From assembly GCA_039189765.1 (NCBI GenBank), contig JBCCYL010000005.1, positions 64,001 through 128,000 of the forward strand: DNA of 64,000 nt. The letters run 5' to 3'. Below the pieces are notes generated by a model. The model had not been told where the DNA came from. It saw only the letters and a list, made by a program, of their open reading frames with translations, and made no database searches. The stretch's first letter is position 1; every line of letters begins with the position of its first letter. Origin of the DNA: Cyanobacteria bacterium P01_F01_bin.150. GTDB lineage: Bacteria > Cyanobacteriota > Cyanobacteriia > CAKZMO01. Made by a program: the position numbers and the translations under genes. Shown here piece by piece: positions 1-64,000 of this stretch.

Positions 1-10
1 TGATATACAT

Positions 11-60
11 AGTCCACGAAGGTGGACTTCGTTTGTGTAGCCGCAATTTCTAATTGCCAG
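11..60. repeat. Short palindromic intergenic repeat (AGTCCAC-GAAG-GTGGACT hairpin plus adjacent GCAATT..AATTGC)
   Basis: Perfect 7-bp stem at 11-28; resembles dispersed cyanobacterial palindromes; single copy in this window. Confidence 0.4.
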
Positions 61-322
61 GGTGATGAACGCTTTTGTCAGTCAATCAGGTTCCAACCCC
101 CTAATCAACTATTGTGTATCTACTGGATATTAGGTAGAAAACTATACCAAATATGCATGATTGGCTGTTGCAGTTAAGAAGGGCTAAGCTTTTAATGGAT
201 TTCTAATGACAAGTATCAAGATTAGAAAATAAGTTTTTTAGTGATATCAATGAACGAGAACTGGGTGTCTAAAGCTTCTCAATAGTCATCAAGAAAATCA
301 CATTAAAATGACCTGTCTCTTA

Positions 323-823
323 CTATTCACTTAAACAACCACTGTCAGGCAATGCTCTATTGGCGGCCCATTCATAAACCCTTTCTCCAATATTTAATGT
401 GCGGCTTAAACTGACATTGGAAACTCTTAAATCTGTGTAGCATACTTCACGCTCAGGTAAATTAAAGGAGTCGATAGTGCTACGAAGAGTAATCGTACCG
501 TGAGCATTTTGTCGAATTTTACGTTTGAGGGTGGCATCTAATTCAATAGTCAGTTCACAGGCTTGAAATGAGACCGATTCAACCTGATTAATAATCAATT
601 TTTTACGCTTACTGATGCGATGACTTTCTCCAGAAACTCTTTCGTTAACCTGAGCAAGGATTTCAGCATCTAGACTATTTCCAAGATTTTCGACGATAGA
701 GCAATCGAGGGATTTTTGGGCTAATGATGTCGATGGTTGAGGATGGGCGATCGCACTCTCTAGACTAACCATAAGCAAACTAGCCGTAGTCAAGGCTGAT
801 AGAATTTTCTTCATGGGTTTCAT
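323..823 (-). CDS. Secreted hypothetical protein
   Basis: 166-aa ORF with a Sec-type signal peptide (MKKILSALTTASLLMVSLESAIA); co-oriented downstream of the ShlB gene. Confidence 0.75.
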   Translation of the reverse strand: MKPMKKILSALTTASLLMVSLESAIAHPQPSTSLAQKSLDCSIVENLGNSLDAEILAQVNERVSGESHRISKRKKLIINQVESVSFQACELTIELDATLKRKIRQNAHGTITLRSTIDSFNLPEREVCYTDLRVSNVSLSRTLNIGERVYEWAANRALPDSGCLSE

Positions 824-893
824 CCTTCTAAAACAGTGACTTCGTTGGTCTACTGAACATTAGGTTGAGCCTCTTCAAAATATGCACACTCGG

Positions 894-2744
894 CTAACGC
901 CCATAGCGCAAATTAAAATAAATTCCTGAATCCTGGAGATTGTCTCCTTTATTTTCCCAGTCCACCAAGGGAATTCCCAAATCAACCCGAAGCTTGAGGC
1001 CGTCCTGGCCCAACACCTGATCAAAAATCAGTCCAAACCCAGTACCACTCAGTAGAGTCGTCCCCGTCAACTCATTGGGATTATTGCCTGAATTCCACAC
1101 TGCCCCTACATCCCAAAAGGGCGCAAGTTGAATAATTGGAGCTCCGGTGGAGTTGCGATTAACCGTGATGCGATCTTCTATGGAAAAGCGTAGGCCGTTG
1201 TCTCCCGATCGCGCATTTTGCCGATATCCCCGTGTAGACTGGCCGCCCCCGATAATAAAACGCTGAGCGGGCAATAAACTATCGGGAGTTAACTGTAGCT
1301 CTCCTTGAATCAATAGGAGATGGTCTTGACTAAGTTGCTGTACCCGTTGTGCTTGGCCCAGCCAACTAAAGAAGTGACCATCAGGGATGGGTTCATCGTT
1401 GGTTGTTGCATCAAATAGCCCTGTGCCAAAGTCAAATTGCGATCGCACCGACCACGCGCCCCGAGAATCTCGCCTGATATAGTCTTGCCCAAAGTTGAGG
1501 ATGCTAGTGCGGCTAAAGGCATCTTCATCAGGTCCAATACCGAAAGGAAAGGAGAGATCGCCAATAAAGGTTTGACCAGACTGATATTTAAACCCCGCTG
1601 ACAGTGCTAATTCTTCTCGGGGCGATCGCACCAAGGGTTGTCGATAGGTTATTTCGTATAGCTCTTGCTCGCCTCGAATATTAAGGTCAATAAACTCCGG
1701 GTCAGTAATATTGAAATTATTGGGAGCAGCCCGTAGTTGAACTGCGCCGTTCATCGCATTGACAGGAATACGATACAGCACATTGTAATTTTCTGCTCCA
1801 CTAGTCGTTGATCGAAGATAGGAAGCAGACAACTCATCTCCATTGCCGGTGAGATTGCGATGGCTCAGGGTCAAACTCACCCTTTCTGACCCCACACTAG
1901 GGGGAGAATAGTTATCAGTACTAAATCCATAGCTAAATGGATTAGCCTCTATAACTCGCACAATAAGCTTACTTTTGCCCTGTTCTCCCGTTGGCTGCAA
2001 ACTGGCTTCAACACTGGCGAAGAGGGGATCGGAGCGTAGCAATCGCAGTTGGTTTTCCAGCCTGGTGCTATTAAATGGAATAGTTGTCCCCAACTGGATG
2101 CGATTCCTGATATAGGACTCTCGAACCCTGAATGACCCCCTAGAAGAATCATCGTTAATGGCATTCGCTAAATTTGCAGTCTCGCTACCCTCACCGTCAC
2201 TGATCTCACCGTCACTGATCTCACCATCGCTGCTCGCACCGTCGCTAATCTCATCATCGTTAGCCTCGTCGTTGTTGCGCTCTTCGGTGGATGTTGGCAG
2301 TTCAATGGGGATAATCTCAATCTCAGTAATCTCTCCCTCAAAAATTTTAATCGTCAAAATACCATCTTGACCAATGGTTGCGCTGGCGACAGGTACGGCA
2401 CGAGTCGTGACATAGCCTCGATTGAGATATAGTTGAGTGATTTCATCCGCAACCTGGCGAATCTTTTCAACGGTTAAATCCTGATTTTCAAACGGTGCTA
2501 GAATCTCGGCCCAATCGTCATCATCAAAAACGGTACTGCCAACAACGTTAATCTGCTGAACTCGAACGGATGGTTCAGCGTTTTGTGGATTATTATCAGA
2601 TTCGTCTGCAACTTCAGAAGAAGAGGAAGACGGTAACTGTGCCATAAATTGACCCCACACAGATTGGTTCAAGTCATGGACAGCAAATCCAAGTAGAACA
2701 GTGAGGGCCGGAACAATAGATACACAGCGGAACACGTTACTCAT
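894..2744 (-). CDS. ShlB/FhaC/HecB family two-partner secretion outer-membrane transporter
   Basis: POTRA motifs (VVGSTVF, ITQLYLNRGYVTTRA), beta-barrel with IGGGQSTRGY (VRGY-like) motif, C-terminal GIYFNLRY; start uncertain (ATG 2744 or TTG 2768). Confidence 0.9.
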   Translation of the reverse strand: MSNVFRCVSIVPALTVLLGFAVHDLNQSVWGQFMAQLPSSSSSEVADESDNNPQNAEPSVRVQQINVVGSTVFDDDDWAEILAPFENQDLTVEKIRQVADEITQLYLNRGYVTTRAVPVASATIGQDGILTIKIFEGEITEIEIIPIELPTSTEERNNDEANDDEISDGASSDGEISDGEISDGEGSETANLANAINDDSSRGSFRVRESYIRNRIQLGTTIPFNSTRLENQLRLLRSDPLFASVEASLQPTGEQGKSKLIVRVIEANPFSYGFSTDNYSPPSVGSERVSLTLSHRNLTGNGDELSASYLRSTTSGAENYNVLYRIPVNAMNGAVQLRAAPNNFNITDPEFIDLNIRGEQELYEITYRQPLVRSPREELALSAGFKYQSGQTFIGDLSFPFGIGPDEDAFSRTSILNFGQDYIRRDSRGAWSVRSQFDFGTGLFDATTNDEPIPDGHFFSWLGQAQRVQQLSQDHLLLIQGELQLTPDSLLPAQRFIIGGGQSTRGYRQNARSGDNGLRFSIEDRITVNRNSTGAPIIQLAPFWDVGAVWNSGNNPNELTGTTLLSGTGFGLIFDQVLGQDGLKLRVDLGIPLVDWENKGDNLQDSGIYFNLRYGR

Positions 2745-2789
2745 AATAGTCTGAGGCGAAATTATCAAGGCAAAATTATCAAGGCAAAA

Positions 2790-5700
2790 TTACCAGGGAT
2801 TACCGATCATGGTAAAGGCAGACCAGTAGAAGGGGTGACTGAGATTCGGATCTCCAATGCTTTCCGAAAGCTCAGAGGGGATATCTAGCTCCAGGCCTGG
2901 TAGACTTAGCCTTCCCTCTCCATAGGAGACATCCCCCCGTAACATCGCAATTTGGGTAAGGCGAAGGGCTTCAGCTTTTAGCTCTGCTTGATTAAGTTGG
3001 CGATAAAATTCCGCCATAAGGGCTAAGGTTCCAGCATCATCTACGTACCAAAGGCTGGCCATGGCGGATTTAACTCCGGCTTGAGCTGCCAACCCTGCAA
3101 AGCCCAGCTCAGCTTCCCGATCGCCCACTGCGGTACGACAGGCACTCAGCACCAGCAGCTTAACAGGGGGATCGTTCCAACCCAATTCACGCACTTCGTC
3201 GAGTCCCAGCTTTTCATCCCAGAGTTGGATAAAGGAGTTTTCCACATCCCCCGCTCGGAAATCTCCATGGGTGGAAAGATGAACAATACCATAGGGATTC
3301 GCTTGGCGTTCTTCAATCAGTTTTTCTCGGGTAAAATCCTCATTAAGGAAAGAGTTTCCTTGCCACAAACTATCGGTTAAGACAGAGACTTCAACGGGGG
3401 CAGACTGCAAGTCTGATAGCTTGTCATCGCCAGGAAAGGTTGATGCTCCCATCGCTAAGACTTGAGCATCTTGCAGATCGACCAAACGAGTATCGGTGAG
3501 ACTTAAGCTAGGCATTAAGCCCGTGCTGTATTGTTCTATCAGATATTGCTCCCCATCGTGGAGGGCCGCAAAGGGCAAAGAACGCAGCCCTTCATCGGCA
3601 ATAAAGACCAGGTTTTCCACGGCTTCTGCGTCCAGGTCTGCCTGTAGGGGCGTAATCAACCATTCGTACAGTTGCTGAGCAGCCGGGAGAAAGCTTAAAC
3701 GGCCTCTTCGGACATCGATCTGGTCCTTGATTTTGGCATGGAACGTATCGACGACCGCTAAGACGTTTTCACGGGTAGCTCCAGGGACTCGGTAGCGGAC
3801 GGGTTGTCCATCTGGCGTGACCAAAACAAGTTCTAGTTCATCCCCCAGCCCCTCTTCATCAACGGATACGACAGATTCATTATCGGCATTGGTGGTAATA
3901 TCGACATTGAATTCTACGGGGACAAAGTTGGCATAAATTACGGCGGGGCGAATGCCAGAGATATCGGCGATTTCTCCCAAGGCATCACAGGTATCTACTA
4001 GGCTTTGGCCTCCGACACCCGATGACTGGCCCAGGTATTCTTCAAATTCACGGGTGTACTTTTCATCAATATCGGCAACTCCAGTATCAATGGGCGCACA
4101 TAAGCCTTCTGTTTGGATTGGGGGGATGGGCGGATTGGGGGGCGGCTCAGGGGGGCCAGGGGGTTCAGGAACGGAAATAAGTTGAATATTCGGATTTTCA
4201 GTGTAGGTAAAGGGATATTCCCGAAAGTCTAGACTCGCTTCGCCTGTGGCAATCCCTCCGGCGGTGCCGTTGACCCCAGCATCACCCACAATAAATGGAA
4301 TATCGCTGTCTCCACCATGGCGGATGGTGACTGAATCTCCGGTGCCGTTGGCTCCCCCAGTGGTGGCAATACTGTTGCCGCTGGGATTCCTGGCGGTTTG
4401 GGTACCGGGAATAATGCCTGTGGCCCGGAAGAATCGTTCGGTGGTGATATCCACGGTGCCGCCGCCTGCGGTGCCACGGGCATCAATAAATTCCACTTCA
4501 ATATCATTTTCAGGATCGAGAAATACATCTCCGCCTTGTCCTGCTAAACTTTCGGTGTCGATCGCCCCTGTAGTAATGGAGGTGATGGCCTGAATGGTGA
4601 CATCGCCCCCATCGGTTCCTTCAGTAATGATGTCATTGACGGTTACGATGCCGTTGCTAATTAGGCTAACGGGACCACCTGGACCAGCAACCGAAGATGT
4701 ATTGAGGGTGCTGTTTTCAGCCTGGATATTTTGGTTTTGGCTGGTGAGGGCGATCGCCCCTGCATTAATATCACCACTAACGGTTAAATTACCGTTGGTA
4801 GTGGCAGTAAAGGTTCCACCCACCAAAGACTGCCCAAGGGTTGCAATATCGGCGGTTAAAGTAGCGTTGCCATTATCCCCCGTCGTGTTCAGGCTAATGG
4901 TCCCTGTGGCAGTAGTTTGATCTAAAGCAATATCAGCATCGGGTGCAGCGGTGATAAAAGTGCTATTGCCGCCAACAGTAACGACATCGTTATCAGTGAT
5001 ATTGCCTGCGGTAGCGGTGACCGTTAAATCACCGCCCACAGTGGAAAGGCCAAAGATGAGGTCAGTAGCATTAGTAATTTGGACATCCGCATCGTTTCCT
5101 GTGGTGTTGGTGCTAACCGTTCCAAAAGCATTGAGCTGATCCAGTTGAATACCAGCGTTGGTTTTAGCGGTCGTAAAGGTACTATTGCCCCCTACGGTAA
5201 CGGTATCGCTATCGGTGATACTACCTGTAGTGGCCGTGGCCGTTAAATCACCGCTCACGCTAGAAGGACCAAGGGTGAGGTCGGCGGCATTGGTAATTTG
5301 GCCATTCCCATCCCCTGTAGTATTGATGCTAATCGCTCCATCAGTGTTGAGCTGATCAAGTTGAATATCGGCGTTAGTTTCAGCGGTCGTAAAGGTGCTA
5401 TCGCCCTCGACGGTAACGGTATCGCTATCGGTAATATCGCCAGTGGTGGCAGTGGCGGTTAAATCACCGTCCACGCTAGAAGAACCAAAGGTGATGCCGT
5501 TGGCATTGGTGATTTGGACATCCCCATTGTTCCCTGTAGCGTTAGCGCTAATCGTTCCAGAGACATTGAGCTGATCCAGTTGAATATCAGCGTTGGGTTC
5601 AGTGGTGGTAAAGGTGCTATCGCCCCCTACCGTAACGATATCGCTATCGGTAATACTGCCCGTAGTCGCAGTGGCCGTTAGATCCCCGCCCACAGAAGAA

Positions 5701-8700
5701 GAACCAAAGTTGATGGCATTGACATTGGTGATTTGGACATCCGCGTTATTTCCTGTGGTGTTGGTGCTAATCGTTCCAGAGGCATTGAGCTGATCTAGTT
5801 GAATATCAGCGTTGGTTTCAGTGGTGGTAAAGGTGCTATCGCCCCCTACCGTAACGGTATCGCTATCGGTGATACCGCCTGTGGTAGCAGTGGCGGTTAG
5901 ATCACCTTCCACATTAGAAGCACCAAGGGTGAGGTCATTAGCATTAGTAATTTGAACATCCCCATTATCGCCTGTGGTATTGGTGCTAATGGCTCCGGAA
6001 GTATTGAGCTGGTCAAGTTGAATATCGGCGTTAGTTTCAGCAGTAGTAAAGGTGCCATCGCCCCCCACGGTAAGAGCATCGCTATCGGTAATACTGCCTG
6101 TAGTAGCAGTGGCAGTTAGATCACCTCCCACAGTAGAAGGACCAAAGTTGATGGCATTAGCATTGGTGATTTGAACATCTGCATTGTTCCCTGTGGTGTT
6201 GGTGCTGATGGTCCCAGCAATGTTGAATTGGTCGAGTTGAATATCGGCGTTGGGTTCAGTGGTCGTAAAGGTGCTGTCGCCCCCTACGGTAACGGTATCG
6301 CTATCGGTGATACTGCCTGTAGTAGCAGTGGCAGTTAAATCACCGCCCACTGTGGAAGTGCCAAGGGTAAGGTCGTTAGAATTGGTAATCTGAACATCCC
6401 CATTGTTCCCTGTGGTGTTGGTACTGATGGTCCCAGTAGTATTGAGCTGGTCGAGTTGAATATCGGCATTAGTTTCAGTGGTCGTAAAGGTGCTGTTACC
6501 ACCGACGGTGACAGTGTCGCTATCGGTAATATTGCCTGTGGTGGCAGTGGCGGTTAAATCCCCACCTACAGTGGAAGACCCAAAGGTGAGGTCATTGGCA
6601 TTGGTAATTTGGACATCCGCGTTGTTCCCTGTGGTGTTGGTGCTAATTGTTCCAGAGACATTGAGCTGGGCGAGTTGAATATCGGCGTTAGCTTCAGTGG
6701 TTGTAAAGGTGCTATCGCCTCCCACGGTAATGGGTCCTGTATCGGTAATATTGCCAGTGGTTGTGGTAATGCCAACATCACCAGACACGTTGGCTTCTTC
6801 CAGCTCCAATCCAATCGTATTTTCAAGCTGAAGATCTCCAATAACGGCTTCAACGGCAACGGTTCCGGTAGTGGTGATCAAAGGGTTATCGGCTGTGCCG
6901 ACCGAACCTGAGCTGTTGATCGTGACTAAGCCAGTGCTACCCACATCTATATCGGTGTCATTGGTGCCACTGGTGACACCACCTGTATTAAGGGTCACGG
7001 AGCTACCTTCCCCCAGGGTCAGCGTGTTGTCAAAACTAACGGTATCCCCTTGGAGCGTAAGGTCAGATGTGGTGGCACTTAAATCGATATTGTCACTAAC
7101 AACGATGGGTTCAGAACCGCCAGCACGCCCAATAGTTAAGCGATTAAAGCCATCTAGCTGGTCAATTTCTTCAGCAGTAAGATTAAGGGCATTGGGGTCA
7201 TCAATTCCAGTATCTGCCTCCCCAAAAGCAATACCTTGAGTGGGGCTAAAAGGCTGGAGAGCTAGATCACTTCCGTTTGAGGTGACAGCATCACCCAAGT
7301 CAATTTCATCGGCAGATAGGGACAAATTATAGATATCCGTGGTCAGGGGATTGTTGAGGATGAGGCTCTCTTCTGCACTAATGCTGGTGTCTGCACCTAG
7401 GGTAAGGGGATTATCAAAGGTTTGCTCCTCCGAGAAGATAAATTCCCCTGACAGTTGGACTGGACCGCCGCTCTCGATCACGAATTCATCTAACGTGGCA
7501 ATAGTACCGATGCCATTAAGGGTGATAAGACTGTCACCGGAATCTAGCGTCAGGGTGTAGGTATTCGGTTCGCCCAACGGAGCATTAATTTCATCTCCAA
7601 AAGTGATTACGCCGCCATTACCATTACTACGAACCGTAATATCGTTGGTCACTGTAACTGGGCCACTAATGGTGATGGCGGCATTGGTGGTTTCAATATC
7701 ACCATTTAGGGTATTAGCGGGGCCAGTTAGCTCAACCACTCCCCCGTCAATCGTAGGATCGAGACCAGCAATATTGTCTGGATTATCGAAATTGGCGGTG
7801 GCATTGACATCGCCAACCGTAACAGTATCGTTGGCCTCAATACTAACCTGACCACTTCTAACAATGGGATCGGGTTCTGGCTCATCTGGTGCTAGAACCG
7901 AAGGGGTAATAGTGGCAGAAGAATCAACGATGTCATTAACAGTGATGGGGCCTTCGGTGGTCAGGGTGATATCCCCACCAAACGCCTGACGATTACTAGA
8001 AGCGGATGTATCAATGCTTTGTACCTCAATAGAACCCGCCGCTTCTATGGTGACAGCCCCACTTTGGAGACCTGCAATACCAGCAACACTTCTCAAGTCT
8101 GGATCAGGGGCTTGATCTGGTGGTGCTCCCCCTGGTAAGCCGCCATCCCCTGCATTATCAATAAAGTTGCTACTGTTAGTTTGAATAGTTCCTGTTTGAA
8201 CATTTCCTGAGTCAGAAATTATTCTGACATTAATTTCACCGGGAGTATTGGTACCATTACCGCCATTGCCACCCACTCCACCAGAGCCACCATTGCCAAC
8301 TTCTACACCAAAATCGCTACCATTACCGCCATTACCGCCATTACCACCCACACCACCAAATGTAAAAATATTTCCAGTTGTGATTCCACGCGAGCTATCT
8401 AAGTCAATAACTCCGCCATTTCCACCAACCCCACCATTTCCACCAGCACCACCATCTCCGCCATTACCCAAACCAGCATTAGCAACTCCACCATCTCCAC
8501 CAATTCCACCATCTCCACCAGGGCCACCATCTCCACCATCTGAAATAAGATTATCGACAATCAAATTTCCATCAGATATCAGTTCCAACACACCACCAGG
8601 GCCACCAGGACCACCGGGGCCACCAGGGCTACCAGGACCACCAGGGCCACCAGCAAGAAATTCATCACCAGGGCCACCAGGGCCACCAGGGCCACCAGGG

Positions 8701-10844
8701 CCACCAGGGCCACCAGGGCCACCAGACGTATTTATCTCCCCACCAATTTCAATATCGCCTGTTGCAGGTGAAAAACGAACATTCCCTCCCGATCCTCCCG
8801 GTCCACCAGGACCACCAACTTCACCAGGGCCACCAACTCCACGAGGACCACCAACTTCACCAGGGCCACCAACTCCACCAGGACCACCAGGACCACCAGA
8901 CATATCTATCTCACCATCAATTTCGATAGCGCCTGATGTAGCTGCAAACCAAACATTTCCACCCTGTCCACCCGGTGCGCCTGGTGCGCCCAGTGCGCCC
9001 AGTGCGCCTAGCTCACCGATTCCGCCAGACCCAACAGTTCCTCCATTCGCGACCACGCGACCATTAATCAATATCGAAGCACCTGTGACTTCAATATTAA
9101 TATCGCCGCCATTACCACCAACACCACCATTCCCGTCATTCCCACCCTGAAAGCCATCACCGCCATCACCGCCATCACCGCCAAATGCAAAAATATCTCC
9201 AGTTGTAATGTTGGATAAACTGTTTAAGTTAATGCCTCCACCAGCACCACCCTTCCCCCCAGCACCTCCGGGAGACTCAAATACAAAAACCTCACTGCCA
9301 TTACCACCATTACCACCAGCACCACCAGAGGCATTAAGCCTGCTATCAATTTCAATTACACCTACCGTCGTAGTAAAATCAACAATGCCACCAGCACCAC
9401 CAGCACCACCAGCACCACCCCCATTACCACCACTACCCCCATTACCACCATTACCACCAGTAACATTCACACTGCTATTCATCAATATCGAAGCACCCAC
9501 GACTTCAATATTGCCACCAGCACCACCAGCACTACCATTACCAGCAATTCCACCAGTTCCACCAGTTCCACCAGTTCCGCCAGTAGCATTCACACTGCCA
9601 TTCATCGATATTGAAGTACCTACGACTTCAATATTGCCACCAGCACCACCAGCACCACCAGCACCACCAGCACCGAGAAGGAAGCCAATGCTACCAGTTC
9701 CACCAGTTCCACCAGTAGCATTTACACTGCCATTCATCAATATCGAAGTACCTGTGACTTGAATATCACCCCCATCACCCCCATCATCGCCAGCCTCACC
9801 AGCAGCGACATTGCCACCAGGATTACCAGAAACGTCAAGATTCTCCCCAACTACAACTATTCCAGGACTGTTTTCCAGTGTGACCAATTGAATCTCATTA
9901 CCGTTTACTTCCAAGGTCAAGTCTTCGTCGGGAATAACACCTGTGGTCAGTAAATCAGGCAGAGTAGCAGGAGTAATAGCGCCCAGCGGATTTGGCAGCT
10001 GATCACCCGCAGCCTCAATGGGAAACACCTCCAGAGACAGGGGGTTCCCCGGCATACTCAGACGAACAAATCTCTCCCCAGGTACTGCCATTAGAATAAT
10101 GTTTCCTCCTGGAGCTGTCACAGGTCCCGTACTGACCACTGTCCCACCCATCAGCGTGATGGACTGTTCCGGTCTAACTGTCAAGCCTACGTCCTCTTCA
10201 CTCTCCGGATCACCCACCAAATTCATTGCACTATTAATGACAATCCCCGGTTCTGACAACGAAAATGCAAAGCCATCAGGGTCTCCGGTCAGATCTCCAT
10301 AGGAGGGAACCTCTCCCACTACGCTAAACCAGTTATCCTCACCAAACCGAATCGCATCTGCTGTTGTTGCCGTAAAACTGCCAGGGATATCCAAACTTGC
10401 ATTGGCCCCAAACACTATCCCCGCAGGGTTCATCAAATAAAGATTAGCATCGCTATTAACACCGCTTTGGGTTACGCGAATAATCCCGTTAATAACTGAT
10501 TTTTGAATCCTTTCCCCGTTCCCGACGACTCGACTCAAAATATTCTGAATATTAGGATCAGCCAAAAAATTCGCAATCTCCCCCTCGTTCAGCCCAAATC
10601 GTTCAAAGCTATGGAACAAGTTCAGGTTCTCTCTCTCCCCTGATAGCTGTCCTCCTGTGATATTGAACTGATTTCCATCTTCTGTCACCGTTGTGCGATC
10701 GTCAGCCGATGTAATCTGTGCCTGAGCCACAGGCATTTCAACCAATATGCCGGAAACACAAAGGCATAGCAGTAGCCCCACCTGCTTGACTCGTCGCAAA
10801 GGGGGATTAGGGTAGGAAACACAATCCTGCATTGGGCGGCTCAT
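2790..10844 (-). CDS. Giant filamentous-haemagglutinin-like TpsA protein with C-terminal CHAT (caspase-like) protease domain
   Basis: Signal peptide, TPS domain ([22 protein letters not shown]), Gly-rich and GPG tracts, 73-aa repeats, CHAT dyad motifs HLSTHG and VLSACRT, terminal [15 protein letters not shown]. Confidence 0.92.
4930..6790 (-). repeat. Intragenic tandem repeat, about 9 units of ~219 bp (73 aa)
   Basis: Unit [56 protein letters not shown] recurs with 219-bp period. Confidence 0.85.
8250..9800 (-). repeat. Gly-rich low-complexity region (GGxGGxGG and GPGGPG 9-bp repeats) within the TpsA gene
   Basis: Runs of CCACCAGGG, CCACCAGCA and CCATTACCA on the + strand. Confidence 0.8.
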
Positions 10845-10949
10845 GGCTTAAACTCCTAAAATAGATGAACACTCTGTCGATTAATAGATATCAATAAATT
10901 AGGGCTATTTGGGGCATCGTTCCCCTGAACTTCCAAATAGGTTTTGGTT

Positions 10950-11969
10950 TTATGGTGAGGGTTCCAACTGAGATGGCTCTGATTGCGAGAGGGAACAGCA
11001 ATTGGCGATCGCCCCCACCTCCACATCACTTAACTCCACAGCCCCCAACAATTCCGTCCAGGTATCCCGTAACAACTCATTACCTGGCTCCTGCCGCAGT
11101 CCATCGCCTACCAGCGTCAACGCCTCAAACCAAATCCCATTGTTTACAAAAGCCACCGCTTGGTCATAGGGACCCGCAGCCCCCTGCAAAGCAGTCTCCA
11201 ACGTGTCACTCCGTTCAACACGAGTCACACTAAACTCCAGAATCGAACTTAAATCTGGCGCATCTGGGCCACACTGAGCTTCCAAAATAACCGTGTAGCT
11301 CTGGCCGGTAACCAACCCCGGCCCCGAAGGTGGCAGCGTAATCCCAATGGCCCCCGGCACATCGCTGGTTAACTCCACAGGTGTTCGATCATACAAATCA
11401 TCCCCACCATCCGCCCATAGGACAAACTGAAGCGCATGGACAGCATTCATCTCAAATGGAACATGAAACCACAGGGTTGGATATTCCTCCGTTGTTTTCG
11501 CCTGCCCTCGAAACTCTGGCACAAGCGCAACCAGCGCATCCTCGCCAAACGCTTCCCCCGGTGTGCCGTCACACGGGCCTCTGCTCCCCGCATTAGCTCT
11601 ACGTTTAGGACGACCACCTCCACCATCCGGGATATCAAATTTATTACCGATCAGCCCCTGTTGAGCCGCCCTTACAGGCATCCAGACTCCCACGGCGGAC
11701 GTGCCAACCAACAGTCCAGCCAACCCTAAAACCTGACAGGCTCTAATCACAACCTGTGACTGTTTGCCTCTGGTTCCCAGCCGGAGACTGGGAACCACTC
11801 CTGGAGACTCTGGCTCCAGGCTGATCCAGAGCCAGAGTCTCTGGATGGCATTCCCAGCAGGACGCTGGGAACGATAAACAGGCTGTGACTGCTTATTAAA
11901 ATTAGACTTATTAAAATTAGACTTATTAAAATCACGCTTATTAAAATCGCTCAAAAACTGACGGGGCAT
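10950..11969 (-). CDS. DUF928 domain protein
   Basis: GSRGPC, LVALVP, TTEEYPTLWFHVP and NGIWFEAL..WTELL motifs typical of DUF928; true start uncertain. Confidence 0.85.
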   Translation of the reverse strand: MPRQFLSDFNKRDFNKSNFNKSNFNKQSQPVYRSQRPAGNAIQRLWLWISLEPESPGVVPSLRLGTRGKQSQVVIRACQVLGLAGLLVGTSAVGVWMPVRAAQQGLIGNKFDIPDGGGGRPKRRANAGSRGPCDGTPGEAFGEDALVALVPEFRGQAKTTEEYPTLWFHVPFEMNAVHALQFVLWADGGDDLYDRTPVELTSDVPGAIGITLPPSGPGLVTGQSYTVILEAQCGPDAPDLSSILEFSVTRVERSDTLETALQGAAGPYDQAVAFVNNGIWFEALTLVGDGLRQEPGNELLRDTWTELLGAVELSDVEVGAIANCCSLSQSEPSQLEPSP

Positions 11970-12108
11970 ATGATTCAATCCTTTTTACTTCAATACACTT
12001 AATAACGGCAATATTTAAACTTAGAGACCACTTTTAAACAAGATGTTTAAACACAAAACGCTCAAACACTTGATTATCTGAAACCGCCATAGCGTAGACT
12101 ACTGGCCC

Positions 12109-14544
12109 TTACAAACGGCCAGAAGACCGCTGTTTTAACCGAGACGGAATATCGTCCGGCAAGGCTTTCAGAGAAGCGATCGCCCCAGACGAAACCAGCA
12201 AACCAATGCTCGGGGGAAGCAAGGAAACCCATACTCCGCTCAACACTAAAGCCACATAACAAAAAACATACAACACAACGACACTAATTCCATCTATCAG
12301 CAAAATAAGCTGCCATCGAGACAACTGCCATGCCGTTGCTGCACCTAGTAGAGACCACCCCATCAGCCAACATACCTCCCCCCATCGCGGCCACCACCAA
12401 ATTAAAGGACGCCCATCCAATACTGCACTAATCAGTTGGCTGATCATATGGGCCTGAAGTTCGACACCAGGGATCTCATGCAAATCACCACGGTGGGGAA
12501 TATCGTGAAAGTCATTGTATGATTCGGCGACTGTGCCAATCAAAACAATATTGCCATTGACGAGCTCGGGATTCTTTCGAAATGCCTCTCCCTCCAATGC
12601 CTCTGCCAACGTTAAACGCGGAGCAATACTCTCCGTTCTTCGGTAGTTCAACATGGTTTGATAGCCATCATCATCCGCTGTCTGATAGGCCCCATAATGA
12701 TTCCTCAGAGTGGGTAGTTTGACCCCTCCTAAATAAAAAGAATCGTTCTTTTCATTCAAGTTCACTCGAAAATTCCCTGGGTCAAGCCCACTCAAATAAT
12801 ACGCAGCCATTAAGAATGCAAAAGAATTAGTCGCTTGACACCTGGAGGATGTATTTGCCCCCATTTGAAATAACTGACGTCGGATCACATTATCCAAATC
12901 AAGCACAATATCGCTAAATCCCACCCGTAGCCGAATTTGCTCACCAGAAATTTCAGGGGGAGGAGCTATATCTGATTCTGATTCTAAAGACGTTGATTCA
13001 CCGACCCCGCAAATCGTCACAAACTGATCATTTGCGTTGAGATAATTGGATAAAGTCGGATGGCGCTCTGGCGAAGCGGTCTCCAATCTATAGATATCCA
13101 CACCCACCACAGCTGGTTCATAGGGCGCTAATGTTTCCAGTAACTGATTGAGAGCATCATTTGAAAGGGAGCCACGAAACGTTAAGCGCTCTTCTTGGTC
13201 CTGTACATCAGCCTCCGTCACTGTAACCAGCAAAAGCCGAGGATCAACCCCCTCTGTTTGGGGACGACGTTGCATCAATTGATCAAATACCGTCAATTCG
13301 CTTTGTTCCAACACTCCTAAATGCTGTACCACCAACGTCAAGGATGCCACCACGATTCCCGTCATCATCATCATCAAACCACTGACTGCTAGCCGTGACG
13401 GTTGAGAAGGCAGAGGGTCTGTACTTGACGGCTTTCCCAACAGCATGTCCCAGGTCAAGGGTTCCACCGCCGGATTCTGACAAATTACCGGTAACCACGA
13501 CGCACAAGGAAACTGATCCTCCAGCCCTTGCAACCTTGACCGTGCCTCCCGCACCGCCAAATAAAATGACTCCCCCCGAGCAAATAACGTTAGAAACGAC
13601 TTCAAAAACTCATGGGCCACCTGATCTGGCACCGGAGCACGCATCACAATCAATTGGGGAATATGTAAATCCGCCAAATCCTGTGCCAATCCTAAACCAT
13701 CACAGGAATTAAAAATCGCCAGCTTTAGCCCCCGAATCATTGCCGCCTTTAGGGCATTCTTTAACTGAGGAATCGTCAATCCATCCGCTGGGTTAATCTC
13801 GATCCGGCCCGTCGTCCGCTCCTGCTGGCTTTCGCTATGCCCCGCAAAAAACAACACATCCCATCCCTGGTCATCCCACAGCGCCTTATCCACAGCCTTG
13901 CGGCCAGGCTCCACCAGAAAGTGAATCTCAGCCCTGGGGAACTGCTCTAACAATCGCCGATCTTCCTCCAGATTAATTCCTTGGCTATTGCCCAAAATCG
14001 CTAAAATCCGCATCCGCTTCTTGGGTCGCAGTAGCGCCGTTGGCACCCGTTCAAAATCCTGTGTGCCCAAAGCCACCTCTGTGCGGGGAAAATCATCTAA
14101 AAAATGCCACAATTGCCACGGAAACTGCCGTAGAGTTTCATCATCCACCTCAATTATCATCTGCACGGTATGGTCCGGTTGCAGCTTATTTCGCAACCGC
14201 CGATCAATCCGGCTAAACAATTCAGAATCCAACCAAGCATTAATATCTCGTTCCAGTTGAGCACATAGGGTATTGAATTCACCCGCCGACACCGTTGTAA
14301 TCTCGTCTTCTGGATCAATCTCAAGCCCCATCCGGGTCCGTCGCCAGTGTAAACGGGACGCCAATGCATCGTAATACGATCGCCACTGCTGAAATAAAGA
14401 GGCCAGTGCTGGATTAGGCGGTAGCTCCCCAATTGCCTGAATAGGCTTTGCCTGATGCAGTTCCCAGACCTGAGCCGTAATGGACGGAAACCCTTGGTGC
14501 AAACTGCCTCGGCCTAAATTCAAAACAACACGCTGACTCATCAC
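12109..14544 (-). CDS. CHAT-like protease plus CHASE2 sensor membrane protein
   Basis: FFAGHS and IFNSCDG dyad motifs, one TM helix, CHASE2 (DPRLLLVTVTEAD, VGFSDIVLDLDNVIRR, PGVELQAHMISQ), three C-terminal TM helices. Confidence 0.9.
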   Translation of the reverse strand: MMSQRVVLNLGRGSLHQGFPSITAQVWELHQAKPIQAIGELPPNPALASLFQQWRSYYDALASRLHWRRTRMGLEIDPEDEITTVSAGEFNTLCAQLERDINAWLDSELFSRIDRRLRNKLQPDHTVQMIIEVDDETLRQFPWQLWHFLDDFPRTEVALGTQDFERVPTALLRPKKRMRILAILGNSQGINLEEDRRLLEQFPRAEIHFLVEPGRKAVDKALWDDQGWDVLFFAGHSESQQERTTGRIEINPADGLTIPQLKNALKAAMIRGLKLAIFNSCDGLGLAQDLADLHIPQLIVMRAPVPDQVAHEFLKSFLTLFARGESFYLAVREARSRLQGLEDQFPCASWLPVICQNPAVEPLTWDMLLGKPSSTDPLPSQPSRLAVSGLMMMMTGIVVASLTLVVQHLGVLEQSELTVFDQLMQRRPQTEGVDPRLLLVTVTEADVQDQEERLTFRGSLSNDALNQLLETLAPYEPAVVGVDIYRLETASPERHPTLSNYLNANDQFVTICGVGESTSLESESDIAPPPEISGEQIRLRVGFSDIVLDLDNVIRRQLFQMGANTSSRCQATNSFAFLMAAYYLSGLDPGNFRVNLNEKNDSFYLGGVKLPTLRNHYGAYQTADDDGYQTMLNYRRTESIAPRLTLAEALEGEAFRKNPELVNGNIVLIGTVAESYNDFHDIPHRGDLHEIPGVELQAHMISQLISAVLDGRPLIWWWPRWGEVCWLMGWSLLGAATAWQLSRWQLILLIDGISVVVLYVFCYVALVLSGVWVSLLPPSIGLLVSSGAIASLKALPDDIPSRLKQRSSGRL

Positions 14545-14547
14545 ACC

Positions 14548-15750
14548 TTAAACCACAAAATCTGCTATGAAACTGGCTTCGGCTAAGGTGACAGAGAGGC
14601 TAAATTGACTGCCCGAGGTCCCCCTAAAGGTTCTAAGCTGGATAAAATACGCATCACTCACATCCGCCTGGGCTGACTGTAACGGTGATGCGTCGTCATC
14701 TAGCAACGTCACTGCAATTCCTTCCGGTAAATACTCATCCGGCGGCATCGGGTATAGCTGAACCCGCACCGCCACCTTGTTATCGTCCGTAGGCGTCAAC
14801 TCCAAACAGAGCCTCAACTGTTTTGCCTCTCCGGAGGCTATATCCAAACTGACCTGCTTACACCGTTGAACCAAATCAGGATTTTGGGCCGATCCATCGC
14901 GCTGGGCCACCGCCCCTTCATACTGTCCCGCTGCGGCCAAATCAGTAAGCGATCGCCACCCCGCCTCTGCCACATCCTGGAACCACTGACTTAAATTCAC
15001 CAATGGTCGAACCGTTGCACTGGACTGTTCCGCTGCTGGATTCTGGCGCAATTGAGAGAGGCGATCGCGCCATTGCGGATTCTCCAACAACGCCCCCCAC
15101 AACGAAAATGGAATGGCCAAACGGGGAAACGCAAGATTAGGATTGCTCAGCCGCTGCAACAAATTCTGTGCTTGGATATCTGGAAGAAGGGGCAGTGGAG
15201 CGATCGCAGCCTGGGTCACAGCGTCCCCACAGGTTTCTAGCGTCACCTCAAAACTATTTAAGCTCGTATCCAAATCGGCTTGGTCCAAGGTATAGAAGCG
15301 GGCAACCGGATCATATATCCCCTCTTGCTTCACCTGGGCATGGGTTGTGAACCCCCATACTCGCACCCACGACTCATCGGGGTTCACCTGAACCGCTAAA
15401 TAATAATCCACCAGCCAAGACGGAATATCCACCCACTCTTGGGGAACTTCTAACCCATCCATCGCCTCAGACGGCAGCAAAACCAACCGTTTATCCCCCA
15501 TCTCCAACGCCGTCCCACTGGTCAATGCCCAAATGCTGTTTGGCTGCGACAATATCGTAGTAATGCTTGTATCAGATCCTTCCTGTAACCAGGGCAGAAC
15601 CGTATTAAGACATAGCTCATTTAAATAGATTAGCAGGGACAGTGGTAACGCCGCTGTTGCCAGTCCTTGGCTACGACTCCACGCCTGCTCTTTTATAGAA
15701 TTACTAATCTCCAGCCACCATTCCTGTGGCTCCGCCATCATATAGTCCAT
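14548..15750 (-). CDS. DUF1822 family protein
   Basis: LEVPQEWVDIPSW..DYYLAVQV..VRVWGFTTH, VNLSQWF..GW and YLPEG motifs. Confidence 0.88.
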   Translation of the reverse strand: MDYMMAEPQEWWLEISNSIKEQAWSRSQGLATAALPLSLLIYLNELCLNTVLPWLQEGSDTSITTILSQPNSIWALTSGTALEMGDKRLVLLPSEAMDGLEVPQEWVDIPSWLVDYYLAVQVNPDESWVRVWGFTTHAQVKQEGIYDPVARFYTLDQADLDTSLNSFEVTLETCGDAVTQAAIAPLPLLPDIQAQNLLQRLSNPNLAFPRLAIPFSLWGALLENPQWRDRLSQLRQNPAAEQSSATVRPLVNLSQWFQDVAEAGWRSLTDLAAAGQYEGAVAQRDGSAQNPDLVQRCKQVSLDIASGEAKQLRLCLELTPTDDNKVAVRVQLYPMPPDEYLPEGIAVTLLDDDASPLQSAQADVSDAYFIQLRTFRGTSGSQFSLSVTLAEASFIADFVV

Positions 15751-15786
15751 TGTCTGTAGCCTTTATCCATAGTGGGAAATTTATCG

Positions 15787-16986
15787 TTAATCCGCAGAAT
15801 CTATTGCCCCATAGTGAAATCTGAGCCAATCTTCCAATACGGAGTCCATATCTTTCACTAGGTTGGACTCAACAGCAATATGCAGGGCCTCCTCCGCCCA
15901 AATCACTAATTCTTTCAACAGTTTTTTCCGCACCCTCGACAATTGGCGAGAGACTTTGTACTGAGGAATGTCTAGCTGCTGCGCCATGTCCTTCTGCTTC
16001 AGATTCTGACGGTAGCACAGGTCCAATAGGGTTTGCTCTGACTCTGCTAGCTGCTCTAACAACGACGTTAATTGCCCCATTAACTGTGATGTGCGCGATC
16101 GCCATTCATCCATCTCTTCCTGGGCAACAATCTCAGACAGGAGCGATTCATCCTCTGTCCCCACCAAATTATCTAGCCATTCCCCGGACTCTTGATTGGG
16201 CCGACTAGTATTCAAAGACATAATGGGCGGATAGAGATATCTACGGGCCTCTTCTGCACAGGTTTTCATCCATTGTCTAATCGTATCTGGGGTAGCAACA
16301 GTGCTAGACGGGTCGAGCTGGTTTAGGCGTTCCGTATTGTATAGGTGGGCGATCGCCTCCCACTGTTTCTGATCCGGCTCCGGCAATTTCTTATTGCCCA
16401 CTTGTGCCGTTACGTAAAGAGCCTGAAAGCAACTCCATGCCAATTGATATTCATCAATTGTTTGAGGGGATTCCCCCGCAGTCTCTAAAACATCTTTGAC
16501 CCGCTTTCGAGTCAGCTTTCGCAACAAGGCCCAATCCGTACACAAATCAGCCTGTTGGTGACGACGCAGGTGATCTCGAATGCGAGTAAAAAAGGCAAGT
16601 TGCGCAAATCCTTTGAGCCTAGCCCCCTTATCCATCTGAAAGCTCTTAAGAATCTCCGGTGCCTCAGCAATACCCAACTGAAAATAATCGGAGAACCCAT
16701 ATTGAGTATTCCTTACATGGGAGGAAATTTTTTGGGCCGCATAGAAACAAGGCTCTTGCAAATAGGCAAATAAGTGTTCCTTTGCCCGTTCAAGTTTTTT
16801 CTCATTGAATAATTGCAACCAGTACAAACCCCAAACATGCTCGGAATCTGAGGCCTTCTTTATTGCCGATAGGCGATTAGACATGCTCTTCTGTAGCCGA
16901 GGATCTGATAACCATCGGCCAAAGCGATCGGCCTCCAATTGGATAAAAGTAGAAAAGAGTTCAACTAGCTCCTGGCGATTCCGCAC
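15787..16986 (-). CDS. Sigma-70 family RNA polymerase sigma factor (cyanobacterial ECF-like type)
   Basis: HLFAYLQEPC region-2-like segment, CTDWALL, SLN, C-terminal region-4 HTH (LKQKDMAQQLDIPQYKVSRQL); GTG start. Confidence 0.85.
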   Translation of the reverse strand: MRNRQELVELFSTFIQLEADRFGRWLSDPRLQKSMSNRLSAIKKASDSEHVWGLYWLQLFNEKKLERAKEHLFAYLQEPCFYAAQKISSHVRNTQYGFSDYFQLGIAEAPEILKSFQMDKGARLKGFAQLAFFTRIRDHLRRHQQADLCTDWALLRKLTRKRVKDVLETAGESPQTIDEYQLAWSCFQALYVTAQVGNKKLPEPDQKQWEAIAHLYNTERLNQLDPSSTVATPDTIRQWMKTCAEEARRYLYPPIMSLNTSRPNQESGEWLDNLVGTEDESLLSEIVAQEEMDEWRSRTSQLMGQLTSLLEQLAESEQTLLDLCYRQNLKQKDMAQQLDIPQYKVSRQLSRVRKKLLKELVIWAEEALHIAVESNLVKDMDSVLEDWLRFHYGAIDSAD

Positions 16987-17138
16987 GGCTGCTACCTACT
17001 TGCAAATGGGGGGTGAGCAATCAAATCAAATATGCTAAGCCATAGTACAACAATGGAGTGCTCGTCCCTGACTGAAGCAATAAAATCCTTAGAATTGCCG
17101 CAACTGTAATACCTGTGATGTAGTTGGAGGCGATCGCC

Positions 17139-17738
17139 CTAAACCATAATAAAACTCTTGAGAATCCCTAAAATTTGGCTAGGATTACTGATGAAATACT
17201 CAGTTATATCTAGCTCCACGCTTGTGCCTACTAATCTCATAAATTTCCAGTTTGTTCCAGTTGTTACACTACCATAAATAACTGGAATATTATTATTACT
17301 TTTTTGATTAAATAACTGCGCAGCATACATTTCTGCAATGCACTGCCCTAGTTCAGACTGGATATTATCATTTTTAGCTTCCACAACAACAGCAACAGGA
17401 GCCTTAATGATTAACTGTGACGCAGATTGACTAATTAAGAAGTCACAAAATCCTACCAAATCTTTTTCCGGATCTACATTAAATTCTCGACCAGAGAACA
17501 AACTGATTTGCGAATTAGACAGTTTTTTAAGTTCAATTAAGATAGGCGTCAGGATCATCTCCGATCGCGCTTTTTCTGTGGCAATTTCTAGAGCCAGTGG
17601 CAGATTATAATCAAGAATTTGCTGTAATAATGGGCTAATTTCTTCTGCTTCAGCTTGAGAGAATATATTTTGGCTTTCTTTTATCGTTAAACCGAGTTTG
17701 GCCTCAATATCTTCTAGCTTAAATTTACTGTAAGACAT
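17139..17738 (-). CDS. Cyanobacterial PD-(D/E)XK restriction-endonuclease-like protein
   Basis: EKARSE, GFCDF..EAK, GQCIAEMYAAQ, YGSVTTGTNW; paralogous to 18978-19628 and 28104-28706. Confidence 0.8.
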   Translation of the reverse strand: MSYSKFKLEDIEAKLGLTIKESQNIFSQAEAEEISPLLQQILDYNLPLALEIATEKARSEMILTPILIELKKLSNSQISLFSGREFNVDPEKDLVGFCDFLISQSASQLIIKAPVAVVVEAKNDNIQSELGQCIAEMYAAQLFNQKSNNNIPVIYGSVTTGTNWKFMRLVGTSVELDITEYFISNPSQILGILKSFIMV

Positions 17739-17861
17739 AGAAATCGCCTCAAGCAGTCTCCAAAGGCATTATAGGGCAGAAGGCAGGTTGGGGGCGATCG
17801 CACTTTGGACGGGTAGTGTGGGCGTATAATCAGAATAGCGTCCTAGGCAGGAGTTTGAGTT

Positions 17862-18264
17862 ATGGTTAGCGTATTATCATCAAACGTGGATACTCGGCCT
17901 GCCGAACAGCGAGTATTAGGTTGAGGTGGATAGTACCCATACAGATATTAATAAGAATGCCCTTTATGCGACAATGGGAGTGCATGAATTTTGGCGTTAT
18001 GATGGTCGAATTTTGAGAATTTATATTGTGCAAGACGGCAACTATCAGGAAGCTGAAACAAGCCTGACGTTTCCAGATATTGCTAAAAACTTGCTTTATC
18101 AGTTTTTACAAGACTGTAATGAGCAAGGGGAGACCGTTTCTAAGCGTCAATTGCGCGATCGCCTTAATCAATCACTGATACTATCCGCCTATCCAATATC
18201 AAGTGTGAGTCTATGGCGATCGCATTATGCACCCTCTTTATTTCTTTGGAGAACGCACCATTAG
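17862..18264 (+). pseudogene. Uma2 family endonuclease pseudogene (internal deletion)
   Basis: RBS plus N-terminus MVSVLSSNVDTRPAEQRVL stops at 17924; another frame gives the Uma2 C-terminal half VEVD..LYATMGVHEFWRYDG; the central PD motif is missing. Confidence 0.7.
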
Positions 18265-18816
18265 CCAGCTAAATAGTTCTCCAACCGTTAGGTGAACATT
18301 GGTTGCGAACGGAGGGACGGGTAACGTATCATCAGGCTGGTCAAAAACCTTCACTTGCTCCGGTGGCAAATAGACCAACACAGTTTGCTCATCGGGGTCT
18401 ATAAGCCAGCCCATTTGAGTCCCATTTTGGAGGCAATAGAGAATGTTTTTAGTGACTCGTGTTTGGCTTTGGTCAGGCGACAAAATCTCAATCGTCCAAT
18501 CTGGGTAAGTGGAGATATTGTCAGCAATTGCCCCTGTGTCATCGCAAGGAATTCTAGACCAGGTAAAGACGCAAACATCTGGAATGATTGAGCGCCCACC
18601 AAAGGTACACCGTAGTTCTGAAAAGGCCCAGGCAATTTGTTCTGGTTGCAATGCGCCATTTAGGACTGTTGGCAGTCGTGTCTGTAGGACGCTGTGCTTT
18701 CCTTTGGGCATGGGCTTTTGGAGGATAGTTCCGTTGATATATTCACTGGCAGGCTGGGTTTCTGGCAGTTGCAAAAATTCTTCTAGGGTCAGCGGTTTAG
18801 ACAGTGCTTGTACCAT
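18238..18816 (-). CDS. Uma2 family endonuclease
   Basis: LTLEEFLQLPET.PASEYING, ELRCTFGGRSIIPD, PDWTIEILSPDQ, GWLIDP. Confidence 0.92.
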   Translation of the reverse strand: MVQALSKPLTLEEFLQLPETQPASEYINGTILQKPMPKGKHSVLQTRLPTVLNGALQPEQIAWAFSELRCTFGGRSIIPDVCVFTWSRIPCDDTGAIADNISTYPDWTIEILSPDQSQTRVTKNILYCLQNGTQMGWLIDPDEQTVLVYLPPEQVKVFDQPDDTLPVPPFATNVHLTVGELFSWLMVRSPKK

Positions 18817-18977
18817 TTCAATCACCTGCAAGACAAATCAGTCAGCATGTTTCATTGTAAGCGATCGCCCTTATTCAAAATGAAGTGTAAGGCGTTGGTT
18901 TACTCGTGTATAGAGTACGTATCATCCCTCATTATTCTGCCATTGGACTTCTCTATTGTTCGCTCTATAGCTTAGCT

Positions 18978-19628
18978 CTACAATTCGGTTACCCGATCGC
19001 TCCAGTACTGACGAAACGGATGGGCTAAAATCCCTAAGAGCTTTCCAGTATCTCGAATATAGTATTCTCGTCGATCGAGGGCAATGCGTTGAGTTTTTTG
19101 GGTATTACCGGAATCCTTTTCTAAGCGCAAAAACTGCCAAATCATGCCCGTGGTCACGGTGCCATAAATGGGCCGATTAATATTCTCCCGCTGGTTAAAG
19201 CGCTGAGCCGCAATCATTTCTGCCATACACTGGGGCAACCCACCTTTAATATTTTCATTCTTGGCTTCCACTAAGGTGATCACGGGGCAACGAATCTCAT
19301 ACAGTTCGGATGAAGCGGTCAAAATAAAGTCACAGTATCCGTTCAAGTCCAACTCTGGATCGATATTGAATTCAGACCCAGAAAAGAAGCCAATCTCATC
19401 GTTAAACATTTGCCGAATTTCTAACAAGGTGGGGGCAATCAATAATTCCGATCGAGCTTTTTCGGTATTGATGGCATTGGCTAGAGGAATATTACGCTCC
19501 AGCAGTTGCTGAAATAAGGGGCTAACTTCTATAGGACTGATGGTGCTAAACAGGTCGGTCGATTCTTCAAGGGTGACGTTGAAGCGATCGCAAATTTCAC
19601 TAATGCTCTTGAATGAACTATAGGACAT
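18978..19628 (-). CDS. Cyanobacterial PD-(D/E)XK restriction-endonuclease-like protein
   Basis: EKARSE, GYCDF..EAKNE..QCMAEMIAAQRFN, YGTVTTG. Confidence 0.82.
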   Translation of the reverse strand: MSYSSFKSISEICDRFNVTLEESTDLFSTISPIEVSPLFQQLLERNIPLANAINTEKARSELLIAPTLLEIRQMFNDEIGFFSGSEFNIDPELDLNGYCDFILTASSELYEIRCPVITLVEAKNENIKGGLPQCMAEMIAAQRFNQRENINRPIYGTVTTGMIWQFLRLEKDSGNTQKTQRIALDRREYYIRDTGKLLGILAHPFRQYWSDRVTEL

Positions 19629-19829
19629 TGTAAGCCGTCCTTATGATCTACTACAACCGACCTTTGGCAGCGGGTGGGATGGTGGCGATACCATGAAAAT
19701 TCCCTGCGATCGCGTACAACAAGCCCATGTCCTTATTGTACGCGATCGCCCTTACCCAAAATGCCCTGTGGGCATTGGTTCACCCGCACAGAGCACATGT
19801 CGCTCTCTTCCAAAATCTAAAATCCAAAA

Positions 19830-20672
19830 TCACTCGACTCTCTCCACCGCCACTCCCGGCTCCACTCCTTCCTCAATCACTGCCAAAATTCCTGGCAAAT
19901 ACTGATCCATTGTCAACACGTTAGTATAAACTAGTTGCCGAATCAGGGCTGAATTCAAAACGCTGCCTTCCACATCAATGCTGGTTTTATAGCGAATTTC
20001 ACCATCGCTAAAGTCCATCTCAAAATTGCCGATCACCATACCGTAGTTGGCACGGGTGATAAATTCGGCTATTGCCCCCCTTCGGTTTTCCGGAGTGGCG
20101 ATCGGGCAGATGGAGTAGAAGGCGATCGTTTGTTTATCTTCCCGTGCTTGCGCGATACAGTGCCAGCGACCGTTTTCGCCAATGAATGCTAGGTGAAGAG
20201 CGTTTTCGCCAGCAAGATGAGTAAAGGACCAGTCATCGTCTTGGAAAAATTTGGTGAGGCGTTGATTTATCTGTGTGTAGCACGTATCGCTTAAACTCAA
20301 CTCTTCCATTCGTATTGGCAATGTTCCAGAAGGTTTGACAGATGAGTTTGCAGACGTAGGTGTACTTGCTGGAGAGGGAGATGAGTTAGCCCACTGCTGA
20401 AAGGCTGTAGCTAATGATGTTTTCAATCCATCCGTGGCTGCATCCGTCAAACTGGAAAATTGAGCAGTGGCAAATTCTTCTAGGGCTTTGTTGATTTCGC
20501 CAACGCTTTCTGCGGTTTCTTCTTCAAGAATAGAGGGCAATACGTCGTTCATCCATGACTGAAATCCTTGAAGTACCTTTTCTGATAGTTCTTCTTCAGA
20601 TATTCCATCCTGACTTAGCACATCTGGATCAAGATATTTCCATAAATCATGTTCGTTGAGGGCAGTATGCAT
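19830..20672 (-). CDS. YbjN domain (T3SS-chaperone fold) protein
   Basis: C-terminal FFQDDDWSF..GENGRW..FYSICP..EFITRANYGMVIGNFEMDFSDGEIRYKTSID. Confidence 0.85.
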   Translation of the reverse strand: MHTALNEHDLWKYLDPDVLSQDGISEEELSEKVLQGFQSWMNDVLPSILEEETAESVGEINKALEEFATAQFSSLTDAATDGLKTSLATAFQQWANSSPSPASTPTSANSSVKPSGTLPIRMEELSLSDTCYTQINQRLTKFFQDDDWSFTHLAGENALHLAFIGENGRWHCIAQAREDKQTIAFYSICPIATPENRRGAIAEFITRANYGMVIGNFEMDFSDGEIRYKTSIDVEGSVLNSALIRQLVYTNVLTMDQYLPGILAVIEEGVEPGVAVERVE

Positions 20673-20762
20673 AGTTTTGACCTACTACTCAAATAACAGT
20701 GAAATCTGTAGAATTGTCACGGTAATGTCCTGAATTCATTCGATTGGGATTGAATCGTCTTG

Positions 20763-21806
20763 CTACAAATCTAATCCTATCTGCACTGCATCTAAGGCGT
20801 TACGAGAAGATTGGATGTCACTAATTTTTGTGATTTTGCCAATGGGGTGAAATAAAAGAGCGTCCGGTTGGTTAGTGCCTTGAGACATCACAATGGGATA
20901 GCCGTATTCAGCAGAGAGAAAATCTTCCCAATGTTGGATAAAGTCTTTCCATGTGACTTGAAATACAATATTTCGCTTGACAAAATACTGAATAACAGTT
21001 CCTTGATCCCACTTAAACGTTTTTTCTAAAGCCTGGATAACAGATTCGCGTTCGTTATTACTAAATGCTGTGCTCCAATCACCCAAAGAAGTTTGTTCTC
21101 CCTTCTTCAACCAATTTTCATTTGGCAATGTGAAATAGGAAGTCGCTTGTGAATCAATGGCTTCGTCCCAAATACTATTTGATTCAGACTGTGACAACTG
21201 ATATCGGTTGATGGGACTAGTACTCAAATTTAATTCGAAGAGAGCTTGAGCTGCTATATCAGAGACATAATCGATCTCATCATTCAAAACCTTTTCCCAA
21301 GTCTGATGCAGCCTCGGGCGATTGAAACCTAAAAGAGAATCTACAGCGAAAATACGAACGTAATCATCCTCGTCTTCGAGAAGGATGACCAATGCATCAA
21401 CAGATTTCTCTGAATTATATTTTGATAGCTGTCGTGCAACAATTTGCCTTGGCCTACGAGATTTTTTTGTGCGTTCAACTTCATTGAGCAAGCATTCGAA
21501 GATCTCAGGGGCAGAATAGTTTTCCAGAGCTGATAAGGCTTCGGCTCGAACCTTTTCCTCTTGTTCATGCTTCACTGTGTTAATTAACGAGGCGATCGCT
21601 CTCTCATCTGAAATCTCCCCTAAGTTACATGCAGCCGTACCCCGTACTTCGGGATCAGGGTCAGATAAAAACGGCTCAATAATCTCAAAAGCATTATCAG
21701 GATTAAGAGTGCCGACTGTATCTATCGCTAGTTCACGCTGTTCTCCATCCGAGTGATTAAGATTGTCAAGTGCTTCTTGCAATTTATCGATTGTTTTTAG
21801 CTGCAT
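20763..21806 (-). CDS. HEAT-repeat protein with C-terminal DUF2947-like domain; candidate immunity protein
   Basis: LSDPDPEVRGTAACNLG and LEDEDDYVRIFAVDSL HEAT repeats; Trp-rich C-terminus (VTWKDFIQHWEDFL); starts 10 bp after the upstream toxin-like ORF. Confidence 0.7.
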   Translation of the reverse strand: MQLKTIDKLQEALDNLNHSDGEQRELAIDTVGTLNPDNAFEIIEPFLSDPDPEVRGTAACNLGEISDERAIASLINTVKHEQEEKVRAEALSALENYSAPEIFECLLNEVERTKKSRRPRQIVARQLSKYNSEKSVDALVILLEDEDDYVRIFAVDSLLGFNRPRLHQTWEKVLNDEIDYVSDIAAQALFELNLSTSPINRYQLSQSESNSIWDEAIDSQATSYFTLPNENWLKKGEQTSLGDWSTAFSNNERESVIQALEKTFKWDQGTVIQYFVKRNIVFQVTWKDFIQHWEDFLSAEYGYPIVMSQGTNQPDALLFHPIGKITKISDIQSSRNALDAVQIGLDL

Positions 21807-21815
21807 CGACTTACC

Positions 21816-22265
21816 TCATTTAGAAACAACAACGAGATTTACGGGTATCTGCCCCTCAATCAGAATTTCAGCGTTTTTCTTCATCGCTGCTTTCACATTC
21901 TTTGCATTAGTACGGATCTTTGTTCTGGGATGATTGCTCATGAGGGCAGCAACTGCATCTGGTGTATATATTTTTATTTTGCCTTCTTCTTCAAGCCTTT
22001 GAAGGTCTTGCCAAGCAATTTTAATAATCCTGTTCTTCTTCGTAAACTTAACTTGTCTGACTGAAGAAAAGGATACGAATCGGCTGGTTTGATTCTTTTT
22101 CTTATCTTGAACATGCGCCCAAAGGGTTTGAATATCAGCTAAGTCAGCGTCTTGACTGCCTAGCCCTAGACCTATAGGAGACCCTAATTGATAGTAATCA
22201 TCTGCACGGAACCGATAGCTAGATTTAAATGAACCCCCTTGTTTGTCTTCTTTTTGCACTCTCAC
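21816..22265 (-). CDS. Orphan toxin-like protein, putative ADP-ribosyltransferase fold
   Basis: Basic 149-aa ORF with YRFRAD, SRFVSFSS and AEILIEGQIP matching the R-SxS-E pattern; AGAGG before GTG start. Confidence 0.5.
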   Translation of the reverse strand: MRVQKEDKQGGSFKSSYRFRADDYYQLGSPIGLGLGSQDADLADIQTLWAHVQDKKKNQTSRFVSFSSVRQVKFTKKNRIIKIAWQDLQRLEEEGKIKIYTPDAVAALMSNHPRTKIRTNAKNVKAAMKKNAEILIEGQIPVNLVVVSK

Positions 22266-22386
22266 CCCTCTTTCTCATTGTAATAGAATCTTTATTACAG
22301 CAGTGTAGGCTGTATATCGATCTTTTTCCAGTCTGGGTGATAAAAAATGCGATCACATAATTCACTCGTTTAACAAGAAAGTAGTC

Positions 22387-22430
22387 GGTACATTTAATTT
22401 CACGTCGTTACGCTAATGTATCCTATAAGA
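22387..22430. repeat. Degenerate REP palindrome
   Basis: GGTACATT..CACGTCGTTACGCTAATGTATCCTA aligns to the REP at 30993-31033. Confidence 0.6.
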
Positions 22431-22439
22431 GTCGATTCG

Positions 22440-22802
22440 CTATGATTCTCGAGAGCTAAAATGTCTTTGAGTTTCTCTCTCTTGACTAAAAGCATCTAAA
22501 AGATTAAATAAGATATCTAATGATATTTTCGTCGATTCATCGCAAGCTTCGCTGTCTTCCTCCAGATCAACTTCATAAATTTCTAGCTGAGAATCATAAT
22601 TAGACAAATCTGTTACTAGTTTTTTTATTTTGCCTGCAATCAAATCATGATCATTCTCATAAATAATAAACTCTGCAATAGGAGCATCTGAAGCCAGTGC
22701 TTTTCTAATATCACTCAGACTTTTTTCTGTATATTTCTTTATCAATATGAAGCTCTGATTATAGTTAGAGCTATTATTCAAATATAAGATTATTTTTGAC
22801 AT
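22440..22802 (-). CDS. Putative immunity protein for the upstream Tox-GHH nuclease
   Basis: AT-rich acidic 120-aa ORF with GAGG RBS, 21 bp downstream of the toxin stop. Confidence 0.65.
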   Translation of the reverse strand: MSKIILYLNNSSNYNQSFILIKKYTEKSLSDIRKALASDAPIAEFIIYENDHDLIAGKIKKLVTDLSNYDSQLEIYEVDLEEDSEACDESTKISLDILFNLLDAFSQERETQRHFSSRES

Positions 22803-22823
22803 TATTAATCTCCTCTCTTAAGT

Positions 22824-25800
22824 TTAAAACTCTTCTTCGAAGTCTGGATCAAGTGGAGAACCATGAGTTGAGTTTTGATAATCACCTCCATGCCAACGCT
22901 TCAAATGTTCATTTCTAGTTGTCGGGTAAATATAATCTGGATTATCGGCTAATTGAGGATAACTGAGCGCACTATATTTATGATGCCCTTCTATAGAAAT
23001 ATCATCAAATTTCGGTGTTTTTCCAGCAAGAATAGCTTCTTGCTGTTCTAAAGACCAGTTTCTTGTACCTGATTCACCTGTCTTTAAATTTCTTCTTTCT
23101 TTGGACCAAAATCTACTTACGCCTCTTGCTCTTCTGTTACCAAAACGACGATCCCAATCTAAATGATCCCATTCTTCCTTTGATAAAGTTCTATCACTTA
23201 ACTTTTGTTCTAGCTCTTGTTTTTGTGATGATGTTAAGGGCGAAAATGGTGTCCTGTAGCTAGGCATATCTTCCTCTTTTCGTGAAGAACCTATCCCCTT
23301 TTTCTCCATATCTTCACTAACAATTCTAGCCCGTTCCTGAGGACTAGAAGCTTTATCGATATCTTCTCTCTTATCATCAGTTAAATCAGCAGCTTTACAT
23401 ACTGAACAAACGTAAGTGTCACCATCGTCAGTGACCTTTACTTTATGACCACCGGGTAATTCTTCCTCCGCAACTTTGTCTCGTTCAACGTCTGCATTAT
23501 CGCGTTTTTGTTGAGTGCTATCAGAGGATTCCAGGGAGTCTTCAGAATCGGTGTCTGGGCTTTCTTTTTTATTACGTTTGTCGCGGATGCCTTTGGCCAT
23601 GCCCTTGAGTTTTCCAGCGATCGCCTTCCCTGCCGCCTTCAACTTACCGATGACCCATTGGGCAATGAAATTGAGGACAATAATTGCAGCAGAGGCAATC
23701 AAGCCAGCAAAAAGCGGTGCTGCGCTCCCCATCTTCACCGCTTGCAGGAAGCTGACAAACATAGTGAACGCTACCAAAACCTGACTTACAGTGCCCCAAG
23801 CCGCCATCAAGCTTTGGACAATGGTAATCACCGCTCCCACGGCTGGATTCAGCATCGAGATTAATTTCTCAATCAAGACTCCGAGGAGAATACCGGGAAT
23901 GGCCGCCACCAAGTTATCCCAAACCATGCCCCCGATCGCGCTCCAACTAAAGCCTCCCTGTTCCAAATCATCCACCTGTTCGGGGGCTAATCCCGTAATT
24001 TGCTGCACCTTGCCATCAAACCATCCCTGCGTCTGGCTTTGCATCTTGGGCCACAGCACATCTTCTTGGACGCCTCCTTGGACGCCAGAGCCAAAGTTGC
24101 TGATCCACTGACCGGGATTCGCTGCAATATCGGGAATAATCGCTTGCAATGCCCCGAACGCTTGAGCGGCACTTTGGGCCGTTTGTAAAATACCGCTGAT
24201 GGTACCACTAAGGCCGCTGACCACTGCATTTAAGCCCTGATTTAATAGCCCAAGGGCTGCATCTAAACCTTGTCCCAAAAGGTCGAGAGATTTTTGGATA
24301 CCCGTTTTCAGCCCCTCGGCCAGGGTATTGACGGTTTCCTCTGCTCGGTTGACCGCATCCTGAATAAAGCTACGATATCGATCACGAATTTGGGGGAATT
24401 TGGCCAGGAGGCGATCGCCCACCGCAATTAACGCATCCCCCACTCGCCGGATCACCCCAACAATCGCTTTTCGGCCTGCTTCAATGGCGGCAGTAGCCAG
24501 TTCTTTCGCTTTTTCGATCGCTGCTCGAATCGCCTTTCGGGCCGCATCAAAGGCCGCTTTAATCGCATTTTTAATTCCCTCAAAAAAGCCCTTGACCTTA
24601 TCCGCCATCCAGCCAAACACGCCACTGGATTCCTGCTGACCCTTGTGTTTTTCCGCTGCCGCTTGCTGCTCCCCTTTAATCCGCTCCTGCTCCGCCTGTT
24701 CTTCCCCTTTCTGAATTTCCTCAGACGCTTTGGATTCGGCGGTCCCCTTTTCAGTTTCAATCTCGGCCAACCCATCCGTAACCAATTGACTGGCTTCCGT
24801 TTGGGCAGAGGCTAATTCTGTATCCTGTTCCCCTTGCCAGTCCTGACGTAGGGTACTTACTTCAGCTTGAGCATTAGCTCGTTCGGTTTCCTGTTGTTGC
24901 AGGGTTTCCTGTTGGAGCTGAGCAATGTCTTGTTGCGATCTCGCCCGTTCATCCGCCACCGTTGCGGCATGGTCAGATTGCTGGGTTGCCATTTCTCCCT
25001 GAGCTTGGGCGATCGCGCCTTGAATCTCAGCCCCATGTTGCTCTTGGGCAATCACTGATGCCGCTTCTAAGCCAGCAGTACTTTGCTCAATGACAGCCGC
25101 AGCCCCACCTACAGCCCCACCACTAGTCCCCTGTAAGGTTTCCTGGGGCAACGTAGGATAAATGTCGCTCTCTCCCATTGACGCTAGGGCATCTTCCAGA
25201 CCTTTAGATTGAATATCAGCAGCACTGGCATTTAATTCAGCTTTCTGTTCTTGCGCCTTTTGTGGATCAGCATTCCCCGTGAGGTTCAGTTGAGGAGGAG
25301 ATCCAGCAGATGTAGAAGGTGCACCCATATCTTGAGTCGGCAACTGATTCACCGATGACGCAATCTGTTGAGCATCACCGCCAGATAGAGTGCCATCTTC
25401 ACTGCCTTGGACGTGGGGTGTCGGAATGGCAACTGGAGGCGCAGGCGCTACAGGTGGCGTAGGGGCTGGTTTCTCAACTGGAACTTCTGTCCCTTCTGGC
25501 GCGGGTGTTACTGATGTCGGAGTATCCGCAGTTGGAGCAGTCGCAGCCTTACTCCCCTCTTTTCCATTCGGTGTTTGAGCTGTTGGTGGATTTGCCGTTA
25601 AGGTCTCCTGCTCTTGGGTAACGCTATGGGCGATTGCCTGGGAAACCCCCCCCAACGCTGATTTCAACTGAGCGGGGGGCAGTGAGCTTACTCCGGCTAA
25701 GGCACTGGTGGGGTCTGATTTAGACACATCAGGAATCGCTGGAGTGGGTGGTGTTTGAACCGCAGCCCCACCGCCACCACCGCCACCGCCACCGCTTGGC

Positions 25801-27935
25801 CCCAGCGGTGATTCAGTTAAAGCCGATCGAGCAATACTTTGTTCCGTGGGCGAAAGTAAAGGACCTTCAGTACTCCGCTGTTCTGCCGGAACGGCTGAGA
25901 GACGCTGCTGCATGGCGATCGCCTCAGCCCCCTCATCCACATTGCCCCCTTGCACTTCCGGCACGCCTCCACTAGGCATTGCCCCACCGCCGCCACTGCT
26001 GGATTGTTGGGGGGATGTTCCTCCTGACGATTGCTCAGATTGGGCCGATGATGGTGCTGATAGCCCGGTTACTTCACCAGCATTTAGCGTTTGGAGATTC
26101 GGATCACTTTGTTCTGGGGCATTTTGAAGATGAGCCTCTGGAGTAGCCTCTCCCGTTGCTGAGGAATCCTCTGGAGATAACAGATTTTGAGCAATATCTG
26201 GCACTGCCCCTTTAACGCGATCCAGTTTTTGCCGATCGGCTTCTCCTTTAACGCCTCCAGCAATCGTTTTTCCAGCCTCACCAAAGGTGCCACCCACACC
26301 ATGCTTTAATCCTTGGACTGTGGCTTGTTTCACCGCTTGTTTTTTCAGCCATGCTTTAGTCCCTTTTCCTTTCACTACTTTATCGGCTACTTTGTCCCCG
26401 ACCACTGCCGCCGGACCTTTCAAAATACTCTTAGGGACGGGATGTTCAAATCCTTGGTGTACTTTATCTAAGGATTTACCCACGTTGCCAACTTTTTGGC
26501 CGACCACTTTACTGCCTTGGGCGATCGCCTTATTTCCGCCGCCTAAGACTTTCCCTGCTTTCGGAATCACCTTGCTTGCTGCCTTGGCCCCTTTCCCTGC
26601 TAGGCCAACGGCATCACCAAAACCAGGAATCGCCGCAACACTTGATAGAGCTGCATTGCCCCAGTCCCCTTCTGCTGCGTACAAACCGGCATTGGCAAGG
26701 TCGGCGATCGCTCCCACCCCAGGAATAAAACCAGCCACATCTAAAGCTGTATGGGTTTCGTCTCGATATTTATCAAAAAAGCCAGACTCTTTATCTGTTT
26801 CCTGTTCTTGTTGCCGCGCCTGAATGGCTTCATCCTTCTGACATTTTGAGCATAGTCGCTGCACCTCATTGACTGGTGCTAAGGCCTGTCGCGATTTAGG
26901 CTGAATCTTTCCACCCGTCTGCTGAATCGTATGGGTCAGCTCATGGGCCAACAATTCCTTACCGCCACTCGACCCCGGATTATACTTCCCAGAATTAAAA
27001 TAAATATCCTGCCCATGGGTAAACGCCTGCGCCCCGATCGCCCCTGCCTCTTTCGGTGCCTCATGGATCCGCACGCCGCTAAAATCCGCCCCAAAGCGCG
27101 GTTCCATAAACGATCGCGTCTTATCCGATAGCGGACTGCCCCCACCCCGATGTTTACCTAAATCCGTCTCAAAATTATCGGGAGCCGCCAGCGGTTCTGC
27201 CCGCATCTGAATTAATGGCTTGGTGTGAACGGGTTCCTCATCTTCCACCTGAGACGGCTGGGAAAATGCCTGTATCCGAATTAGGGGTTCTCGTTGAATC
27301 GGTTCATCTTCTTCCTGCTGTCGCTGTAGCCCTGGCTTTGGAATTAGGCCATAGGGATCGGGGACAAACGAGTCAGGCATCGCCATCACCTGGGCGGCAG
27401 TACGATTCTCCTTTGGAGACGCTGCGCGAACGGCTTCCTGCTCATACTTATCTCCTGGTCGGCCAATGGTGAGCTTGGGCTGAATTCTGTGCTTTAGCTC
27501 GTCTTTTTCCTCCTGGACTCGTTGGGCAATCTCCTGCTGCCGCATTAACACCCCGATATTTAATTTGGGCTGAATCGGAGTTTCATCCTCGTCCCCATTC
27601 GTTGCCCGAGAAATGCCAGGAGTCCCTGTTTCGTCATCGTCTTCCCCCCCATCGCTGGCCGATTGGCGCTGAAGCAACACATTAGATTCCGGTTCGGCCT
27701 CTTCTGTTTGTCGCTGTAATGCTTGCCGTTGTACTGTTTTGCTAAAGCTATGGCCAAACTGGAGCGCATGGGCTATTTGTGCCTCTGCACTGGGATAGCC
27801 AGATTCAGACTGGTCACTATCCATCTCCCAATCTGATGTTGATTTTTGATGGGTTCCATAGCGCTGTAGCGGCTTATTACCTGGAGCCGACACATGGGGA
27901 GACGATTTGCCGTTGACGGGGGGATGGTGACTCAT
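22824..27935 (-). CDS. DUF4157 (eCIS core) polymorphic toxin with PT-TG motif and C-terminal Tox-GHH (HNH-like) nuclease
   Basis: MEPRFGADFSGVRIH..AFTHGQDIYF..LLAHELTHTIQQ; LDVAGFIPGVGAIAD..GDW; C-terminal FW.KE..GTRNWS.EQ..EGHH..YPQLADNP..EH..WHGG. Confidence 0.88.
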   Translation of the reverse strand: MSHHPPVNGKSSPHVSAPGNKPLQRYGTHQKSTSDWEMDSDQSESGYPSAEAQIAHALQFGHSFSKTVQRQALQRQTEEAEPESNVLLQRQSASDGGEDDDETGTPGISRATNGDEDETPIQPKLNIGVLMRQQEIAQRVQEEKDELKHRIQPKLTIGRPGDKYEQEAVRAASPKENRTAAQVMAMPDSFVPDPYGLIPKPGLQRQQEEDEPIQREPLIRIQAFSQPSQVEDEEPVHTKPLIQMRAEPLAAPDNFETDLGKHRGGGSPLSDKTRSFMEPRFGADFSGVRIHEAPKEAGAIGAQAFTHGQDIYFNSGKYNPGSSGGKELLAHELTHTIQQTGGKIQPKSRQALAPVNEVQRLCSKCQKDEAIQARQQEQETDKESGFFDKYRDETHTALDVAGFIPGVGAIADLANAGLYAAEGDWGNAALSSVAAIPGFGDAVGLAGKGAKAASKVIPKAGKVLGGGNKAIAQGSKVVGQKVGNVGKSLDKVHQGFEHPVPKSILKGPAAVVGDKVADKVVKGKGTKAWLKKQAVKQATVQGLKHGVGGTFGEAGKTIAGGVKGEADRQKLDRVKGAVPDIAQNLLSPEDSSATGEATPEAHLQNAPEQSDPNLQTLNAGEVTGLSAPSSAQSEQSSGGTSPQQSSSGGGGAMPSGGVPEVQGGNVDEGAEAIAMQQRLSAVPAEQRSTEGPLLSPTEQSIARSALTESPLGPSGGGGGGGGGAAVQTPPTPAIPDVSKSDPTSALAGVSSLPPAQLKSALGGVSQAIAHSVTQEQETLTANPPTAQTPNGKEGSKAATAPTADTPTSVTPAPEGTEVPVEKPAPTPPVAPAPPVAIPTPHVQGSEDGTLSGGDAQQIASSVNQLPTQDMGAPSTSAGSPPQLNLTGNADPQKAQEQKAELNASAADIQSKGLEDALASMGESDIYPTLPQETLQGTSGGAVGGAAAVIEQSTAGLEAASVIAQEQHGAEIQGAIAQAQGEMATQQSDHAATVADERARSQQDIAQLQQETLQQQETERANAQAEVSTLRQDWQGEQDTELASAQTEASQLVTDGLAEIETEKGTAESKASEEIQKGEEQAEQERIKGEQQAAAEKHKGQQESSGVFGWMADKVKGFFEGIKNAIKAAFDAARKAIRAAIEKAKELATAAIEAGRKAIVGVIRRVGDALIAVGDRLLAKFPQIRDRYRSFIQDAVNRAEETVNTLAEGLKTGIQKSLDLLGQGLDAALGLLNQGLNAVVSGLSGTISGILQTAQSAAQAFGALQAIIPDIAANPGQWISNFGSGVQGGVQEDVLWPKMQSQTQGWFDGKVQQITGLAPEQVDDLEQGGFSWSAIGGMVWDNLVAAIPGILLGVLIEKLISMLNPAVGAVITIVQSLMAAWGTVSQVLVAFTMFVSFLQAVKMGSAAPLFAGLIASAAIIVLNFIAQWVIGKLKAAGKAIAGKLKGMAKGIRDKRNKKESPDTDSEDSLESSDSTQQKRDNADVERDKVAEEELPGGHKVKVTDDGDTYVCSVCKAADLTDDKREDIDKASSPQERARIVSEDMEKKGIGSSRKEEDMPSYRTPFSPLTSSQKQELEQKLSDRTLSKEEWDHLDWDRRFGNRRARGVSRFWSKERRNLKTGESGTRNWSLEQQEAILAGKTPKFDDISIEGHHKYSALSYPQLADNPDYIYPTTRNEHLKRWHGGDYQNSTHGSPLDPDFEEEF

Positions 27936-28103
27936 GGCTATAACGTGTGGCTGGGACCTATGACGTTGATCTTTCCGGGCAGAGCACGTATCGCATCTTA
28001 GCAGTTAGCTCTCTGATTGTGACGCATAATCTTCTGCAGCAATGGTAAACGTTACAACACTTTTTGCTGGATAATAAATACAAATGGATAATGGATCTTA
28101 GCA

Positions 28104-28706
28104 ATGGCCTACAGTCAGTTCAAAACCCTGACCAGCGTTAAGGAAGCCTTTGGGATTACCACCCAGGAAGGCATCCGGTTTTTGCCAGATTTAGAGCCAA
28201 TTCAGCCATCTACAACGCTCCACAGTTTTTTTGGCTACAGTCTACCCGTTGCGGTTGCAACAGGCAGCGAAAAAGCGCGATCGGAGTTAATTATTAGCCC
28301 CGTCCTGCTAGAAGTGCGTCAGATTTTGCAACAGCGCATTAGCTTCTTTTCGGGGGAAGACTTTACGGTGGATGATTCAGTGGGGCTAAACGGCACCTGT
28401 GACTTCCTGCTGAGTCGTTCCACTGAACTGATTGAAATTGAAGCTCCGGTCTTTATTTTGGTGGAGGCCAAAAAGGCAGATTTGAAATCTGGGCTGGGCC
28501 AATGCGCTGCTGAAATGATTGCCGCTCAGCGCTTTAACCAGGTGAGGGGCCAAGATATTACCACCATTTACGGGTGTGTCAGCAGTGGTACCCAGTGGCG
28601 CTTTATGCAATTGGAAGAGCAGCAGTTGACTATCGATCTATATGATTATCCGCTGCCGCCCGTGGGGCAAATTTTAGCGTTTTTGGCGTGGATGGCAGAG
28701 CACTAA
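28104..28706 (+). CDS. Cyanobacterial PD-(D/E)XK restriction-endonuclease-like protein
   Basis: EKARSE, GTCDF..VEAKK..GLGQCAAEMIAAQRFN, YGCVSSGTQW. Confidence 0.82.
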   Translation: MAYSQFKTLTSVKEAFGITTQEGIRFLPDLEPIQPSTTLHSFFGYSLPVAVATGSEKARSELIISPVLLEVRQILQQRISFFSGEDFTVDDSVGLNGTCDFLLSRSTELIEIEAPVFILVEAKKADLKSGLGQCAAEMIAAQRFNQVRGQDITTIYGCVSSGTQWRFMQLEEQQLTIDLYDYPLPPVGQILAFLAWMAEH

Positions 28707-28734
28707 CCTTGAATAAGGCGATCGCCTTCCGCAA

Positions 28735-28799
28735 AGATCCCAGGGTTCTGGCCAAATCTTTTGGTTTAATCAAGAAACTCGCATAGAACCCTGGGATCT
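28735..28799. repeat. AGATCCCAGGGTTCT..AGAACCCTGGGATCT palindromic element
   Basis: Perfect 15-bp inverted arms between convergent genes; also at 39865, 50582 and, as one arm, 62949. Confidence 0.8.
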
Positions 28800-28821
28800 G
28801 GCGACGGACATATCGCCTAAT

Positions 28822-29094
28822 CTACGGCACTTGGCTACCAGCTAACGATTTAAGCCCAACGATGCGTTTGGTCAAAATGCGCATCACTTCGCTTGTCGAG
28901 TTGGGGGCGGGCAAGGGCTGTGACCACTCATGGGGTTCGGCATAACCAAGCTGATACATCTTGATAATGTGCTGGTTGACCACGGCTGGAGCACCGATGG
29001 CAATCACCCGCAGGATTTCAGCTTCTCCATGGTCTGGAACATCAGGATGCACAAAGTTGCCGAGCCGTTGGGCTTGGTTAATGGATGTCGTCAT
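28822..29094 (-). CDS. Small conserved hypothetical protein (IGxP..GYAEPHEWSQPLP..EVMRIL), copy A
   Basis: CAGGAG RBS before ATG 29094; near-identical paralogue at 62548-62817; alternative in-frame ATG at 29190. Confidence 0.75.
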   Translation of the reverse strand: MTTSINQAQRLGNFVHPDVPDHGEAEILRVIAIGAPAVVNQHIIKMYQLGYAEPHEWSQPLPAPNSTSEVMRILTKRIVGLKSLAGSQVP

Positions 29095-29294
29095 TAGAAC
29101 ACTCCTGTTTTGTTGTTGTAGGAGCACCCAAAGGACACGCCATCCCAAAAATATTGCAGAACAATATGGGATGGCGTTCAGGAGTGTCATAATACCTGAT
29201 AGCCAATCCGTCTGCTCGTACAGATGGGTTGGTTAGTCCTCTAGCTGTGTGTCAGCACATCTAGGGGACGCTTTTCGCGTTTTTGGGCGCTTGA
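29095..29294 (-). ncRNA. Putative structured RNA leader, copy A
   Basis: Three hairpins plus ACACTCCTG/CAGGAGTGT pairing over the RBS; several differences from copy B fall in predicted loops. Confidence 0.5.
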
Positions 29295-29300
29295 CAGCAG

Positions 29301-29329
29301 AGCATATCAGAAGCAAGGACAAGAAACAA
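29301..29329 (-). promoter_or_regulatory. Putative sigma-70 promoter TTGTTT-17 bp-TATGCT (extended -10)
   Basis: Both hexamers and spacing conserved in copy B while spacer bases vary. Confidence 0.45.
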
Positions 29330-29454
29330 CCGTATGCTCCAAAGCGATAAAAAGACGCTTAACGATTGGAAATACTCCGGGCCGCACGATGATTTTACCG
29401 TCGAGGATGATATTGATATTCTAGTTGAGCGCAACAGCCTAAGAGAGTATACAA

Positions 29455-30180
29455 ATGAGCAATAACAGCCCTGTTCGCCCACAATATCAATTTGAATCCA
29501 GTCATTTTTATTTTAGTCTTCTTCGCCTCACTGATAATGAATATCAAGAGTTTAGAACTAGAAGCTTTCCCATACGCTATGACACTATGGTGTTATGGTC
29601 TTTAAGGCAAAAAAGCCAAAATAATCCAAACTTATTAATGCTGCCTAAGTTGCTTATTTTATTGGAAAAAGAGTTTGGTCGCAGCTCAAAAGCTTATGAT
29701 TCTTGGAAACAAGGATTTTATTTTCCATTTTTATTAAAGATTCAGAAACCAAGTGGTCCCTTTTATTATTTACTGGTGATTGCTGATTATCGTGGAGGAA
29801 TTGACTTTAGTCTTTATCGAGTTATTGATGATGCTAAATTCTCAGAAAAAGAACCAGAGGTCTATCAGTCACCGATAGAAGATGAGCTATCTGATCTGGA
29901 GATTGCCCATGTTGTCAGTTATATTTGGGGATTCTATAAAGGATATGCTAATTCTTATTTTGCTCAGAATCCTCACATTACGCCGTTCTTTAGATATATT
30001 GCATCAGAAAATTTAGTCTATGGTTATTGGGACGATCAGTTTTTTGAAAGAGTGTTTGAAGATGATAATTCTTGTCGAATACTTGTGAAAGCATTAGATG
30101 ATAAATACGGTAAATCATCCAAATCAGTTGAGGATGAGATATGCCAAACTCAAGAGATGATTCTTAAAATAATTACCTAA
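29455..30180 (+). CDS. Hypothetical protein (AT-rich, aromatic-rich)
   Basis: 241-aa open frame in AT-rich DNA; no family recognised. Confidence 0.7.
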   Translation: MSNNSPVRPQYQFESSHFYFSLLRLTDNEYQEFRTRSFPIRYDTMVLWSLRQKSQNNPNLLMLPKLLILLEKEFGRSSKAYDSWKQGFYFPFLLKIQKPSGPFYYLLVIADYRGGIDFSLYRVIDDAKFSEKEPEVYQSPIEDELSDLEIAHVVSYIWGFYKGYANSYFAQNPHITPFFRYIASENLVYGYWDDQFFERVFEDDNSCRILVKALDDKYGKSSKSVEDEICQTQEMILKIIT

Positions 30181-30267
30181 TAATGTAATCCTATCCTGTG
30201 AGAATTTAAGCTATCGTTAAAGTGATGTTGATGCGATCGCACTCCCTGCAACATCTAGAGTTGATTT

Positions 30268-30310
30268 GGTGCATTACGCTTCACTTCGTTACGCTAATGT
30301 ATCTTATGCG
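30268..30310. repeat. REP palindrome upstream of RAYT
   Basis: GGTGCATTACGCTTCACTTCGTTACGCTAATGTATCTTA matches the REP consensus. Confidence 0.7.
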
Positions 30311-30379
30311 AGAGCTACGCGATCGCATCCTGACGCTCTTTTCTGGGCATTGTAAGGGAGCTGTCATTTCTCCATCTGA

Positions 30380-30931
30380 ATGCCAAATTATCGTAGAGCG
30401 TATGTTGCTGGCGGTACGTATTTTCTCACTCAGGTGACCTATCGGAGGGAACGTTGGTTTTGTGGAAAGGTGGGGCGCAGGGCATTGAGAGAAGCGATTA
30501 TCAATGTTCAGCAGAAATATACGTTTTCAATTGATGCGTTTGTGTTGTTGCCGGATCATTTTCATTGTTTGTGGACGCTGCCACCAGGGGATAGTGATTT
30601 TTCGGTACGATTACGGCTGATAAAATCCTATGTGACTAAGCATTATGCTCAAGAATTGGGCATTAAACACCCTCTTTCCGAGTCACGACAGCGTCGGGGT
30701 GAAAGCAATCTTTGGCAACGTCGTTTTTGGGAGCATTTAATTCGGGATGAGCGGGATTTTGCGTTGCATTGTGATTATATTCATATTAATCCGGTGAAGC
30801 ATAGATTATGTAAGATGCCGCAGGATTGGCCCTTCTCAAGTGTGCATCGGTTTATTTTCCAAAGTATTCACCCAGCAAATTGGGGACACGATAGTTTGCC
30901 CCAATTGCCTCCCGAAATTGGTGAAGAATAA
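30380..30931 (+). CDS. rayT: REP-associated tyrosine transposase (RAYT / TnpA-REP, Y1 HUH family)
   Basis: MPNYRR..GGTYFLT, FVLLPDHFHCLW (HUH), LWQRRFWEHLIRDE, YIHINPVKH, WPFSS; REPs on both sides. Confidence 0.93.
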   Translation: MPNYRRAYVAGGTYFLTQVTYRRERWFCGKVGRRALREAIINVQQKYTFSIDAFVLLPDHFHCLWTLPPGDSDFSVRLRLIKSYVTKHYAQELGIKHPLSESRQRRGESNLWQRRFWEHLIRDERDFALHCDYIHINPVKHRLCKMPQDWPFSSVHRFIFQSIHPANWGHDSLPQLPPEIGEE

Positions 30932-31043
30932 CCATCACGTAGGGTGGATTAGCGATAGCGTAATCCACCGATTCCACATTCAAAAAATTAATGGTGCATT
31001 ACGCTCCACGTTGTTACGCTAATGCACCCTACGCGAGTGCGAT
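30870..31043 (+). repeat. ~170-bp direct repeat copy 1 (RAYT 3' end plus REP doublet 30938-31033)
   Basis: Near-identical to 32869-33043; REP doublet CGTAGGGTGGATTAGCGATAGCGTAATCCACC..GGTGCATTACGC..GCTAATGCACCCTACG. Confidence 0.9.
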
Positions 31044-31135
31044 CGCGCTTTTATTCGAGGTGCCCTTGGGAGTTTGCGATCGCCTAATATAATCTTTAGC
31101 CGATCGTCTCGACAATATTTTTTCTTCCTTATATA

Positions 31136-32638
31136 TTATTGAAAAATCTTTTTTAGGTCGTCATAATTGTTTCCATTTAAGGTGCTAACTGCCTGTGGAG
31201 CAGTCATTTTTTCATTGTTTTGAGCATTAATATCAGCCCCGCTATTTAACAGTAGTTTTGGAAGGGTAACATCTGTATTGACGAGTTCTGCGAGATCTGA
31301 TGTCAGACGCTTACGCTCAGCATTATTTACGGCCCAAATTAGGGGTGTATTGCCTCGATTATCTCTAGCATTAATCTCGGCACCTGCTTGAATTAATAAT
31401 CCTGCGGCTTGGGTATTGTTGATTCTTCTTGAGGTATGGAATAATGGCGTCTAGCCATTGTTATCTTTAGCATTCACATCGGCACCATTTTCAAGTAAAA
31501 GCTCTGCTAAGTCTGTGTTGTAAACGCAAGGTTCTCCCCAAAATGCAAGGGTGATACCTTCATAACCTTTGGCTTTATATCGTGGGGTCTGACAATCTTC
31601 TTTTGTGATTTCCATTGCCAGATGCATCGGTGTCCGACCTTGAGCATCGGGTTCATTGACATTGAGTCCTTCGTTGAGAAACAGTTGGGCGATTTCTTGG
31701 GAATTGCCACTGTGATAAAAGGCTACTTCCCAGGATGCGGCTGTGTGTAGAGGGGTTCTGCCTTGCTTATCTCTGGCATTTATATCCGCACCACTCTGTA
31801 AGAGGCCTTCGGCAACCTCGGCTGATGGAGCAGTGTGTAAGGGGGTTAAGCCCTGCTCAGTTTTGGCATGGATATCTGCGCCCTGCTCGATTAGTGCCCT
31901 TGCGACTTCTCCTGAACTGGCCTGATGCAGCGGTGTTCGGTCTCTCAGAATACTTGAATCACTATTCTTGGCATTGATATCAAATCCATGTTCAAGCAGA
32001 ACTGCAACAACACCGCTTGTTTTAGCGTGATGCAGTGGAGTCTTTCCAAAATCGCACCAAGATGTATCATATTTTTCTTTGTGGGACTTTCTCTGGGCAT
32101 CAGAGCACAGAGGGTCGGTGATATGGGCAAAAAGAGTTGTAGCAGTTGCCTTTGATCGAGCGGTATGGAAAGGCGTCAGGAAAGAGGCAATGTGGCTACC
32201 ATTGGCGTTAGAAGACTTGCTTATGGCAACATCATAGGGATTAGCGCCATGCTCCAACAGTATCTCTGCAACTTTTTCTGAGCTAGCTGTATGGAGTGGT
32301 GTTTGGCCAAAATGATCTCTTGCATCAATATCTGCGCCTTTGTCGATTAAATATTCTGCGACTTCATGGGTTCCAGCCCAATGAAGTAGGGTTTGGTATC
32401 CATAGGTTCTATGACCGATTACATGGGGGCTACCACCACGCTGAAAAAAGCTTTTGACCGTTGCAAGATCGCCTGCTTCTGCGGCTTCGAAGATTTTGGT
32501 TGGGGTTTGGTCTAGAAGGACGGCTAGTTTGAAACCAGCAATGGGTCTATAGAACAGGTAGCGAAAGTAATAAAGCAAGAGGAATAGGGGAATTCCAAGT
32601 AACAGAATTTGATATCGTTTTGGTTTGCTCTTAAACAT
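31136..32638 (-). pseudogene. Membrane-anchored ankyrin-repeat protein with in-frame TAG
   Basis: N-terminal TM helix and many GxTPLH..GADINA repeats; TAG at 31451-31453 lies within KDNNG*TPLFH and the frame continues through two more ankyrin repeats to TAA at 31136. Confidence 0.8.
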
Positions 32639-32868
32639 TGTTTTGATGATAGTGCTGGCCCTGATTGATAATATTCTCTCGAACTTTAGGTAAACATTAT
32701 TTCGGTTTTTATGGGGTGGTTGCGATCGCCCTTTTGCATTGCGATCGCCCTTTTGCGTTGCGATCGCTGATTTCTTAGACTCTCCAAACAATAAAAGCAA
32801 TACGTTAGTCCCTCACCCTACCAATCCTCCAAAATCCAAAATCGGAAATCCAAAATCGAAAGGTCTTT

Positions 32869-33043
32869 ACCCAGCAAATTGGGGACACGATAGTTTGCCC
32901 CAATTGCCTCCCGAAATTGGCGAAGAATAACCATCACGTAGGGTGGATTAGCGATAGCGTAATCCACCGATTCCACTCCCATATAATTAATGGTGCATTA
33001 CGCTCCACGTTGTTACGCTAATGCACCCTACGCGAGGGCGATC
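32869..33043 (+). repeat. ~170-bp direct repeat copy 2 (RAYT 3' fragment plus REP doublet 32937-33032)
   Basis: Encodes PANWGHDSLPQLPPEIGEE*, identical to the RAYT C-terminus, followed by the same REP pair. Confidence 0.9.
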
Positions 33044-33047
33044 ATGT

Positions 33048-35842
33048 CTATTGAATCAACATGTTTTGATTATTTTTCAAGGAAGTCTGATATCTTACTT
33101 GAAGATTAACATAGCGATGCAAAGGAGAATTAGGACCATCATAGGATGAGTCAGGATTAATTACCTTATATTGGTTCGCAAATACTTTAGAACTTTCGAG
33201 CACTCCTAAAGTAAACTGATCCTTATGAGAAATTAATTTCAGCAAAAATTCTTCCTTGACCATTCTTGCTCGTTTTTTTGCAAGATCTATATTTAGATTA
33301 AGTGCTATTTGTTCTTCCTCTGTTGATGAATTTTTCTCAGATATATTCTCACGGAAGCTTAATCCTTTTTGTCGACTGCTTGCCCGTGGAGTTTTCCAAT
33401 CAGATGAAGCTGCCCCTTCTATATTTATATGAAATATATCTCCTGGAAATATCTTCTCATGATGCAACATAGCAACAATGACTTTTTCTAAACATTGATC
33501 ATCCTCTTGGTCTAAAATAAAATCTCCACTCTTAAAGTATATACGTGTGCCAATAAATGGTTGCCAAACATCTGTAGGCTCTTCTAAATTCTTCTTTTCT
33601 GGCTTTTTGAGACCCGTTTTGTTATAAGGAAGACTTACTACAGTAGACAATCCTTGTGTTGTATTAACCTCAGCCTGACCGTATGAACTAGGCACTTTAA
33701 AATTAAAACCTAAGCCAGAAGTAGAAGTATCAAAATCTACATCTCCGAATGATAAACCACTTATAGATTCACCATACCCGGCCGACGCCTCAGCAGATAG
33801 ACCTGAAACCATTTGAGCATTGAAGTAACCGGGAGGATAATACTTATACTCTTGAGCTATTCCAGCATTGATAAAATCAGAACCAAAACTACTTTCAATA
33901 TCTAAAGGTAAGCCAGTACTAGGTCCAGAAAAACCAATTCCTATCTTGAGAGCAGGTACGATTACAGTGATTTTCCAAGACATGCCTATATCATTTTGAT
34001 ATGACACTTCAAACGCTCTAACTGAAGCTCCGACACGAGACGGAGAGAAACGAGACATCAATGGCGTATCCTTCTCTATTCCAATTAGGGTTTTTAACTT
34101 GTACACATGAGGTTTTGGCTTTATGTTAACGCTAGAATAGCGGCTCATAATAATTTCAAGATCTATCAATTCACTACTAAGCCCCTTATGTAAAGTTTGC
34201 ATTTCCTTAAAGAACTGAGGGAAATAGCCTGAATTTAATTGTCTAGCGATCTCCTTCTGAGCTATCTCATGCTCTGCTAAAGATATGTTATGGTCATATG
34301 ACGGACGTTTTCTTGAAAAATGAATATTTTTTTTCGTCGATAAAGATTCTGTGTTCAGAAAATTTATGTACAAACTTTCATAGGATTTCTTTAGCTTTCT
34401 TTGAATCTTACGAACTCGTTGTGTAAGCTTACTATAGGATTCAGGATTGAGTGTACTGTTACTATTGTGCAGGCTCCTTAGTTCACCCCAGCCTTGTATA
34501 GTTGCATGAGCTTTTGCCGCAAACAGATTAATTAAATTTGCCTGAGCATGAGTTAATCGTCTATATTCTGCGTCGTCATAAATGTTAGTTGCTTGTTCTT
34601 CCTTACTACTCTCCTTTTTTTTCATTTTCACAAGGTCTTTTTTTTGCTGCACTACATGAGTCAACTCATGGGCCAATAACTCCTTCCCCCCACTCGACTC
34701 CGGATTATACTTCCCTGAATTGAAATAAATATCCTGTCCATGGGTAAACGCTTGGGCCTGAATCGCATTGGCTAAATCAGGGGTTTCATGCACCCGTACA
34801 TTACTAAAGTCGGTCCCAAAGCGGGGTTCCATAAACGATCGCGCCTCGTCCGATAGCGGTTGACCGCTGCCTTTGTGTTGGGCGAGTTGGTTTTCGAAGT
34901 TGGCGGGAACAACTGGATTTTGGATTTTAGATTTTGGATTTTGGACGGGTTGCTCGTCCTCTGGAGAGAGACGAAGGGTGGATTGATTTTAGATTTTGGA
35001 TTTTGGAGAGACGCAGGTGCTTCCCCTGCTCCCCTGCTCCCCTGCTCCCCTGCTCCCCCTGCTCCTACATCCGGCATCGCCATCACCTGCGCCGCCGTCC
35101 GATCGGCTTCCTGCTCATACTTATCCCCTGGTTGCCCGATGGTGAGTTTGGGTTGAATCATCAAGCGGGGCTGGAGTTCGTCTTCCTTGGACTCGTCGGT
35201 AAAGCGCTTTAGTTCCTCTTCATCCTGCTGGCGTTGGAGAGCGGCCACATTAATGCGGCGATCGAGTTTTTCATCCTCTTCTGGTTGGCGCTGGAGATTT
35301 AGCTCCTCTTCGTCCTGCTGTCGTTGGAGTTGGGCAACATTGATTTTACGATCGAGTTTTTCCTCTTCCTCGGGTTGGCGCTGGAGCTGCATTTTCTCCT
35401 CTTCGTCCTGCTGACGCTGGAGTTGAGCAACGTTGATTTTGCGATGAAGGGGTTCATCTTCCTCTGACTTGGCCTGAATATCTAGAGATTCGTCTTCTTC
35501 CTCCGTTGTGCCTGAAACGGTTTGACGTTGTAGCGGGGAATCTAGCTTGGGGTTTATTTCCTCGTCCTCTTGAGACTGTCTTTGAATTGCAGCACCCAGA
35601 CCAGAGGCTTGCATAAAATGGGCCTGAAGTGCGATCGCCCGTTCCATCGGCATCACCCCACCCGTAGCCATCTCGGGTTCATCGATCCCAAACGAGGCGT
35701 CGCCAAAGGAAGACGAAAAAGAAGAGCCAAAATTGGAGCGGGATTTTTGTTCAGTGCGATCGCCAAAGGATGGCTTGCGGCTCACTTGGGGGGAAGTATG
35801 GGCAGAACGAGCGGCTCTGGTGCGGGCAGTTGGGCGGCTCAT
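33048..35842 (-). pseudogene. Frameshifted DUF4157 effector with C-terminal OmpA-like domain (ORFs 34772-35842 and 33048-34832)
   Basis: The 5' ORF matches the N-terminus of 56678-58774 (MERAIALQAHFM, QPKLTIGQPGDKYEQEAD); the DUF4157 frame is open from about 34988; C-terminus IYFKSG..NIEGAAS..DLAKKRA..HRYV is OmpA-like. Confidence 0.8.
34913..35065. repeat. 7-bp (ATTTTGG) and 8-bp (GCTCCCCT) short tandem repeat tracts at the frameshift site
   Basis: Tracts at about 34914-34944, 34986-35006 and 35019-35065. Confidence 0.85.
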
Positions 35843-36092
35843 GGTGTTGATTCTCCTGGGCAGAGTATGTATCGAACCTCTCTTGGGAAGAGGGGTTAAG
35901 AAAATAAAACAGACGCCATGATTATGATGGATCAGGTCTTAAAAAAACAGGAAAATTAATAACACTTTGAATTCCCAACACATTAAAAAAGCAGCCGTCT
36001 ATTCTATCGACTGCGTCACTATTGCCTGACAGGGGACTGCTGTGGGCAATGTGATAGGGTAATTTCCATAGTCCCCTATCGGAGAAAACAGC

Positions 36093-36947
36093 ATGAAGTT
36101 TGGAGCCATTGCCCTCAGTGGAATCGTTGGATTAGGCATAATGTCCTGGACCGTTTCTGCGATCGCCCATCCTCTTGAACCTGAAGCTGCTGCTGACCAT
36201 TACGCGCAAATTAACTCGGTCTCGATCCCCTTAAATAACGGCAGCACAGATGAAAGTCGCCCTTCGGATAATACCGCAGATATTGCCGCGCAAATACGGA
36301 GAGTGCAGAGCTTGCGGAATGTTTTAGCTCTCGAATATCGAACATTAGACTATCTGGATTTTTTGATCGCAATCGGCGCAATCCTGCCGTCCGAAGCAGA
36401 ACAAAAACAAGATAACGTTCAACAGTTGACCATTGCCCTGGCACAAGCCGAAGTAAGGCTTGCTAACCTACAGCGCACTAATCCACAGTATCAGGGTCGT
36501 CCTATGGATATTTCTGCAACCACTGAGGCGATCGCTTCAGTACCTTATCCCTTACCCAAAATCTATACTATTGAACAATTGGCAGCGGAACTTTCTTCCC
36601 GAACAGAAGCATCTCATAGAATTCAAGCATTGGCAGAAGAAGGCGTATTACCGATGCTACAAGCAGAAAGTCATCATTCCAGTATCCTAGGGTTGGAAAA
36701 CACAATAGCTACAGCCGAAGTTCTTGGCTTGACCAAAGTGGCTATAGGGTCATCATTTAGACTCCATCTAGGACAAAGCTTGTCGCCTGAAGTATTACAA
36801 ACAACCTTGAATATTCAACGCAGTATACTTGACAGACAAGAACTTTTAGTCCGTACAGGAGCTTTACCTAGAGTCGATCTCTTACGTACTGAAGCAGAAT
36901 TCTACTACCTTCACACTCAGTTAGAGGAGTTACGTGGGGTAGATTAG
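36093..36947 (+). CDS. Secreted alpha-helical hypothetical protein
   Basis: GGAG RBS, signal peptide ending AIA-H, three L..GA/VLP helical-hairpin-like motifs; the stop lies inside a REP. Confidence 0.75.
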   Translation: MKFGAIALSGIVGLGIMSWTVSAIAHPLEPEAAADHYAQINSVSIPLNNGSTDESRPSDNTADIAAQIRRVQSLRNVLALEYRTLDYLDFLIAIGAILPSEAEQKQDNVQQLTIALAQAEVRLANLQRTNPQYQGRPMDISATTEAIASVPYPLPKIYTIEQLAAELSSRTEASHRIQALAEEGVLPMLQAESHHSSILGLENTIATAEVLGLTKVAIGSSFRLHLGQSLSPEVLQTTLNIQRSILDRQELLVRTGALPRVDLLRTEAEFYYLHTQLEELRGVD

Positions 36948-37022
36948 CGATCGCATCATCCACATAACCCATCAAATAAAGCAGTGCATTACGCTCCATA
37001 CTTTTACGCTAATGTACCCTAC
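36933..37022. repeat. Degenerate REP doublet
   Basis: CGTGGGGTAGATTAGCGATCGCATCATCCAC..GTGCATTACGCTCCA..TTACGCTAATGTACCCTAC between convergent genes. Confidence 0.75.
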
Positions 37023-37032
37023 TCGCTACTCG

Positions 37033-37527
37033 CTAGTCCGTGGGCCAATGGAAACAATCATCTTCATCAATATAAATACCCATTGAGATAGATGCAAGAT
37101 AATGGGATTCATCTAGATACAGTTCAAGGCCAAAATTAGGTGCCGCAATGTATTCTTCCAAAATATGCTCAGATGTAGGATCGCCAATCACTTCTTCTGA
37201 AAATGGGATACTTTGCTCCTGCAATAGTGCGATTAGGGTAGATTTGCTGGCACCAACCAAGCTTTTGCCGTAAAGTTCAACCCGGTCAAATTGATCGATG
37301 TCGATAGAAGTAAGCTTCTGATCGACTTCAGCATCAAACAAAAAACTAATACCATAGGTAGGATATTCAAGAGTCGTATCCTGTTCTGGGGTTTCTTCGA
37401 TTTCTTTGGGCAATTCCCCAAATAACTGCTCAACTTCCAAAATGGACATACCAAAGCGTATAGAGCCAATCCCTTGTGTTGGGAGAAGAGTGATAGTGTT
37501 GGAAAGACCTTCAACTGCAATATTCAT
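37033..37527 (-). CDS. Acidic hypothetical protein, candidate immunity protein
   Basis: 164 aa with N-terminal LLPTQGIGSIRFGMS..V motif; directly downstream of a small basic ORF. Confidence 0.65.
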   Translation of the reverse strand: MNIAVEGLSNTITLLPTQGIGSIRFGMSILEVEQLFGELPKEIEETPEQDTTLEYPTYGISFLFDAEVDQKLTSIDIDQFDRVELYGKSLVGASKSTLIALLQEQSIPFSEEVIGDPTSEHILEEYIAAPNFGLELYLDESHYLASISMGIYIDEDDCFHWPTD

Positions 37528-37550
37528 AATTCAATTCAGGTAATAATGAA

Positions 37551-37763
37551 TTAGCGATATCCCTGCTCTTTCTGGGCATGATTTTCGGATTTTTCAGATG
37601 CTTTCTTGCGAGCGTGTTTTAGCTGCCGCTTAATTGCGACCTTTTCTTTTTTGGTTGTGGCGTACTTGAGTTCTTCCATTAGCTGATTAACCCGTTCTTG
37701 CCAAGCCTGAGTTCGATCAATATTTTGTTTTCTCCCAGTTTTTCCACCTCCTTGCTGTTCCAT
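37551..37763 (-). CDS. Small basic helical protein, candidate orphan toxin C-terminal domain
   Basis: 70 aa, Lys/Arg-rich, ends SENHAQK; lies between the ATPase and the acidic ORF in one apparent operon. Confidence 0.5.
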   Translation of the reverse strand: MEQQGGGKTGRKQNIDRTQAWQERVNQLMEELKYATTKKEKVAIKRQLKHARKKASEKSENHAQKEQGYR

Positions 37764-37806
37764 ATATTTAGCCTAAACCTATCGTACTGCACCCAAAAAC
37801 TCACAC

Positions 37807-39996
37807 TCACACCCAGCCTCTGATTTCCTCATCCGTCAGTGGCAACTCTAACTTGTGATACTCCCTGCGGGTGGCATCTAGCAAATGATTCATGCGAATT
37901 GGCTCGTTGGCATCTGCAGCAATAAAGGCGGCATTCAAGGCAATATTGCGGATATTTCCCCCAGCCACATTCAGACGGGCTAGCTTTTTGTAGACAATAT
38001 CTTCCGTGGGGGTTTGGGATGGAAACATCCGCTGCCAAATTTCCAAACGCTGGGCCACATCGGGGAAGGGGAACTGGACGATAAAGCGAATGCGGCGCAG
38101 AAATGCGCGATCGATGGCGTCGGGTAGATTAGTGGTAAGAATTGCCAGTCCCCGATAGGACTCCATGCGCTGTAGCAGATAGCTGACCTCAATATTGGCG
38201 TAGCGATCGTGGCTGTCTTTGACCTCATTGCGTTTGCCAAATAGGGCATCGGCCTCATCAAACAGCAGAATTGCGCCCCCGGTTTCCGCCGCATCAAAGA
38301 CCTGACTGAGGTTCTTCTCCGTCTCGCCAATATATTTGCTGATAATGGCACTAAGATCGATTTTATAAAGATCCAGCCTTAGCGCCTCCGCCAGAACTTC
38401 TGCCGCTAGGGTTTTGCCAGTACCGCTAATGCCTGAAAACAGAGCAGTAATGCCCAGGCCCCGATAGCTTTTAGCCGCAAAACCCCATTCTTGATACACC
38501 TTCATCCGCTGTCGCAAATGGGCCACAACATCCCGCAAAATATCCTTCTGGATATCGGGCAAAATCAAATCCTCCCAGGTCGCGGCAGAGTCGATCCGCT
38601 GAGCCAGATGGTCCATGCGGTGGCGAGACTGGATACGACAGTGATGCCAAAGAAATTCGTCAATTTTGGATTTTGGATTTTGGATTTTGGATTTTGGATT
38701 TGACTCCTCTAGCTCCCCTGCTCCCCTGCTCCCCTGCTCCCCTGCTCCCCTGCTCCCCTGCTCCCCCATCTGACTCAAGGCCCCCAGGTAAACTGCCTGA
38801 ATCATATCGGCGTTGAGATTGAACTGACCGACGAGACGTTTGACTTGACCGTTGAGCTGCTCAGCAGGGATGGCGAGAGTGGATTGCCAAACAGCTATTT
38901 GTTCTTGCGTGGAGGGCAAGCGGACATCGATGGTGACAATGGTACGCTGACGAACGGGAGTGTGGGACTTGGATGCCATGCCCGCTTGGAGTTGGCTAAG
39001 GCCCACATCCAAGCGGCGTTGGCTGGGGCTGGAAATCAGCAGAGGGGTGGGAATTTCTGAGAGGAATTGGGAGACGATAAACGCAGTATTAACGGCATTG
39101 CCTTGGGGATCGGTGCCGTCATCGGGCCATTCCAATAGGAGGGCGCTATTGCCGAGGATGGCGTTGCGATGCCAGCGTTGGGCGATCGCATGTAGGTCAT
39201 CATGGTTGCTGGGGAGAGCGGCGATCGCCATGCCACATAAATCCACCCCCACCTGCTGACAGGCGGCTGCCGCAATGGCGCGGCGATCGCTACCATTACC
39301 GCCACATAGCTGCAAAATCGGCAGGGGCTGCTTGGCCCGAAACCAAGTGGAGGTCATACGCTGCACCAAGGTTTGGTGGCTGGGCACCAAAAATGGCGGA
39401 CTGGAGCGGGCTGCGTGGATTAGTTTGCTGCGTCCCTGGAGCGATCGGTCTAAGGCTCCTAGATTGCCGTGGGAGCGTGGTCCTCCCGTTAGCCAAGCCA
39501 GAATGGTTTCATCGATGCGGATGGGACTAGAGGTAAGCGATCGCCCCTGTCCCAGCTCAATCAACTGCCAGCGGCGCAGCGGTGAGGCGACAGATAAAAC
39601 GCTCCAGTCTGGATTAGGCAACGCTCCTAAAGCCAGACTTAAAGTTGGGTAGCATTGCTGGTCGTTGCCGTGGAGGGTGGCAAATAGAGGGGCAAAGGTG
39701 GAATCAAGCTCCATGCCTAGACACAGCAACAAAATATCTTGCTCAAAATTAGAGAGACCAAATTGTTGACAGAGCTGAACTAGGGAGGGAGGTGGGTTGA
39801 GGGTATCGAAGAGGGTCTGGAGATCTTGCTCGATATCTTGGGACGCTTGAGTATTGATGCGCTCAGATCCCAGGGTTCTCAAAGAACCCTGGGATCTTAT
39901 CTCTGGCAGACTTACCTCAGCTTTAGCCAGCAATAGCGCTTTTATTCGTTCTATTTCTAAAGACAGATAGGTTTGGTTGGTCGCCATCCAGTTCAT
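37807..39996 (-). CDS. eCIS AAA+ ATPase (Afp15/Pvc15-like)
   Basis: N-terminal FGLSNFEQDILLLC..SPLRRWQLI; Walker A GISGTGKT; Walker B LLFDEADALFGKR; HDRYANIEVSYLLQRME. Confidence 0.93.
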   Translation of the reverse strand: MNWMATNQTYLSLEIERIKALLLAKAEVSLPEIRSQGSLRTLGSERINTQASQDIEQDLQTLFDTLNPPPSLVQLCQQFGLSNFEQDILLLCLGMELDSTFAPLFATLHGNDQQCYPTLSLALGALPNPDWSVLSVASPLRRWQLIELGQGRSLTSSPIRIDETILAWLTGGPRSHGNLGALDRSLQGRSKLIHAARSSPPFLVPSHQTLVQRMTSTWFRAKQPLPILQLCGGNGSDRRAIAAAACQQVGVDLCGMAIAALPSNHDDLHAIAQRWHRNAILGNSALLLEWPDDGTDPQGNAVNTAFIVSQFLSEIPTPLLISSPSQRRLDVGLSQLQAGMASKSHTPVRQRTIVTIDVRLPSTQEQIAVWQSTLAIPAEQLNGQVKRLVGQFNLNADMIQAVYLGALSQMGEQGSRGAGEQGSRGAGELEESNPKSKIQNPKSKIDEFLWHHCRIQSRHRMDHLAQRIDSAATWEDLILPDIQKDILRDVVAHLRQRMKVYQEWGFAAKSYRGLGITALFSGISGTGKTLAAEVLAEALRLDLYKIDLSAIISKYIGETEKNLSQVFDAAETGGAILLFDEADALFGKRNEVKDSHDRYANIEVSYLLQRMESYRGLAILTTNLPDAIDRAFLRRIRFIVQFPFPDVAQRLEIWQRMFPSQTPTEDIVYKKLARLNVAGGNIRNIALNAAFIAADANEPIRMNHLLDATRREYHKLELPLTDEEIRGWV
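38663..38767. repeat. (ATTTTGG)5 and about (GCTCCCCT)7 tandem repeats inside the ATPase gene
   Basis: Read directly; translated as GEQGSRGAGEQGSRGAGE..NPKSKIQNPKSKI. Confidence 0.9.
39865..39897. repeat. AGATCCCAGGGTTCT palindrome inside the ATPase 5' region
   Basis: 15-bp arms with a 3-nt loop; frame preserved. Confidence 0.8.
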
Positions 39997-40049
39997 AGCA
40001 TTGGGGGGGATAACAGCAAAATGATAGGGATAGAAATAACTGATTTGTT

Positions 40050-41348
40050 TTAATTAAGAGAATCTGCCCTAATCGTTATCATGGGGCCAATATACTGATC
40101 GTGGGTCGGACTTTGTGCATCGGAATCAACCTCTAGGGGGCTTTCTGCACCGCCAATTTGGACCCGGACCAAATGCTCCCCGCCTTTAACTTTATCGAGG
40201 GTAAACGTCAGTTGGTGAGTGGGTTGAGAACGGCGATCGCCTCGCACAATGGTGGTGCCATCTCCGTTACTATCGGCTTCTCCGTTTAGCAACAAGAACA
40301 CCGACTGTTCCGGATCGACCACTACATCGACTCGAACCGTTACCGTGGCCGAACAGTACTGATCGTCGATTTCCTCCACCTGGTCCACCGTAATATCTTG
40401 AGTGCCATAGAGAATCACCGGGCATAACACCAGCGGCATCACATTGGTGGTCACTTGGGCCGTTACCCCAGGTGAAGACTGGGGCTGCTGTAGCTGAAGG
40501 CAGACCCCTTGGACCCCGGCTCGGAGGCGCGATCGCGTTTCGGTCGGTAAAGCCGCCAAGTCAAGTTCAAACTGGGTGTCCGTCGCCACCGTTGGCTCCA
40601 CGCTCACCTCCCCAAATTGAATCCGCCCGCCTGCTGATGTCAACTGTCGTCCGTGAATAATCACATAGCTGTCCAGGGTACAGGGTTCACCCAAGGCACC
40701 CCGCACTTCTACCTTGGTCAGGGCCGCAGATGTAGGCGAGGTATAAAACCGCCGACCCCGCACGGGCAGTGGCGCTTTACCTGGCTTCCGCCCTTGAATC
40801 AGCACCGCAGTTGCTCGATAGGTAAACGATAAAGAGTAGGGAATTTGAAAAAATACCGACCACAAGCGTGATAACTCATCCGTGGTCATTTCATCGGGCA
40901 AAAATTTAACGGATTGCACCTGTTCATCCAGGGTTGACGGAGCTAATTCCGGTAAATTGCTGTTGATGGTGTCTTGAATCATTTCCGATGTCAGTACCGG
41001 ATTATCCACCAAGGTTTGAATGGCACTTCCCAATAATCGCTGGGGTTCCAACCGTTGTTCATTGCCATAAAAGGTCAGAATATAGTTTAAATCCAGCCCC
41101 GCCTGACCATGCTTCGTCATCTCTACTTTGGGCCGACGGGTGCGCAAATCGGCATTGCGCCAAGCCGGGTTGGGAACCGCACTGTACATAAACAAATTAA
41201 TACAAGTGCCAGAAATCGACCCTGAGCCACTGGACGATTCTGGACGCACGGTGGTGACTTGAGTACCGGGGACTTCTCGACTCACCCCGGCCTGGAGCAT
41301 TCGCTTAAATGCGGCAGTAACGGTGGCGATCGCTAAATAATTACTCAT
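40050..41348 (-). CDS. eCIS cap/terminator protein (Pvc16/Afp16, DUF4255)
   Basis: MSNYLAIATVT..INLFMY..NPAWRN..LDLNYILT..DELSRLWS..YSLSFTY; adjacent to the ATPase and divergent from the sheath. Confidence 0.88.
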   Translation of the reverse strand: MSNYLAIATVTAAFKRMLQAGVSREVPGTQVTTVRPESSSGSGSISGTCINLFMYSAVPNPAWRNADLRTRRPKVEMTKHGQAGLDLNYILTFYGNEQRLEPQRLLGSAIQTLVDNPVLTSEMIQDTINSNLPELAPSTLDEQVQSVKFLPDEMTTDELSRLWSVFFQIPYSLSFTYRATAVLIQGRKPGKAPLPVRGRRFYTSPTSAALTKVEVRGALGEPCTLDSYVIIHGRQLTSAGGRIQFGEVSVEPTVATDTQFELDLAALPTETRSRLRAGVQGVCLQLQQPQSSPGVTAQVTTNVMPLVLCPVILYGTQDITVDQVEEIDDQYCSATVTVRVDVVVDPEQSVFLLLNGEADSNGDGTTIVRGDRRSQPTHQLTFTLDKVKGGEHLVRVQIGGAESPLEVDSDAQSPTHDQYIGPMITIRADSLN

Positions 41349-41796
41349 ATGCAATTCTCACTTGCAACGAATTGTCAATCTTCTCCAATCCCTAGCGCCA
41401 ACATGTGTTAAATCGAGCACCATTAAACGATAAGAAATGCAACAGGACAGTACAACATGCTCATGTCCAAACAGCGATATTAAAGAAGACTAGGGGAATA
41501 ATAAAAACTTTCTTGACTAATCATAGAGGAGGTATCAAACTACCTCTAAAATCAGCACATTGGTTTAAGGGTTACTCAAAAAATTTGTTAGATATCCGCG
41601 TAGATCATCGTTAGTTCTTTTGTAGAGCTATTGACGACGTGGGTAACGTTAATCTCATAAAAATCGTAGAGGATGGGTTGTGCTGGCACTCGTTGTTTGG
41701 CATTGTCCTGTGGGTTAAGCCCAACTCTGCATATGTTAATACTCCTGATCAATTCTGACCCTCTAGCCCTCCATAAGGAAATAGGAGAAGTTGAGT

Positions 41797-43518
41797 ATGG
41801 CACGACTGGATTACTTTGCTCCCGGTGTCTATGTTGAGGAGGTCGAACGCGGTAGTCGACCCATCCAAGGCATTAGTATGAGCGTCGCCGGATTTGTGGG
41901 TTTCACTCAAGATGTCCGTGGTGATGCGGAGATGTTTGAGCCGACGTTAATTACGAGTTGGCAGCAGTATTTAGAAAATTTTGCCAGCGTTGGGTCCGAT
42001 GGGATTGCCGAATTTCGACACAATGGGGAAAAAGTTTATCCTTATCTTCCGTTCGCAGTTAAAGGCTGGTTTGATAATGGCGGTGGGCGATGTTGGGTCG
42101 TCAGCATTGGCAAGGAGCTTCCTGTCCCAAATACTGCGGTGATCGAAGAAGCCACCATTCCGCCAGCTTTAACGGAAGCTAGAACCTCTGGCAATAAGGA
42201 ATCGTTGCGATTGCAACTCAAGCCAGAAAAAGAATCATTGGGGCGATTTCGCGTTCAGATCGAACCAGACACTCCCATCCCAGATCCTGAGTCTGAAGAA
42301 GACCCCTTTGATACTGGGGAATACTTTAAGGTTAAGGTTTCATATGGTGGTGAAGATTTAGAGGTATTTGACCATCTCACTATGGACCCTGCGGCGAGTG
42401 GACAACCGGCAGGAGGCCAATATGTGGAAACGGCCCTAGCTGAATCAGAGTACTTGGATATTGACGTGGTGGCAGAAGAGGGGTTGCCACTAGCAAAGCG
42501 TCCAGCTAACAAAACTCTAGAAGTGCGCCCCAGGGAAGTGCCTATTCGGACCCAGCAGTGGTACCAGGAAACCTATGGTAATCAGGCCAAGCGATCGGGG
42601 GTTGCCGGATTGTTTGAGGTGGATGATGTGGCGATGGTGGCCTGTCCTGATTTAATGTTTGCCTACCAGCATAGGTTTCTAGATTTGGATCAAATTCATG
42701 GTCTGCTGGAAATGATGATCACAAACTGTGAAAATGCAGCGCCTAGTCCGGCCTATCGGATGGCCGTAATTGATCCTCCCCCTGTCAAGCCTCGTAGAGG
42801 CAATGATCCGGTTCGTCCTGAGCAACAAAAGCCCCAGGATGTGGAGAACTGGTTGATGGATAGCTTTGGACGGCGATCGCAATTTGCAGCCCTCTACTAT
42901 CCCTGGATTAAGGTTCCCAATCCCAAACAGGCCGGTAAGCCGATTACGATCCCCCCTTGTGGTCATATGTTAGGGATTTGGTGTCGCACGGATGAGACCC
43001 GTGGTATTTACAAAGCACCCGCTAATGAAGTTCCGAAAGGTGTTATTGGTCTTGCTTACGACACTAATTTCCGAGAGCAAGAACTATTGAACCCCCAAGG
43101 CATTAACTGCATCCGTAAGTTCCGCAATAGAGGCACGTTAGTTTGGGGTGCCCGTACGCTGGTGGAAAAAGCTGATGTCAATTGGCGATACATCAGCGTT
43201 CGTCGCTTGATGAGCTACATTGAAAAATCCATTGAAGAAGGGACCCAATGGGCGGTATTTGAACCCAACGATGAAGATCTATGGGCAAGAGTCACCCGAA
43301 CCGTTAAAAATTTCCTGGAACGGCTTTGGCGACAGGGAGCGTTATTTGGCAGCACTCCAGAAGAAGCTTTCTACGTCAAATGCGATGCAGATCTTAATAC
43401 TCCAGAAAGTATGAAGCTGGGGTTGTTGTTTGTCGATGTGGGGGTTGCGCCCGTACGTCCCGCTGAGTTTGTCGTATTCCGCATTAGTCAGTGGGACCCG
43501 ACTCAGGATCAGGGGTAA
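41797..43518 (+). CDS. eCIS contractile tail sheath protein
   Basis: APGVYVEE, ALYYPWI, PPCGH..G, KAPANE, LNPQGINCIR, WGARTL, YISVRR, WAVFEPN, APVRPAEFVVFRI. Confidence 0.96.
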   Translation: MARLDYFAPGVYVEEVERGSRPIQGISMSVAGFVGFTQDVRGDAEMFEPTLITSWQQYLENFASVGSDGIAEFRHNGEKVYPYLPFAVKGWFDNGGGRCWVVSIGKELPVPNTAVIEEATIPPALTEARTSGNKESLRLQLKPEKESLGRFRVQIEPDTPIPDPESEEDPFDTGEYFKVKVSYGGEDLEVFDHLTMDPAASGQPAGGQYVETALAESEYLDIDVVAEEGLPLAKRPANKTLEVRPREVPIRTQQWYQETYGNQAKRSGVAGLFEVDDVAMVACPDLMFAYQHRFLDLDQIHGLLEMMITNCENAAPSPAYRMAVIDPPPVKPRRGNDPVRPEQQKPQDVENWLMDSFGRRSQFAALYYPWIKVPNPKQAGKPITIPPCGHMLGIWCRTDETRGIYKAPANEVPKGVIGLAYDTNFREQELLNPQGINCIRKFRNRGTLVWGARTLVEKADVNWRYISVRRLMSYIEKSIEEGTQWAVFEPNDEDLWARVTRTVKNFLERLWRQGALFGSTPEEAFYVKCDADLNTPESMKLGLLFVDVGVAPVRPAEFVVFRISQWDPTQDQG

Positions 43519-43632
43519 TGAGTTTGGGAGTTATGGGGTTATGGAGTTTGGGAGTTATGGGGTTATGGAGTTGCAGTATGTATCTTTAATCCTCTAACTC
43601 TCCAACTCCCCAACCCTCCAACACCCAAACTC
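43519..43632. repeat. 8-bp tandem repeats (GAGTTATG/GGGTTATG) followed by inverted AACTCTCC-like units
   Basis: Intergenic between sheath and tube; could fold as an imperfect hairpin; same unit family as 57411-57506. Confidence 0.7.
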
Positions 43633-43673
43633 TATACAGGTTTTGAATTTATAATCATATTTGGAGGATAAAA

Positions 43674-44138
43674 ATGGCTGAAGCTGAATTGCTCACCGCG
43701 TGTCGGTTTTATTTTGAAGCCGACGGACTAGCAGAAAAACAGATTTTAGAAGTGGGTGGGCTGTCTGTTGAATCTCCAGTAGCCGGAGATGGAGGCGTGC
43801 ATGGCTCCTCCAAAGGCGCAGTCAAAATGCGTCAGGCGACTCCTACTACTGAAAAATTCGCCAATGTTACCGTTAAGCTAGTGGCGACAACGGATGTGGA
43901 TTTGTACGAGTGGTATAAGAACTGCAACACCAATGATGGCGGCAAGTCAGATTGGTCTGCTAATCGCAAAGCAGCATCTGTTAGTGCTTACGATCAGGGC
44001 GGTGAAATGAAGGCGCGCTGGGAACTGAAGATGGCTTATCCCTGTAAGTATGAAGGGCCGAGCTTTACGGCATCAGATACCAATATGGCGAACGAATCCC
44101 TTGAACTGGTGCATGAAGGCATCGAGCGAGTGCAGTAG
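43674..44138 (+). CDS. eCIS tail tube protein (T4 gp19-like, Afp1)
   Basis: RFYFE..EVGGLS..LYEWY..RK..YDQ..ARW..AYPCKY.GP..E.LELVHEG; GGAGG RBS. Confidence 0.9.
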   Translation: MAEAELLTACRFYFEADGLAEKQILEVGGLSVESPVAGDGGVHGSSKGAVKMRQATPTTEKFANVTVKLVATTDVDLYEWYKNCNTNDGGKSDWSANRKAASVSAYDQGGEMKARWELKMAYPCKYEGPSFTASDTNMANESLELVHEGIERVQ

Positions 44139-44153
44139 CGATCGCGTAGATCG

Positions 44154-44378
44154 CGTAGGGTGCCATTAGCGAAGCGTAATGCACCACCCACAGCTCACGT
44201 AGATCGCGTAGGGTGCATTAGCAAAGCGTAATGCACCACTCACAGTTTTTAGCACGGTAAGGGATCTGCCTAAGAGTCAAGGATCGGTGCGTTACGGCTG
44301 TCGCCTAACACACCCTACGCATAAGGGATCTGCTTCAGGAAATCGGTGCGTTACGGCTGTCGTCTAACGCACCCTATG
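44154..44378. repeat. Cluster of four REP palindromes (two forward, two inverted)
   Basis: CGTAGGGTGC(C)ATTAGC..GCGTAATGCACC twice, then GGTGCGTTACGGCTGTCG.CTAAC.CACCCTA twice. Confidence 0.85.
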
Positions 44379-44433
44379 TATAAGGGGTTTGCTAACGTTG
44401 ATACCCAGTGCCAAAGTATTGTGAGGATCAAGC

Positions 44434-44958
44434 ATGGCTGAGTCACAAACTGCCTCAGGATTACAGGGAGGAGCAGGGGGTTTTGCTGAATTGTTGCTGG
44501 CTAGTCGGTTCTACATGGAGCTGACGTTAGATGGTGGCGATGACAAAGTAGATGCGACTTTTCTCGAATGTGCAGGGTTTGAGCGATCGCTCGAAATGGC
44601 CCAACTCCATGAAGTGGCACCGGAGCAATGGGGCGACTCAAAAGTCGGTCGAGTCGTGCAGGTCCAAATTCCGGGCAATGCTAAGACAGAAAATATTGTG
44701 CTGAAGCGAGGGTTAACGAGTTCTATGACCCTATGGAACTGGTTTGCTGCGGTGGAATCAGGACAATGGTCCAAGCAATGTCGCGATGGCTCTCTGGTTA
44801 TTTACGACCAAGGCGGAACAGAGCAAGCCCGCTTTAACTTCACCGGAGCCTGGCCGTTGCGATACAAAGCAGCGGATCTTAGCGCCCAAAGTACAGACAT
44901 GGAAATCGAAGAACTAGAAATGGCAGTTGAAGCCCTAGTGCGGGTGAAACCCAACTAA
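44434..44958 (+). CDS. eCIS tail tube protein, second paralogue
   Basis: RFYMEL..FLECAG..PG..NIVLKRG..LWNWF..RDGS..AWP..IEELE. Confidence 0.92.
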   Translation: MAESQTASGLQGGAGGFAELLLASRFYMELTLDGGDDKVDATFLECAGFERSLEMAQLHEVAPEQWGDSKVGRVVQVQIPGNAKTENIVLKRGLTSSMTLWNWFAAVESGQWSKQCRDGSLVIYDQGGTEQARFNFTGAWPLRYKAADLSAQSTDMEIEELEMAVEALVRVKPN

Positions 44959-45168
44959 AGGCAGAAGGCAGCTTGCCCTGAGCGAAGCCGTTGGCGTAGC
45001 CGCCCCATAGGGGCTAGGGAAGGCAGAAGAACCCACCCCTAGCCCCTCCCAAGAGGGGGACCGAACCTCCCTAACTCCCTTCCGGCCCCTGAGCGAAGTC
45101 GTTGGCGCAGCCTCTCTGCAAGAGTTAGGGCAACTCCCTCTAAAATCCAAAATCTAAAATCCAAAATA
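44958..45168. repeat. Composite intergenic repeat region
   Basis: CCCTGAGCGAAG(C/T)CGTTGGCG(T/C)AGCC twice, AGGCAGA units, CCCCTC..GAGGGG hairpin, AAAATCC tract. Confidence 0.6.
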
Positions 45169-45173
45169 AAAAG

Positions 45174-45551
45174 ATGTTTTCAACTGAATTCAAATTTACT
45201 TTGCCCAAGGGCTATTTAGATGAGGAGGGAACCCTGCATCGTTCTGGTACTATGCGGTTGGCTAAGGCGATTGATGAAATTACGCCGTTGGAGGATCCAC
45301 GCGTCCAGGCCAATCCTGCCTATGCCACGGTGATGATTTTGGCTCGGGTCGTCACTCAGCTTGGATTATTAAATGAGATTAGCCCCATGATTATTGAAAA
45401 TTTATATGCCAGCGATCTAAATTATCTTTATAACCTCTATCGTCAAGTAAATGATTTGAACCCGGATGTTGATCTTGGGCAACAGCAAATAATCAGACAA
45501 CAGCGGATGGAGGTAGAACCCGAGTCAGCCCCTATGGGACAGGAGTCATAA
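45174..45551 (+). CDS. eCIS tail assembly chaperone-like protein
   Basis: TEFKFTLPKGY.D.EG.LHR.G.MRLA..DE..DPRV..NP.Y..LARV..DLNYL. Confidence 0.85.
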   Translation: MFSTEFKFTLPKGYLDEEGTLHRSGTMRLAKAIDEITPLEDPRVQANPAYATVMILARVVTQLGLLNEISPMIIENLYASDLNYLYNLYRQVNDLNPDVDLGQQQIIRQQRMEVEPESAPMGQES

Positions 45552-48221
45552 ATGGGACAGCGATTGCCTGATGTTGTAGAGCTGGTTACCCGTAAGTTTC
45601 GTGAAGTCGCCAACGTGGTGACTAACCCGGTTGCAACGGCACGGCGGGCAGGTTCCAAGAAATTCCTCTCTTGGTATACCAATCAAACCCTTCCAGGTGG
45701 TCAATCGTCCTCAACATCTGATGAAGAGGGTCAAGCATCTCAGCCTTCTTCGCCTATTCCTTCATCCCATACACCACCGCCACCGCCCTCTTCGATATCT
45801 GCATCAAGGCGATCTACTGCCAATGCTCAATCAACCCCAGCTCAATCAGCTTTAGAGCAGCCCCAAGATCCGGCGACGTTGCCGCTGTGGGACGAGCCAA
45901 TTGACGATAATCGCATAGGGGAATTTTTTGAGGATGAATTAGGGGATGTTGGGGACTTGAATAGTGTTTCTGCTAACTACTGGCAGAAAAAAGCTGTCTT
46001 GTTACTACAACCAGATGAGACTCTAAAAGGGAGTCAGTGGTATAACTACACCATTGGCCAAGTAATTCGTAGAACGGATTGGGTCCGGTGGTATGGGGCG
46101 CGCAACCAATCTGACGATGCGGTGATTATCCAGGAATATATCCTGCGCCAATCTGACTTTAGCCGAGAAGAAATTGAGGCGCGTCAGCGGGCGTTTGAAC
46201 GCTTGATATCGCTCAATATTGCTGCGATTAATGGTCCTGGCGAGGGGCGTGATTTTCGTATTGTTCGGCTCGTAGAAGCATTTGCCCCCAGGATTAAACG
46301 GGGTTCGGATGAGGCTGGACGGTGCTACTTGGTGGTGAAGCCCTTGCCTGCTGTGTCTTTAAAGGATTATCTGGCCCAGCGTGGCTCATTACCATCGCCC
46401 CAAATTCGGGAAGTGCTGAAGCAGCTTTTGCAAACCCTGCGATTTCTCCAAACCGCTTGTCGGATCACTTTTTCTGAGACTCAGAGCACCGTTGGTATCC
46501 CCCACGGCAATTTGAATTTAGATACGCTGTTTATCCGCCATAGTCCCTTAGCGGGGGCCAATAGCGATCGCCAATTTTTCATTCATGTCACTGATTTGAC
46601 CCTGTGGGAACACCTGATTTATCCTGAAGCCCCTCGCCATCATGAGCGAGTAGCCCAATCCAGCAGTGACTTGGGGAGCGTGGAAGAGGATTTGGCGGCG
46701 CTGGGGCGGATTGGCTTTCAGCTTGCAGGGGGAACCGTCGATCCCCATACGCAGGAGGTTATTGGTCTTCACGATAAGCATCTATGGCGGCATTTAGATG
46801 CGTCTTTATATGATCACTTGTGCTGTTTAATTGGTGAACGAACCCCCTTTAAGTCGGCAGAGAGTGCTTTAAAGTCCCTCTTAAACCCACCTGCGTCACC
46901 GCTATCTTCGACGCAATCAACATCAGACCATGATGACGAATCCCCAGGGGTGATGACTGGGACTACTGATGATGGGGACTCTCAACCGTCAAGCACAGGG
47001 GAGTCTTTTCTGCGCCAGTGGTGGAAGCTACTGCTGCTGTTGGGATTATTGGGACTAGGGGCGATCGCTCTTTCCTTTTGCGGTCGCCAACCCTTAAGTC
47101 CGAAAGACGCCACGGAACTCCCCTTAGAAGAGACAAAAGACAATTCTTTAGCAGCGATTGGACCGTTACCGACGGAGTTGCAGTATCACACTGAAGAGAG
47201 TGGCGCATGGCGAACTGTGTTGGATGGAAGAGCGATTGCTGGCGAGCGGAAAGCCCTTTCAGAACGACAAAAGCAGAGAATTACGCCGACTCCGTTACTC
47301 GATGAAATAGCCTATCGGAATGGGTTTACTTGGACTCAAAATTCTCCTTCCTTCCAACCCCGTCATCGCATCATCAATTTTATTCAAGATCAGGATGAGC
47401 ATATTGGCTTTTTGCGCGATGGTGAGGATCTTGCAGACAATCCTAATATAGACACTCAGACGATTGCCCATGATGGATTAGCCATTTTAGTGCCTTTTAC
47501 AGATGCTTATAATGGGGGAAATGCTCCAGAGTTTTTCAACGGCCAAATTAGCATCGAACAATTAAGAAAATTGTATACCCGCTCCAGTCTTGATGAGGTT
47601 GTTTGGAATGGTGAAAAAATTGATTTGTATTTTCCTCCTTATGGAGAACAAGGAGAAGAAGCTGTCCTTATTTTTAAGGAAAAGGTATTAGAAAATAATC
47701 CAGAATTAGAAGCTCTATTTGACAAGTTAAGAATAGCGGCCAATGAGCGAGATATCAAGCAATTGATAAGTAAGCGTAAAAATGATTTCAATATAAACAA
47801 TAATTTTTATGAGTTAATGTTGGATAACTATACGAAAGAACGACGGTTAGCTATTGGCTTTGACCGATTTAGTGAGGCATTTGGTCAATGTTCTACCTAT
47901 CCCCTCGCCGTTGGTTCTTCGTCAGGCGCAAAACATCAACCGCTCAGGCTAAATAATGATGACAAAATTAATCCCAAAACTGATCTGTGTGGGATGAAAG
48001 GGAGCTACTATACTCATCTTTCGGAGAACTATCCACTACGATATGACCTGGTAGTCGCTTATAAATCAGGTTCTGAGGCTGGGGCGCAGGCAGTAGATGT
48101 ATTCCACACGTTGGAAGCACAATATTTGATTGGAGAGATGGGGTTAATGCCTGTTACAGAACGCAGCAAGATATATGACGTTGTTTGGCGTCAAAAAAAA
48201 GAGGAGGATAAAAAATCGTAG
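45552..48221 (+). CDS. Membrane protein: kinase-like (probably pseudokinase) domain, TM helix, PstS-like periplasmic binding domain
   Basis: VIIQEY, L.QLLQTLRFL..HGNLNLDTL, DLAALG; TM LLLLLGLLGLGAIAL; IAHDGLAILV..GQISIEQLRKLY..YPL. Confidence 0.75.
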   Translation: MGQRLPDVVELVTRKFREVANVVTNPVATARRAGSKKFLSWYTNQTLPGGQSSSTSDEEGQASQPSSPIPSSHTPPPPPSSISASRRSTANAQSTPAQSALEQPQDPATLPLWDEPIDDNRIGEFFEDELGDVGDLNSVSANYWQKKAVLLLQPDETLKGSQWYNYTIGQVIRRTDWVRWYGARNQSDDAVIIQEYILRQSDFSREEIEARQRAFERLISLNIAAINGPGEGRDFRIVRLVEAFAPRIKRGSDEAGRCYLVVKPLPAVSLKDYLAQRGSLPSPQIREVLKQLLQTLRFLQTACRITFSETQSTVGIPHGNLNLDTLFIRHSPLAGANSDRQFFIHVTDLTLWEHLIYPEAPRHHERVAQSSSDLGSVEEDLAALGRIGFQLAGGTVDPHTQEVIGLHDKHLWRHLDASLYDHLCCLIGERTPFKSAESALKSLLNPPASPLSSTQSTSDHDDESPGVMTGTTDDGDSQPSSTGESFLRQWWKLLLLLGLLGLGAIALSFCGRQPLSPKDATELPLEETKDNSLAAIGPLPTELQYHTEESGAWRTVLDGRAIAGERKALSERQKQRITPTPLLDEIAYRNGFTWTQNSPSFQPRHRIINFIQDQDEHIGFLRDGEDLADNPNIDTQTIAHDGLAILVPFTDAYNGGNAPEFFNGQISIEQLRKLYTRSSLDEVVWNGEKIDLYFPPYGEQGEEAVLIFKEKVLENNPELEALFDKLRIAANERDIKQLISKRKNDFNINNNFYELMLDNYTKERRLAIGFDRFSEAFGQCSTYPLAVGSSSGAKHQPLRLNNDDKINPKTDLCGMKGSYYTHLSENYPLRYDLVVAYKSGSEAGAQAVDVFHTLEAQYLIGEMGLMPVTERSKIYDVVWRQKKEEDKKS

Positions 48222-48307
48222 AGCAATATTAGCGGATTTCGTTTTAAGACAATAACGAGAATAGTGATACTCTCTAATGGCTGAATAACTAAATAGGGTT
48301 AGAAACT

Positions 48308-48460
48308 ATGGTCGATTTTGAATGTTTGGAACAGTGGGCTGATTATTTGATTGAGCATCCGTTAGTGTTAGAAAAGGTGTGTGATCGCATCTATGAACTT
48401 ATGCTTGAAGAGATTTGGAATGACCAAGAGCGATCGGGTAATTGGCCACATAGATTCTAA
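48308..48460 (+). CDS. Small eCIS-associated protein (50 aa, below the ORF-track cutoff)
   Basis: MVDFECLEQWADYLIEHPLVLEKVCDRIYELMLEEIWNDQERSGNWPHRF*; stop 9 bp before the next tube gene; motif resembles the C-terminus of 49140-52589. Confidence 0.65.
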   Translation: MVDFECLEQWADYLIEHPLVLEKVCDRIYELMLEEIWNDQERSGNWPHRF

Positions 48461-48469
48461 TTAAACGTA

Positions 48470-49036
48470 ATGTCACAAAATTCCCAAAGTTCACAAAACT
48501 CTAATAACTCAGCGCCGATAAGAGGCGAAAACTATGTTTCGACTAATCGATTTTATGTCGAAATGGAAACAGAAGATGAGGATAAGGTAGGCGCTTCTTT
48601 TAGTGAATGTTCTAGCATTGGTATGAGTATTGAAACCCAGACCCATATGGAAGGAGGGGTTAATGACCAGGTACGATTTATGTTAGGGACCCCTAAATTT
48701 GAGGCCGTTACGCTGAAGCGAGGAATTACAAACGATTTAAGGTTTTGGGAGTGGCTTAAAAATATTTTAGATCCCAATAAAAAAGTAGAGCGTCGCAATA
48801 TCAATATTTTTGTTTTTAATCAGGCGGGCCAAATAATGCAGAGCTGGTCACTGTTGGGTGCAGTACCCACTGGCTGGAAAACACCGGCTCTCCAAGCATC
48901 GCAAAATGAGATTGCGGTTGAAGAATTAACGCTGCATTATGAAGGGCTGAGTGTAAGTGATAAAAAAGAAGATAGTGCTCAAGTGAAGCTGGACGGTCGA
49001 GATAGCCTGGGCTATTTTGCTGCTGGTTCTCGTTAG
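48470..49036 (+). CDS. eCIS tail tube protein, third paralogue (Afp5-like)
   Basis: RFYVE..FSECS..EGGVND..VTLKRG..FWEW..RRN..GAVPTGW..IAVEELTL.YEG. Confidence 0.92.
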   Translation: MSQNSQSSQNSNNSAPIRGENYVSTNRFYVEMETEDEDKVGASFSECSSIGMSIETQTHMEGGVNDQVRFMLGTPKFEAVTLKRGITNDLRFWEWLKNILDPNKKVERRNINIFVFNQAGQIMQSWSLLGAVPTGWKTPALQASQNEIAVEELTLHYEGLSVSDKKEDSAQVKLDGRDSLGYFAAGSR

Positions 49037-49139
49037 CCTTTTTATTATGTAGGCGCTTATTGCGTAAGCGATTATTGTGTAGGCAATAAATCTGTTGGCC
49101 ATGACTATCCTGTTCTGAGATTTACTCTAAGAGTTTGTT

Positions 49140-52100
49140 ATGACGCTCCCTGAATCCGCTCTTGGTTCCCAGTTAATCATCCCGTCATCAGCGATGATAG
49201 CCACACCCTTGGGTCTTCAGCGTCGGCCATTAGGGCTTCAGCGCCAGCCATTGGGTTCATTTACGCCTCCCAATCATTCAGCAATATCACCCCAAACAAC
49301 TCGGCGATCTGTTTATGGTGCGGATCGTCCGATGCCTTTTACTGCATTTCCCGCTGATTTCGCTTTCCCCACCGTTCAAGCTCGTTCACAAACCCCTTGT
49401 TTGGGACAGGTGATTCAATCTAGATTAACGGACCACCCGCTGTTGCGATCGCCCCAGCTTTTACAACGAGTCCCATCGCAAGCATTAACTCAGGAACTAA
49501 CACCAGAGCCATCGCCAGGTTTGCAGTCCTGCTCCCTACCCTTGTCTCGTTTTACGCTGCCTCCTGGATTTACGTTGCCGTCTCCCAGCGTTATCAATCC
49601 CAAAAACGACGGGTCAGATGCGGTACCTGCGCAGCGCAGGCAGGTCAACGATCCTCCTTTAATTAACCGAGCTATTGAGCCGTCTGGTGTTGAGTCGGCA
49701 GAGATTCAGCTTCCAGAGATTCAACCGCGAGAAATCGCTCCAACAGAAATTGCTCCAACAGATATCCATCCAGCCCCTAATGCTCCTACGCTTCAACCCG
49801 CAGAGCAGAATAGTCCTGATAATCCAGAAGGGCAACAAGTACCACGATCGGGCCAACCAGCACCTCAGCCTTTCACCCGTCCGTCACCAACTCCAACATC
49901 CCCATCCGTAACCTCATTAGTAGCCCCACCCGCACCTCCACCGGTAACAGCAACGCCGACTAATCCATCGATCCAACCGTCCAGTCTCCAATCCCCAGCC
50001 TTTAATCCACCACTGCCATCTCCCCAGTCCCCATCGCCATCTCCCCAGTCTCCATCACCATTTCCTCAATCGCCATCGCCTCAGACCTTATCACCATCCC
50101 CTCAATCTCCCATTTCTCCAACGTCTCAGCTTCCTGGGCCACAGCGTCAAGTGCCTACTGGACCTTTTCCTGTAATGCCAAAGTTAGAGGATACAGAAAC
50201 TGCGGATAGGAAGACTGATTTAAGCAATTTAAATGTGGAAAAAGGGGCGATCGCCAACCCCCTTCAAGCTCCTAACATTACCCCTACGCAGCAAAAGGGT
50301 CCAAACACAATAAACCCAAGCTTAGACCTGCCAGCCCTACCGGATATTAGTCCCAGCATTGAACCCACGATCGTTTCACCTCAAGTTTTTAATCCTAAAA
50401 TCTTTAATCCTAAAATAGCCTTTCCCTCGGGCCTGGAAGAGAATGGGAGTAAGCCATTAATGCCTGTTCCCACACCAATAACAGAATCCTCCTCCTTTGT
50501 ATCTGAAGATATATCCCCAGCCGTATCTGAAGATATATCTCCAGATATCAATAGCGCTGATTTAAGCCTATTGAGTGGGCCAGATCCCAGGGTTCTTAAA
50601 GAACCCTGGGATCTAAATCCGCTTAATATCAGGGATCTAAACAACGACGGTCTTCTGGTTCAGCGCACTCGAGAATCAACCTTTTCACCCCTTGAAGAGA
50701 TTGCCTTTGCTCCAGCGGAACCGATGGTGCAGCCGTTGTTATCACCGGACATAGCCAAACCTATCCCCTCTGATATTACTCGGACAGAACAACTTGATGA
50801 TTTAGACAGCGCTAATCTTCAGCCCAAACTCGACATACCGCTGACTGACAGTGATGCTCAAGAGGATGTGGCGCTTAAGCAAGAACGGCCCGATGCAATT
50901 CATGATGTTACGTCGCCCTTGTTCTCTGATGCTCCTCAACCAGATCCTGCTTTATTGCAGCGTGCGCCTATTCCATCACCATCGACTCTGCCCTTCTCCC
51001 CCCTCGATTTACCTACGCCATCTAATTTAGACAATACCGTACAGCAGCGCCCCAACACCCTGCTGCCTAGAGACGGGACGATCGATGCCAGCATTGGTGA
51101 GTCATCCCTACCTCTGTTTACTCAACCTGTCCTGCAACCTAAAACACTCCCGTTTTTACCGCTTCAAGCGCCTCAAGGGAAACAGGCTGTACAACCTAAA
51201 GTAATTAACCCCAAAATTAACCCCAAAATTAACCCCACAGCTATTGCGCCCAACAAGATTGCACCCAAGACAATCAACCCCACAACTATTGCGCCCAAGA
51301 CGGATAATTTCAAAGCAATCAATCCTAAAACGAATACGCTGCCCTCAACGCTAAAGCCGCAACGCCTCCCCCGTCCGGATCTAAATCGTTCGGCTGAACC
51401 GGTTGGCGATACGCCATCACCAGTAACTCAGCGTTCTAGTAAGACACACCTCCATCAACGTCAACAACCCCTTGCACCTCTGGGACAATGGCAGTCTCTT
51501 CACATATGGCAAGAACAGCTCATCAATAAGCGTTCTTTGGACCAACCCCAAAATCCTACATCTGATGTTAGTCTGCCTCGGTATGGTCCATATCGCCCAT
51601 CTATTCAACCCCAAACCATAGACCAACCCCAGACCACAGGCCAACCTCAAATAACAGGCCAGCCCCAAGCACTCCGGCAATCTCCTCCTGAACCAGCGAT
51701 CGCGCCACCGCTCCCCCCTACTTCTATAGACGATGCAATAGAGACATTTACTCCAGAGACGTCGGATTCTCCAGATGCCACAACTGTTCAACCAAGAACA
51801 ATTTCTCCCCAGCATCTTGCTCCCCAGTCTCTTACTCCCCCATCGCCACTCCCCGATGTAACACCAACCGATACGCCTTCACCTGAGATAACACCAGCCG
51901 ATATAACACCAGCCGATATAACGCCCAATACAACACCCGTTGATATCGCTCCCAAAAACTGGTCCAGTATTGAAGACTTATTAGCGCAACAGCCTCCAGC
52001 AGTTCAAGCGAAAGAAGCCTGGGAATCTCAATTTCCGTTGCTGTCTCCAAGCTCCGATAGGCAATCCCCTCAGACCCCAAAGACTCAGGTTGATAGTAGT

Positions 52101-52589
52101 GCCCCAGAGATGATCTCGGCAAAATTAGACCTTAATGCTCTTCTCTCAGAGACCCTAAGTGATGATGCCTCCGATCTAGATGTGCTAGAGACAGCAATAC
52201 CAGACTCTCCAATGTTGAGGGACTCCAGTGATTTACCCCCCGAAATTCCCTCAGAACCGCTGGCAGAGGTAGTACCATCGCCATCATCTATGATAAATGG
52301 CGATCCCGATCAAGATACCTTAGAACTATTAGCCCATACGCTTTATCAAACCGTGCGATCGCGCCTCAGCTCCAGCCAAGCACACCATCATCGACCACTC
52401 TATGATCCACTCCCATGGACCTCCGCCATCCATTTACCATCATCCAAAGCTCAGTCCAGAAACACCCAAAAGCCACGGGCATCTCCTCCTTGTCCCTATT
52501 CTCGGAAAGTAGAAGATCTGTTGTGGTACGTCCACGATAATCTCACCCATCGGCTAAGACGCGATCGCGATCGCCACGGTTCAGACTAA
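49140..52589 (+). CDS. Long Pro/Ser/Gln-rich disordered eCIS protein (Afp6-like position)
   Basis: 1149 aa of low complexity; WSSIEDLL and LELLA..LY..VRSRL / RLRRDRDRHG C-terminal motifs; lies between tube and initiator genes. Confidence 0.7.
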   Translation: MTLPESALGSQLIIPSSAMIATPLGLQRRPLGLQRQPLGSFTPPNHSAISPQTTRRSVYGADRPMPFTAFPADFAFPTVQARSQTPCLGQVIQSRLTDHPLLRSPQLLQRVPSQALTQELTPEPSPGLQSCSLPLSRFTLPPGFTLPSPSVINPKNDGSDAVPAQRRQVNDPPLINRAIEPSGVESAEIQLPEIQPREIAPTEIAPTDIHPAPNAPTLQPAEQNSPDNPEGQQVPRSGQPAPQPFTRPSPTPTSPSVTSLVAPPAPPPVTATPTNPSIQPSSLQSPAFNPPLPSPQSPSPSPQSPSPFPQSPSPQTLSPSPQSPISPTSQLPGPQRQVPTGPFPVMPKLEDTETADRKTDLSNLNVEKGAIANPLQAPNITPTQQKGPNTINPSLDLPALPDISPSIEPTIVSPQVFNPKIFNPKIAFPSGLEENGSKPLMPVPTPITESSSFVSEDISPAVSEDISPDINSADLSLLSGPDPRVLKEPWDLNPLNIRDLNNDGLLVQRTRESTFSPLEEIAFAPAEPMVQPLLSPDIAKPIPSDITRTEQLDDLDSANLQPKLDIPLTDSDAQEDVALKQERPDAIHDVTSPLFSDAPQPDPALLQRAPIPSPSTLPFSPLDLPTPSNLDNTVQQRPNTLLPRDGTIDASIGESSLPLFTQPVLQPKTLPFLPLQAPQGKQAVQPKVINPKINPKINPTAIAPNKIAPKTINPTTIAPKTDNFKAINPKTNTLPSTLKPQRLPRPDLNRSAEPVGDTPSPVTQRSSKTHLHQRQQPLAPLGQWQSLHIWQEQLINKRSLDQPQNPTSDVSLPRYGPYRPSIQPQTIDQPQTTGQPQITGQPQALRQSPPEPAIAPPLPPTSIDDAIETFTPETSDSPDATTVQPRTISPQHLAPQSLTPPSPLPDVTPTDTPSPEITPADITPADITPNTTPVDIAPKNWSSIEDLLAQQPPAVQAKEAWESQFPLLSPSSDRQSPQTPKTQVDSSAPEMISAKLDLNALLSETLSDDASDLDVLETAIPDSPMLRDSSDLPPEIPSEPLAEVVPSPSSMINGDPDQDTLELLAHTLYQTVRSRLSSSQAHHHRPLYDPLPWTSAIHLPSSKAQSRNTQKPRASPPCPYSRKVEDLLWYVHDNLTHRLRRDRDRHGSD
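50582..50614. repeat. AGATCCCAGGGTTCT palindrome inside the Pro-rich gene
   Basis: 15-bp arms with a 3-nt loop; frame preserved. Confidence 0.8.
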
Positions 52590-52639
52590 TCTTTTTTCAG
52601 TCAATATTGCCTTTAGTTTCAAATACTCTGATTACCATC

Positions 52640-53278
52640 ATGCAATTAACTAAAGCCTATCTCCATGCCCTAGATCCTAAAATTCCCCATATCCATTTTA
52701 TGTTTAACCCTACTGATCTATCTTTTACTCAAGAGGTGGCATCAGAGGAAAATACTGGAGCAAGAGCGAAAGAAACAGGTGCACCTAAAACAAATTTCTC
52801 CCATTTAAAGCCGCGAACTTTAACAATTAGCAAAATTTTATTTGATACCTATGAAGAAAAAACTGATGTTCAAATATATATTCGCCCTTTTTTATGTGCA
52901 GTAGAATTTGTCTCTTATATTCAACAAATTGGTGATATCTCCAAACTATATAATCAACTACCTGAGGGTCTTCGTAAGCAAGTGAGTGCTTCTTTTTCCT
53001 CTGAGTTTACGACAAGCACAAAGACAAGCAAGGACGATGAGAAAAAACAGCAAAGAACTCCAATTTATCGCTTTATCTGGGGCAATCAAGAACATTACTT
53101 ACCTTACTGTACGGTCGATAGCCTATCTTATAAACTGACAAAATTTTTGCCTAACGGAACACCAGTACGAGCAGAAATCGATAGTTTAACCTTGAAGGAA
53201 ACGAGTATCCGTCCTGGGATGAAAGAACAAGCTGACCGAGATTTAGACTCTCTCAAAAATCGTTTGGGAATCCAATAA
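52640..53278 (+). CDS. eCIS tube initiator (Afp7-like CIS tube protein, no LysM seen)
   Basis: LTKA..FMFNP..LFDTYE..P.YRFIWG..KF.P.GTPVRA..LTLKE. Confidence 0.88.
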   Translation: MQLTKAYLHALDPKIPHIHFMFNPTDLSFTQEVASEENTGARAKETGAPKTNFSHLKPRTLTISKILFDTYEEKTDVQIYIRPFLCAVEFVSYIQQIGDISKLYNQLPEGLRKQVSASFSSEFTTSTKTSKDDEKKQQRTPIYRFIWGNQEHYLPYCTVDSLSYKLTKFLPNGTPVRAEIDSLTLKETSIRPGMKEQADRDLDSLKNRLGIQ

Positions 53279-53302
53279 AATCAATCTTATTATTTAATCG
53301 CT

Positions 53303-55042
53303 ATGAGTGCCTCGAATAATCAATCTCAATCCCTGCCAGAACTGGAAATCGGTGGACAGTCTAATCCCGAAGAACTGATGGATGATCTATTGCAGGTCAT
53401 TGTAGAAGAGAGTATTCATCTGCCTGGTCGTTTTACCCTAGTTCTCCGAAACGATTACCAACCCACCGATCCTAATAAAGAAGTCTGGCAACATCAAGAC
53501 AGTGTAAAAATTGGGGAGACTGTAAAAATTGGATTTCTCTCTAGTTTAGAATCCGATGAACCCTCTGAAGATCCTTCTACTCAAAAAGAGGATGAAAAAA
53601 GCTATTTAATTGAGGGAGAAATTACGGCGATCGAGACCCATTTTAGCGATCGCACCCAAGCCCCAATTATTGTTAGAGGCTACGACCTTTCCCATCGTCT
53701 CCATCGTGGTCGCCATAACCGCTCCTTTCAGGATATGACCGACAGTGATATTGTCAAAAAGGTAATTAAAGATGCTGGGCTGGAAGAGGGAACCATTGAT
53801 GAAAGTGGGATTCCCCATGAATATGTGTTTCAAGAAAATCAAACAAATATGGCCTTTTTGCGCGATCGCGCCTCCCGCATTGGCTATGAGCTGTTTGTCC
53901 AAGACAACAAACTCAACTTTCGCAAGCCGAACAAAGACGAAACTCTCCAGCTAAAATGGCTACGGGAAATTAGCAACTTTCGGGTCCGGGTCACCAGTGC
54001 TGAACAGGTTAAAGAAGTGGAAGTTCGGGGCTGGGATTATAAAAGTAAACAGCCCATTGTTGCGAATGTTAGCTCAGAAAAAATCATCACCGATACCGAT
54101 AATAAACAGGGCAAGGATATTACTGGGGAGTTTGACGGTAAACCCTCAGAGCAAAAAATGATTGTGGTCGATCGGCCCATGTTTCAGCCCAAAGAAGCCG
54201 ATCATATGGCCCAGGCTCTCTATGATGAGCTGTCGGGGCAATATGTCTATGCTGATGCCAAGGGAGAAGGGAACCCCAATATTCGCCCTGGTCGAGTGGT
54301 GGAATTGGAAGATATGGGACCCCATAGCGGTGAATATTACGTGACTGAGACGCGCCATGTGTACAGCGATCGCATCTACACCACTGAATTTAGCGTTCGG
54401 GGCTTACGCTGTGGCGATTTAATCTCGGCCTTGTCTCCGAAAACCCGTCCCCAGCCTGGACAAACAACCCTTGTTGGCATCGTCACCGACAATGAAGACC
54501 CCGATAACCTTGGTCGAGTCAAGGTCAAATTTCCGACTCTTACCGAAGACCATAACAGCAACTGGGCCAGGGTCGTCAGCATGGGAGCCGGACCAGAACG
54601 GGGTTTTGATTGTCTGCCTGAGATTGACGATGAAGTCCTGGTCACCTTTGAACACGGCGATATCCATCGCCCCTACATTATGGGCGGCGTTTGGAACGGT
54701 AATGATGCTCCTCCCAACGGTGCCGGAGATAACGTTCAAGGCAGCAAAGTCCGCCTACGCACGATTCAAACCCGTGTTGGCCATAAAATTCAGCTTGTTG
54801 ACGAAGACAAAGGCGGAAGCAAAGCTGGAATTCTAATTGAAACGACGGGAGGCCACAAAATCTATTTAGACGACAGCAGCGGTAAGATTGAAATTCAGTC
54901 TACAGGAGATATCAAAGTTGGTGCTCCCGGAAAAATCGACCTTGATGCTGGGGGGGATGTCTCTATCAAAGCAGGGGCAAATATGAATCTTCAGGCCACT
55001 GCTAATGTAACCGTCAATGGAGCTATGATTATGCTTAATTAG
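53303..55042 (+). CDS. vgrG: VgrG-like spike/hub protein (Afp8)
   Basis: RGYDLSHRLHRG, QENQTNMAFLRDRA, GIVTDNEDP..GRVKVKFP, WARV..GAG..RG..LPEIDDEVLV.FEHGD, beta-helix tail. Confidence 0.95.
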   Translation: MSASNNQSQSLPELEIGGQSNPEELMDDLLQVIVEESIHLPGRFTLVLRNDYQPTDPNKEVWQHQDSVKIGETVKIGFLSSLESDEPSEDPSTQKEDEKSYLIEGEITAIETHFSDRTQAPIIVRGYDLSHRLHRGRHNRSFQDMTDSDIVKKVIKDAGLEEGTIDESGIPHEYVFQENQTNMAFLRDRASRIGYELFVQDNKLNFRKPNKDETLQLKWLREISNFRVRVTSAEQVKEVEVRGWDYKSKQPIVANVSSEKIITDTDNKQGKDITGEFDGKPSEQKMIVVDRPMFQPKEADHMAQALYDELSGQYVYADAKGEGNPNIRPGRVVELEDMGPHSGEYYVTETRHVYSDRIYTTEFSVRGLRCGDLISALSPKTRPQPGQTTLVGIVTDNEDPDNLGRVKVKFPTLTEDHNSNWARVVSMGAGPERGFDCLPEIDDEVLVTFEHGDIHRPYIMGGVWNGNDAPPNGAGDNVQGSKVRLRTIQTRVGHKIQLVDEDKGGSKAGILIETTGGHKIYLDDSSGKIEIQSTGDIKVGAPGKIDLDAGGDVSIKAGANMNLQATANVTVNGAMIMLN

Positions 55043-55050
55043 TCGCGCCA

Positions 55051-55132
55051 GTGGGGTGTATTAGCGTAATAACGTGAAGCGTAATGCAACCATTCATAAT
55101 CTGGACGCTGAATCGGTGGGTGACGCGATCGC
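55051..55132. repeat. Degenerate REP doublet between vgrG and PAAR
   Basis: GTGGGGTGTATTAGCGTAATAACGTGAAGCGTAATGCAACC..AATCGGTGGGTGACGCGATCGC. Confidence 0.7.
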
Positions 55133-55192
55133 AAATTTATTCAATTAGTGTGATAAGTCTAAAACGGTTTACTAAACGGGAAAAGACAAATT

Positions 55193-55693
55193 ATGGGAAT
55201 GCCAGCTGCGCGGGTCGGTGATTTAGTTACTCATATTGCTCCGCCTATATTAGGACCGGGGCCAGGAAGCTCAAACGTCCTAATCGGAGGAATGCCTGCA
55301 TGGCGTGCTTTACCCGCAGGGGCGGCAGCGGCTATGCCTCCTCCTACAACAGAGCCACCACCGGAGCCAGAGCTGACTGAAGAGGAGCAGGAAGAAGAAG
55401 ATAAGTTGACCGAAGAGGAAAAAGAAGAACGAGATAAAGAGGCAGCGGCTGAGCAACAGGCGGAAGCAGAAGCGGCGATCGCCTCTATGGGTGGAGCCGC
55501 TGATATTCATATCTGTGCCCAACCCTCTCCCGTTCCCTTCTGTGTTGACGGCCCTGGCTTTGTGATTAAGGGCAGCTCCACTGTCATGATTAATGGACTA
55601 CCCGCCGCTCGGCAAGGGGATATTGTTCAAGAGGTTTTGGGTCCCCCCAACCCGATCGCGATGGGATGTCCAACAGTTTTGATTGGTGGGTAG
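55193..55693 (+). CDS. PAAR domain spike-tip protein with acidic insertion
   Basis: PAARVGD, VLIGGMPAWR, VMINGLPAARQGD, GCPTVLIGG. Confidence 0.93.
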   Translation: MGMPAARVGDLVTHIAPPILGPGPGSSNVLIGGMPAWRALPAGAAAAMPPPTTEPPPEPELTEEEQEEEDKLTEEEKEERDKEAAAEQQAEAEAAIASMGGAADIHICAQPSPVPFCVDGPGFVIKGSSTVMINGLPAARQGDIVQEVLGPPNPIAMGCPTVLIGG

Positions 55694-55757
55694 GATCTCA
55701 ATAAAGCATAATTGTATTATTGGCATTTTGCTGAGTGCGCATACAGGAGAAACCACA

Positions 55758-56504
55758 ATGGCTTTTACTGCCCAGGATCTCGAACGTCAGATGCCGGATG
55801 CAACTAAATTATTGAGTGATGAACCGGAGATGGAGAGTAGCCTGCATTATCTTCAACTGGCGCTGTTGGTTGCTTGTTTGGAGAGGTTATGGAGCGATCG
55901 CGACGACTTTTTTATTGGAGCCAATCTTACGGTCTATTTCAGCCGCCAACAGCTTAAAAATAGGGATTTTCGAGGTCCGGATTTCTTCCTCGTAAAAGAG
56001 ACAACCCATAATCCGCGTAACTCCTGGGTTGTTTGGGAAGAAGACGGTCGCTATCCCAATCTGATTATTGAGTTGCTGTCAGACTCCACCGCAGATATTG
56101 ATCGGGGTTTGAAGAAGACTTTGTATAGCGATCGCTTTGGCACCCATGAATACTTTTGGTTTTCTCCTGAGACTCTAGAATTTGAAGGTTACCGCCTTAG
56201 CGGCAAGCAGTATGCTCCTATTCCTACTAACGAACAAGGCTGGCGCTGGTCTGAAGAGTTAGGGCTTTATCTTGGCATCTATAATCGCCAGTTGCGTTAC
56301 TTCTCACCGGAGGGTGAATTAATACCGACGCCAGATGAAGCCGCAGATGTTGCGGTTCAACAAGCGGAACTTGAAGCCCAACGAGCTGGACTTGAAGCCC
56401 AACGAGCCGATCAAGAGCAACAACGGGCTGATCAGGAACGACGACGAGCCGATAAACTGGCAGCTCGTCTCCGTGACCTTGGAATTGACTTAGATGACGA
56501 TTAG
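55758..56504 (+). CDS. Uma2 family endonuclease with coiled-coil tail
   Basis: SDEPEMESSLH, FRGPDFF, WVVWEE..YPNLIIELLS, EYFWF, RADKLAARLRDLGI; AGGAG RBS before ATG 55758. Confidence 0.92.
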   Translation: MAFTAQDLERQMPDATKLLSDEPEMESSLHYLQLALLVACLERLWSDRDDFFIGANLTVYFSRQQLKNRDFRGPDFFLVKETTHNPRNSWVVWEEDGRYPNLIIELLSDSTADIDRGLKKTLYSDRFGTHEYFWFSPETLEFEGYRLSGKQYAPIPTNEQGWRWSEELGLYLGIYNRQLRYFSPEGELIPTPDEAADVAVQQAELEAQRAGLEAQRADQEQQRADQERRRADKLAARLRDLGIDLDDD

Positions 56505-56677
56505 GGTTCAGCCATTCATTCCATAAATGTATGCCTTTTCTGGTGGTCCTTTAGAGTGCCATTGCGTGTCTTGCCTCTACTATCCTCAAAAAGTGTTGTA
56601 ACGTTTGCTGTTCTTTGCTAACTCCATCACCGAGAATCAAAGTATTTGCTAAATCTCTTAATGTAAGGTGCGATGTT

Positions 56678-58774
56678 ATGGGTCGTGAGTCCTCTCCCCG
56701 CAGCAGAGTTGCGAATCCTTTTACGGGTGGTCAAAAGGATAGTTTTGGCCAGTCGTTTGGGTCGCGGAGGTCTGGACAACGTCCGAATTTTGGGGAAGAA
56801 GAGACCGATGCAGGGGCTGCGGCTAATACTGTGATGTCGATGGAGAGGGCGATCGCGCTTCAGGCCCATTTTATGGAAGCGTCGGGGCTGGGGGCTGTGA
56901 TTCAACGGCAAACGGAAGGGGAAGAGGAAGAACTTCAGCGACAGCCGGAGGAAGAGGAAACGCTCTCTCCCAAACTCAATGTTGCCCAACTGCAACGGCA
57001 GTATGACGAGCAGCAACAGGCTATGCTACAGCGCCAGCCGGAGGAAGAAGAGGAAACGCTCTCTCCCAAACTCAATGTTGCTCAACTGCAACGGCAGTAT
57101 GACGAGCAGCAACAGGCTATGCTACAGCGCCAGCCGGAGGAAGAGGAAGAGCTGCGGACTCGCCTATCGGTTCAACCGAAACTCACCATTGGCCAACCGG
57201 GGGATAAGTATGAGCAAGAGGCCGATCGCACGGCAGCGAAGGTGATGGCGATGCCGGATTCGATCGTTCAGGCGTTTGGGGGTTCGGGGGTTCAAGAGTT
57301 TGGGGATTCAGAGGTTAGCAAGCAAGGTGAACCCCAGTTCCAGCGTCGAATCAATGTAACTGCATCGATTCAGCGAAACCCAACCGAAGACGAAGAGCTA
57401 GCCCAACCAAAACTCCATAACTCCATAACTCCCCAACTCCATAACTCCATAACTCCCCAACTCCATAACCCCATAACTCCCCAACTCCATAACTCCCCAA
57501 CTCTCCAAGCCAAAGGGCAAGCGCCTACAGCACCTGAGAACTTCGAAACCCAACTCGCCCAACACAAAGGCAGCGGTCAACCGCTATCGGACGAGGCGCG
57601 ATCGTTTATGGAACCTCGTTTTGGGACTGACTTTAGCAATGTGCGGGTGCATGAAACGCCTGATTTAGCTAACTCGATTCAGGCCCAAGCGTTTACCCAC
57701 GGGCAGGATATTTATTTTAATTCAGGGAAATATAATCCGGGGTCAAGTGGTGGAAAAGAATTGTTGGCACATGAGTTGACTCACGTGGTGCAGCAAAAAG
57801 AGGCTGCTACAGTCATATCTCTACAACGAGAGGTAAAATCTCAAGCAAATGCACCAGTAGATCGAGTTATTATTCTATGTGACAAATGGAACGTACGTGA
57901 ACAGCCTTCACGTTCTGCATCAAAACTTGGAACCTTAAAGTACGGTGAAAAGGTTCCTCTCAAAGGGAAAAAGACGGAAAATTGGCTAGAGATTGAATAT
58001 TTAGGAAAGACTGGCTTTATTTATAAAAAATCTTGGATAAAAATTCAACGGAATGATGATCCTCAAACAGATCCCGCTGCTCTTGGTTATGTTGGACTCA
58101 ACCCAGAAGCCCATAAGGAAGCCGATGCACTTGAAAGTAGTTCAAAAGATACAGTAAATATTTCTCTAGATGAACCAACAGAACATGAAAATTATGATGC
58201 TTTAGACAAGCAGGAAAAGTTTGTCGTATCCCAATTAGGCGTTACCCCAAAACACCCTAAATTTCAGACTATCCTGAATTGTATAGAAAAATGCGATCCG
58301 GGTTTTCGAGAGCAAATGGCTGATCTGTTAATGATGTTTCGTAGTGCAGAATTAGGAAAATATAGCCTTGAGCGGCTAGTCTTTTCTGGGCATCACTATG
58401 ATGAGGGTGATTCTCATGCAGCTCAAAATGGCGTAGATACTTTAGCTGTGTGGGGAGAAGAGTTTTCGTCCGGTCAAATGAAGTCTAGTAAAGATTTAAA
58501 GAATTTAGTTACGGCTTTTCCGAAAGCTGCAGCTCAAGTCAAGGATATTATGTTTTCAGCTTGTAATTCAACAAAGCAAGTTGATCTTTGCAAACAATTT
58601 TTTCCTAATCTCAAGACCGTTTGGGCTTATAAGGGGAGTTCACCAAGTGTTAAGCAAGGTTCTTCAAGACACGTTGAACGTTGGAATAGCAGGACTGAAG
58701 GGGATAATATGCCAACCAAACGAGACAGAAAAGGTAAGATTGCGATATGGATAAAAGGCAGAGGCTTTATTTAG
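56678..58774 (+). CDS. DUF4157 effector with bacterial SH3 domain and putative caspase-fold cysteine protease C-terminus
   Basis: QRQ repeats, DUF4157 HELTH, SH3b-like NVRE.PS..LG.L..GEKV..WLEIEY.GKTGFI, then LVFSGHH..IMFSACNS. Confidence 0.82.
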   Translation: MGRESSPRSRVANPFTGGQKDSFGQSFGSRRSGQRPNFGEEETDAGAAANTVMSMERAIALQAHFMEASGLGAVIQRQTEGEEEELQRQPEEEETLSPKLNVAQLQRQYDEQQQAMLQRQPEEEEETLSPKLNVAQLQRQYDEQQQAMLQRQPEEEEELRTRLSVQPKLTIGQPGDKYEQEADRTAAKVMAMPDSIVQAFGGSGVQEFGDSEVSKQGEPQFQRRINVTASIQRNPTEDEELAQPKLHNSITPQLHNSITPQLHNPITPQLHNSPTLQAKGQAPTAPENFETQLAQHKGSGQPLSDEARSFMEPRFGTDFSNVRVHETPDLANSIQAQAFTHGQDIYFNSGKYNPGSSGGKELLAHELTHVVQQKEAATVISLQREVKSQANAPVDRVIILCDKWNVREQPSRSASKLGTLKYGEKVPLKGKKTENWLEIEYLGKTGFIYKKSWIKIQRNDDPQTDPAALGYVGLNPEAHKEADALESSSKDTVNISLDEPTEHENYDALDKQEKFVVSQLGVTPKHPKFQTILNCIEKCDPGFREQMADLLMMFRSAELGKYSLERLVFSGHHYDEGDSHAAQNGVDTLAVWGEEFSSGQMKSSKDLKNLVTAFPKAAAQVKDIMFSACNSTKQVDLCKQFFPNLKTVWAYKGSSPSVKQGSSRHVERWNSRTEGDNMPTKRDRKGKIAIWIKGRGFI
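57411..57506. repeat. 8-bp tandem repeat AACTCC(AT/CC), about 11-12 units, inside the effector gene
   Basis: Translated KLHNSITPQLHNSITPQLHNPITPQLHNSP. Confidence 0.9.
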
Positions 58775-58775
58775 C

Positions 58776-59134
58776 GCGATCGCCCTCGCGTAGTAGCATG
58801 ACACATCTAAAATAAGGCATTAGAAAGCTGATATATCTTTTGCTTTCAAAGCCTTGAGCCTGAATCCTAATGCCCTATTTTCGCAGTGCCACGGTAAGTA
58901 GTAGCGTGACAACTCTAAAATGGTGCATTACGCTGTCGCTAATGGCACCCTACGCGATCGCATGCTGCATATGGCATAGGATGTGTTAGGCGATAGCCGT
59001 AACGCATCGAGATAATGCATAAATTTAGTCGTGTCATTCTAGTAGTATGCATTAGCATAACGAAATGGAACGTAATGTACTTTAATTCTCTGGGTATAAG
59101 GACGGTGGATTACGCTATCGCTAATCCACCCTAA
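58776..59134. mobile_element. REP doublet interrupted by two MITE-like inverted-repeat elements
   Basis: CGCGTAG at 58787 resumes as TAGTATGCATTAGCATAACG near 59043; inserts at about 58794-58898 and 58902-59042 have imperfect terminal inverted repeats; the second contains REP-like palindromes. Confidence 0.55.
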
Positions 59135-59390
59135 TGAAGTTCTTGTGGTGATCGCATCTCGTAATGTCAATTCTTGATAGCGGCGCAATTAACCTATGTA
59201 GACTTCATTAGGATAAAAGATTAACATAGTAACTGTTCTCATATCAGTTTAAATGCGACCTCATCAATAATGCAACTCATCCTAAGTACTTGAGGGTACA
59301 GTTGGCAAGGCATGTGATACTAATTTACGCTGACTCTGAAGTACGCTTGCTATATCCATACAAAGGAAGAACAAATAATCAACAATAACA

Positions 59391-61103
59391 TTATTTACCT
59401 ATGATTTTACTCTTTAAATCAGTGCATTTCTTATTATTTTTGAAGAAAATACCTAATCGAGTTGAAGATGGTAGTCTTTTAAGTTGATTATGAACGGCAT
59501 CCAACTTACATTCAATAATTTGAGGTAAAAATAGTTCATAATCTTCATGCTTTATATCATCTTGAAAGATATTAATACTACCTTGATTGATATCATGAAA
59601 AACAAGATGGGTGAGAAAAAAATTACCATGAATAGTTATCTTATTCACTAATTTAGATTCATTACTTCTGTCCTGTAGATGCTTCTTCACACTTCTATAG
59701 ACTTCAATACTGCGCCACAAATTTAGAGGGGATACTCCAGCGTTAAAAATTCTTTTGTAGAGTGAAGAAGACGTATCGGCCCAAAATTCAGAAACGTCTT
59801 TTTTGAGAATTACGACTAAATTCAAATCATCATTATTACAGACTAATGCTTCTGTAGCTTCTAATAACGTGCAAGAATTTTCACTACTAATCATTTCATC
59901 TGATCGCTTGTAGAAATAGGTCTTATTTCTATCCCATGTTTTTAGCTCTCTAGCTAATTTTCGTTGAATTGGATCCAATGCTAGGAAGTCCCGATTTTCA
60001 ACATGATTTTGAGTATTGGAAGCTTTAGTAATATCAAGACCAAAATTTTCAGGACAGTCTTCTAAAGATATTAGCTTTATTAATACTTCAGTTTGTTCAA
60101 GGTTTTCTCGTGCTTCATCTGTCCCCTCCCTGTAGTATCGCCCAATACTGCCAATTGTTTGGGCTCCATTAATGATACTAAGTCCTTTGCACGTAAAATC
60201 GTCATTAAGTCTCTTCACGCCTTTTGTTTTTCTCCGAATTTCCTGACATAAAGCTGTGATACCATTATTGAAATACCAAAATGATGTTGGGTCCTCTTTC
60301 AGAGTTCGGGTAATATCATCATTTGCTTTAGTTTGTCCTATAAACTCTCTAAGGTTCTGAGAAAATAAGTTATTGCGGTGCTTGATCCATAACTCTGCTA
60401 ATTCTAGAGCAGAAATAGAACCATAAAAAGCTGTAGGGTCATCCATTTTTCCCCAATTCGATAAGTTTATATTAGCCTCTATATTCAGCTTGTTTGCATT
60501 TTCTACAGCCGTTTTATAGGCTATATCCTTATCAAACAACTGATATGAAAAAATTTCATCATCTTCGTTAGTATTTAAGTCTCCTACCAAATCCTCTAAG
60601 CACTTTCGACTTGTTTTGGTTAAACCCTGCCCCGTATGAGTAATAACGATGTTTACTTTTACTCCAAATGTTGACAAGGCACACTCTGTTTCCTCTTTTT
60701 TTTGGCAAAGCCGAGAATTAGGTCTGTCTAGATTATCTTCAATTAAATTTCTAACTCCTGTAGCAAAATTATTAATGTCTTTATATTCAGGCTGACCAGT
60801 CCCTTTCTTGATCCATTTAGATTGAATAAACCAAAGAACATTATCGTTTTTGTGCCAAAAGATTGCATCTATTCCATTGTCCCCTTGGCCATCAACGATG
60901 GATTCAGCGGCTTCATTTGCTCCAATACCTGCTAAAGCATACAAAGTATAAGCGGCAAACCCACGACTTAAGAATGCAGTAGCTTTATCAACGCGTGAGC
61001 CTTCTAAATCTGTTAAATCAATTAAGTCTTCTCCAAAAAGCCGCTTAATTTCTCCCTGAAGTTGTTTTACTGCAAACTTTTGGGTATCGTTACTTGGAGC
61101 CAT
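59391..61103 (-). CDS. AIPR family protein (abortive infection phage resistance)
   Basis: DGQGDNGIDA..FIQSKW, LFSQNLREFIG, FWYFNNGIT, IINGAQT, SNTQN.V..RDF; start ATG 61103 or TTG 61124. Confidence 0.92.
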   Translation of the reverse strand: MAPSNDTQKFAVKQLQGEIKRLFGEDLIDLTDLEGSRVDKATAFLSRGFAAYTLYALAGIGANEAAESIVDGQGDNGIDAIFWHKNDNVLWFIQSKWIKKGTGQPEYKDINNFATGVRNLIEDNLDRPNSRLCQKKEETECALSTFGVKVNIVITHTGQGLTKTSRKCLEDLVGDLNTNEDDEIFSYQLFDKDIAYKTAVENANKLNIEANINLSNWGKMDDPTAFYGSISALELAELWIKHRNNLFSQNLREFIGQTKANDDITRTLKEDPTSFWYFNNGITALCQEIRRKTKGVKRLNDDFTCKGLSIINGAQTIGSIGRYYREGTDEARENLEQTEVLIKLISLEDCPENFGLDITKASNTQNHVENRDFLALDPIQRKLARELKTWDRNKTYFYKRSDEMISSENSCTLLEATEALVCNNDDLNLVVILKKDVSEFWADTSSSLYKRIFNAGVSPLNLWRSIEVYRSVKKHLQDRSNESKLVNKITIHGNFFLTHLVFHDINQGSINIFQDDIKHEDYELFLPQIIECKLDAVHNQLKRLPSSTRLGIFFKNNKKCTDLKSKIIGK

Positions 61104-61258
61104 GTAACTAAAAATCTCATTCAAACTGTATCATCATTATTTCTAGCATATATTTCTCTGAATAATGATGATGTAATCCTGCTTAATTCTAGAAAGATAT
61201 GGAAATAGGGTTTGACGACAAAGCTCTGGGTTTCTACGCATAGCTATCGTCTTGCTTA

Positions 61259-61545
61259 GATCGCCCTCGCGTAGGGAGTATTAGCGTAACGAAGTGGAGC
61301 GCAATGCACCATTATTTCTCGGGATGTGGGATCGGGGGATTACGCGATCGCCAATCCACCCTACGTGATTGGTTTTCTCTTGTGGCGATCGCATCCCGCA
61401 AACGCGATCGCACCATTCTGGATTTTGGAGCGCGATCAATTTGGGCAGAGTTGTAAAGGAGCGATTTCCTTTCGGTAAGGCTAACGCCAACGCTTTGGGT
61501 GGGGAAGGGCGATCGCATTGAGTGAAGTGGAAAAGGGGCGATCGC
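61259..61545 (+). repeat. ~290-bp direct repeat copy 1 (REP doublet plus HIP1-rich tail)
   Basis: Near-identical to 63274-63565 except the spacer between the REP pair. Confidence 0.9.
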
Positions 61546-61759
61546 CCTGGATACTATAAGCAGCAATACGTGCAGAGCAAAAGCAATCCAAGGCTATTGA
61601 TAAGTCCCTTTGTCAAAGACATGGCTTTAGCCAAAGGCCATAGTAGGGAAAGGAAGGCAAAACGAAGGGGAAGGGCGATCGCAGCGACGAGAAACCAAGA
61701 CAATATATGGGATCAGGGGAAGAAATATATGTTGTCTAGATGATAATCCAAAGATCATG

Positions 61760-62098
61760 TTAGGCGATCGCAAACTCTGTATATTGTCGAACATGGGGAG
61801 GATGAAACGCTAACACAATATCTTGGGATTTGATGCCTCGTTGCATTAACTCTGTTGCGATTCCATCTTCTGTCCAATCTTCCTCAACCCAGATTTTTTC
61901 ATCCTTTATTCTTATATGAATCATGGCACTTTTAATACGCTCATCTTGTTTCCATCCCATTAGCATTAATAAATAATGATCTCGCTCTTCATCAAACATT
62001 AAGCAACTTTCAACTTCGGATCTAGACTTTTGATTTATTTGATGATATTCACATAGAATATTTTGAATAGCCTGACGGTATTCTACTCTTTTATCCAT
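61760..62098 (-). CDS. xisI: XisI family protein
   Basis: YRQAIQNIL..FDEERDHYLL..GW..HI.IKD.KIWVEED.TE.GIA.EL..GI..DIVLAFHPP.VRQYTEFA. Confidence 0.95.
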   Translation of the reverse strand: MDKRVEYRQAIQNILCEYHQINQKSRSEVESCLMFDEERDHYLLMLMGWKQDERIKSAMIHIRIKDEKIWVEEDWTEDGIATELMQRGIKSQDIVLAFHPPHVRQYTEFAIA

Positions 62099-62230
62099 TG
62101 TTCAATCACCTCATGCTCAGCATCAAAAATCAGTAAATTTACTTGATTACGCCTCACAATCATTAATATTCCAGCCATCTTTAATCAACGCAAATCGAAC
62201 AGCATTGTGATAAATATCTTTGGCAGGCAT
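62083..62230 (-). pseudogene. xisH: XisH remnant with large internal deletion
   Basis: MPAKDIYHNAVRFALIKDGWNI joined out of frame to IVRRNQVNLLIFDAEHEVIEQWIKE*, overlapping the xisI start. Confidence 0.85.
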
Positions 62231-62311
62231 TGGCAGCAAATAGTTGTTATACCCACAAGTTTAGCTTATTGCGATCGCGTAGGACGCATTAGCGAAACAA
62301 AGAGCATACGG

Positions 62312-62340
62312 TTGTTTCTTGCCCCTGCTTCTGCTATGCT
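62312..62340 (+). promoter_or_regulatory. Putative sigma-70 promoter TTGTTT-17 bp-TATGCT
   Basis: TG at the extended -10 position; conserved in both copies. Confidence 0.45.
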
Positions 62341-62346
62341 CTGCTG

Positions 62347-62547
62347 TCAAGCGCTCAAAAACGCGAAAAGCGTCCCCTAGATGTGCTAGAGACACAGCTA
62401 GAGGACTAACCACCCCATCTGAGAAAGCAGACGGACTGGCTATCAGGTATTATGACACTCCTGAACGCCATCCCATATTGTTCTGCAATATTTTTGGGAT
62501 GGCGTGTCCTTTGGGTGCTCCTAAAACAACAAAACAGGAGTGTTCTA
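62347..62547 (+). ncRNA. Putative structured RNA leader, copy B
   Basis: Hairpins at 62372-62406, 62410-62439 and 62466-62504; 62455-62463 pairs with 62535-62543 over the RBS. Confidence 0.5.
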
Positions 62548-62817
62548 ATGACGACATCCATTAACCAAGCCCAGCGGCTCGGCGACTTTGTGCAGCCCAA
62601 TGTCCCAGACCATGGAGAAGCTGAAATCCTGCGTGTGATTGCTATCGGTTCCCCCCCCGTGGTCAACCAGCACATCATCAAGATGTATCAGCTTGGTTAT
62701 GCTGAACCCCATGAGTGGTCACAGCCCTTGCCTGCCCCCAGCTCGACAACCGAAGTGATGCGCATTCTGACCAAACGCATCGTTGGGCTTAAATCGTTAG
62801 CCAGTAACCCAGTATAA
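62548..62817 (+). CDS. Small conserved hypothetical protein, copy B
   Basis: CAGGAG RBS; paralogue of 28822-29094 with many synonymous differences. Confidence 0.75.
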   Translation: MTTSINQAQRLGDFVQPNVPDHGEAEILRVIAIGSPPVVNQHIIKMYQLGYAEPHEWSQPLPAPSSTTEVMRILTKRIVGLKSLASNPV

Positions 62818-62827
62818 GTTCTGCGTT

Positions 62828-62891
62828 GGGTCAGGAGACCTGACCCCTACCGTGGCTAAATACCCTGTAGGGGCGCGGTCTCCGCGCCTAA
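62828..62891. repeat. Second GTAG-type REP pair
   Basis: GGGTCAGG-AGA-CCTGACCCCTAC and GTAGGGGCGCGG-TCT-CCGCGCC hairpins. Confidence 0.6.
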
Positions 62892-62991
62892 TGCAGAGCG
62901 GTTAGCAATCGGCATTGTTCACCGAAACTGCATGAATCAATGGATGCCAGAACCCTGGGATCTTTGCAAAGGGCGATCGCCTTTTTCAAGG

Positions 62992-63270
62992 TTAGTGCTC
63001 TGCCATCCATGCTAAAAACGCTAAAATTTGGCCAACGGGCGGCAGCGGATAATCAAATAGATCGATAGTCAACTGCTGCTCTTCCAATTGCATAAAGCGC
63101 CACTGGGTGCCATTGCTGACACAACCGTAAATGGTGGTAATATCTTGGCCCTTCACCTGGTTAAAGCGCTGAGCAGCAATCATTTCAGCAGCGCATTGGC
63201 CCAGCCCAGCCTTCAAATCTGCCTTTTTGGCCTCCACCAAAATAAAGACCGGAGCTTCGATTTCAATCAG
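62992..63270 (-). pseudogene. 5'-truncated copy of the 28104-28706 PD-(D/E)XK gene
   Basis: LIEIEAPVFILVEAKK..WMAEH* is nearly identical; homology ends abruptly at the HIP1/REP at 63271. Confidence 0.85.
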
Positions 63271-63273
63271 CGC

Positions 63274-63565
63274 GATCGCCCTCGCGTAGGGTGCATTAGC
63301 GTAACGCAGTGGAGCGTAATGCACCTTAATTAAAATTACCTGGGCCTGGAATCGGTGGATTACGCGATCGCCAATCCACCCTACGTGATTGGTTTTCTCT
63401 TGTGGCGATCGCATCCCGCAAACGCGATCGCACCATTTTGGATTTTGGAGCGCGATCAATTTGGGCAGAGTTGTAAAGGGGCGATTTCCTTTCAGGAAGG
63501 CTAACGCCAACGCTTTGGGTGGAGAAGGTCGATCGCATTGAGTGAAGTGGAAAAGGCGCGATCGC
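63274..63565 (+). repeat. ~290-bp direct repeat copy 2 (REP doublet plus HIP1-rich tail)
   Basis: Near-identical to 61259-61545. Confidence 0.9.
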
Positions 63566-63717
63566 TATTTGGGAGAGGGGGCGATCGCTTTAGGTGGAGA
63601 GAAAGGGGCGATCGCACATCTTCACAGAAATGATTATCTACCTAATGTCTGGGGCGATCGCTCAAATACTATAATAAAGACAGATCTTTAATAAAACGAG
63701 GTGCAACATCCCAACGA

Positions 63718-64000
63718 ATGCCAGCCCAACCACACATTGCCTGGATACATGCAGAAATTGGAGACATTGTTACTCGCTTTCCACTGTTGCATTGTGAAGA
63801 ATGCGCCTGTACCCTTAAAAAGTGGCTTCAATCTCAAAATATTCCTGGTAAGGTGTGGCGAATTTCTACAAAATATGATGACGAAGACTTTATTCTCAGC
63901 GATCGCCTCGAACAGAAAGGATGTGTTGAAAGCATTACGGAAAATGGAACACACTATGGAGTTGAGGTCTTTGGCAAAATATTTGATAACCTTTCCTCTC
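63718..64000 (+). CDS. Papain-fold toxin (Tox-PL-2-like) protein, runs off the window end
   Basis: Manual translation MPAQPHIAWIHAEIGDIVTRFPLLHCEECA..SITENGTHYGVEVFGKIFDNL with Cys, His and Asp motifs. Confidence 0.8.
   Translation, partial: MPAQPHIAWIHAEIGDIVTRFPLLHCEECACTLKKWLQSQNIPGKVWRISTKYDDEDFILSDRLEQKGCVESITENGTHYGVEVFGKIFDNLSS

What the first reader, a model, noticed from the sequence alone, without database searches (positions are those of the whole stretch)
22387..63565. RAYT transposase whose REPs mark cassette junctions and rearrangement breakpoints across a toxin/eCIS island
Seen: an intact RAYT (30380-30931) and related REP singlets or doublets at about 22387, 30268, 30938, 32937, 36933, 44154, 55051, 58787-59134, 61268, 62278 and 63284. 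Many lie right after the variable AT-rich effector or immunity ends (22440, 33048, 37033, 58774). All three long duplications involve them: the 170-bp and 290-bp direct repeats contain REP doublets, and 62302-63270 abuts a REP at each end, truncating a gene at the HIP1/REP. Known: RAYTs are HUH enzymes that cleave and rejoin ssDNA at REPs; their cellular role is unresolved. Inference: REPs act as recombination sites for capture, duplication and shuffling of toxin, immunity and defence cassettes, an integron-like role. Caveat: REPs favour intergenic 3' ends anyway.
Basis: partly seen in the sequence, partly recalled or inferred. Interest (0 to 1): 0.8.

Follow-up and report, generated by a model that had tools for sequence, protein, structure and literature searches.

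The report
REP transposase lodged in toxin-injection island
A cyanobacterial gene island for a phage-tail-like toxin injector carries the genome's only intact REP transposase and is crowded with its short palindromic repeats, some of which bracket duplicated or swapped gene cassettes, but the evidence favours ordinary repeat-driven recombination over an integron-like capture machine.

Summary
ORF 30380-30931 is an intact REP-associated tyrosine transposase (RAYT), the only full-length copy in the 10.6-Mb genome. Its GTAG-tagged palindromes (REPs, often paired as REPINs) number about 155 genome-wide, and 17 lie between 22.4 and 63.4 kb of the window, about 20 times the genome density. All three long duplications contain or abut REPs. 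REP-bearing local direct repeats occur nowhere else in the genome.

The integron-like reading is only partly supported.
- REPs also sit in spacers of the conserved injection-system operon where gene order matches a relative.
- Six other eCIS or effector loci in the same genome hold 0-1 REPs each; a seventh, on C1, has 2 nearby.
- One junction lies in a REP loop, which suggests palindrome breakage rather than transposase cleavage.
- The Tox-PL-2/partner cassette is followed by REPs no more often than its neighbours are.

New here: RAYT homologues lie beside eCIS effector genes in 5 of 160 fetched loci and 2 of 72 RAYTs in a class sample, against fewer than 0.4 and about 0.1 expected. One of these genomes (G049) repeats the pattern of RAYT fragments, REP-bearing repeats and a REP-bracketed Tox-PL-2 pair.

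Best reading: a RAYT with its flanking REPs lodged in eCIS cargo DNA, seeding REPs locally, which then act as passive recombination substrates.

The parts
30380..30931 (+). Intact RAYT (REP-associated tyrosine transposase), 183 aa
   Evidence: NF047646 at 189.3 bits against cut-off 80. Y1_Tnp. HUH and Tyr invariant. Only full-length copy in the genome.
30268..30303 (-). Long-loop REP upstream of the RAYT
   Evidence: nhmmer E 1.1e-8; sequence seen.
30939..31032 (.). REPIN (short REP in + orientation, long-loop REP in - orientation) 8 nt after the RAYT stop
   Evidence: Folds as one long DNA hairpin, -25.7 kcal/mol, z -6.5.
30858..31044 (+). Direct repeat copy 1: last ~75 nt of the RAYT gene plus the REPIN
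   Evidence: megablast 94.1% over 188 nt to 32856-33043; alignment.
31451..32800 (-). Ankyrin-repeat gene, the cassette between the two repeat copies
   Evidence: Pfam Ank families; PADLOC PDC-M72A 3.2e-25.
32856..33043 (+). Direct repeat copy 2: RAYT 3' remnant (about 32860-32931) plus REPIN 32938-33031, 17 nt after the stop of effector B
22401..22425 (-). Degenerate REP 15 nt after the stop of the 120-aa gene downstream of effector A
   Evidence: nhmmer E 0.0013; 73% to the reference copy.
22824..27935 (-). eCIS effector A (eCIS_core plus Tox-GHH nuclease toxin domain)
   Evidence: Pfam.
28428..29339 (+). Source copy of the inverted duplication: 3' part of a PD-(D/E)xK gene plus a 122-aa gene. 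No REP at either end.
   Evidence: blastn; PADLOC PD_DExK 2.6e-51.
33048..35842 (-). eCIS effector B, split into two overlapping frames
36984..37022 (-). Long-loop REP between convergent genes 36093-36947 and 37033-37527
   Evidence: nhmmer E 2.3e-9.
37807..55693 (.). eCIS structural core: AAA ATPase, Pvc16 cap, sheath, tubes, VgrG spike, PAAR. Syntenic with G011:C71.
   Evidence: Pfam; tblastn synteny.
44155..44373 (.). Four REPs in the tube1|tube2 spacer: two tandem short REPs in + orientation (44155-44185, 44208-44237) and two variant REPs in - orientation (44286-44314, 44345-44373)
   Evidence: The spacer is 295 nt here against 20 nt in G011.
55054..55088 (+). REP in the VgrG|PAAR spacer
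   Evidence: nhmmer E 4.1e-7. The spacer is 150 nt here against 17 nt in G011.
56615..58774 (+). eCIS effector C (eCIS_core plus SH3)
   Evidence: Pfam.
58776..59133 (.). REP cluster: a REP 5'-flank remnant, REPs at 58922-58953 (-), 59044-59080 (+) and 59104-59133 (-), and a ~160-nt palindromic composite element at 58898-59056
59391..61124 (-). AIPR / AbiU-like gene, a cassette bounded by REPs
   Evidence: Pfam AIPR; PADLOC AbiU 3.9e-33.
61259..61742 (+). REPIN plus flank, copy A (REPs 61271-61310 and 61334-61364, then ~380 nt)
62273..62296 (+). Half REP (GTAG, left arm, start of loop), cut 5 nt before the inverted duplicate begins
   Evidence: sequence; family D10.
62302..63270 (-). Inverted duplicate of 28428-29339; its copy of the PD-(D/E)xK gene lacks the first 324 nt
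   Evidence: blastn 93.2% and 94.8%.
63274..63566 (+). REPIN plus flank, copy B (REPs 63286-63325 and 63354-63384). Homology to copies A and C ends at a HIP1 site.
63718..64000 (+). Tox-PL-2 gene. It runs to 64083 beyond the window and is followed by its 120-aa partner (64129-64491) and repeat copy C (64518-64939, REP 64531-64559).

Best explanation
The stretch is the cargo (effector/immunity/defence) part of a cyanobacterial extracellular contractile injection system (eCIS) locus. A RAYT with its flanking REPs (a 'REPtron') has lodged in it.

The RAYT is a single-copy HUH/Y1 enzyme. It propagates its cognate GTAG-tagged palindromes, and new copies land mainly in nearby spacers that follow stop codons. 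Half of such spacers in a ~42-kb zone now hold at least one REP, whether the flanking genes are conserved structural genes or variable cassettes.

Once dense, the 100-400-nt REPIN-bearing segments act as dispersed homologous repeats and as fragile palindromes. Ordinary homologous or illegitimate recombination between them, and breakage at hairpins, produced the three duplications, the truncated nuclease gene, the half REP and the REPIN-bracketed cassettes.

REPs therefore contribute to cassette turnover, but as passive substrates rather than as integron-like att sites.

Shown: RAYT identity, the REP family, the density, the duplications and their ends, and the recurrence of RAYTs beside eCIS effectors. 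Inferred: local (cis) seeding by the RAYT, and recombination or breakage as the cause of the rearrangements.
For: RAYT identity and uniqueness.

REP/REPIN anatomy and folding.

Density: 17 of 155 REPs in the window. 10 of 26 intergenic regions occupied, against 96 of 5018 elsewhere. All 19 REPs of the 167-kb contig lie within -37 to +34 kb of the RAYT.

The same local crowding occurs around RAYTs elsewhere:
- G036: 6 of 25 exact REPs within 40 kb of its RAYT.
- G049: 4 of 4 within 6 kb.
- G038: 2 of 2 flank the RAYT.
- G144: 2 of 4 sites lie in the RAYT locus.
- Passages read in PMC3116915 report REPIN clusters adjacent to each RAYT of P. fluorescens SBW25, and REPINs repeated in tandem with their flanking sequence.

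REPs follow the RAYT, not toxins. Six other eCIS or effector loci in the same genome hold 0-1 REPs each, and a seventh on C1 has 2 nearby.

REPs are plain insertions in operon spacers where gene order is conserved. This includes gp25|Baseplate_J at C5:57077.

Genome-wide preference for 3' ends: outside the island there are 32 convergent and 71 unidirectional placements against 12 divergent. This matches passages read in PMC3733652.

One junction falls in a REP loop. The source copy of the inverted duplicate has no REPs. Neither fits hairpin-foot cleavage.

The Tox-PL-2 partner gene is not followed by REPs more often than its neighbours (8 of 59 against 91 of 788).
Against: Distance from the RAYT alone does not explain the pattern.
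- In the bins C5:60-90 kb, 9 of the 10 intergenic regions of at least 50 nt are empty; the only occupied one is at 86.3 kb. This REP-free stretch lies 8-34 kb from the RAYT. By my arithmetic P is about 0.01 at 38% occupancy.
- The distal cluster at 58.8-64.6 kb is as dense as the RAYT's own flanks.

The REP-rich zone coincides with eCIS and cargo DNA, including the displaced baseplate module.

REP-bearing local direct repeats are unique to this island (4 of 207). Duplication end points are enriched near REPs (20 of 3182 against 3.8 expected).

RAYTs sit beside eCIS effectors far more often than chance. The passive model explains this only by calling cargo regions a sink for mobile DNA, and that was not tested.

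Local REPINs are not each other's closest relatives. The 30.9-kb REPIN is 85-87% identical to the REPINs at 61 and 63 kb but 90-92% identical to a copy on C143. The cluster is therefore not one recent local burst.
Confidence: 0.5

Rival explanations
1. The RAYT cuts and rejoins single-stranded DNA at REPs that bracket toxin, immunity and defence cassettes. Cassettes would then be captured, duplicated and shuffled in an integron-like way, with the REPIN playing the part of attC.
For: Cassettes bracketed by directly repeated REPIN-bearing segments: Ank; XisI plus inverted duplicate; Tox-PL-2 plus partner. AIPR lies between two REPINs.

These are the only REP-bearing local direct repeats in the genome. 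A half REP lies at a junction.

G049 independently shows two RAYT fragments in 402-nt direct repeats, REP-bearing repeats, and a homologous Tox-PL-2 pair (48% and 61% identity) between REPs next to a RAYT and an eCIS effector.

RAYTs lie beside eCIS_core effectors in 5 of 160 fetched loci and in 2 of 72 RAYTs of a class sample. Expected numbers are at most 0.34 and about 0.1, by my arithmetic. L316 and L312 add two more RAYTs next to the Tox-PL-2 pair.
Against: - The source copy of the inverted duplication has no REPs at its ends.
- One junction lies in the loop, not at the hairpin foot.
- The left end of the 188-nt repeat lies inside the RAYT coding sequence.
- REPs also occupy conserved operon spacers.
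- Variable against conserved junction occupancy is not significant (p = 0.175).
- In L144 and L224, REPs flank only the RAYT, not the effectors.
- The Tox-PL-2 partner is followed by REPs no more often than its neighbours.
- Repeat copies are 5-9% diverged, so there is no sign of current activity.
- Closer RAYT homologues (G003, G038, G008, G024) and G036 sit among ordinary genes.
Confidence: 0.12
2. History rather than activity. The eCIS island, its RAYT and most of its REPs arrived or evolved together, for example by horizontal transfer from a REP-rich donor or replicon. The REP-free blocks now beside it were brought in later by inversion or insertion. On this view the density is inherited, not produced in place.
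For: The REP-rich zone has sharp borders at 22.4 and 64.6 kb. It includes the displaced baseplate module at C5:57 kb, while the block in between holds no REP in 9 of the 10 intergenic regions of bins C5:60-90 kb (the one occupied is at 86.3 kb).

The syntenic eCIS loci of G011 and G007 have no homologue of this RAYT. The same-genus genome G003 carries a 68% RAYT with a different REP in a different context.

REP copies in the zone are diverged (85-95%). The short REP motif is shared across phyla.
Against: 136 further REPs of the same family are spread over about 100 contigs, so the family is well established genome-wide. HIP1 sites are as frequent in the island as expected for a resident cyanobacterial sequence (sequence). 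No donor with a matching long-loop REP was found: there was 1 match outside this genome. A density of 17 REPs per 41 kb would be extreme even for REP-rich genomes; this comparison is recalled, not tested.
Confidence: 0.2
3. Nothing special. REPs simply prefer spacers after gene 3' ends, and a gene-dense accessory region with many short genes offers many such spacers.
For: REPs genome-wide favour unidirectional and convergent spacers. In the island they lie 8-17 nt after stop codons of all kinds of genes.
Against: Per-spacer occupancy is 10 of 26 here against 96 of 5018 elsewhere. Other accessory stretches on the same contig (TPS/CHAT block, window 1-22 kb) and most other eCIS loci have none.
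Confidence: 0.03

Closest known systems
REPIN-RAYT systems of Pseudomonas fluorescens SBW25 (Bertels and Rainey 2011, PMC3116915; passages read)
   Same: A single-copy RAYT flanked by its own REPINs. REP doublets fold as long hairpins. There are higher-order REPIN clusters adjacent to each RAYT, and REPINs are repeated together with flanking sequence.
   Different: The population here is small (about 155 copies against about 1400). Enrichment extends over ~42 kb rather than a few hundred bp. The repeats are interleaved with unrelated gene cassettes. The host is a cyanobacterium and the site is an eCIS cargo region.
GTAG-tagged REP families, including cyanobacterial GTAG-15/16 (Di Nocera et al. 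2013, PMC3733652; abstract and passages read)
   Same: A GTAG tetranucleotide sits at the 5' foot of a GC-rich hairpin. Loops are bounded by GCG. Most copies lie within about 20 nt of the 3' ends of ORFs. RAYT genes are flanked by GTAG repeats. Large clusters include flanking DNA. Some families are shared by many species.
   Different: Assignment to one of their numbered families was not tested. They do not report a link to injection-system or toxin loci in the passages read.
E. coli REP/BIME with TnpA-REP (YafM); work of Ton-Hoang et al. 2012 and Messing et al. 2012 (recalled, not read here)
   Same: An HUH/Y1 enzyme that binds, cleaves and rejoins REP single strands and needs the GTAG tag. 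REPs are known join points of tandem duplications in Salmonella (Shyamala et al. 1990, recalled).
   Different: No biochemistry exists for this cyanobacterial enzyme. The E. coli RAYT is not linked to a toxin island, as far as I recall.
Integrons (IntI tyrosine recombinase with attI and attC sites)
   Same: Imperfect palindromes that fold as single strands lie between promoterless-looking cassettes. The array sits next to the gene of the enzyme that acts on them.
   Different: No integrase family match was found in the island ORFs scanned. Cassette orientation is mixed. Repeat ends do not coincide with a defined crossover point. REPs also lie inside a conserved operon. The enzyme is an HUH nuclease, not a tyrosine recombinase.
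IS200/IS605 family insertion sequences
   Same: Y1 HUH transposase fold. Subterminal hairpins are recognised on single-stranded DNA.
   Different: The IS200 equivalog model scores 26.5 bits against a cut-off of 55. There is one copy only, and no IS ends enclose the gene.
Orphan toxin-immunity arrays of polymorphic toxin loci (CDI, Rhs); recalled
   Same: A short Tox-PL-2 plus partner pair with no delivery domain lies downstream of full-length effectors, amid mobile-element debris.
   Different: The delivery system is an eCIS with eCIS_core (DUF4157) effectors. The debris is REPs and RAYT fragments rather than IS or integrase fragments.

Membership tests
RAYT (REP-associated tyrosine transposase) | Matches the curated family model above its cut-off over full length | tested here: met
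   NF047646 at 189.3 bits against 80, profile positions 1-146 of 146.
RAYT (REP-associated tyrosine transposase) | HUH motif and catalytic tyrosine present | tested here: met
   D59-H60-x-H62 and Y133 are invariant in 8 aligned homologues.
RAYT (REP-associated tyrosine transposase) | Single or low copy per genome, unlike an IS | tested here: met
   One full-length copy; the other matches are fragments or lie below the cut-off.
RAYT (REP-associated tyrosine transposase) | Gene flanked by the genome's cognate REPs | tested here: met
   A REP 77 nt upstream and a REPIN 8 nt downstream.
RAYT (REP-associated tyrosine transposase) | Cleaves and rejoins REP single strands | not testable with these tools
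   Needs biochemistry.
REP / REPIN | Short GC-rich hairpin with a conserved GTAG at its 5' foot, in many dispersed copies | tested here: met
   155 loci at E<=0.01 on about 100 contigs. Single REPs fold with z -4.2 to -5.8.
REP / REPIN | Doublets of two inverted REPs that fold into one long hairpin | tested here: met
   30935-31036 folds at -25.7 kcal/mol, z -6.5. 61267-61368 is weaker, z -2.1.
REP / REPIN | Extragenic, biased to 3' ends of genes | tested here: met
   Outside the island: 71 unidirectional, 32 convergent and 12 divergent placements, plus 15 inside crude ORFs. Background spacers: 3110, 948 and 1162.
Integron | IntI-type tyrosine recombinase gene next to the array | tested here: not met
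   No integrase family among 59 ORFs scanned against Pfam.
Integron | Cassettes in one orientation, each ending in an attC-like site that travels with the cassette | tested here: not met
   Orientations are mixed. The Tox-PL-2 partner gene is followed by a GTAG hairpin in 8 of 59 genomes, against 91 of 788 neighbouring ORFs.
IS200/IS605 | TnpA matches the IS200 model; multiple copies bounded by IS ends | tested here: not met
   NF033573 at 26.5 bits against 55; single copy.
Extracellular contractile injection system (eCIS) | Sheath, tube, spike (VgrG/PAAR), Pvc16-type cap, Pvc15-type AAA ATPase, baseplate gp25/J/I, eCIS_core (DUF4157) effectors | tested here: met
   All are found. The baseplate genes lie 40 kb away in inverted orientation, and effector B is frame-broken, so function is uncertain.

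The most novel reading that the evidence does not exclude
A clade of RAYTs and their REPINs has been recruited repeatedly, in several cyanobacterial families and in Methylococcales, to the cargo regions of extracellular contractile injection systems. There, REPIN-bounded segments would be excised and re-inserted as single strands by the RAYT. This would give these toxin-delivery loci an HUH-enzyme-based cassette exchange system, analogous to but unrelated to integrons.
Probability: 0.12. Interest if true: 0.85.

Novelty: new member of a known kind. Interest (0 to 1): 0.52.

Why it matters
What RAYTs and REPs do for the cell is unresolved. This genome offers an unusually tractable case. It has a small REP population, one intact RAYT, and a 42-kb zone where half of the eligible spacers are occupied and where REPIN-bearing repeats bracket toxin, immunity and defence genes.

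RAYT homologues lie next to eCIS effector genes about 20-fold more often than chance in two data sets, and I found no paper that mentions this. The finding either identifies eCIS cargo regions as sinks for this kind of mobile DNA, or points to a role of REPs in effector turnover. Long-read population data and a simple in vitro assay could tell the two apart.

If only the passive reading holds, the result is a cyanobacterial example of known REP biology.

Tried and rejected
1. Orphan 'HIP1 + GTAG' tags as empty or excised REP sites. GATCGCGTAG occurs 55 times. The script's stem pattern counted 17 as followed by a REP stem. About 10 more are a GGTGCC variant that the pattern missed, which I judged by eye from the listed sequences. 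The rest is within the range of 7 control decamers (13-67). Dropped.

2. Strain-level comparison of indel end points. No close relative is available. The best DNA relatives are 70-78% identical, the best RAYT in metagenome contigs is 73%, and only one run holds the stretch, probably the source sample.

3. Junction variants or circles in reads. Only Logan contigs were available. Unitigs break at every REP, and the listed 'joints' have sides of 20-33 nt that fit other REP or repeat copies. No conclusion about variants can be drawn.

4. REP as an attC-like 3' end of the Tox-PL-2 cassette across genomes. Not supported. 59 of 62 loci were analysed; the 3 weakest (L348-L350, E at least 3e-4) were dropped before counting.

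5. REP at the eCIS inversion break point. The REP at C5:57077 lies between gp25 and Baseplate_J, inside the operon and not at the break.

6. A donor genome for the long-loop REP. One exact-pattern match outside this genome.

7. Simple distance decay from the RAYT. Rejected as a sufficient explanation because of the REP-free stretch in bins C5:60-90 kb.

8. Earlier notes of this scan. Nothing was on record for this place.

Full report
**What is there**

The window is G000:C5:64001-128000 of a 10.64-Mb, 350-contig, HIP1-rich cyanobacterial assembly.

Bases 22.8-58.8 kb hold an extracellular contractile injection system (eCIS):
- AAA ATPase, 37807-39996
- Pvc16-type cap, 40050-41354
- sheath, 41791-43518
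- three gp19-type tube genes and a CIS_tube gene
- VgrG, 53303-55042
- PAAR, 55193-55693
- three eCIS_core (DUF4157) effectors: A (22824-27935, with a Tox-GHH domain), B (33048-35842, in two overlapping frames) and C (56615-58774)

To the right lie:
- an AIPR/AbiU-like gene (59391-61124; PADLOC 3.9e-33)
- XisI
- a duplicated PD-(D/E)xK nuclease fragment
- a Tox-PL-2 gene with a 120-aa partner (63718-64491) and an IS, running beyond the window

**The transposase**

ORF 30380-30931 matches the NCBIfam equivalog for REP-associated tyrosine transposases at 189.3 bits (cut-off 80) over the whole profile. It matches the IS200 model only at 26.5 bits against 55.

The HUH motif and the tyrosine are invariant among 8 homologues.

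tblastn finds one full-length copy in the genome. The other matches are a 3' remnant at 32.8-32.9 kb and two diverged fragments on C180 and C103.

**The repeats**

The REP is a GTAG tag followed by a 9-bp stem, GGTG(C/G)ATTA. The loop is either about 9 nt (short form) or about 18 nt (long-loop form). HIP1 often precedes it.

Pairs of one short and one long REP in inverted orientation form REPINs. The REPIN after the RAYT folds as one long DNA hairpin at -25.7 kcal/mol, z -6.5.

Profiles were built from 33 short and 17 long seeds and run over the genome. They give 155 merged loci at E<=0.01: 17 in the window, all between 22.4 and 63.4 kb, and 19 on the contig. At E<=1e-4 the figures are 124 and 15. 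A plain regex census gave 13 of 103 hits in the window, many of the rest being chance.

No 64-kb window on another long contig has more than 5.

Per spacer, 10 of 26 intergenic regions of at least 50 nt in window 22-65 kb hold a REP, against 96 of 5018 in the rest of the genome.

**The duplications**

1. 30858-31044 and 32856-33043 are 94% identical. Each carries the last ~75 nt of the RAYT gene plus the REPIN. They bracket the ankyrin gene.

2. 61259-61545 and 63274-63565 are 91% identical. Each is a REPIN plus flank. A third copy lies beyond the window (64518-64939; 93% to 61329-61742). In that copy the long-loop hairpin is missing right after its GTAG. Together these copies bracket first XisI plus the inverted duplicate, and then the Tox-PL-2 pair.

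3. 62302-63270 is an inverted, 93-95% identical copy of 28428-29339. One end lies 5 nt from a half REP that stops in its loop (62273-62296). The other end lies 3 nt from the HIP1/REPIN at 63274. The nuclease gene copy has lost its first 324 nt.

The intact source copy has no REP at either end.

Genome-wide, 207 local direct-repeat alignments (120-800 nt, 0.1-6 kb apart) exist. Only the 4 in this island carry REPs in both copies.

Of 3182 duplication end points, 20 lie within 25 nt of a REP, against 3.8 expected. Twelve of those 20 are in the island. Outside it the count is 8 of 3122.

**Tests of the cassette-junction idea**

*Synteny.* G011:C71 keeps the order effector, AAA, Pvc16, sheath and onward to VgrG and PAAR. 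Two REP sites in G000 lie inside this conserved order:
- tube1|tube2 spacer: 295 nt here against 20 nt in G011
- VgrG|PAAR spacer: 150 nt here against 17 nt in G011

A third REP lies between gp25 and Baseplate_J at C5:57077. These are plain insertions without any rearrangement.

*Junction type.* Among the 20 spacers that contain a 3' end, 8 of 13 variable junctions and 2 of 7 conserved junctions are occupied. The one-sided hypergeometric p is 0.175 (my arithmetic). None of the 6 divergent spacers is occupied.

*Other eCIS loci.* Six other eCIS or effector loci in the same genome (C13, C17, C25 with four effectors, C94, C115, C223) hold 0-1 REPs each. A seventh, on C1, has 2 nearby.

*3' end preference.* REPs across the genome favour 3' ends, as published for GTAG REPs (PMC3733652, passages read).

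**Does proximity to the RAYT explain the density?**

In favour:
- In the complete genome G036, 6 of 25 exact REPs lie within 40 kb of its RAYT.
- In G049, 4 of 4 lie within 6 kb.
- In G038, G024 and G006, REP pairs flank the RAYT.
- REPIN clusters beside RAYTs, and REPINs repeated with their flanks, are described for P. fluorescens (PMC3116915, passages read).

Against a pure distance effect:
- In the bins C5:60-90 kb, 9 of the 10 spacers are empty; the only occupied one is at 86.3 kb. This stretch lies 8-34 kb from the RAYT.
- The distal cluster at 58.8-64.6 kb is as dense as the RAYT flanks.

The REP-rich zone instead matches eCIS and cargo DNA.

**A recurrent link to eCIS cargo**

Closer homologues in G003, G038, G008 and G024, and the homologue in G036, sit among ordinary genes.

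Among 80 metagenome loci with RAYT homologues (32 of them at least 5 kb long), 3 carry eCIS_core effectors next to the RAYT:
- L129 (RAYT 69% identical)
- L144 (52%)
- L160 (50%)

Among 80 genome loci (73 at least 5 kb long), 2 do:
- L214, a Chroococcidiopsis MAG. The order is VgrG, effector, two toxin-antitoxin-type genes, REPs, RAYT, REP, gp25, Baseplate_J.
- L224, a Methylococcales MAG. The RAYT with its REPs sits amid three effectors.

L144 and L224 share REP sequence and architecture, so I count them as one lineage.

For a base rate, an evenly drawn class sample has 149 eCIS_core matches in 150 other genomes (my sum). That is about one per 5 Mb. The 1.70 Mb of flanks examined should therefore hold about 0.34. 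Five loci give a Poisson tail of about 3e-5, or about 0.005 if only three lineages are independent.

In the same class sample, I counted 72 RAYT matches over the cut-off in other genomes. Two of them lie within 3 kb of an eCIS_core match, in G049 and G144. About 0.1 is expected, giving P of about 0.007.

The locus in G144 reads RAYT, REP, AAA, effector, REP.

The locus in G049 holds:
- an effector
- an intact RAYT
- two RAYT fragments inside 402-nt direct repeats
- REP-bearing repeats
- a Tox-PL-2 pair between REPs

That pair is 48% and 61% identical to the pair in G000. L316 and L312 add RAYTs next to the same pair.

No paper in the searched library holds both 'REP-associated tyrosine transposase' and 'contractile injection system'. 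The eCIS papers listed show no occurrence of 'transposase'.

**A test of the attC analogy**

The 120-aa partner gene has relatives in 62 genome loci, of which 59 were analysed.
- 43 keep Tox-PL-2 upstream.
- 9 have eCIS_core within 10 kb, and 8 have the AAA ATPase.
- 8 have a GTAG hairpin within 300 nt downstream.

Among all 788 ORFs of the same loci, 91 have such a hairpin, 55 of them REP-like. There is no excess. The cassette does not travel with a REP.

**Reading**

The simplest account is this. A RAYT with its flanking REPs lodged in eCIS cargo DNA. REPs spread into nearby 3' spacers. The resulting repeats and palindromes then recombined or broke. That produced REPIN-bracketed cassettes, a truncated gene and a half REP.

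The junction in a REP loop and the REP-free source copy fit this account better than hairpin-foot cleavage does. I give it 0.5.

A history-based variant, in which the island and its REPs came together, gets 0.2.

The active model is kept alive by three things: the unique REPIN-bracketed cassettes, the parallel in G049, and the recurrent RAYT-eCIS link. The passive account explains the last of these only by an untested 'sink' assumption.

**Limits**

- Gene calls for the spacer statistics are crude longest-ORF calls.
- The REP profiles were seeded partly from window copies.
- Hairpin detection in other genomes used a simple rule, with a few per cent false positives by my estimate.
- The loci sets were chosen by similarity to this RAYT, so lineages are not independent.
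- The read data were contigs only.
- Supplementary files of the cited papers were not opened.

Noticed in passing
G000:C5:52972-57664 (6-11 kb left of the window) and window 55193-55693: The eCIS locus is split. gp25, Baseplate_J and Tail_P2_I lie 40 kb from the rest, in inverted orientation. In G011:C71 Baseplate_J and Tail_P2_I follow PAAR after a 507-nt gap, and in L214 gp25/J/I follow the cargo genes. One ~62-kb inversion would restore that order.
   Followed up: partly
window 33048-35842: Effector B reads in two overlapping frames (34772-35842 and 33048-34832). The break falls inside the eCIS_core domain. It is either a pseudogene or a sequencing error.
   Followed up: no
window 35014-35067, 38706-38775, 57403-57514; C5:57010-57070: Tandem 8-nt repeats lie inside coding DNA of effector B, the AAA ATPase and effector C, and upstream of Baseplate_J. 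The units are (TCCCCTGC)n and (AACTCCAT)n / (GGAGTTAT)n. A change in copy number would shift the frame.
   Followed up: no
window 59104-61366: The Logan unitig that carries the AbiU-like AIPR gene runs exactly from one REP to the next. Its depth is 22.8, against 35-42 for flanking unitigs, including one of similar GC (0.36 against 0.38). This may be a presence/absence polymorphism, but contigs cannot show it.
   Followed up: partly
window 58898-59056: A ~160-nt palindromic composite element with terminal inverted repeats encloses two different REP-type hairpins. Copies lie on C32, C63 and C7.
   Followed up: no
window 44958-45071: A 106-114-nt repeat sits in the tube2 downstream spacer, with 92-94% identical copies on C124 and C85. 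It is a second kind of small dispersed element in the operon.
   Followed up: no
window 28104-28706, 28822-29190, 61760-62098: The 200-aa PD-(D/E)xK protein (PADLOC 2.6e-51), the 122-aa protein and XisI each belong to a large paralogous family, with dozens of tblastn matches each across the genome (my rough count). Several copies have a REP within 500 nt.
   Followed up: partly
L009:3718-4491 (window 63718-64491): The Tox-PL-2 protein and its 120-aa partner form a pair that is widespread in cyanobacteria. The partner is 70-77% identical across many genera, which is unusually conserved for an immunity protein. About one locus in five has eCIS AAA or eCIS_core genes within 10 kb.
   Followed up: partly
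window 61545, 63565, 63274, 31044: Three of the four outer ends of the REPIN-bearing direct repeats fall at or in a HIP1 site (GCGATCGC). HIP1 is part of the usual REP 5' flank, so this may not be independent of the REP.
   Followed up: partly
window 323-10844: A two-partner secretion pair (ShlB-type transporter and a 2684-aa TPS exoprotein ending in a CHAT domain) and further CHAT/CHASE2 genes lie left of the island. This block is accessory DNA but holds no REP.
   Followed up: no
L042-L121 (other genomes): The short REP motif GTAGGGTGSATTAGCGNNAGCGTAATSCACC occurs exactly in Bradyrhizobium, Methylococcaceae, Porticoccus, Aquisalimonas, Microcystis, Crocosphaera, Nostoc and others. This is one REP type shared across phyla.
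   Followed up: no

What the first reader, a model, noticed from the sequence alone, without database searches (positions are those of the whole stretch)
62302..62817. Duplicated autonomous unit: promoter, ~200-nt structured RNA and 89-aa protein of unknown function
Seen: TTGTTT-17-TATGCT promoter; hairpin 1 GTCC.CTAG.TGTG-loop-CACA.CTAG.GGAC with loop CTAGAGA versus CTGACA in copy A; hairpin 2 CCATCTG-loop-CAGACGG with loop AGAAAG versus TACGAG; hairpin 3 CGCCATCCCA..TGGGATGGCG; a 9-bp ACACTCCTG/CAGGAGTGT helix that buries the AGGAG RBS. Stems are largely kept while loops vary, and ORF changes are often synonymous, so both RNA fold and protein appear selected. Inference: an RNA-controlled module (riboregulator, type I toxin-antitoxin-like, or phage c4/CI-like antisense with loop-encoded specificity). 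I recognise no named family for it.
Basis: partly seen in the sequence, partly recalled or inferred. Interest (0 to 1): 0.76.

Follow-up and report, generated by a model that had tools for sequence, protein, structure and literature searches.

The report
New cyanobacterial leader-RNA/small-protein cassette family
This locus is one of dozens of copies per genome of an undescribed cyanobacterial gene cassette, in which a folded leader RNA that looks like an on/off translation switch sits in front of a small protein of unknown function.

Summary
Copy B (62302-62817, +) and copy A (28829-29339, -) are 93% identical. They belong to a family with 9 DNA-level, 51 RNA-level and 59 protein-level matches in this 10.6-Mb genome.

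A covariance model built only from the other subfamilies finds both window leaders (E 1.5e-7 and 3.6e-6). It also hits 45 of 151 cyanobacterial genomes. In 31 of 35 foreign hits the protein domain lies just downstream.

Covariation is strong: 38 of 44 pairs change on both sides, and no shuffle of 500 reaches the observed score. A core strand can pair with the Shine-Dalgarno region instead. That alternative covaries (0 of 5000 permutations), and the two states are near-isoenergetic.

Two apical loops are hypervariable while the scaffold is far more conserved than synonymous sites. Rfam, Pfam, NCBIfam, PHROGs, PADLOC and PDB gave nothing.

Best reading: a new cis-acting translational switch with an unknown trigger. 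A type I toxin-antitoxin or c4-like antisense mechanism is not supported.

The parts
62312..62340 (+). Copy B putative promoter: -35 TTGTTT (62312-62317), 17-nt spacer, -10 TATGCT (62335-62340). The predicted start near 62346-62348 coincides with the start of the RNA-model match.
   Evidence: Read. Conserved in the 7 copies that include this stretch. Not listed by the consensus scan. The homologous position in the large subfamilies is a strong CTTGAC-N17/18-TAnnnT. Transcription start not shown.
62347..62521 (+). Copy B leader core. P1 closing helix (62350-62359 with 62510-62519) encloses H1, H2, H2b and H3.
   Evidence: Covariance model R1, built from 43 leaders of other subfamilies, scores 31.3 bits, E 1.5e-7 in the 102-kb search and 7.3e-10 locally. 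RNAalifold and the minimum-free-energy fold agree.
62372..62406 (+). H1 hairpin with hypervariable apical loop L1 (62386-62392, CTAGAGA).
   Evidence: Across genomes, 7 of 8 lower-stem and 4 of 4 upper-stem pairs show changes on both sides. Distinct 7-nt L1 loops follow a profile like Y-U-N-N-N-A-A.
62414..62434 (+). H2 hairpin with hypervariable apical loop L2 (62422-62427, AGAAAG).
   Evidence: The inner H2 stem is 99.4% paired and 4 of 4 pairs change on both sides.
62443..62464 (+). H2b small hairpin (UCAGG...CCUGA). Its 3' strand lies within the anti-SD ACACUCCUG (62455-62463).
   Evidence: the H2b fold and the anti-SD:SD helix exclude each other. The H2b stem covaries across genomes, though only 65.8% of cells are paired in the model-fitted alignment.
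62466..62504 (+). H3 hairpin (CGCCAUCCCA ... UGGGAUGGCG).
   Evidence: The homologous hairpin in other subfamilies is 83.7% paired, and 4 of 8 pairs change on both sides.
62535..62550 (+). Shine-Dalgarno region CAGGAGUGU (62535-62543) and start codon ATG (62548-62550).
   Evidence: It pairs with 62455-62463 in the centroid fold. The forced ON and OFF folds differ by 0.1 kcal/mol.
62548..62817 (+). Copy B ORF: 89 aa plus stop. Disordered N-terminus; conserved core at residues about 26-78.
   Evidence: Homologues begin at this Met. AlphaFold2 core pLDDT is above 90. Purifying selection is seen. The longer in-frame ORF from 62452 has no SD and is not favoured.
29099..29329 (-). Copy A promoter and leader: -35 at 29329-29324, -10 at 29306-29301, RNA-model match 29121-29294, L1 at 29255-29250, L2 at 29220-29215, anti-SD at 29187-29179, SD at 29107-29099.
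   Evidence: R1 scores 26.5 bits, E 3.6e-6. Fold -80.2 kcal/mol, z -7.43.
28822..29094 (-). Copy A ORF: 90 aa plus stop.
   Evidence: 89% identical to the copy B protein.
62992..63270 (-). Truncated paralogue of the 200-aa ORF at 28104-28706 (+), convergent with the cassette in both copies. It was co-duplicated with the A/B pair and is not part of the family-wide unit.
   Evidence: 13 of 279 nt differ. Neither Pfam nor NCBIfam matches the full-length copy.

Best explanation
The unit is a self-contained gene cassette of a previously undescribed cyanobacterial family. It consists of its own promoter, a leader RNA of about 200 nt that folds into a multi-helix core (closing helix P1 around hairpins H1, H2, H2b and H3), and a small stand-alone protein. 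The protein has a conserved 55-residue beta-alpha-beta-beta domain and probably forms a homodimer.

The leader most likely acts in cis as a bistable translational switch. A strand that belongs to the folded core can instead pair with the Shine-Dalgarno region. In most subfamilies that strand is the 3' strand of P1; in the window's subfamily it is the 3' strand of H2b, ACACUCCUG. With the core folded the ribosome site is free (ON); with the core open the site is sequestered (OFF).

Shown computationally: the family, the fold, its covariation, the alternative pairing and its covariation, and the linkage of RNA to protein.

Inferred: that the switch operates in vivo, and what flips it. I lean to a macromolecular effector that binds the conserved junctions. 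The cassette's own dimeric protein, as feedback, is my first guess. A metabolite or a partner RNA docking on the two hypervariable loops cannot be excluded. The protein's function is unknown.
For: Family size:
- 9 DNA-level copies, 59 tblastn matches and 51 RNA-model matches in the own genome.
- The repeated unit is only leader plus ORF, and no neighbouring gene is conserved.

Homology of the window leaders to the other subfamilies: model R1 was built without them and finds both, and it finds nothing else in the 64-kb window below E=1.

Spread:
- R1 hits 45 of 151 sampled genomes of the class.
- The protein is found in 22 of 41 relatives.
- 704 cluster representatives reach E<=0.001; the 150 listed are 61-181 aa.

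Linkage of RNA and protein:
- 31 of 35 foreign RNA hits have the domain downstream on the same strand.
- 46 of 80 protein-derived loci have an R1 hit upstream in sense orientation.

Structure:
- 84.6% of cells are paired against 66.4% in shuffles.
- Covariation score 0.421 against 0.145 (0 of 500 shuffles reach it) and at most 0.079 when partners are slid.
- 38 of 44 pairs change on both sides.

Switch:
- The cognate P1-3' x SD duplex averages -16.05 kcal/mol against -11.75 for non-cognate pairs (0 of 5000 permutations). P1 itself averages -16.15.
- Forced ON and OFF folds differ by +0.1, +2.8, +0.2, -4.1, +0.5 and -0.7 kcal/mol in six subfamily representatives.
- Copy B shows both states, as minimum-free-energy fold and as centroid.

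Selection:
- In the own genome, 84 close pairs give scaffold 12%, 4-fold sites 23% and loops 55% differing.
- In G006 the figures are scaffold 4.4%, 4-fold 35.8%, loops 55%, amino acids 11.6%.

Protein:
- Core pLDDT is above 90.
- The homodimer model scores 0.66 against a best control of 0.00. That mark was reached by 20 of 30 proteins solved as pairs and 1 of 23 solved as single chains. The runs agree in at least 75% of contacts and partner pLDDT is at least 78.
Against: - There is no expression data. The transcription start, the leader's existence as RNA and any processing are unshown.
- The promoter of the window's subfamily is weak against the consensus.
- The alignment used for covariation was fitted to the model for P1, H1 and inner H2. 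Many rows are paralogues, so the shuffle statistics overstate independence.
- Helices H2-outer (60.7% paired) and H2b (65.8%) are poorly supported in that alignment.
- In the window's subfamily the P1-3' x SD pairing ranks only 27th of 30. There the switch rests on the ACACUCCUG helix, which is conserved but hardly varies among the 9 copies.
- A switch repeated 50-60 times in front of paralogues of one tiny protein has no precedent that I know of.
- The ligand is unknown, and nothing tested here shows that the protein binds RNA.
- 34 of 80 protein loci gave no R1 hit. Some lie at contig ends, and some carry a reduced one-hairpin leader.
Confidence: 0.6

Rival explanations
1. Antisense or kissing-loop control. 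Each cassette would be regulated by a private partner RNA, for example a cis-encoded antisense transcript read back through H2 and H1. Its loops would be automatically complementary to L1 and L2. Loop diversity would then insulate 50-60 paralogues from cross-talk, as in plasmid copy-number control or the P1/P7 c4 system.
For: - The loops are the fastest-evolving part of the unit: 55% differing against 23% at 4-fold sites and 12% in the scaffold. The same holds in G006 and in Elainellaceae MAGs.
- All 46 (L1, L2) combinations examined in the genome are distinct.
- L1 has a Y-U-N-N-N-A-A profile like an anticodon or U-turn recognition loop: in 44 distinct 7-mers, position 2 is U in 31 and position 6 is A in 39.
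- The reverse complement of the conserved H2b loop motif (GATTAT / GATTTT) reads CATAAT / AAAATC, which resembles a -10 box (read; inference only).
Against: - No complement to either loop is found in the cognate leader, ORF or 1-kb flanks above the non-cognate background, or among the loops of other copies.
- No promoter on the opposite strand is called in either copy.
- The GATTAT motif sits in a hairpin loop of the sense RNA whose stem covaries, which explains its conservation without invoking a promoter.
- Apical loops that are simply unconstrained would also saturate at the observed age of the paralogues (4-fold divergence 0.25-0.45).
Confidence: 0.15
2. Trans-acting ribonucleoprotein. The leader would be cut from the mRNA and, together with the dimeric protein, would act elsewhere, with L1 and L2 serving as two short guide or address segments. 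This would be comparable in layout to RNAs with two programmable loops.
For: - RNA and protein are tightly linked.
- Two variable loops sit on an invariant scaffold.
- The protein is predicted to be a symmetric dimer.
- Copy number is high and the distribution is patchy.
Against: - The loops offer only about 5-7 variable nucleotides each.
- The loops do not match the flanks.
- No nuclease, recombinase or other effector is conserved nearby.
- No longer fused form of the protein was seen (all 150 listed relatives are 61-181 aa).
- The SD-competition architecture is explained by cis regulation alone.
Confidence: 0.08
3. Selfish or mobile cassette. The conserved RNA or DNA structure would serve copying or integration by a factor supplied in trans, and the protein would be cargo or a helper.
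For: - There are dozens of dispersed copies, many at contig ends.
- Homology starts about 12-15 nt upstream of the -35 and ends near the stop codon.
- The copies sit in variable islands alongside XisI/XisH-like, Uma2-like, nuclease-like and group II intron reverse-transcriptase genes.
- The distribution among genomes is patchy.
Against: - The paralogues are old (4-fold divergence 0.25-0.45), yet RNA and protein remain under purifying selection. That fits retained function better than transposition bursts.
- The repeated unit holds no transposase or integrase.
- The A/B pair arose by a segmental duplication that includes the neighbouring gene.
- There is essentially no match in viral contigs: 1 locus with a 16-residue match. 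PHROGs gave none.
- Terminal repeats and target-site duplications were not examined.
Confidence: 0.07

Closest known systems
Translational ON riboswitches, e.g. the add adenine riboswitch of Vibrio vulnificus (recalled; not read here)
   Same: A junction-type core is closed by a P1 helix whose 3' strand can pair with the Shine-Dalgarno region instead. The two states have similar stability. The junction nucleotides are conserved and the stems covary.
   Different: No ligand is known. The core has five helices. No Rfam family matches. There are up to about 50-60 copies per genome, all in front of paralogues of one small protein. Two apical loops are hypervariable.
Glutamine riboswitch in the gifB 5' UTR of cyanobacteria (PMC6212724; only the abstract start in the listing was seen)
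   Same: A cyanobacterial leader aptamer controls expression of a small regulatory protein.
   Different: The Rfam searches returned no match to any family. The architecture, the protein and the copy number all differ.
Autoregulatory leaders of ribosomal-protein and phage coat or repressor genes (recalled)
   Same: A small protein is encoded directly behind a structured leader that governs access to its own ribosome-binding site.
   Different: Binding of this protein to its leader is untested. The fold search gave only generic alpha/beta matches: best Foldseek E 0.27 and best Z 4.0.
Kissing-loop antisense systems: P1/P7 c4-ant, R1 CopA/CopT, hok/sok (recalled)
   Same: Hairpins with 6-7-nt loops differ between otherwise near-identical elements. 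L1 has a U-turn-like composition.
   Different: No complementary target was found in cis or among the copies. No antisense promoter is called. The product is not a short hydrophobic toxin.
IS110-family bridge RNAs (recalled)
   Same: A structured RNA encoded upstream of an ORF carries two variable loops on a conserved scaffold, and the element is multicopy.
   Different: The ORF is an 80-150 aa protein with no recombinase domain. The loops do not match the flanking DNA. The variable segments are terminal loops of 6-7 nt.

Membership tests
Any Rfam 15 family | Match to a curated covariance model | tested here: not met
   0 matches at gathering score over the 64-kb window. 0 matches at E<=1 over ten loci, 31.7 kb, covering three subfamilies.
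Riboswitch / cis-regulatory leader (as a kind) | Conserved structured domain supported by covariation | tested here: met
   38 of 44 pairs change on both sides. Covariation score is 0.421 against 0.145 in shuffles (0 of 500) and at most 0.079 for slid controls. The alignment is model-fitted and includes paralogues.
Riboswitch / cis-regulatory leader (as a kind) | Expression platform with mutually exclusive pairing that involves the ribosome-binding site | tested here: met
   Cognate P1-3' x SD duplexes average -16.05 against -11.75 kcal/mol for non-cognate ones, 0 of 5000 permutations. ON and OFF folds lie within 0.1-4.1 kcal/mol in six representatives. This is computational only.
Riboswitch / cis-regulatory leader (as a kind) | Direct binding of a defined ligand that shifts the fold | not testable with these tools
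   Needs in-line probing or SHAPE, ITC and reporters.
Type I toxin-antitoxin | Short (usually under 60 aa) hydrophobic or membrane toxin peptide | tested here: not met
   Products are 78-152 aa, with a disordered N-terminus and a confident beta-alpha-beta-beta core. The size limit is recalled.
Type I toxin-antitoxin | Antisense RNA overlapping or complementary to the toxin mRNA | tested here: inconclusive
   No opposite-strand promoter was called. No RNA data could be obtained.
P1/P7 c4-like antisense control | Loop sequences complementary to target sites in the same transcript near the RBS | tested here: not met
   The longest complement of L1 or L2 in the cognate leader or ORF equals the non-cognate background: leader 4.91 against 4.84 and 4.82 against 4.78; ORF 4.58 against 4.44 and 4.38 against 4.39.
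IS110 bridge-RNA element | Adjacent DEDD/serine recombinase, and loops matching the target and donor flanks | tested here: not met
   No Pfam domain was found in the window proteins or in 25 relatives. There is no excess of loop-to-flank complementarity.
MITE / insertion sequence | Transposase in the unit, or terminal inverted repeats with target-site duplication | tested here: inconclusive
   The repeated unit is only leader plus small ORF and holds no transposase. Terminal repeats and target duplications were not examined.
Known protein families (Pfam, NCBIfam, PHROGs, PADLOC, PDB sequences) | Significant profile or sequence match | tested here: not met
   0 families for both window proteins in Pfam and NCBIfam. 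0 of 25 relatives match Pfam. 0 of 32 match PHROGs and 0 of 32 match PADLOC. The best PDB sequence hit has E 0.33.

The most novel reading that the evidence does not exclude
The cassettes form a repertoire of programmable RNA sensors. Each copy's two hypervariable loops (L1 shaped like an anticodon loop, Y-U-NNN-A-A) would dock one specific partner RNA: a cis-antisense transcript, a cellular RNA or an invading transcript. Docking would lock the core closed, free the ribosome-binding site and trigger synthesis of the dimeric small effector. The 46 distinct loop pairs in one genome would then be an address book, and loop diversification faster than synonymous change would be its signature.
Probability: 0.15. 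Interest if true: 0.92.

Novelty: new variant of a known kind. Interest (0 to 1): 0.78.

Why it matters
If the reading holds, this is a widespread structured RNA family supported by covariation. It was found in 45 of 151 sampled cyanobacterial genomes, mostly thin filamentous lineages such as Elainellaceae, Nodosilinea and Leptolyngbya. It is tied to a protein family with 704 cluster representatives at 50% identity. Neither appears in the curated libraries searched here.

Three features make it more than one further leader motif:
- The same bistable ribosome-site switch is built in two different ways in different subfamilies.
- Dozens of old paralogues per genome are each kept under strong purifying selection.
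- Two apical loops diverge faster than synonymous sites.

The family offers a clean system for asking how a cell insulates or addresses many copies of one RNA switch, and it gives an orphan switch whose trigger could be found with standard assays.

Tried and rejected
- **RNA-seq support:** no RNA holder was listed for the unit.
- **Synteny or empty-site comparison:** 5-kb queries around both copies found only scattered pieces in three same-genus genomes and no collinear flanks.
- **tRNA hypothesis:** L1 resembles an anticodon loop in composition. Its triplets are no closer to, or more complementary to, this genome's 57 anticodon loops than column-shuffled loops are (45 of 500 and 175 of 500 shuffles reach the observed value). 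L2 shows nothing.
- **Loop-loop kissing:** the L1xL2, L1xL1 and L2xL2 complement lengths equal those of shuffled loops. Cognate L1-L2 pairs with a complement of 4 nt or more number 6 of 46, against 4% of non-cognate pairs. This small excess was not pursued.
- **Loops as guides to flanks or ORF:** rejected.
- **Upstream ORF:** the ATG inside the conserved GATTATG motif is absent in two subfamilies and in many other genomes, so a leader peptide is rejected. The 121-aa in-frame extension from 62452 has no SD.
- **Fold searches:** Foldseek against PDB gave nothing at E<=0.001 (best 0.27, the ACT domain of phenylalanine hydroxylase). VIA-align wide gave a best Z of 4.0, generic alpha/beta halves. 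ESM Atlas returned only unnamed cyanobacterial clusters at 0.90.
- **Fused forms:** none among longer proteins, which is weak evidence.
- **Viral contigs:** one spurious 16-residue match.
- **RNAalifold long-range helix:** the predicted pairing of UUUAGCG with GGCUAAG conflicts with H3. I left it out of the curated structure.
- **Literature:** five searches found no description. PMC12873609 (outline and three passages read) screened only 931 KEGG-annotated orthologue groups, which would not include this unannotated family. Its supplements were not opened.
- **Orthologue pair L182/L184:** 94% identical over 1378 nt, with a reduced one-hairpin leader that is identical between the two. This single pair shows no ongoing loop hypermutation, but it is a different leader variant.
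Full report
**1. What is at the coordinates**

The window comes from a 10.6-Mb, 350-contig cyanobacterial genome.
- a -35 TTGTTT (62312-62317), a 17-nt spacer and a -10 TATGCT (62335-62340);
- hairpin 1 (62372-62406, loop CTAGAGA);
- hairpin 2 (62414-62434, loop AGAAAG);
- hairpin 3 (62466-62504);
- ACACTCCTG (62455-62463), complementary to CAGGAGTGT (62535-62543), which carries the AGGAG;
- an ATG at 62548 that opens an 89-codon frame ending at 62817.

The second copy lies at 28829-29339 on the minus strand. It is 93.2% identical over 512 nt, and its loops are CTGACA and TACGAG. The leaders fold far better than shuffles: z = -5.6 and -7.4, with 0 of 200 shuffles as good.

**2. The pair is the tip of a large family**

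- The unit's DNA matches 9 places in the genome at 75-100% identity, three of them cut by contig ends.
- The protein matches 59 places by tblastn (60).
- The paralogues fall into subfamilies that share a C-terminal core of about 55 residues.
- In five subfamily representatives the repeated DNA covers only about 300-400 nt upstream plus the ORF.
- Among 316 neighbouring ORFs no partner is conserved. The neighbours are XisI- and XisH-like, Uma2-like and nuclease-like genes, NACHT/WD40-type genes and group II intron reverse transcriptases.
- By BLAST, 44 leaders form one superfamily. The window's subfamily, here called S0, stands apart.

**3. S0 is homologous to the rest, and the RNA is widespread**

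I built covariance model R1 from 43 leader cores of the other subfamilies.
- R1 finds window 62347-62521 (31.3 bits, E 1.5e-7) and 29121-29294 (26.5 bits, E 3.6e-6). Nothing else in the window scores below E=1.
- R1 gives 51 matches in the own genome.
- R1 gives matches in 45 of 151 genomes sampled across the class, often many per genome.
- The protein occurs in 22 of 41 relatives, with 46, 27 and 25 matches in three of them.
- Named records include Elainellaceae, Nodosilinea, Leptolyngbya, Thainema, Almyronema, Sphaerothrix, Halomicronema, Egbenema, Vacuolonema, Scytolyngbya, Oculatellaceae, Coleofasciculaceae and Pseudanabaenales.

RNA and protein travel together:
- 31 of 35 foreign RNA hits have the domain within 700 nt downstream on the same strand, and the core usually ends 22-45 nt before the start codon.
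- 46 of 80 protein-derived loci have an R1 hit upstream in sense orientation.
- The other 34 include contig-end loci and a reduced one-hairpin leader variant.

**4. Structure**

Across 45 distinct sequences from many genomes, I scored a curated structure: P1, H1 lower and upper, H2 outer and inner, H2b and H3.
- It pairs 84.6% of cells, against 66.4% in shuffles.
- The covariation score is 0.421, against 0.145 in shuffles (0 of 500 reach it) and at most 0.079 when partners are slid.
- 38 of 44 pairs change on both sides.
- P1 (9 of 9 pairs), H1 (11 of 12) and inner H2 (4 of 4) are the strongest helices.
- Outer H2 (60.7% paired) and H2b (65.8%) are weak in this alignment.

Two caveats apply. 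The alignment was fitted to the model for P1, H1 and inner H2. Many rows are paralogues.

Conserved unpaired stretches suggest a specific tertiary core:
- CUAACCCC between H1 and H2;
- GGnGGCUA after H2;
- the H2b loop GAUU(A/U)U.

**5. A switch on the ribosome-binding site**

In most subfamilies the 3' strand of P1 and the few bases after it are complementary to the SD region just before the ATG (for example GUUCUGGUUUCC with GGAGACCAGAAC). This complementarity changes together with P1 in other lineages.

- Over 30 representatives, the cognate P1-3' x SD duplex averages -16.05 kcal/mol, against -11.75 for non-cognate pairs (0 of 5000 permutations). P1 itself averages -16.15.
- In S0 that pairing ranks only 27th of 30. 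There the anti-SD is ACACUCCUG, which is the 3' strand of H2b.
- So two subfamilies reach the same logic by different strands.
- Forcing either state gives nearly equal energies in six representatives: differences of +0.1, +2.8, +0.2, -4.1, +0.5 and -0.7 kcal/mol.
- For copy B the minimum-free-energy fold is the closed core, and the centroid is the anti-SD helix.

This is the layout of a translational ON switch: a closed core leaves the SD free. It is computed, not measured.

**6. Selection and the loops**

Within subfamilies the scaffold is much more conserved than synonymous sites, and the two apical loops are the most variable part.
- For 84 close pairs in the own genome, 4-fold sites differ at 802 of 3444 (23%), loops at 642 of 1160 (55%) and scaffold at 2002 of 16257 (12%). 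The scaffold figure is inflated by the variable linker.
- In 11 complete copies from G006, 4-fold sites differ at 35.8%, loops at 55%, scaffold at 4.4% and amino acids at 11.6%.
- For the window pair, 4-fold sites differ at 8 of 41, loops at 6 of 13 and scaffold at 5 of 188. The co-duplicated neighbour gene gives 6 of 35 at 4-fold sites.
- All 46 loop pairs examined are distinct.
- Distinct 7-nt L1 loops follow Y-U-N-N-N-A-A, the composition of an anticodon loop.

I could not find what the loops recognise, if anything:
- no complement in cis;
- no complement among copies;
- no specific relation to this genome's tRNAs.

Unconstrained loops would also approach saturation at this age. Faster-than-synonymous change is therefore suggestive of diversifying selection, not proof.

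**7. The protein**

- Neither window protein matches any Pfam or NCBIfam family. None of 25 relatives matches Pfam.
- None of 32 relatives matches PHROGs or PADLOC.
- No PDB sequence relative was found; the best hit has E 0.33.
- An exhaustive profile search finds 704 cluster representatives at E<=0.001. All 150 listed are 61-181 aa with the domain at the C-terminus.
- No longer fused form was seen, which is weak evidence.
- AlphaFold2 gives a confident core: residues 26-78 with pLDDT above 90, in the order strand, helix, strand, strand. The N-terminus is disordered.
- Fold searches give only generic matches.
- The homodimer model, formed through strand 1, scores 0.66 against a best control of 0.00. 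That mark was reached by 20 of 30 proteins solved as pairs and 1 of 23 solved as single chains. The runs agree in at least 75% of contacts, and partner pLDDT is at least 78. This supports dimerisation but does not show it.

**8. Interpretation**

The best-supported reading is a new cis-acting translational switch in front of a new small-protein family. It is organised as promoter-to-stop cassettes that are kept in dozens of old, selected copies.

The trigger is unknown. I lean to a macromolecule that binds the conserved junctions, with the cassette's own product first.

The rivals are a private antisense or kissing partner, a trans-acting RNP, and a mobile-element role. Each is set out with its evidence in the rival explanations.

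**9. Known or new**

- Rfam 15 gives nothing.
- Five literature searches gave nothing relevant.
- The 2026 screen of 202 cyanobacterial genomes (PMC12873609; outline and passages read) looked only around KEGG-annotated orthologue groups.
- The scan's own index has no note on this family.

I rate it a new variant of a known kind: a leader or riboswitch-like switch with unusual copy number and loop behaviour.

Noticed in passing
window 61259-61545 and 63274-63565: A direct repeat of about 290 nt (90-96% identical) brackets a 2.0-kb segment. The segment holds the XisI-family gene (61760-62098, -), cassette B and the truncated nuclease-like ORF. The second copy abuts the truncation point. Only these two full-length copies exist in the genome.
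   Followed up: partly
window 62818-62895: A two-hairpin repeat of about 75 nt lies directly after the stop codon of cassette B. It has 12 near-full copies in this genome and more than 40 matches in the same-genus genome G003. It looks like a MITE and is absent from copy A.
   Followed up: partly
window 28104-28706 (+) and 62992-63270 (-): A 200-aa ORF and its truncated paralogue lie convergent with the cassette in both copies, and similar ORFs lie near two other cassettes (cluster 5). Neither Pfam nor NCBIfam matches it. A ...VEAKK... stretch reminds me of PD-(D/E)xK nucleases; this is recalled and not tested.
   Followed up: partly
window 59391-61124 (-): A 577-aa protein matches the Pfam AIPR domain (E 3.2e-37). 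It also has a weak match, far below the curated cutoff, to the MZA-system protein MzaE.
   Followed up: no
G000 contigs C248, C253, C9, C2, C95 (own genome, outside the window): One cassette subfamily carries Asn/Tyr/Gly/Ala-rich low-complexity inserts of variable length between the conserved N-terminal MFQ...motif and the C-terminal domain. Its products are 105-152 aa.
   Followed up: no
flanks of several cassettes, e.g. G000 C69, C67, C47; fragment near window 62930-62960: A palindromic element of about 33 nt (GATCCCAGGGTTCTT.AAGAACCCTGGGATC) lies just upstream or downstream of at least six cassettes of one subfamily.
   Followed up: no
loci L182/L184 and L218/L226/L225: Thainema-like and Nodosilinea/Leptolyngbya records carry a reduced leader before the same protein family: one long hairpin, then ACCCC, then the SD directly. 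Model R1 does not detect this variant.
   Followed up: partly
window 22824-27935 (-) and 56615-58774 (+): Two large ORFs share a conserved segment (…FG.DFS.VR.HE…AFTHGQDIYF…). I recall this as typical of DUF4157-type domains. I did not test it.
   Followed up: no
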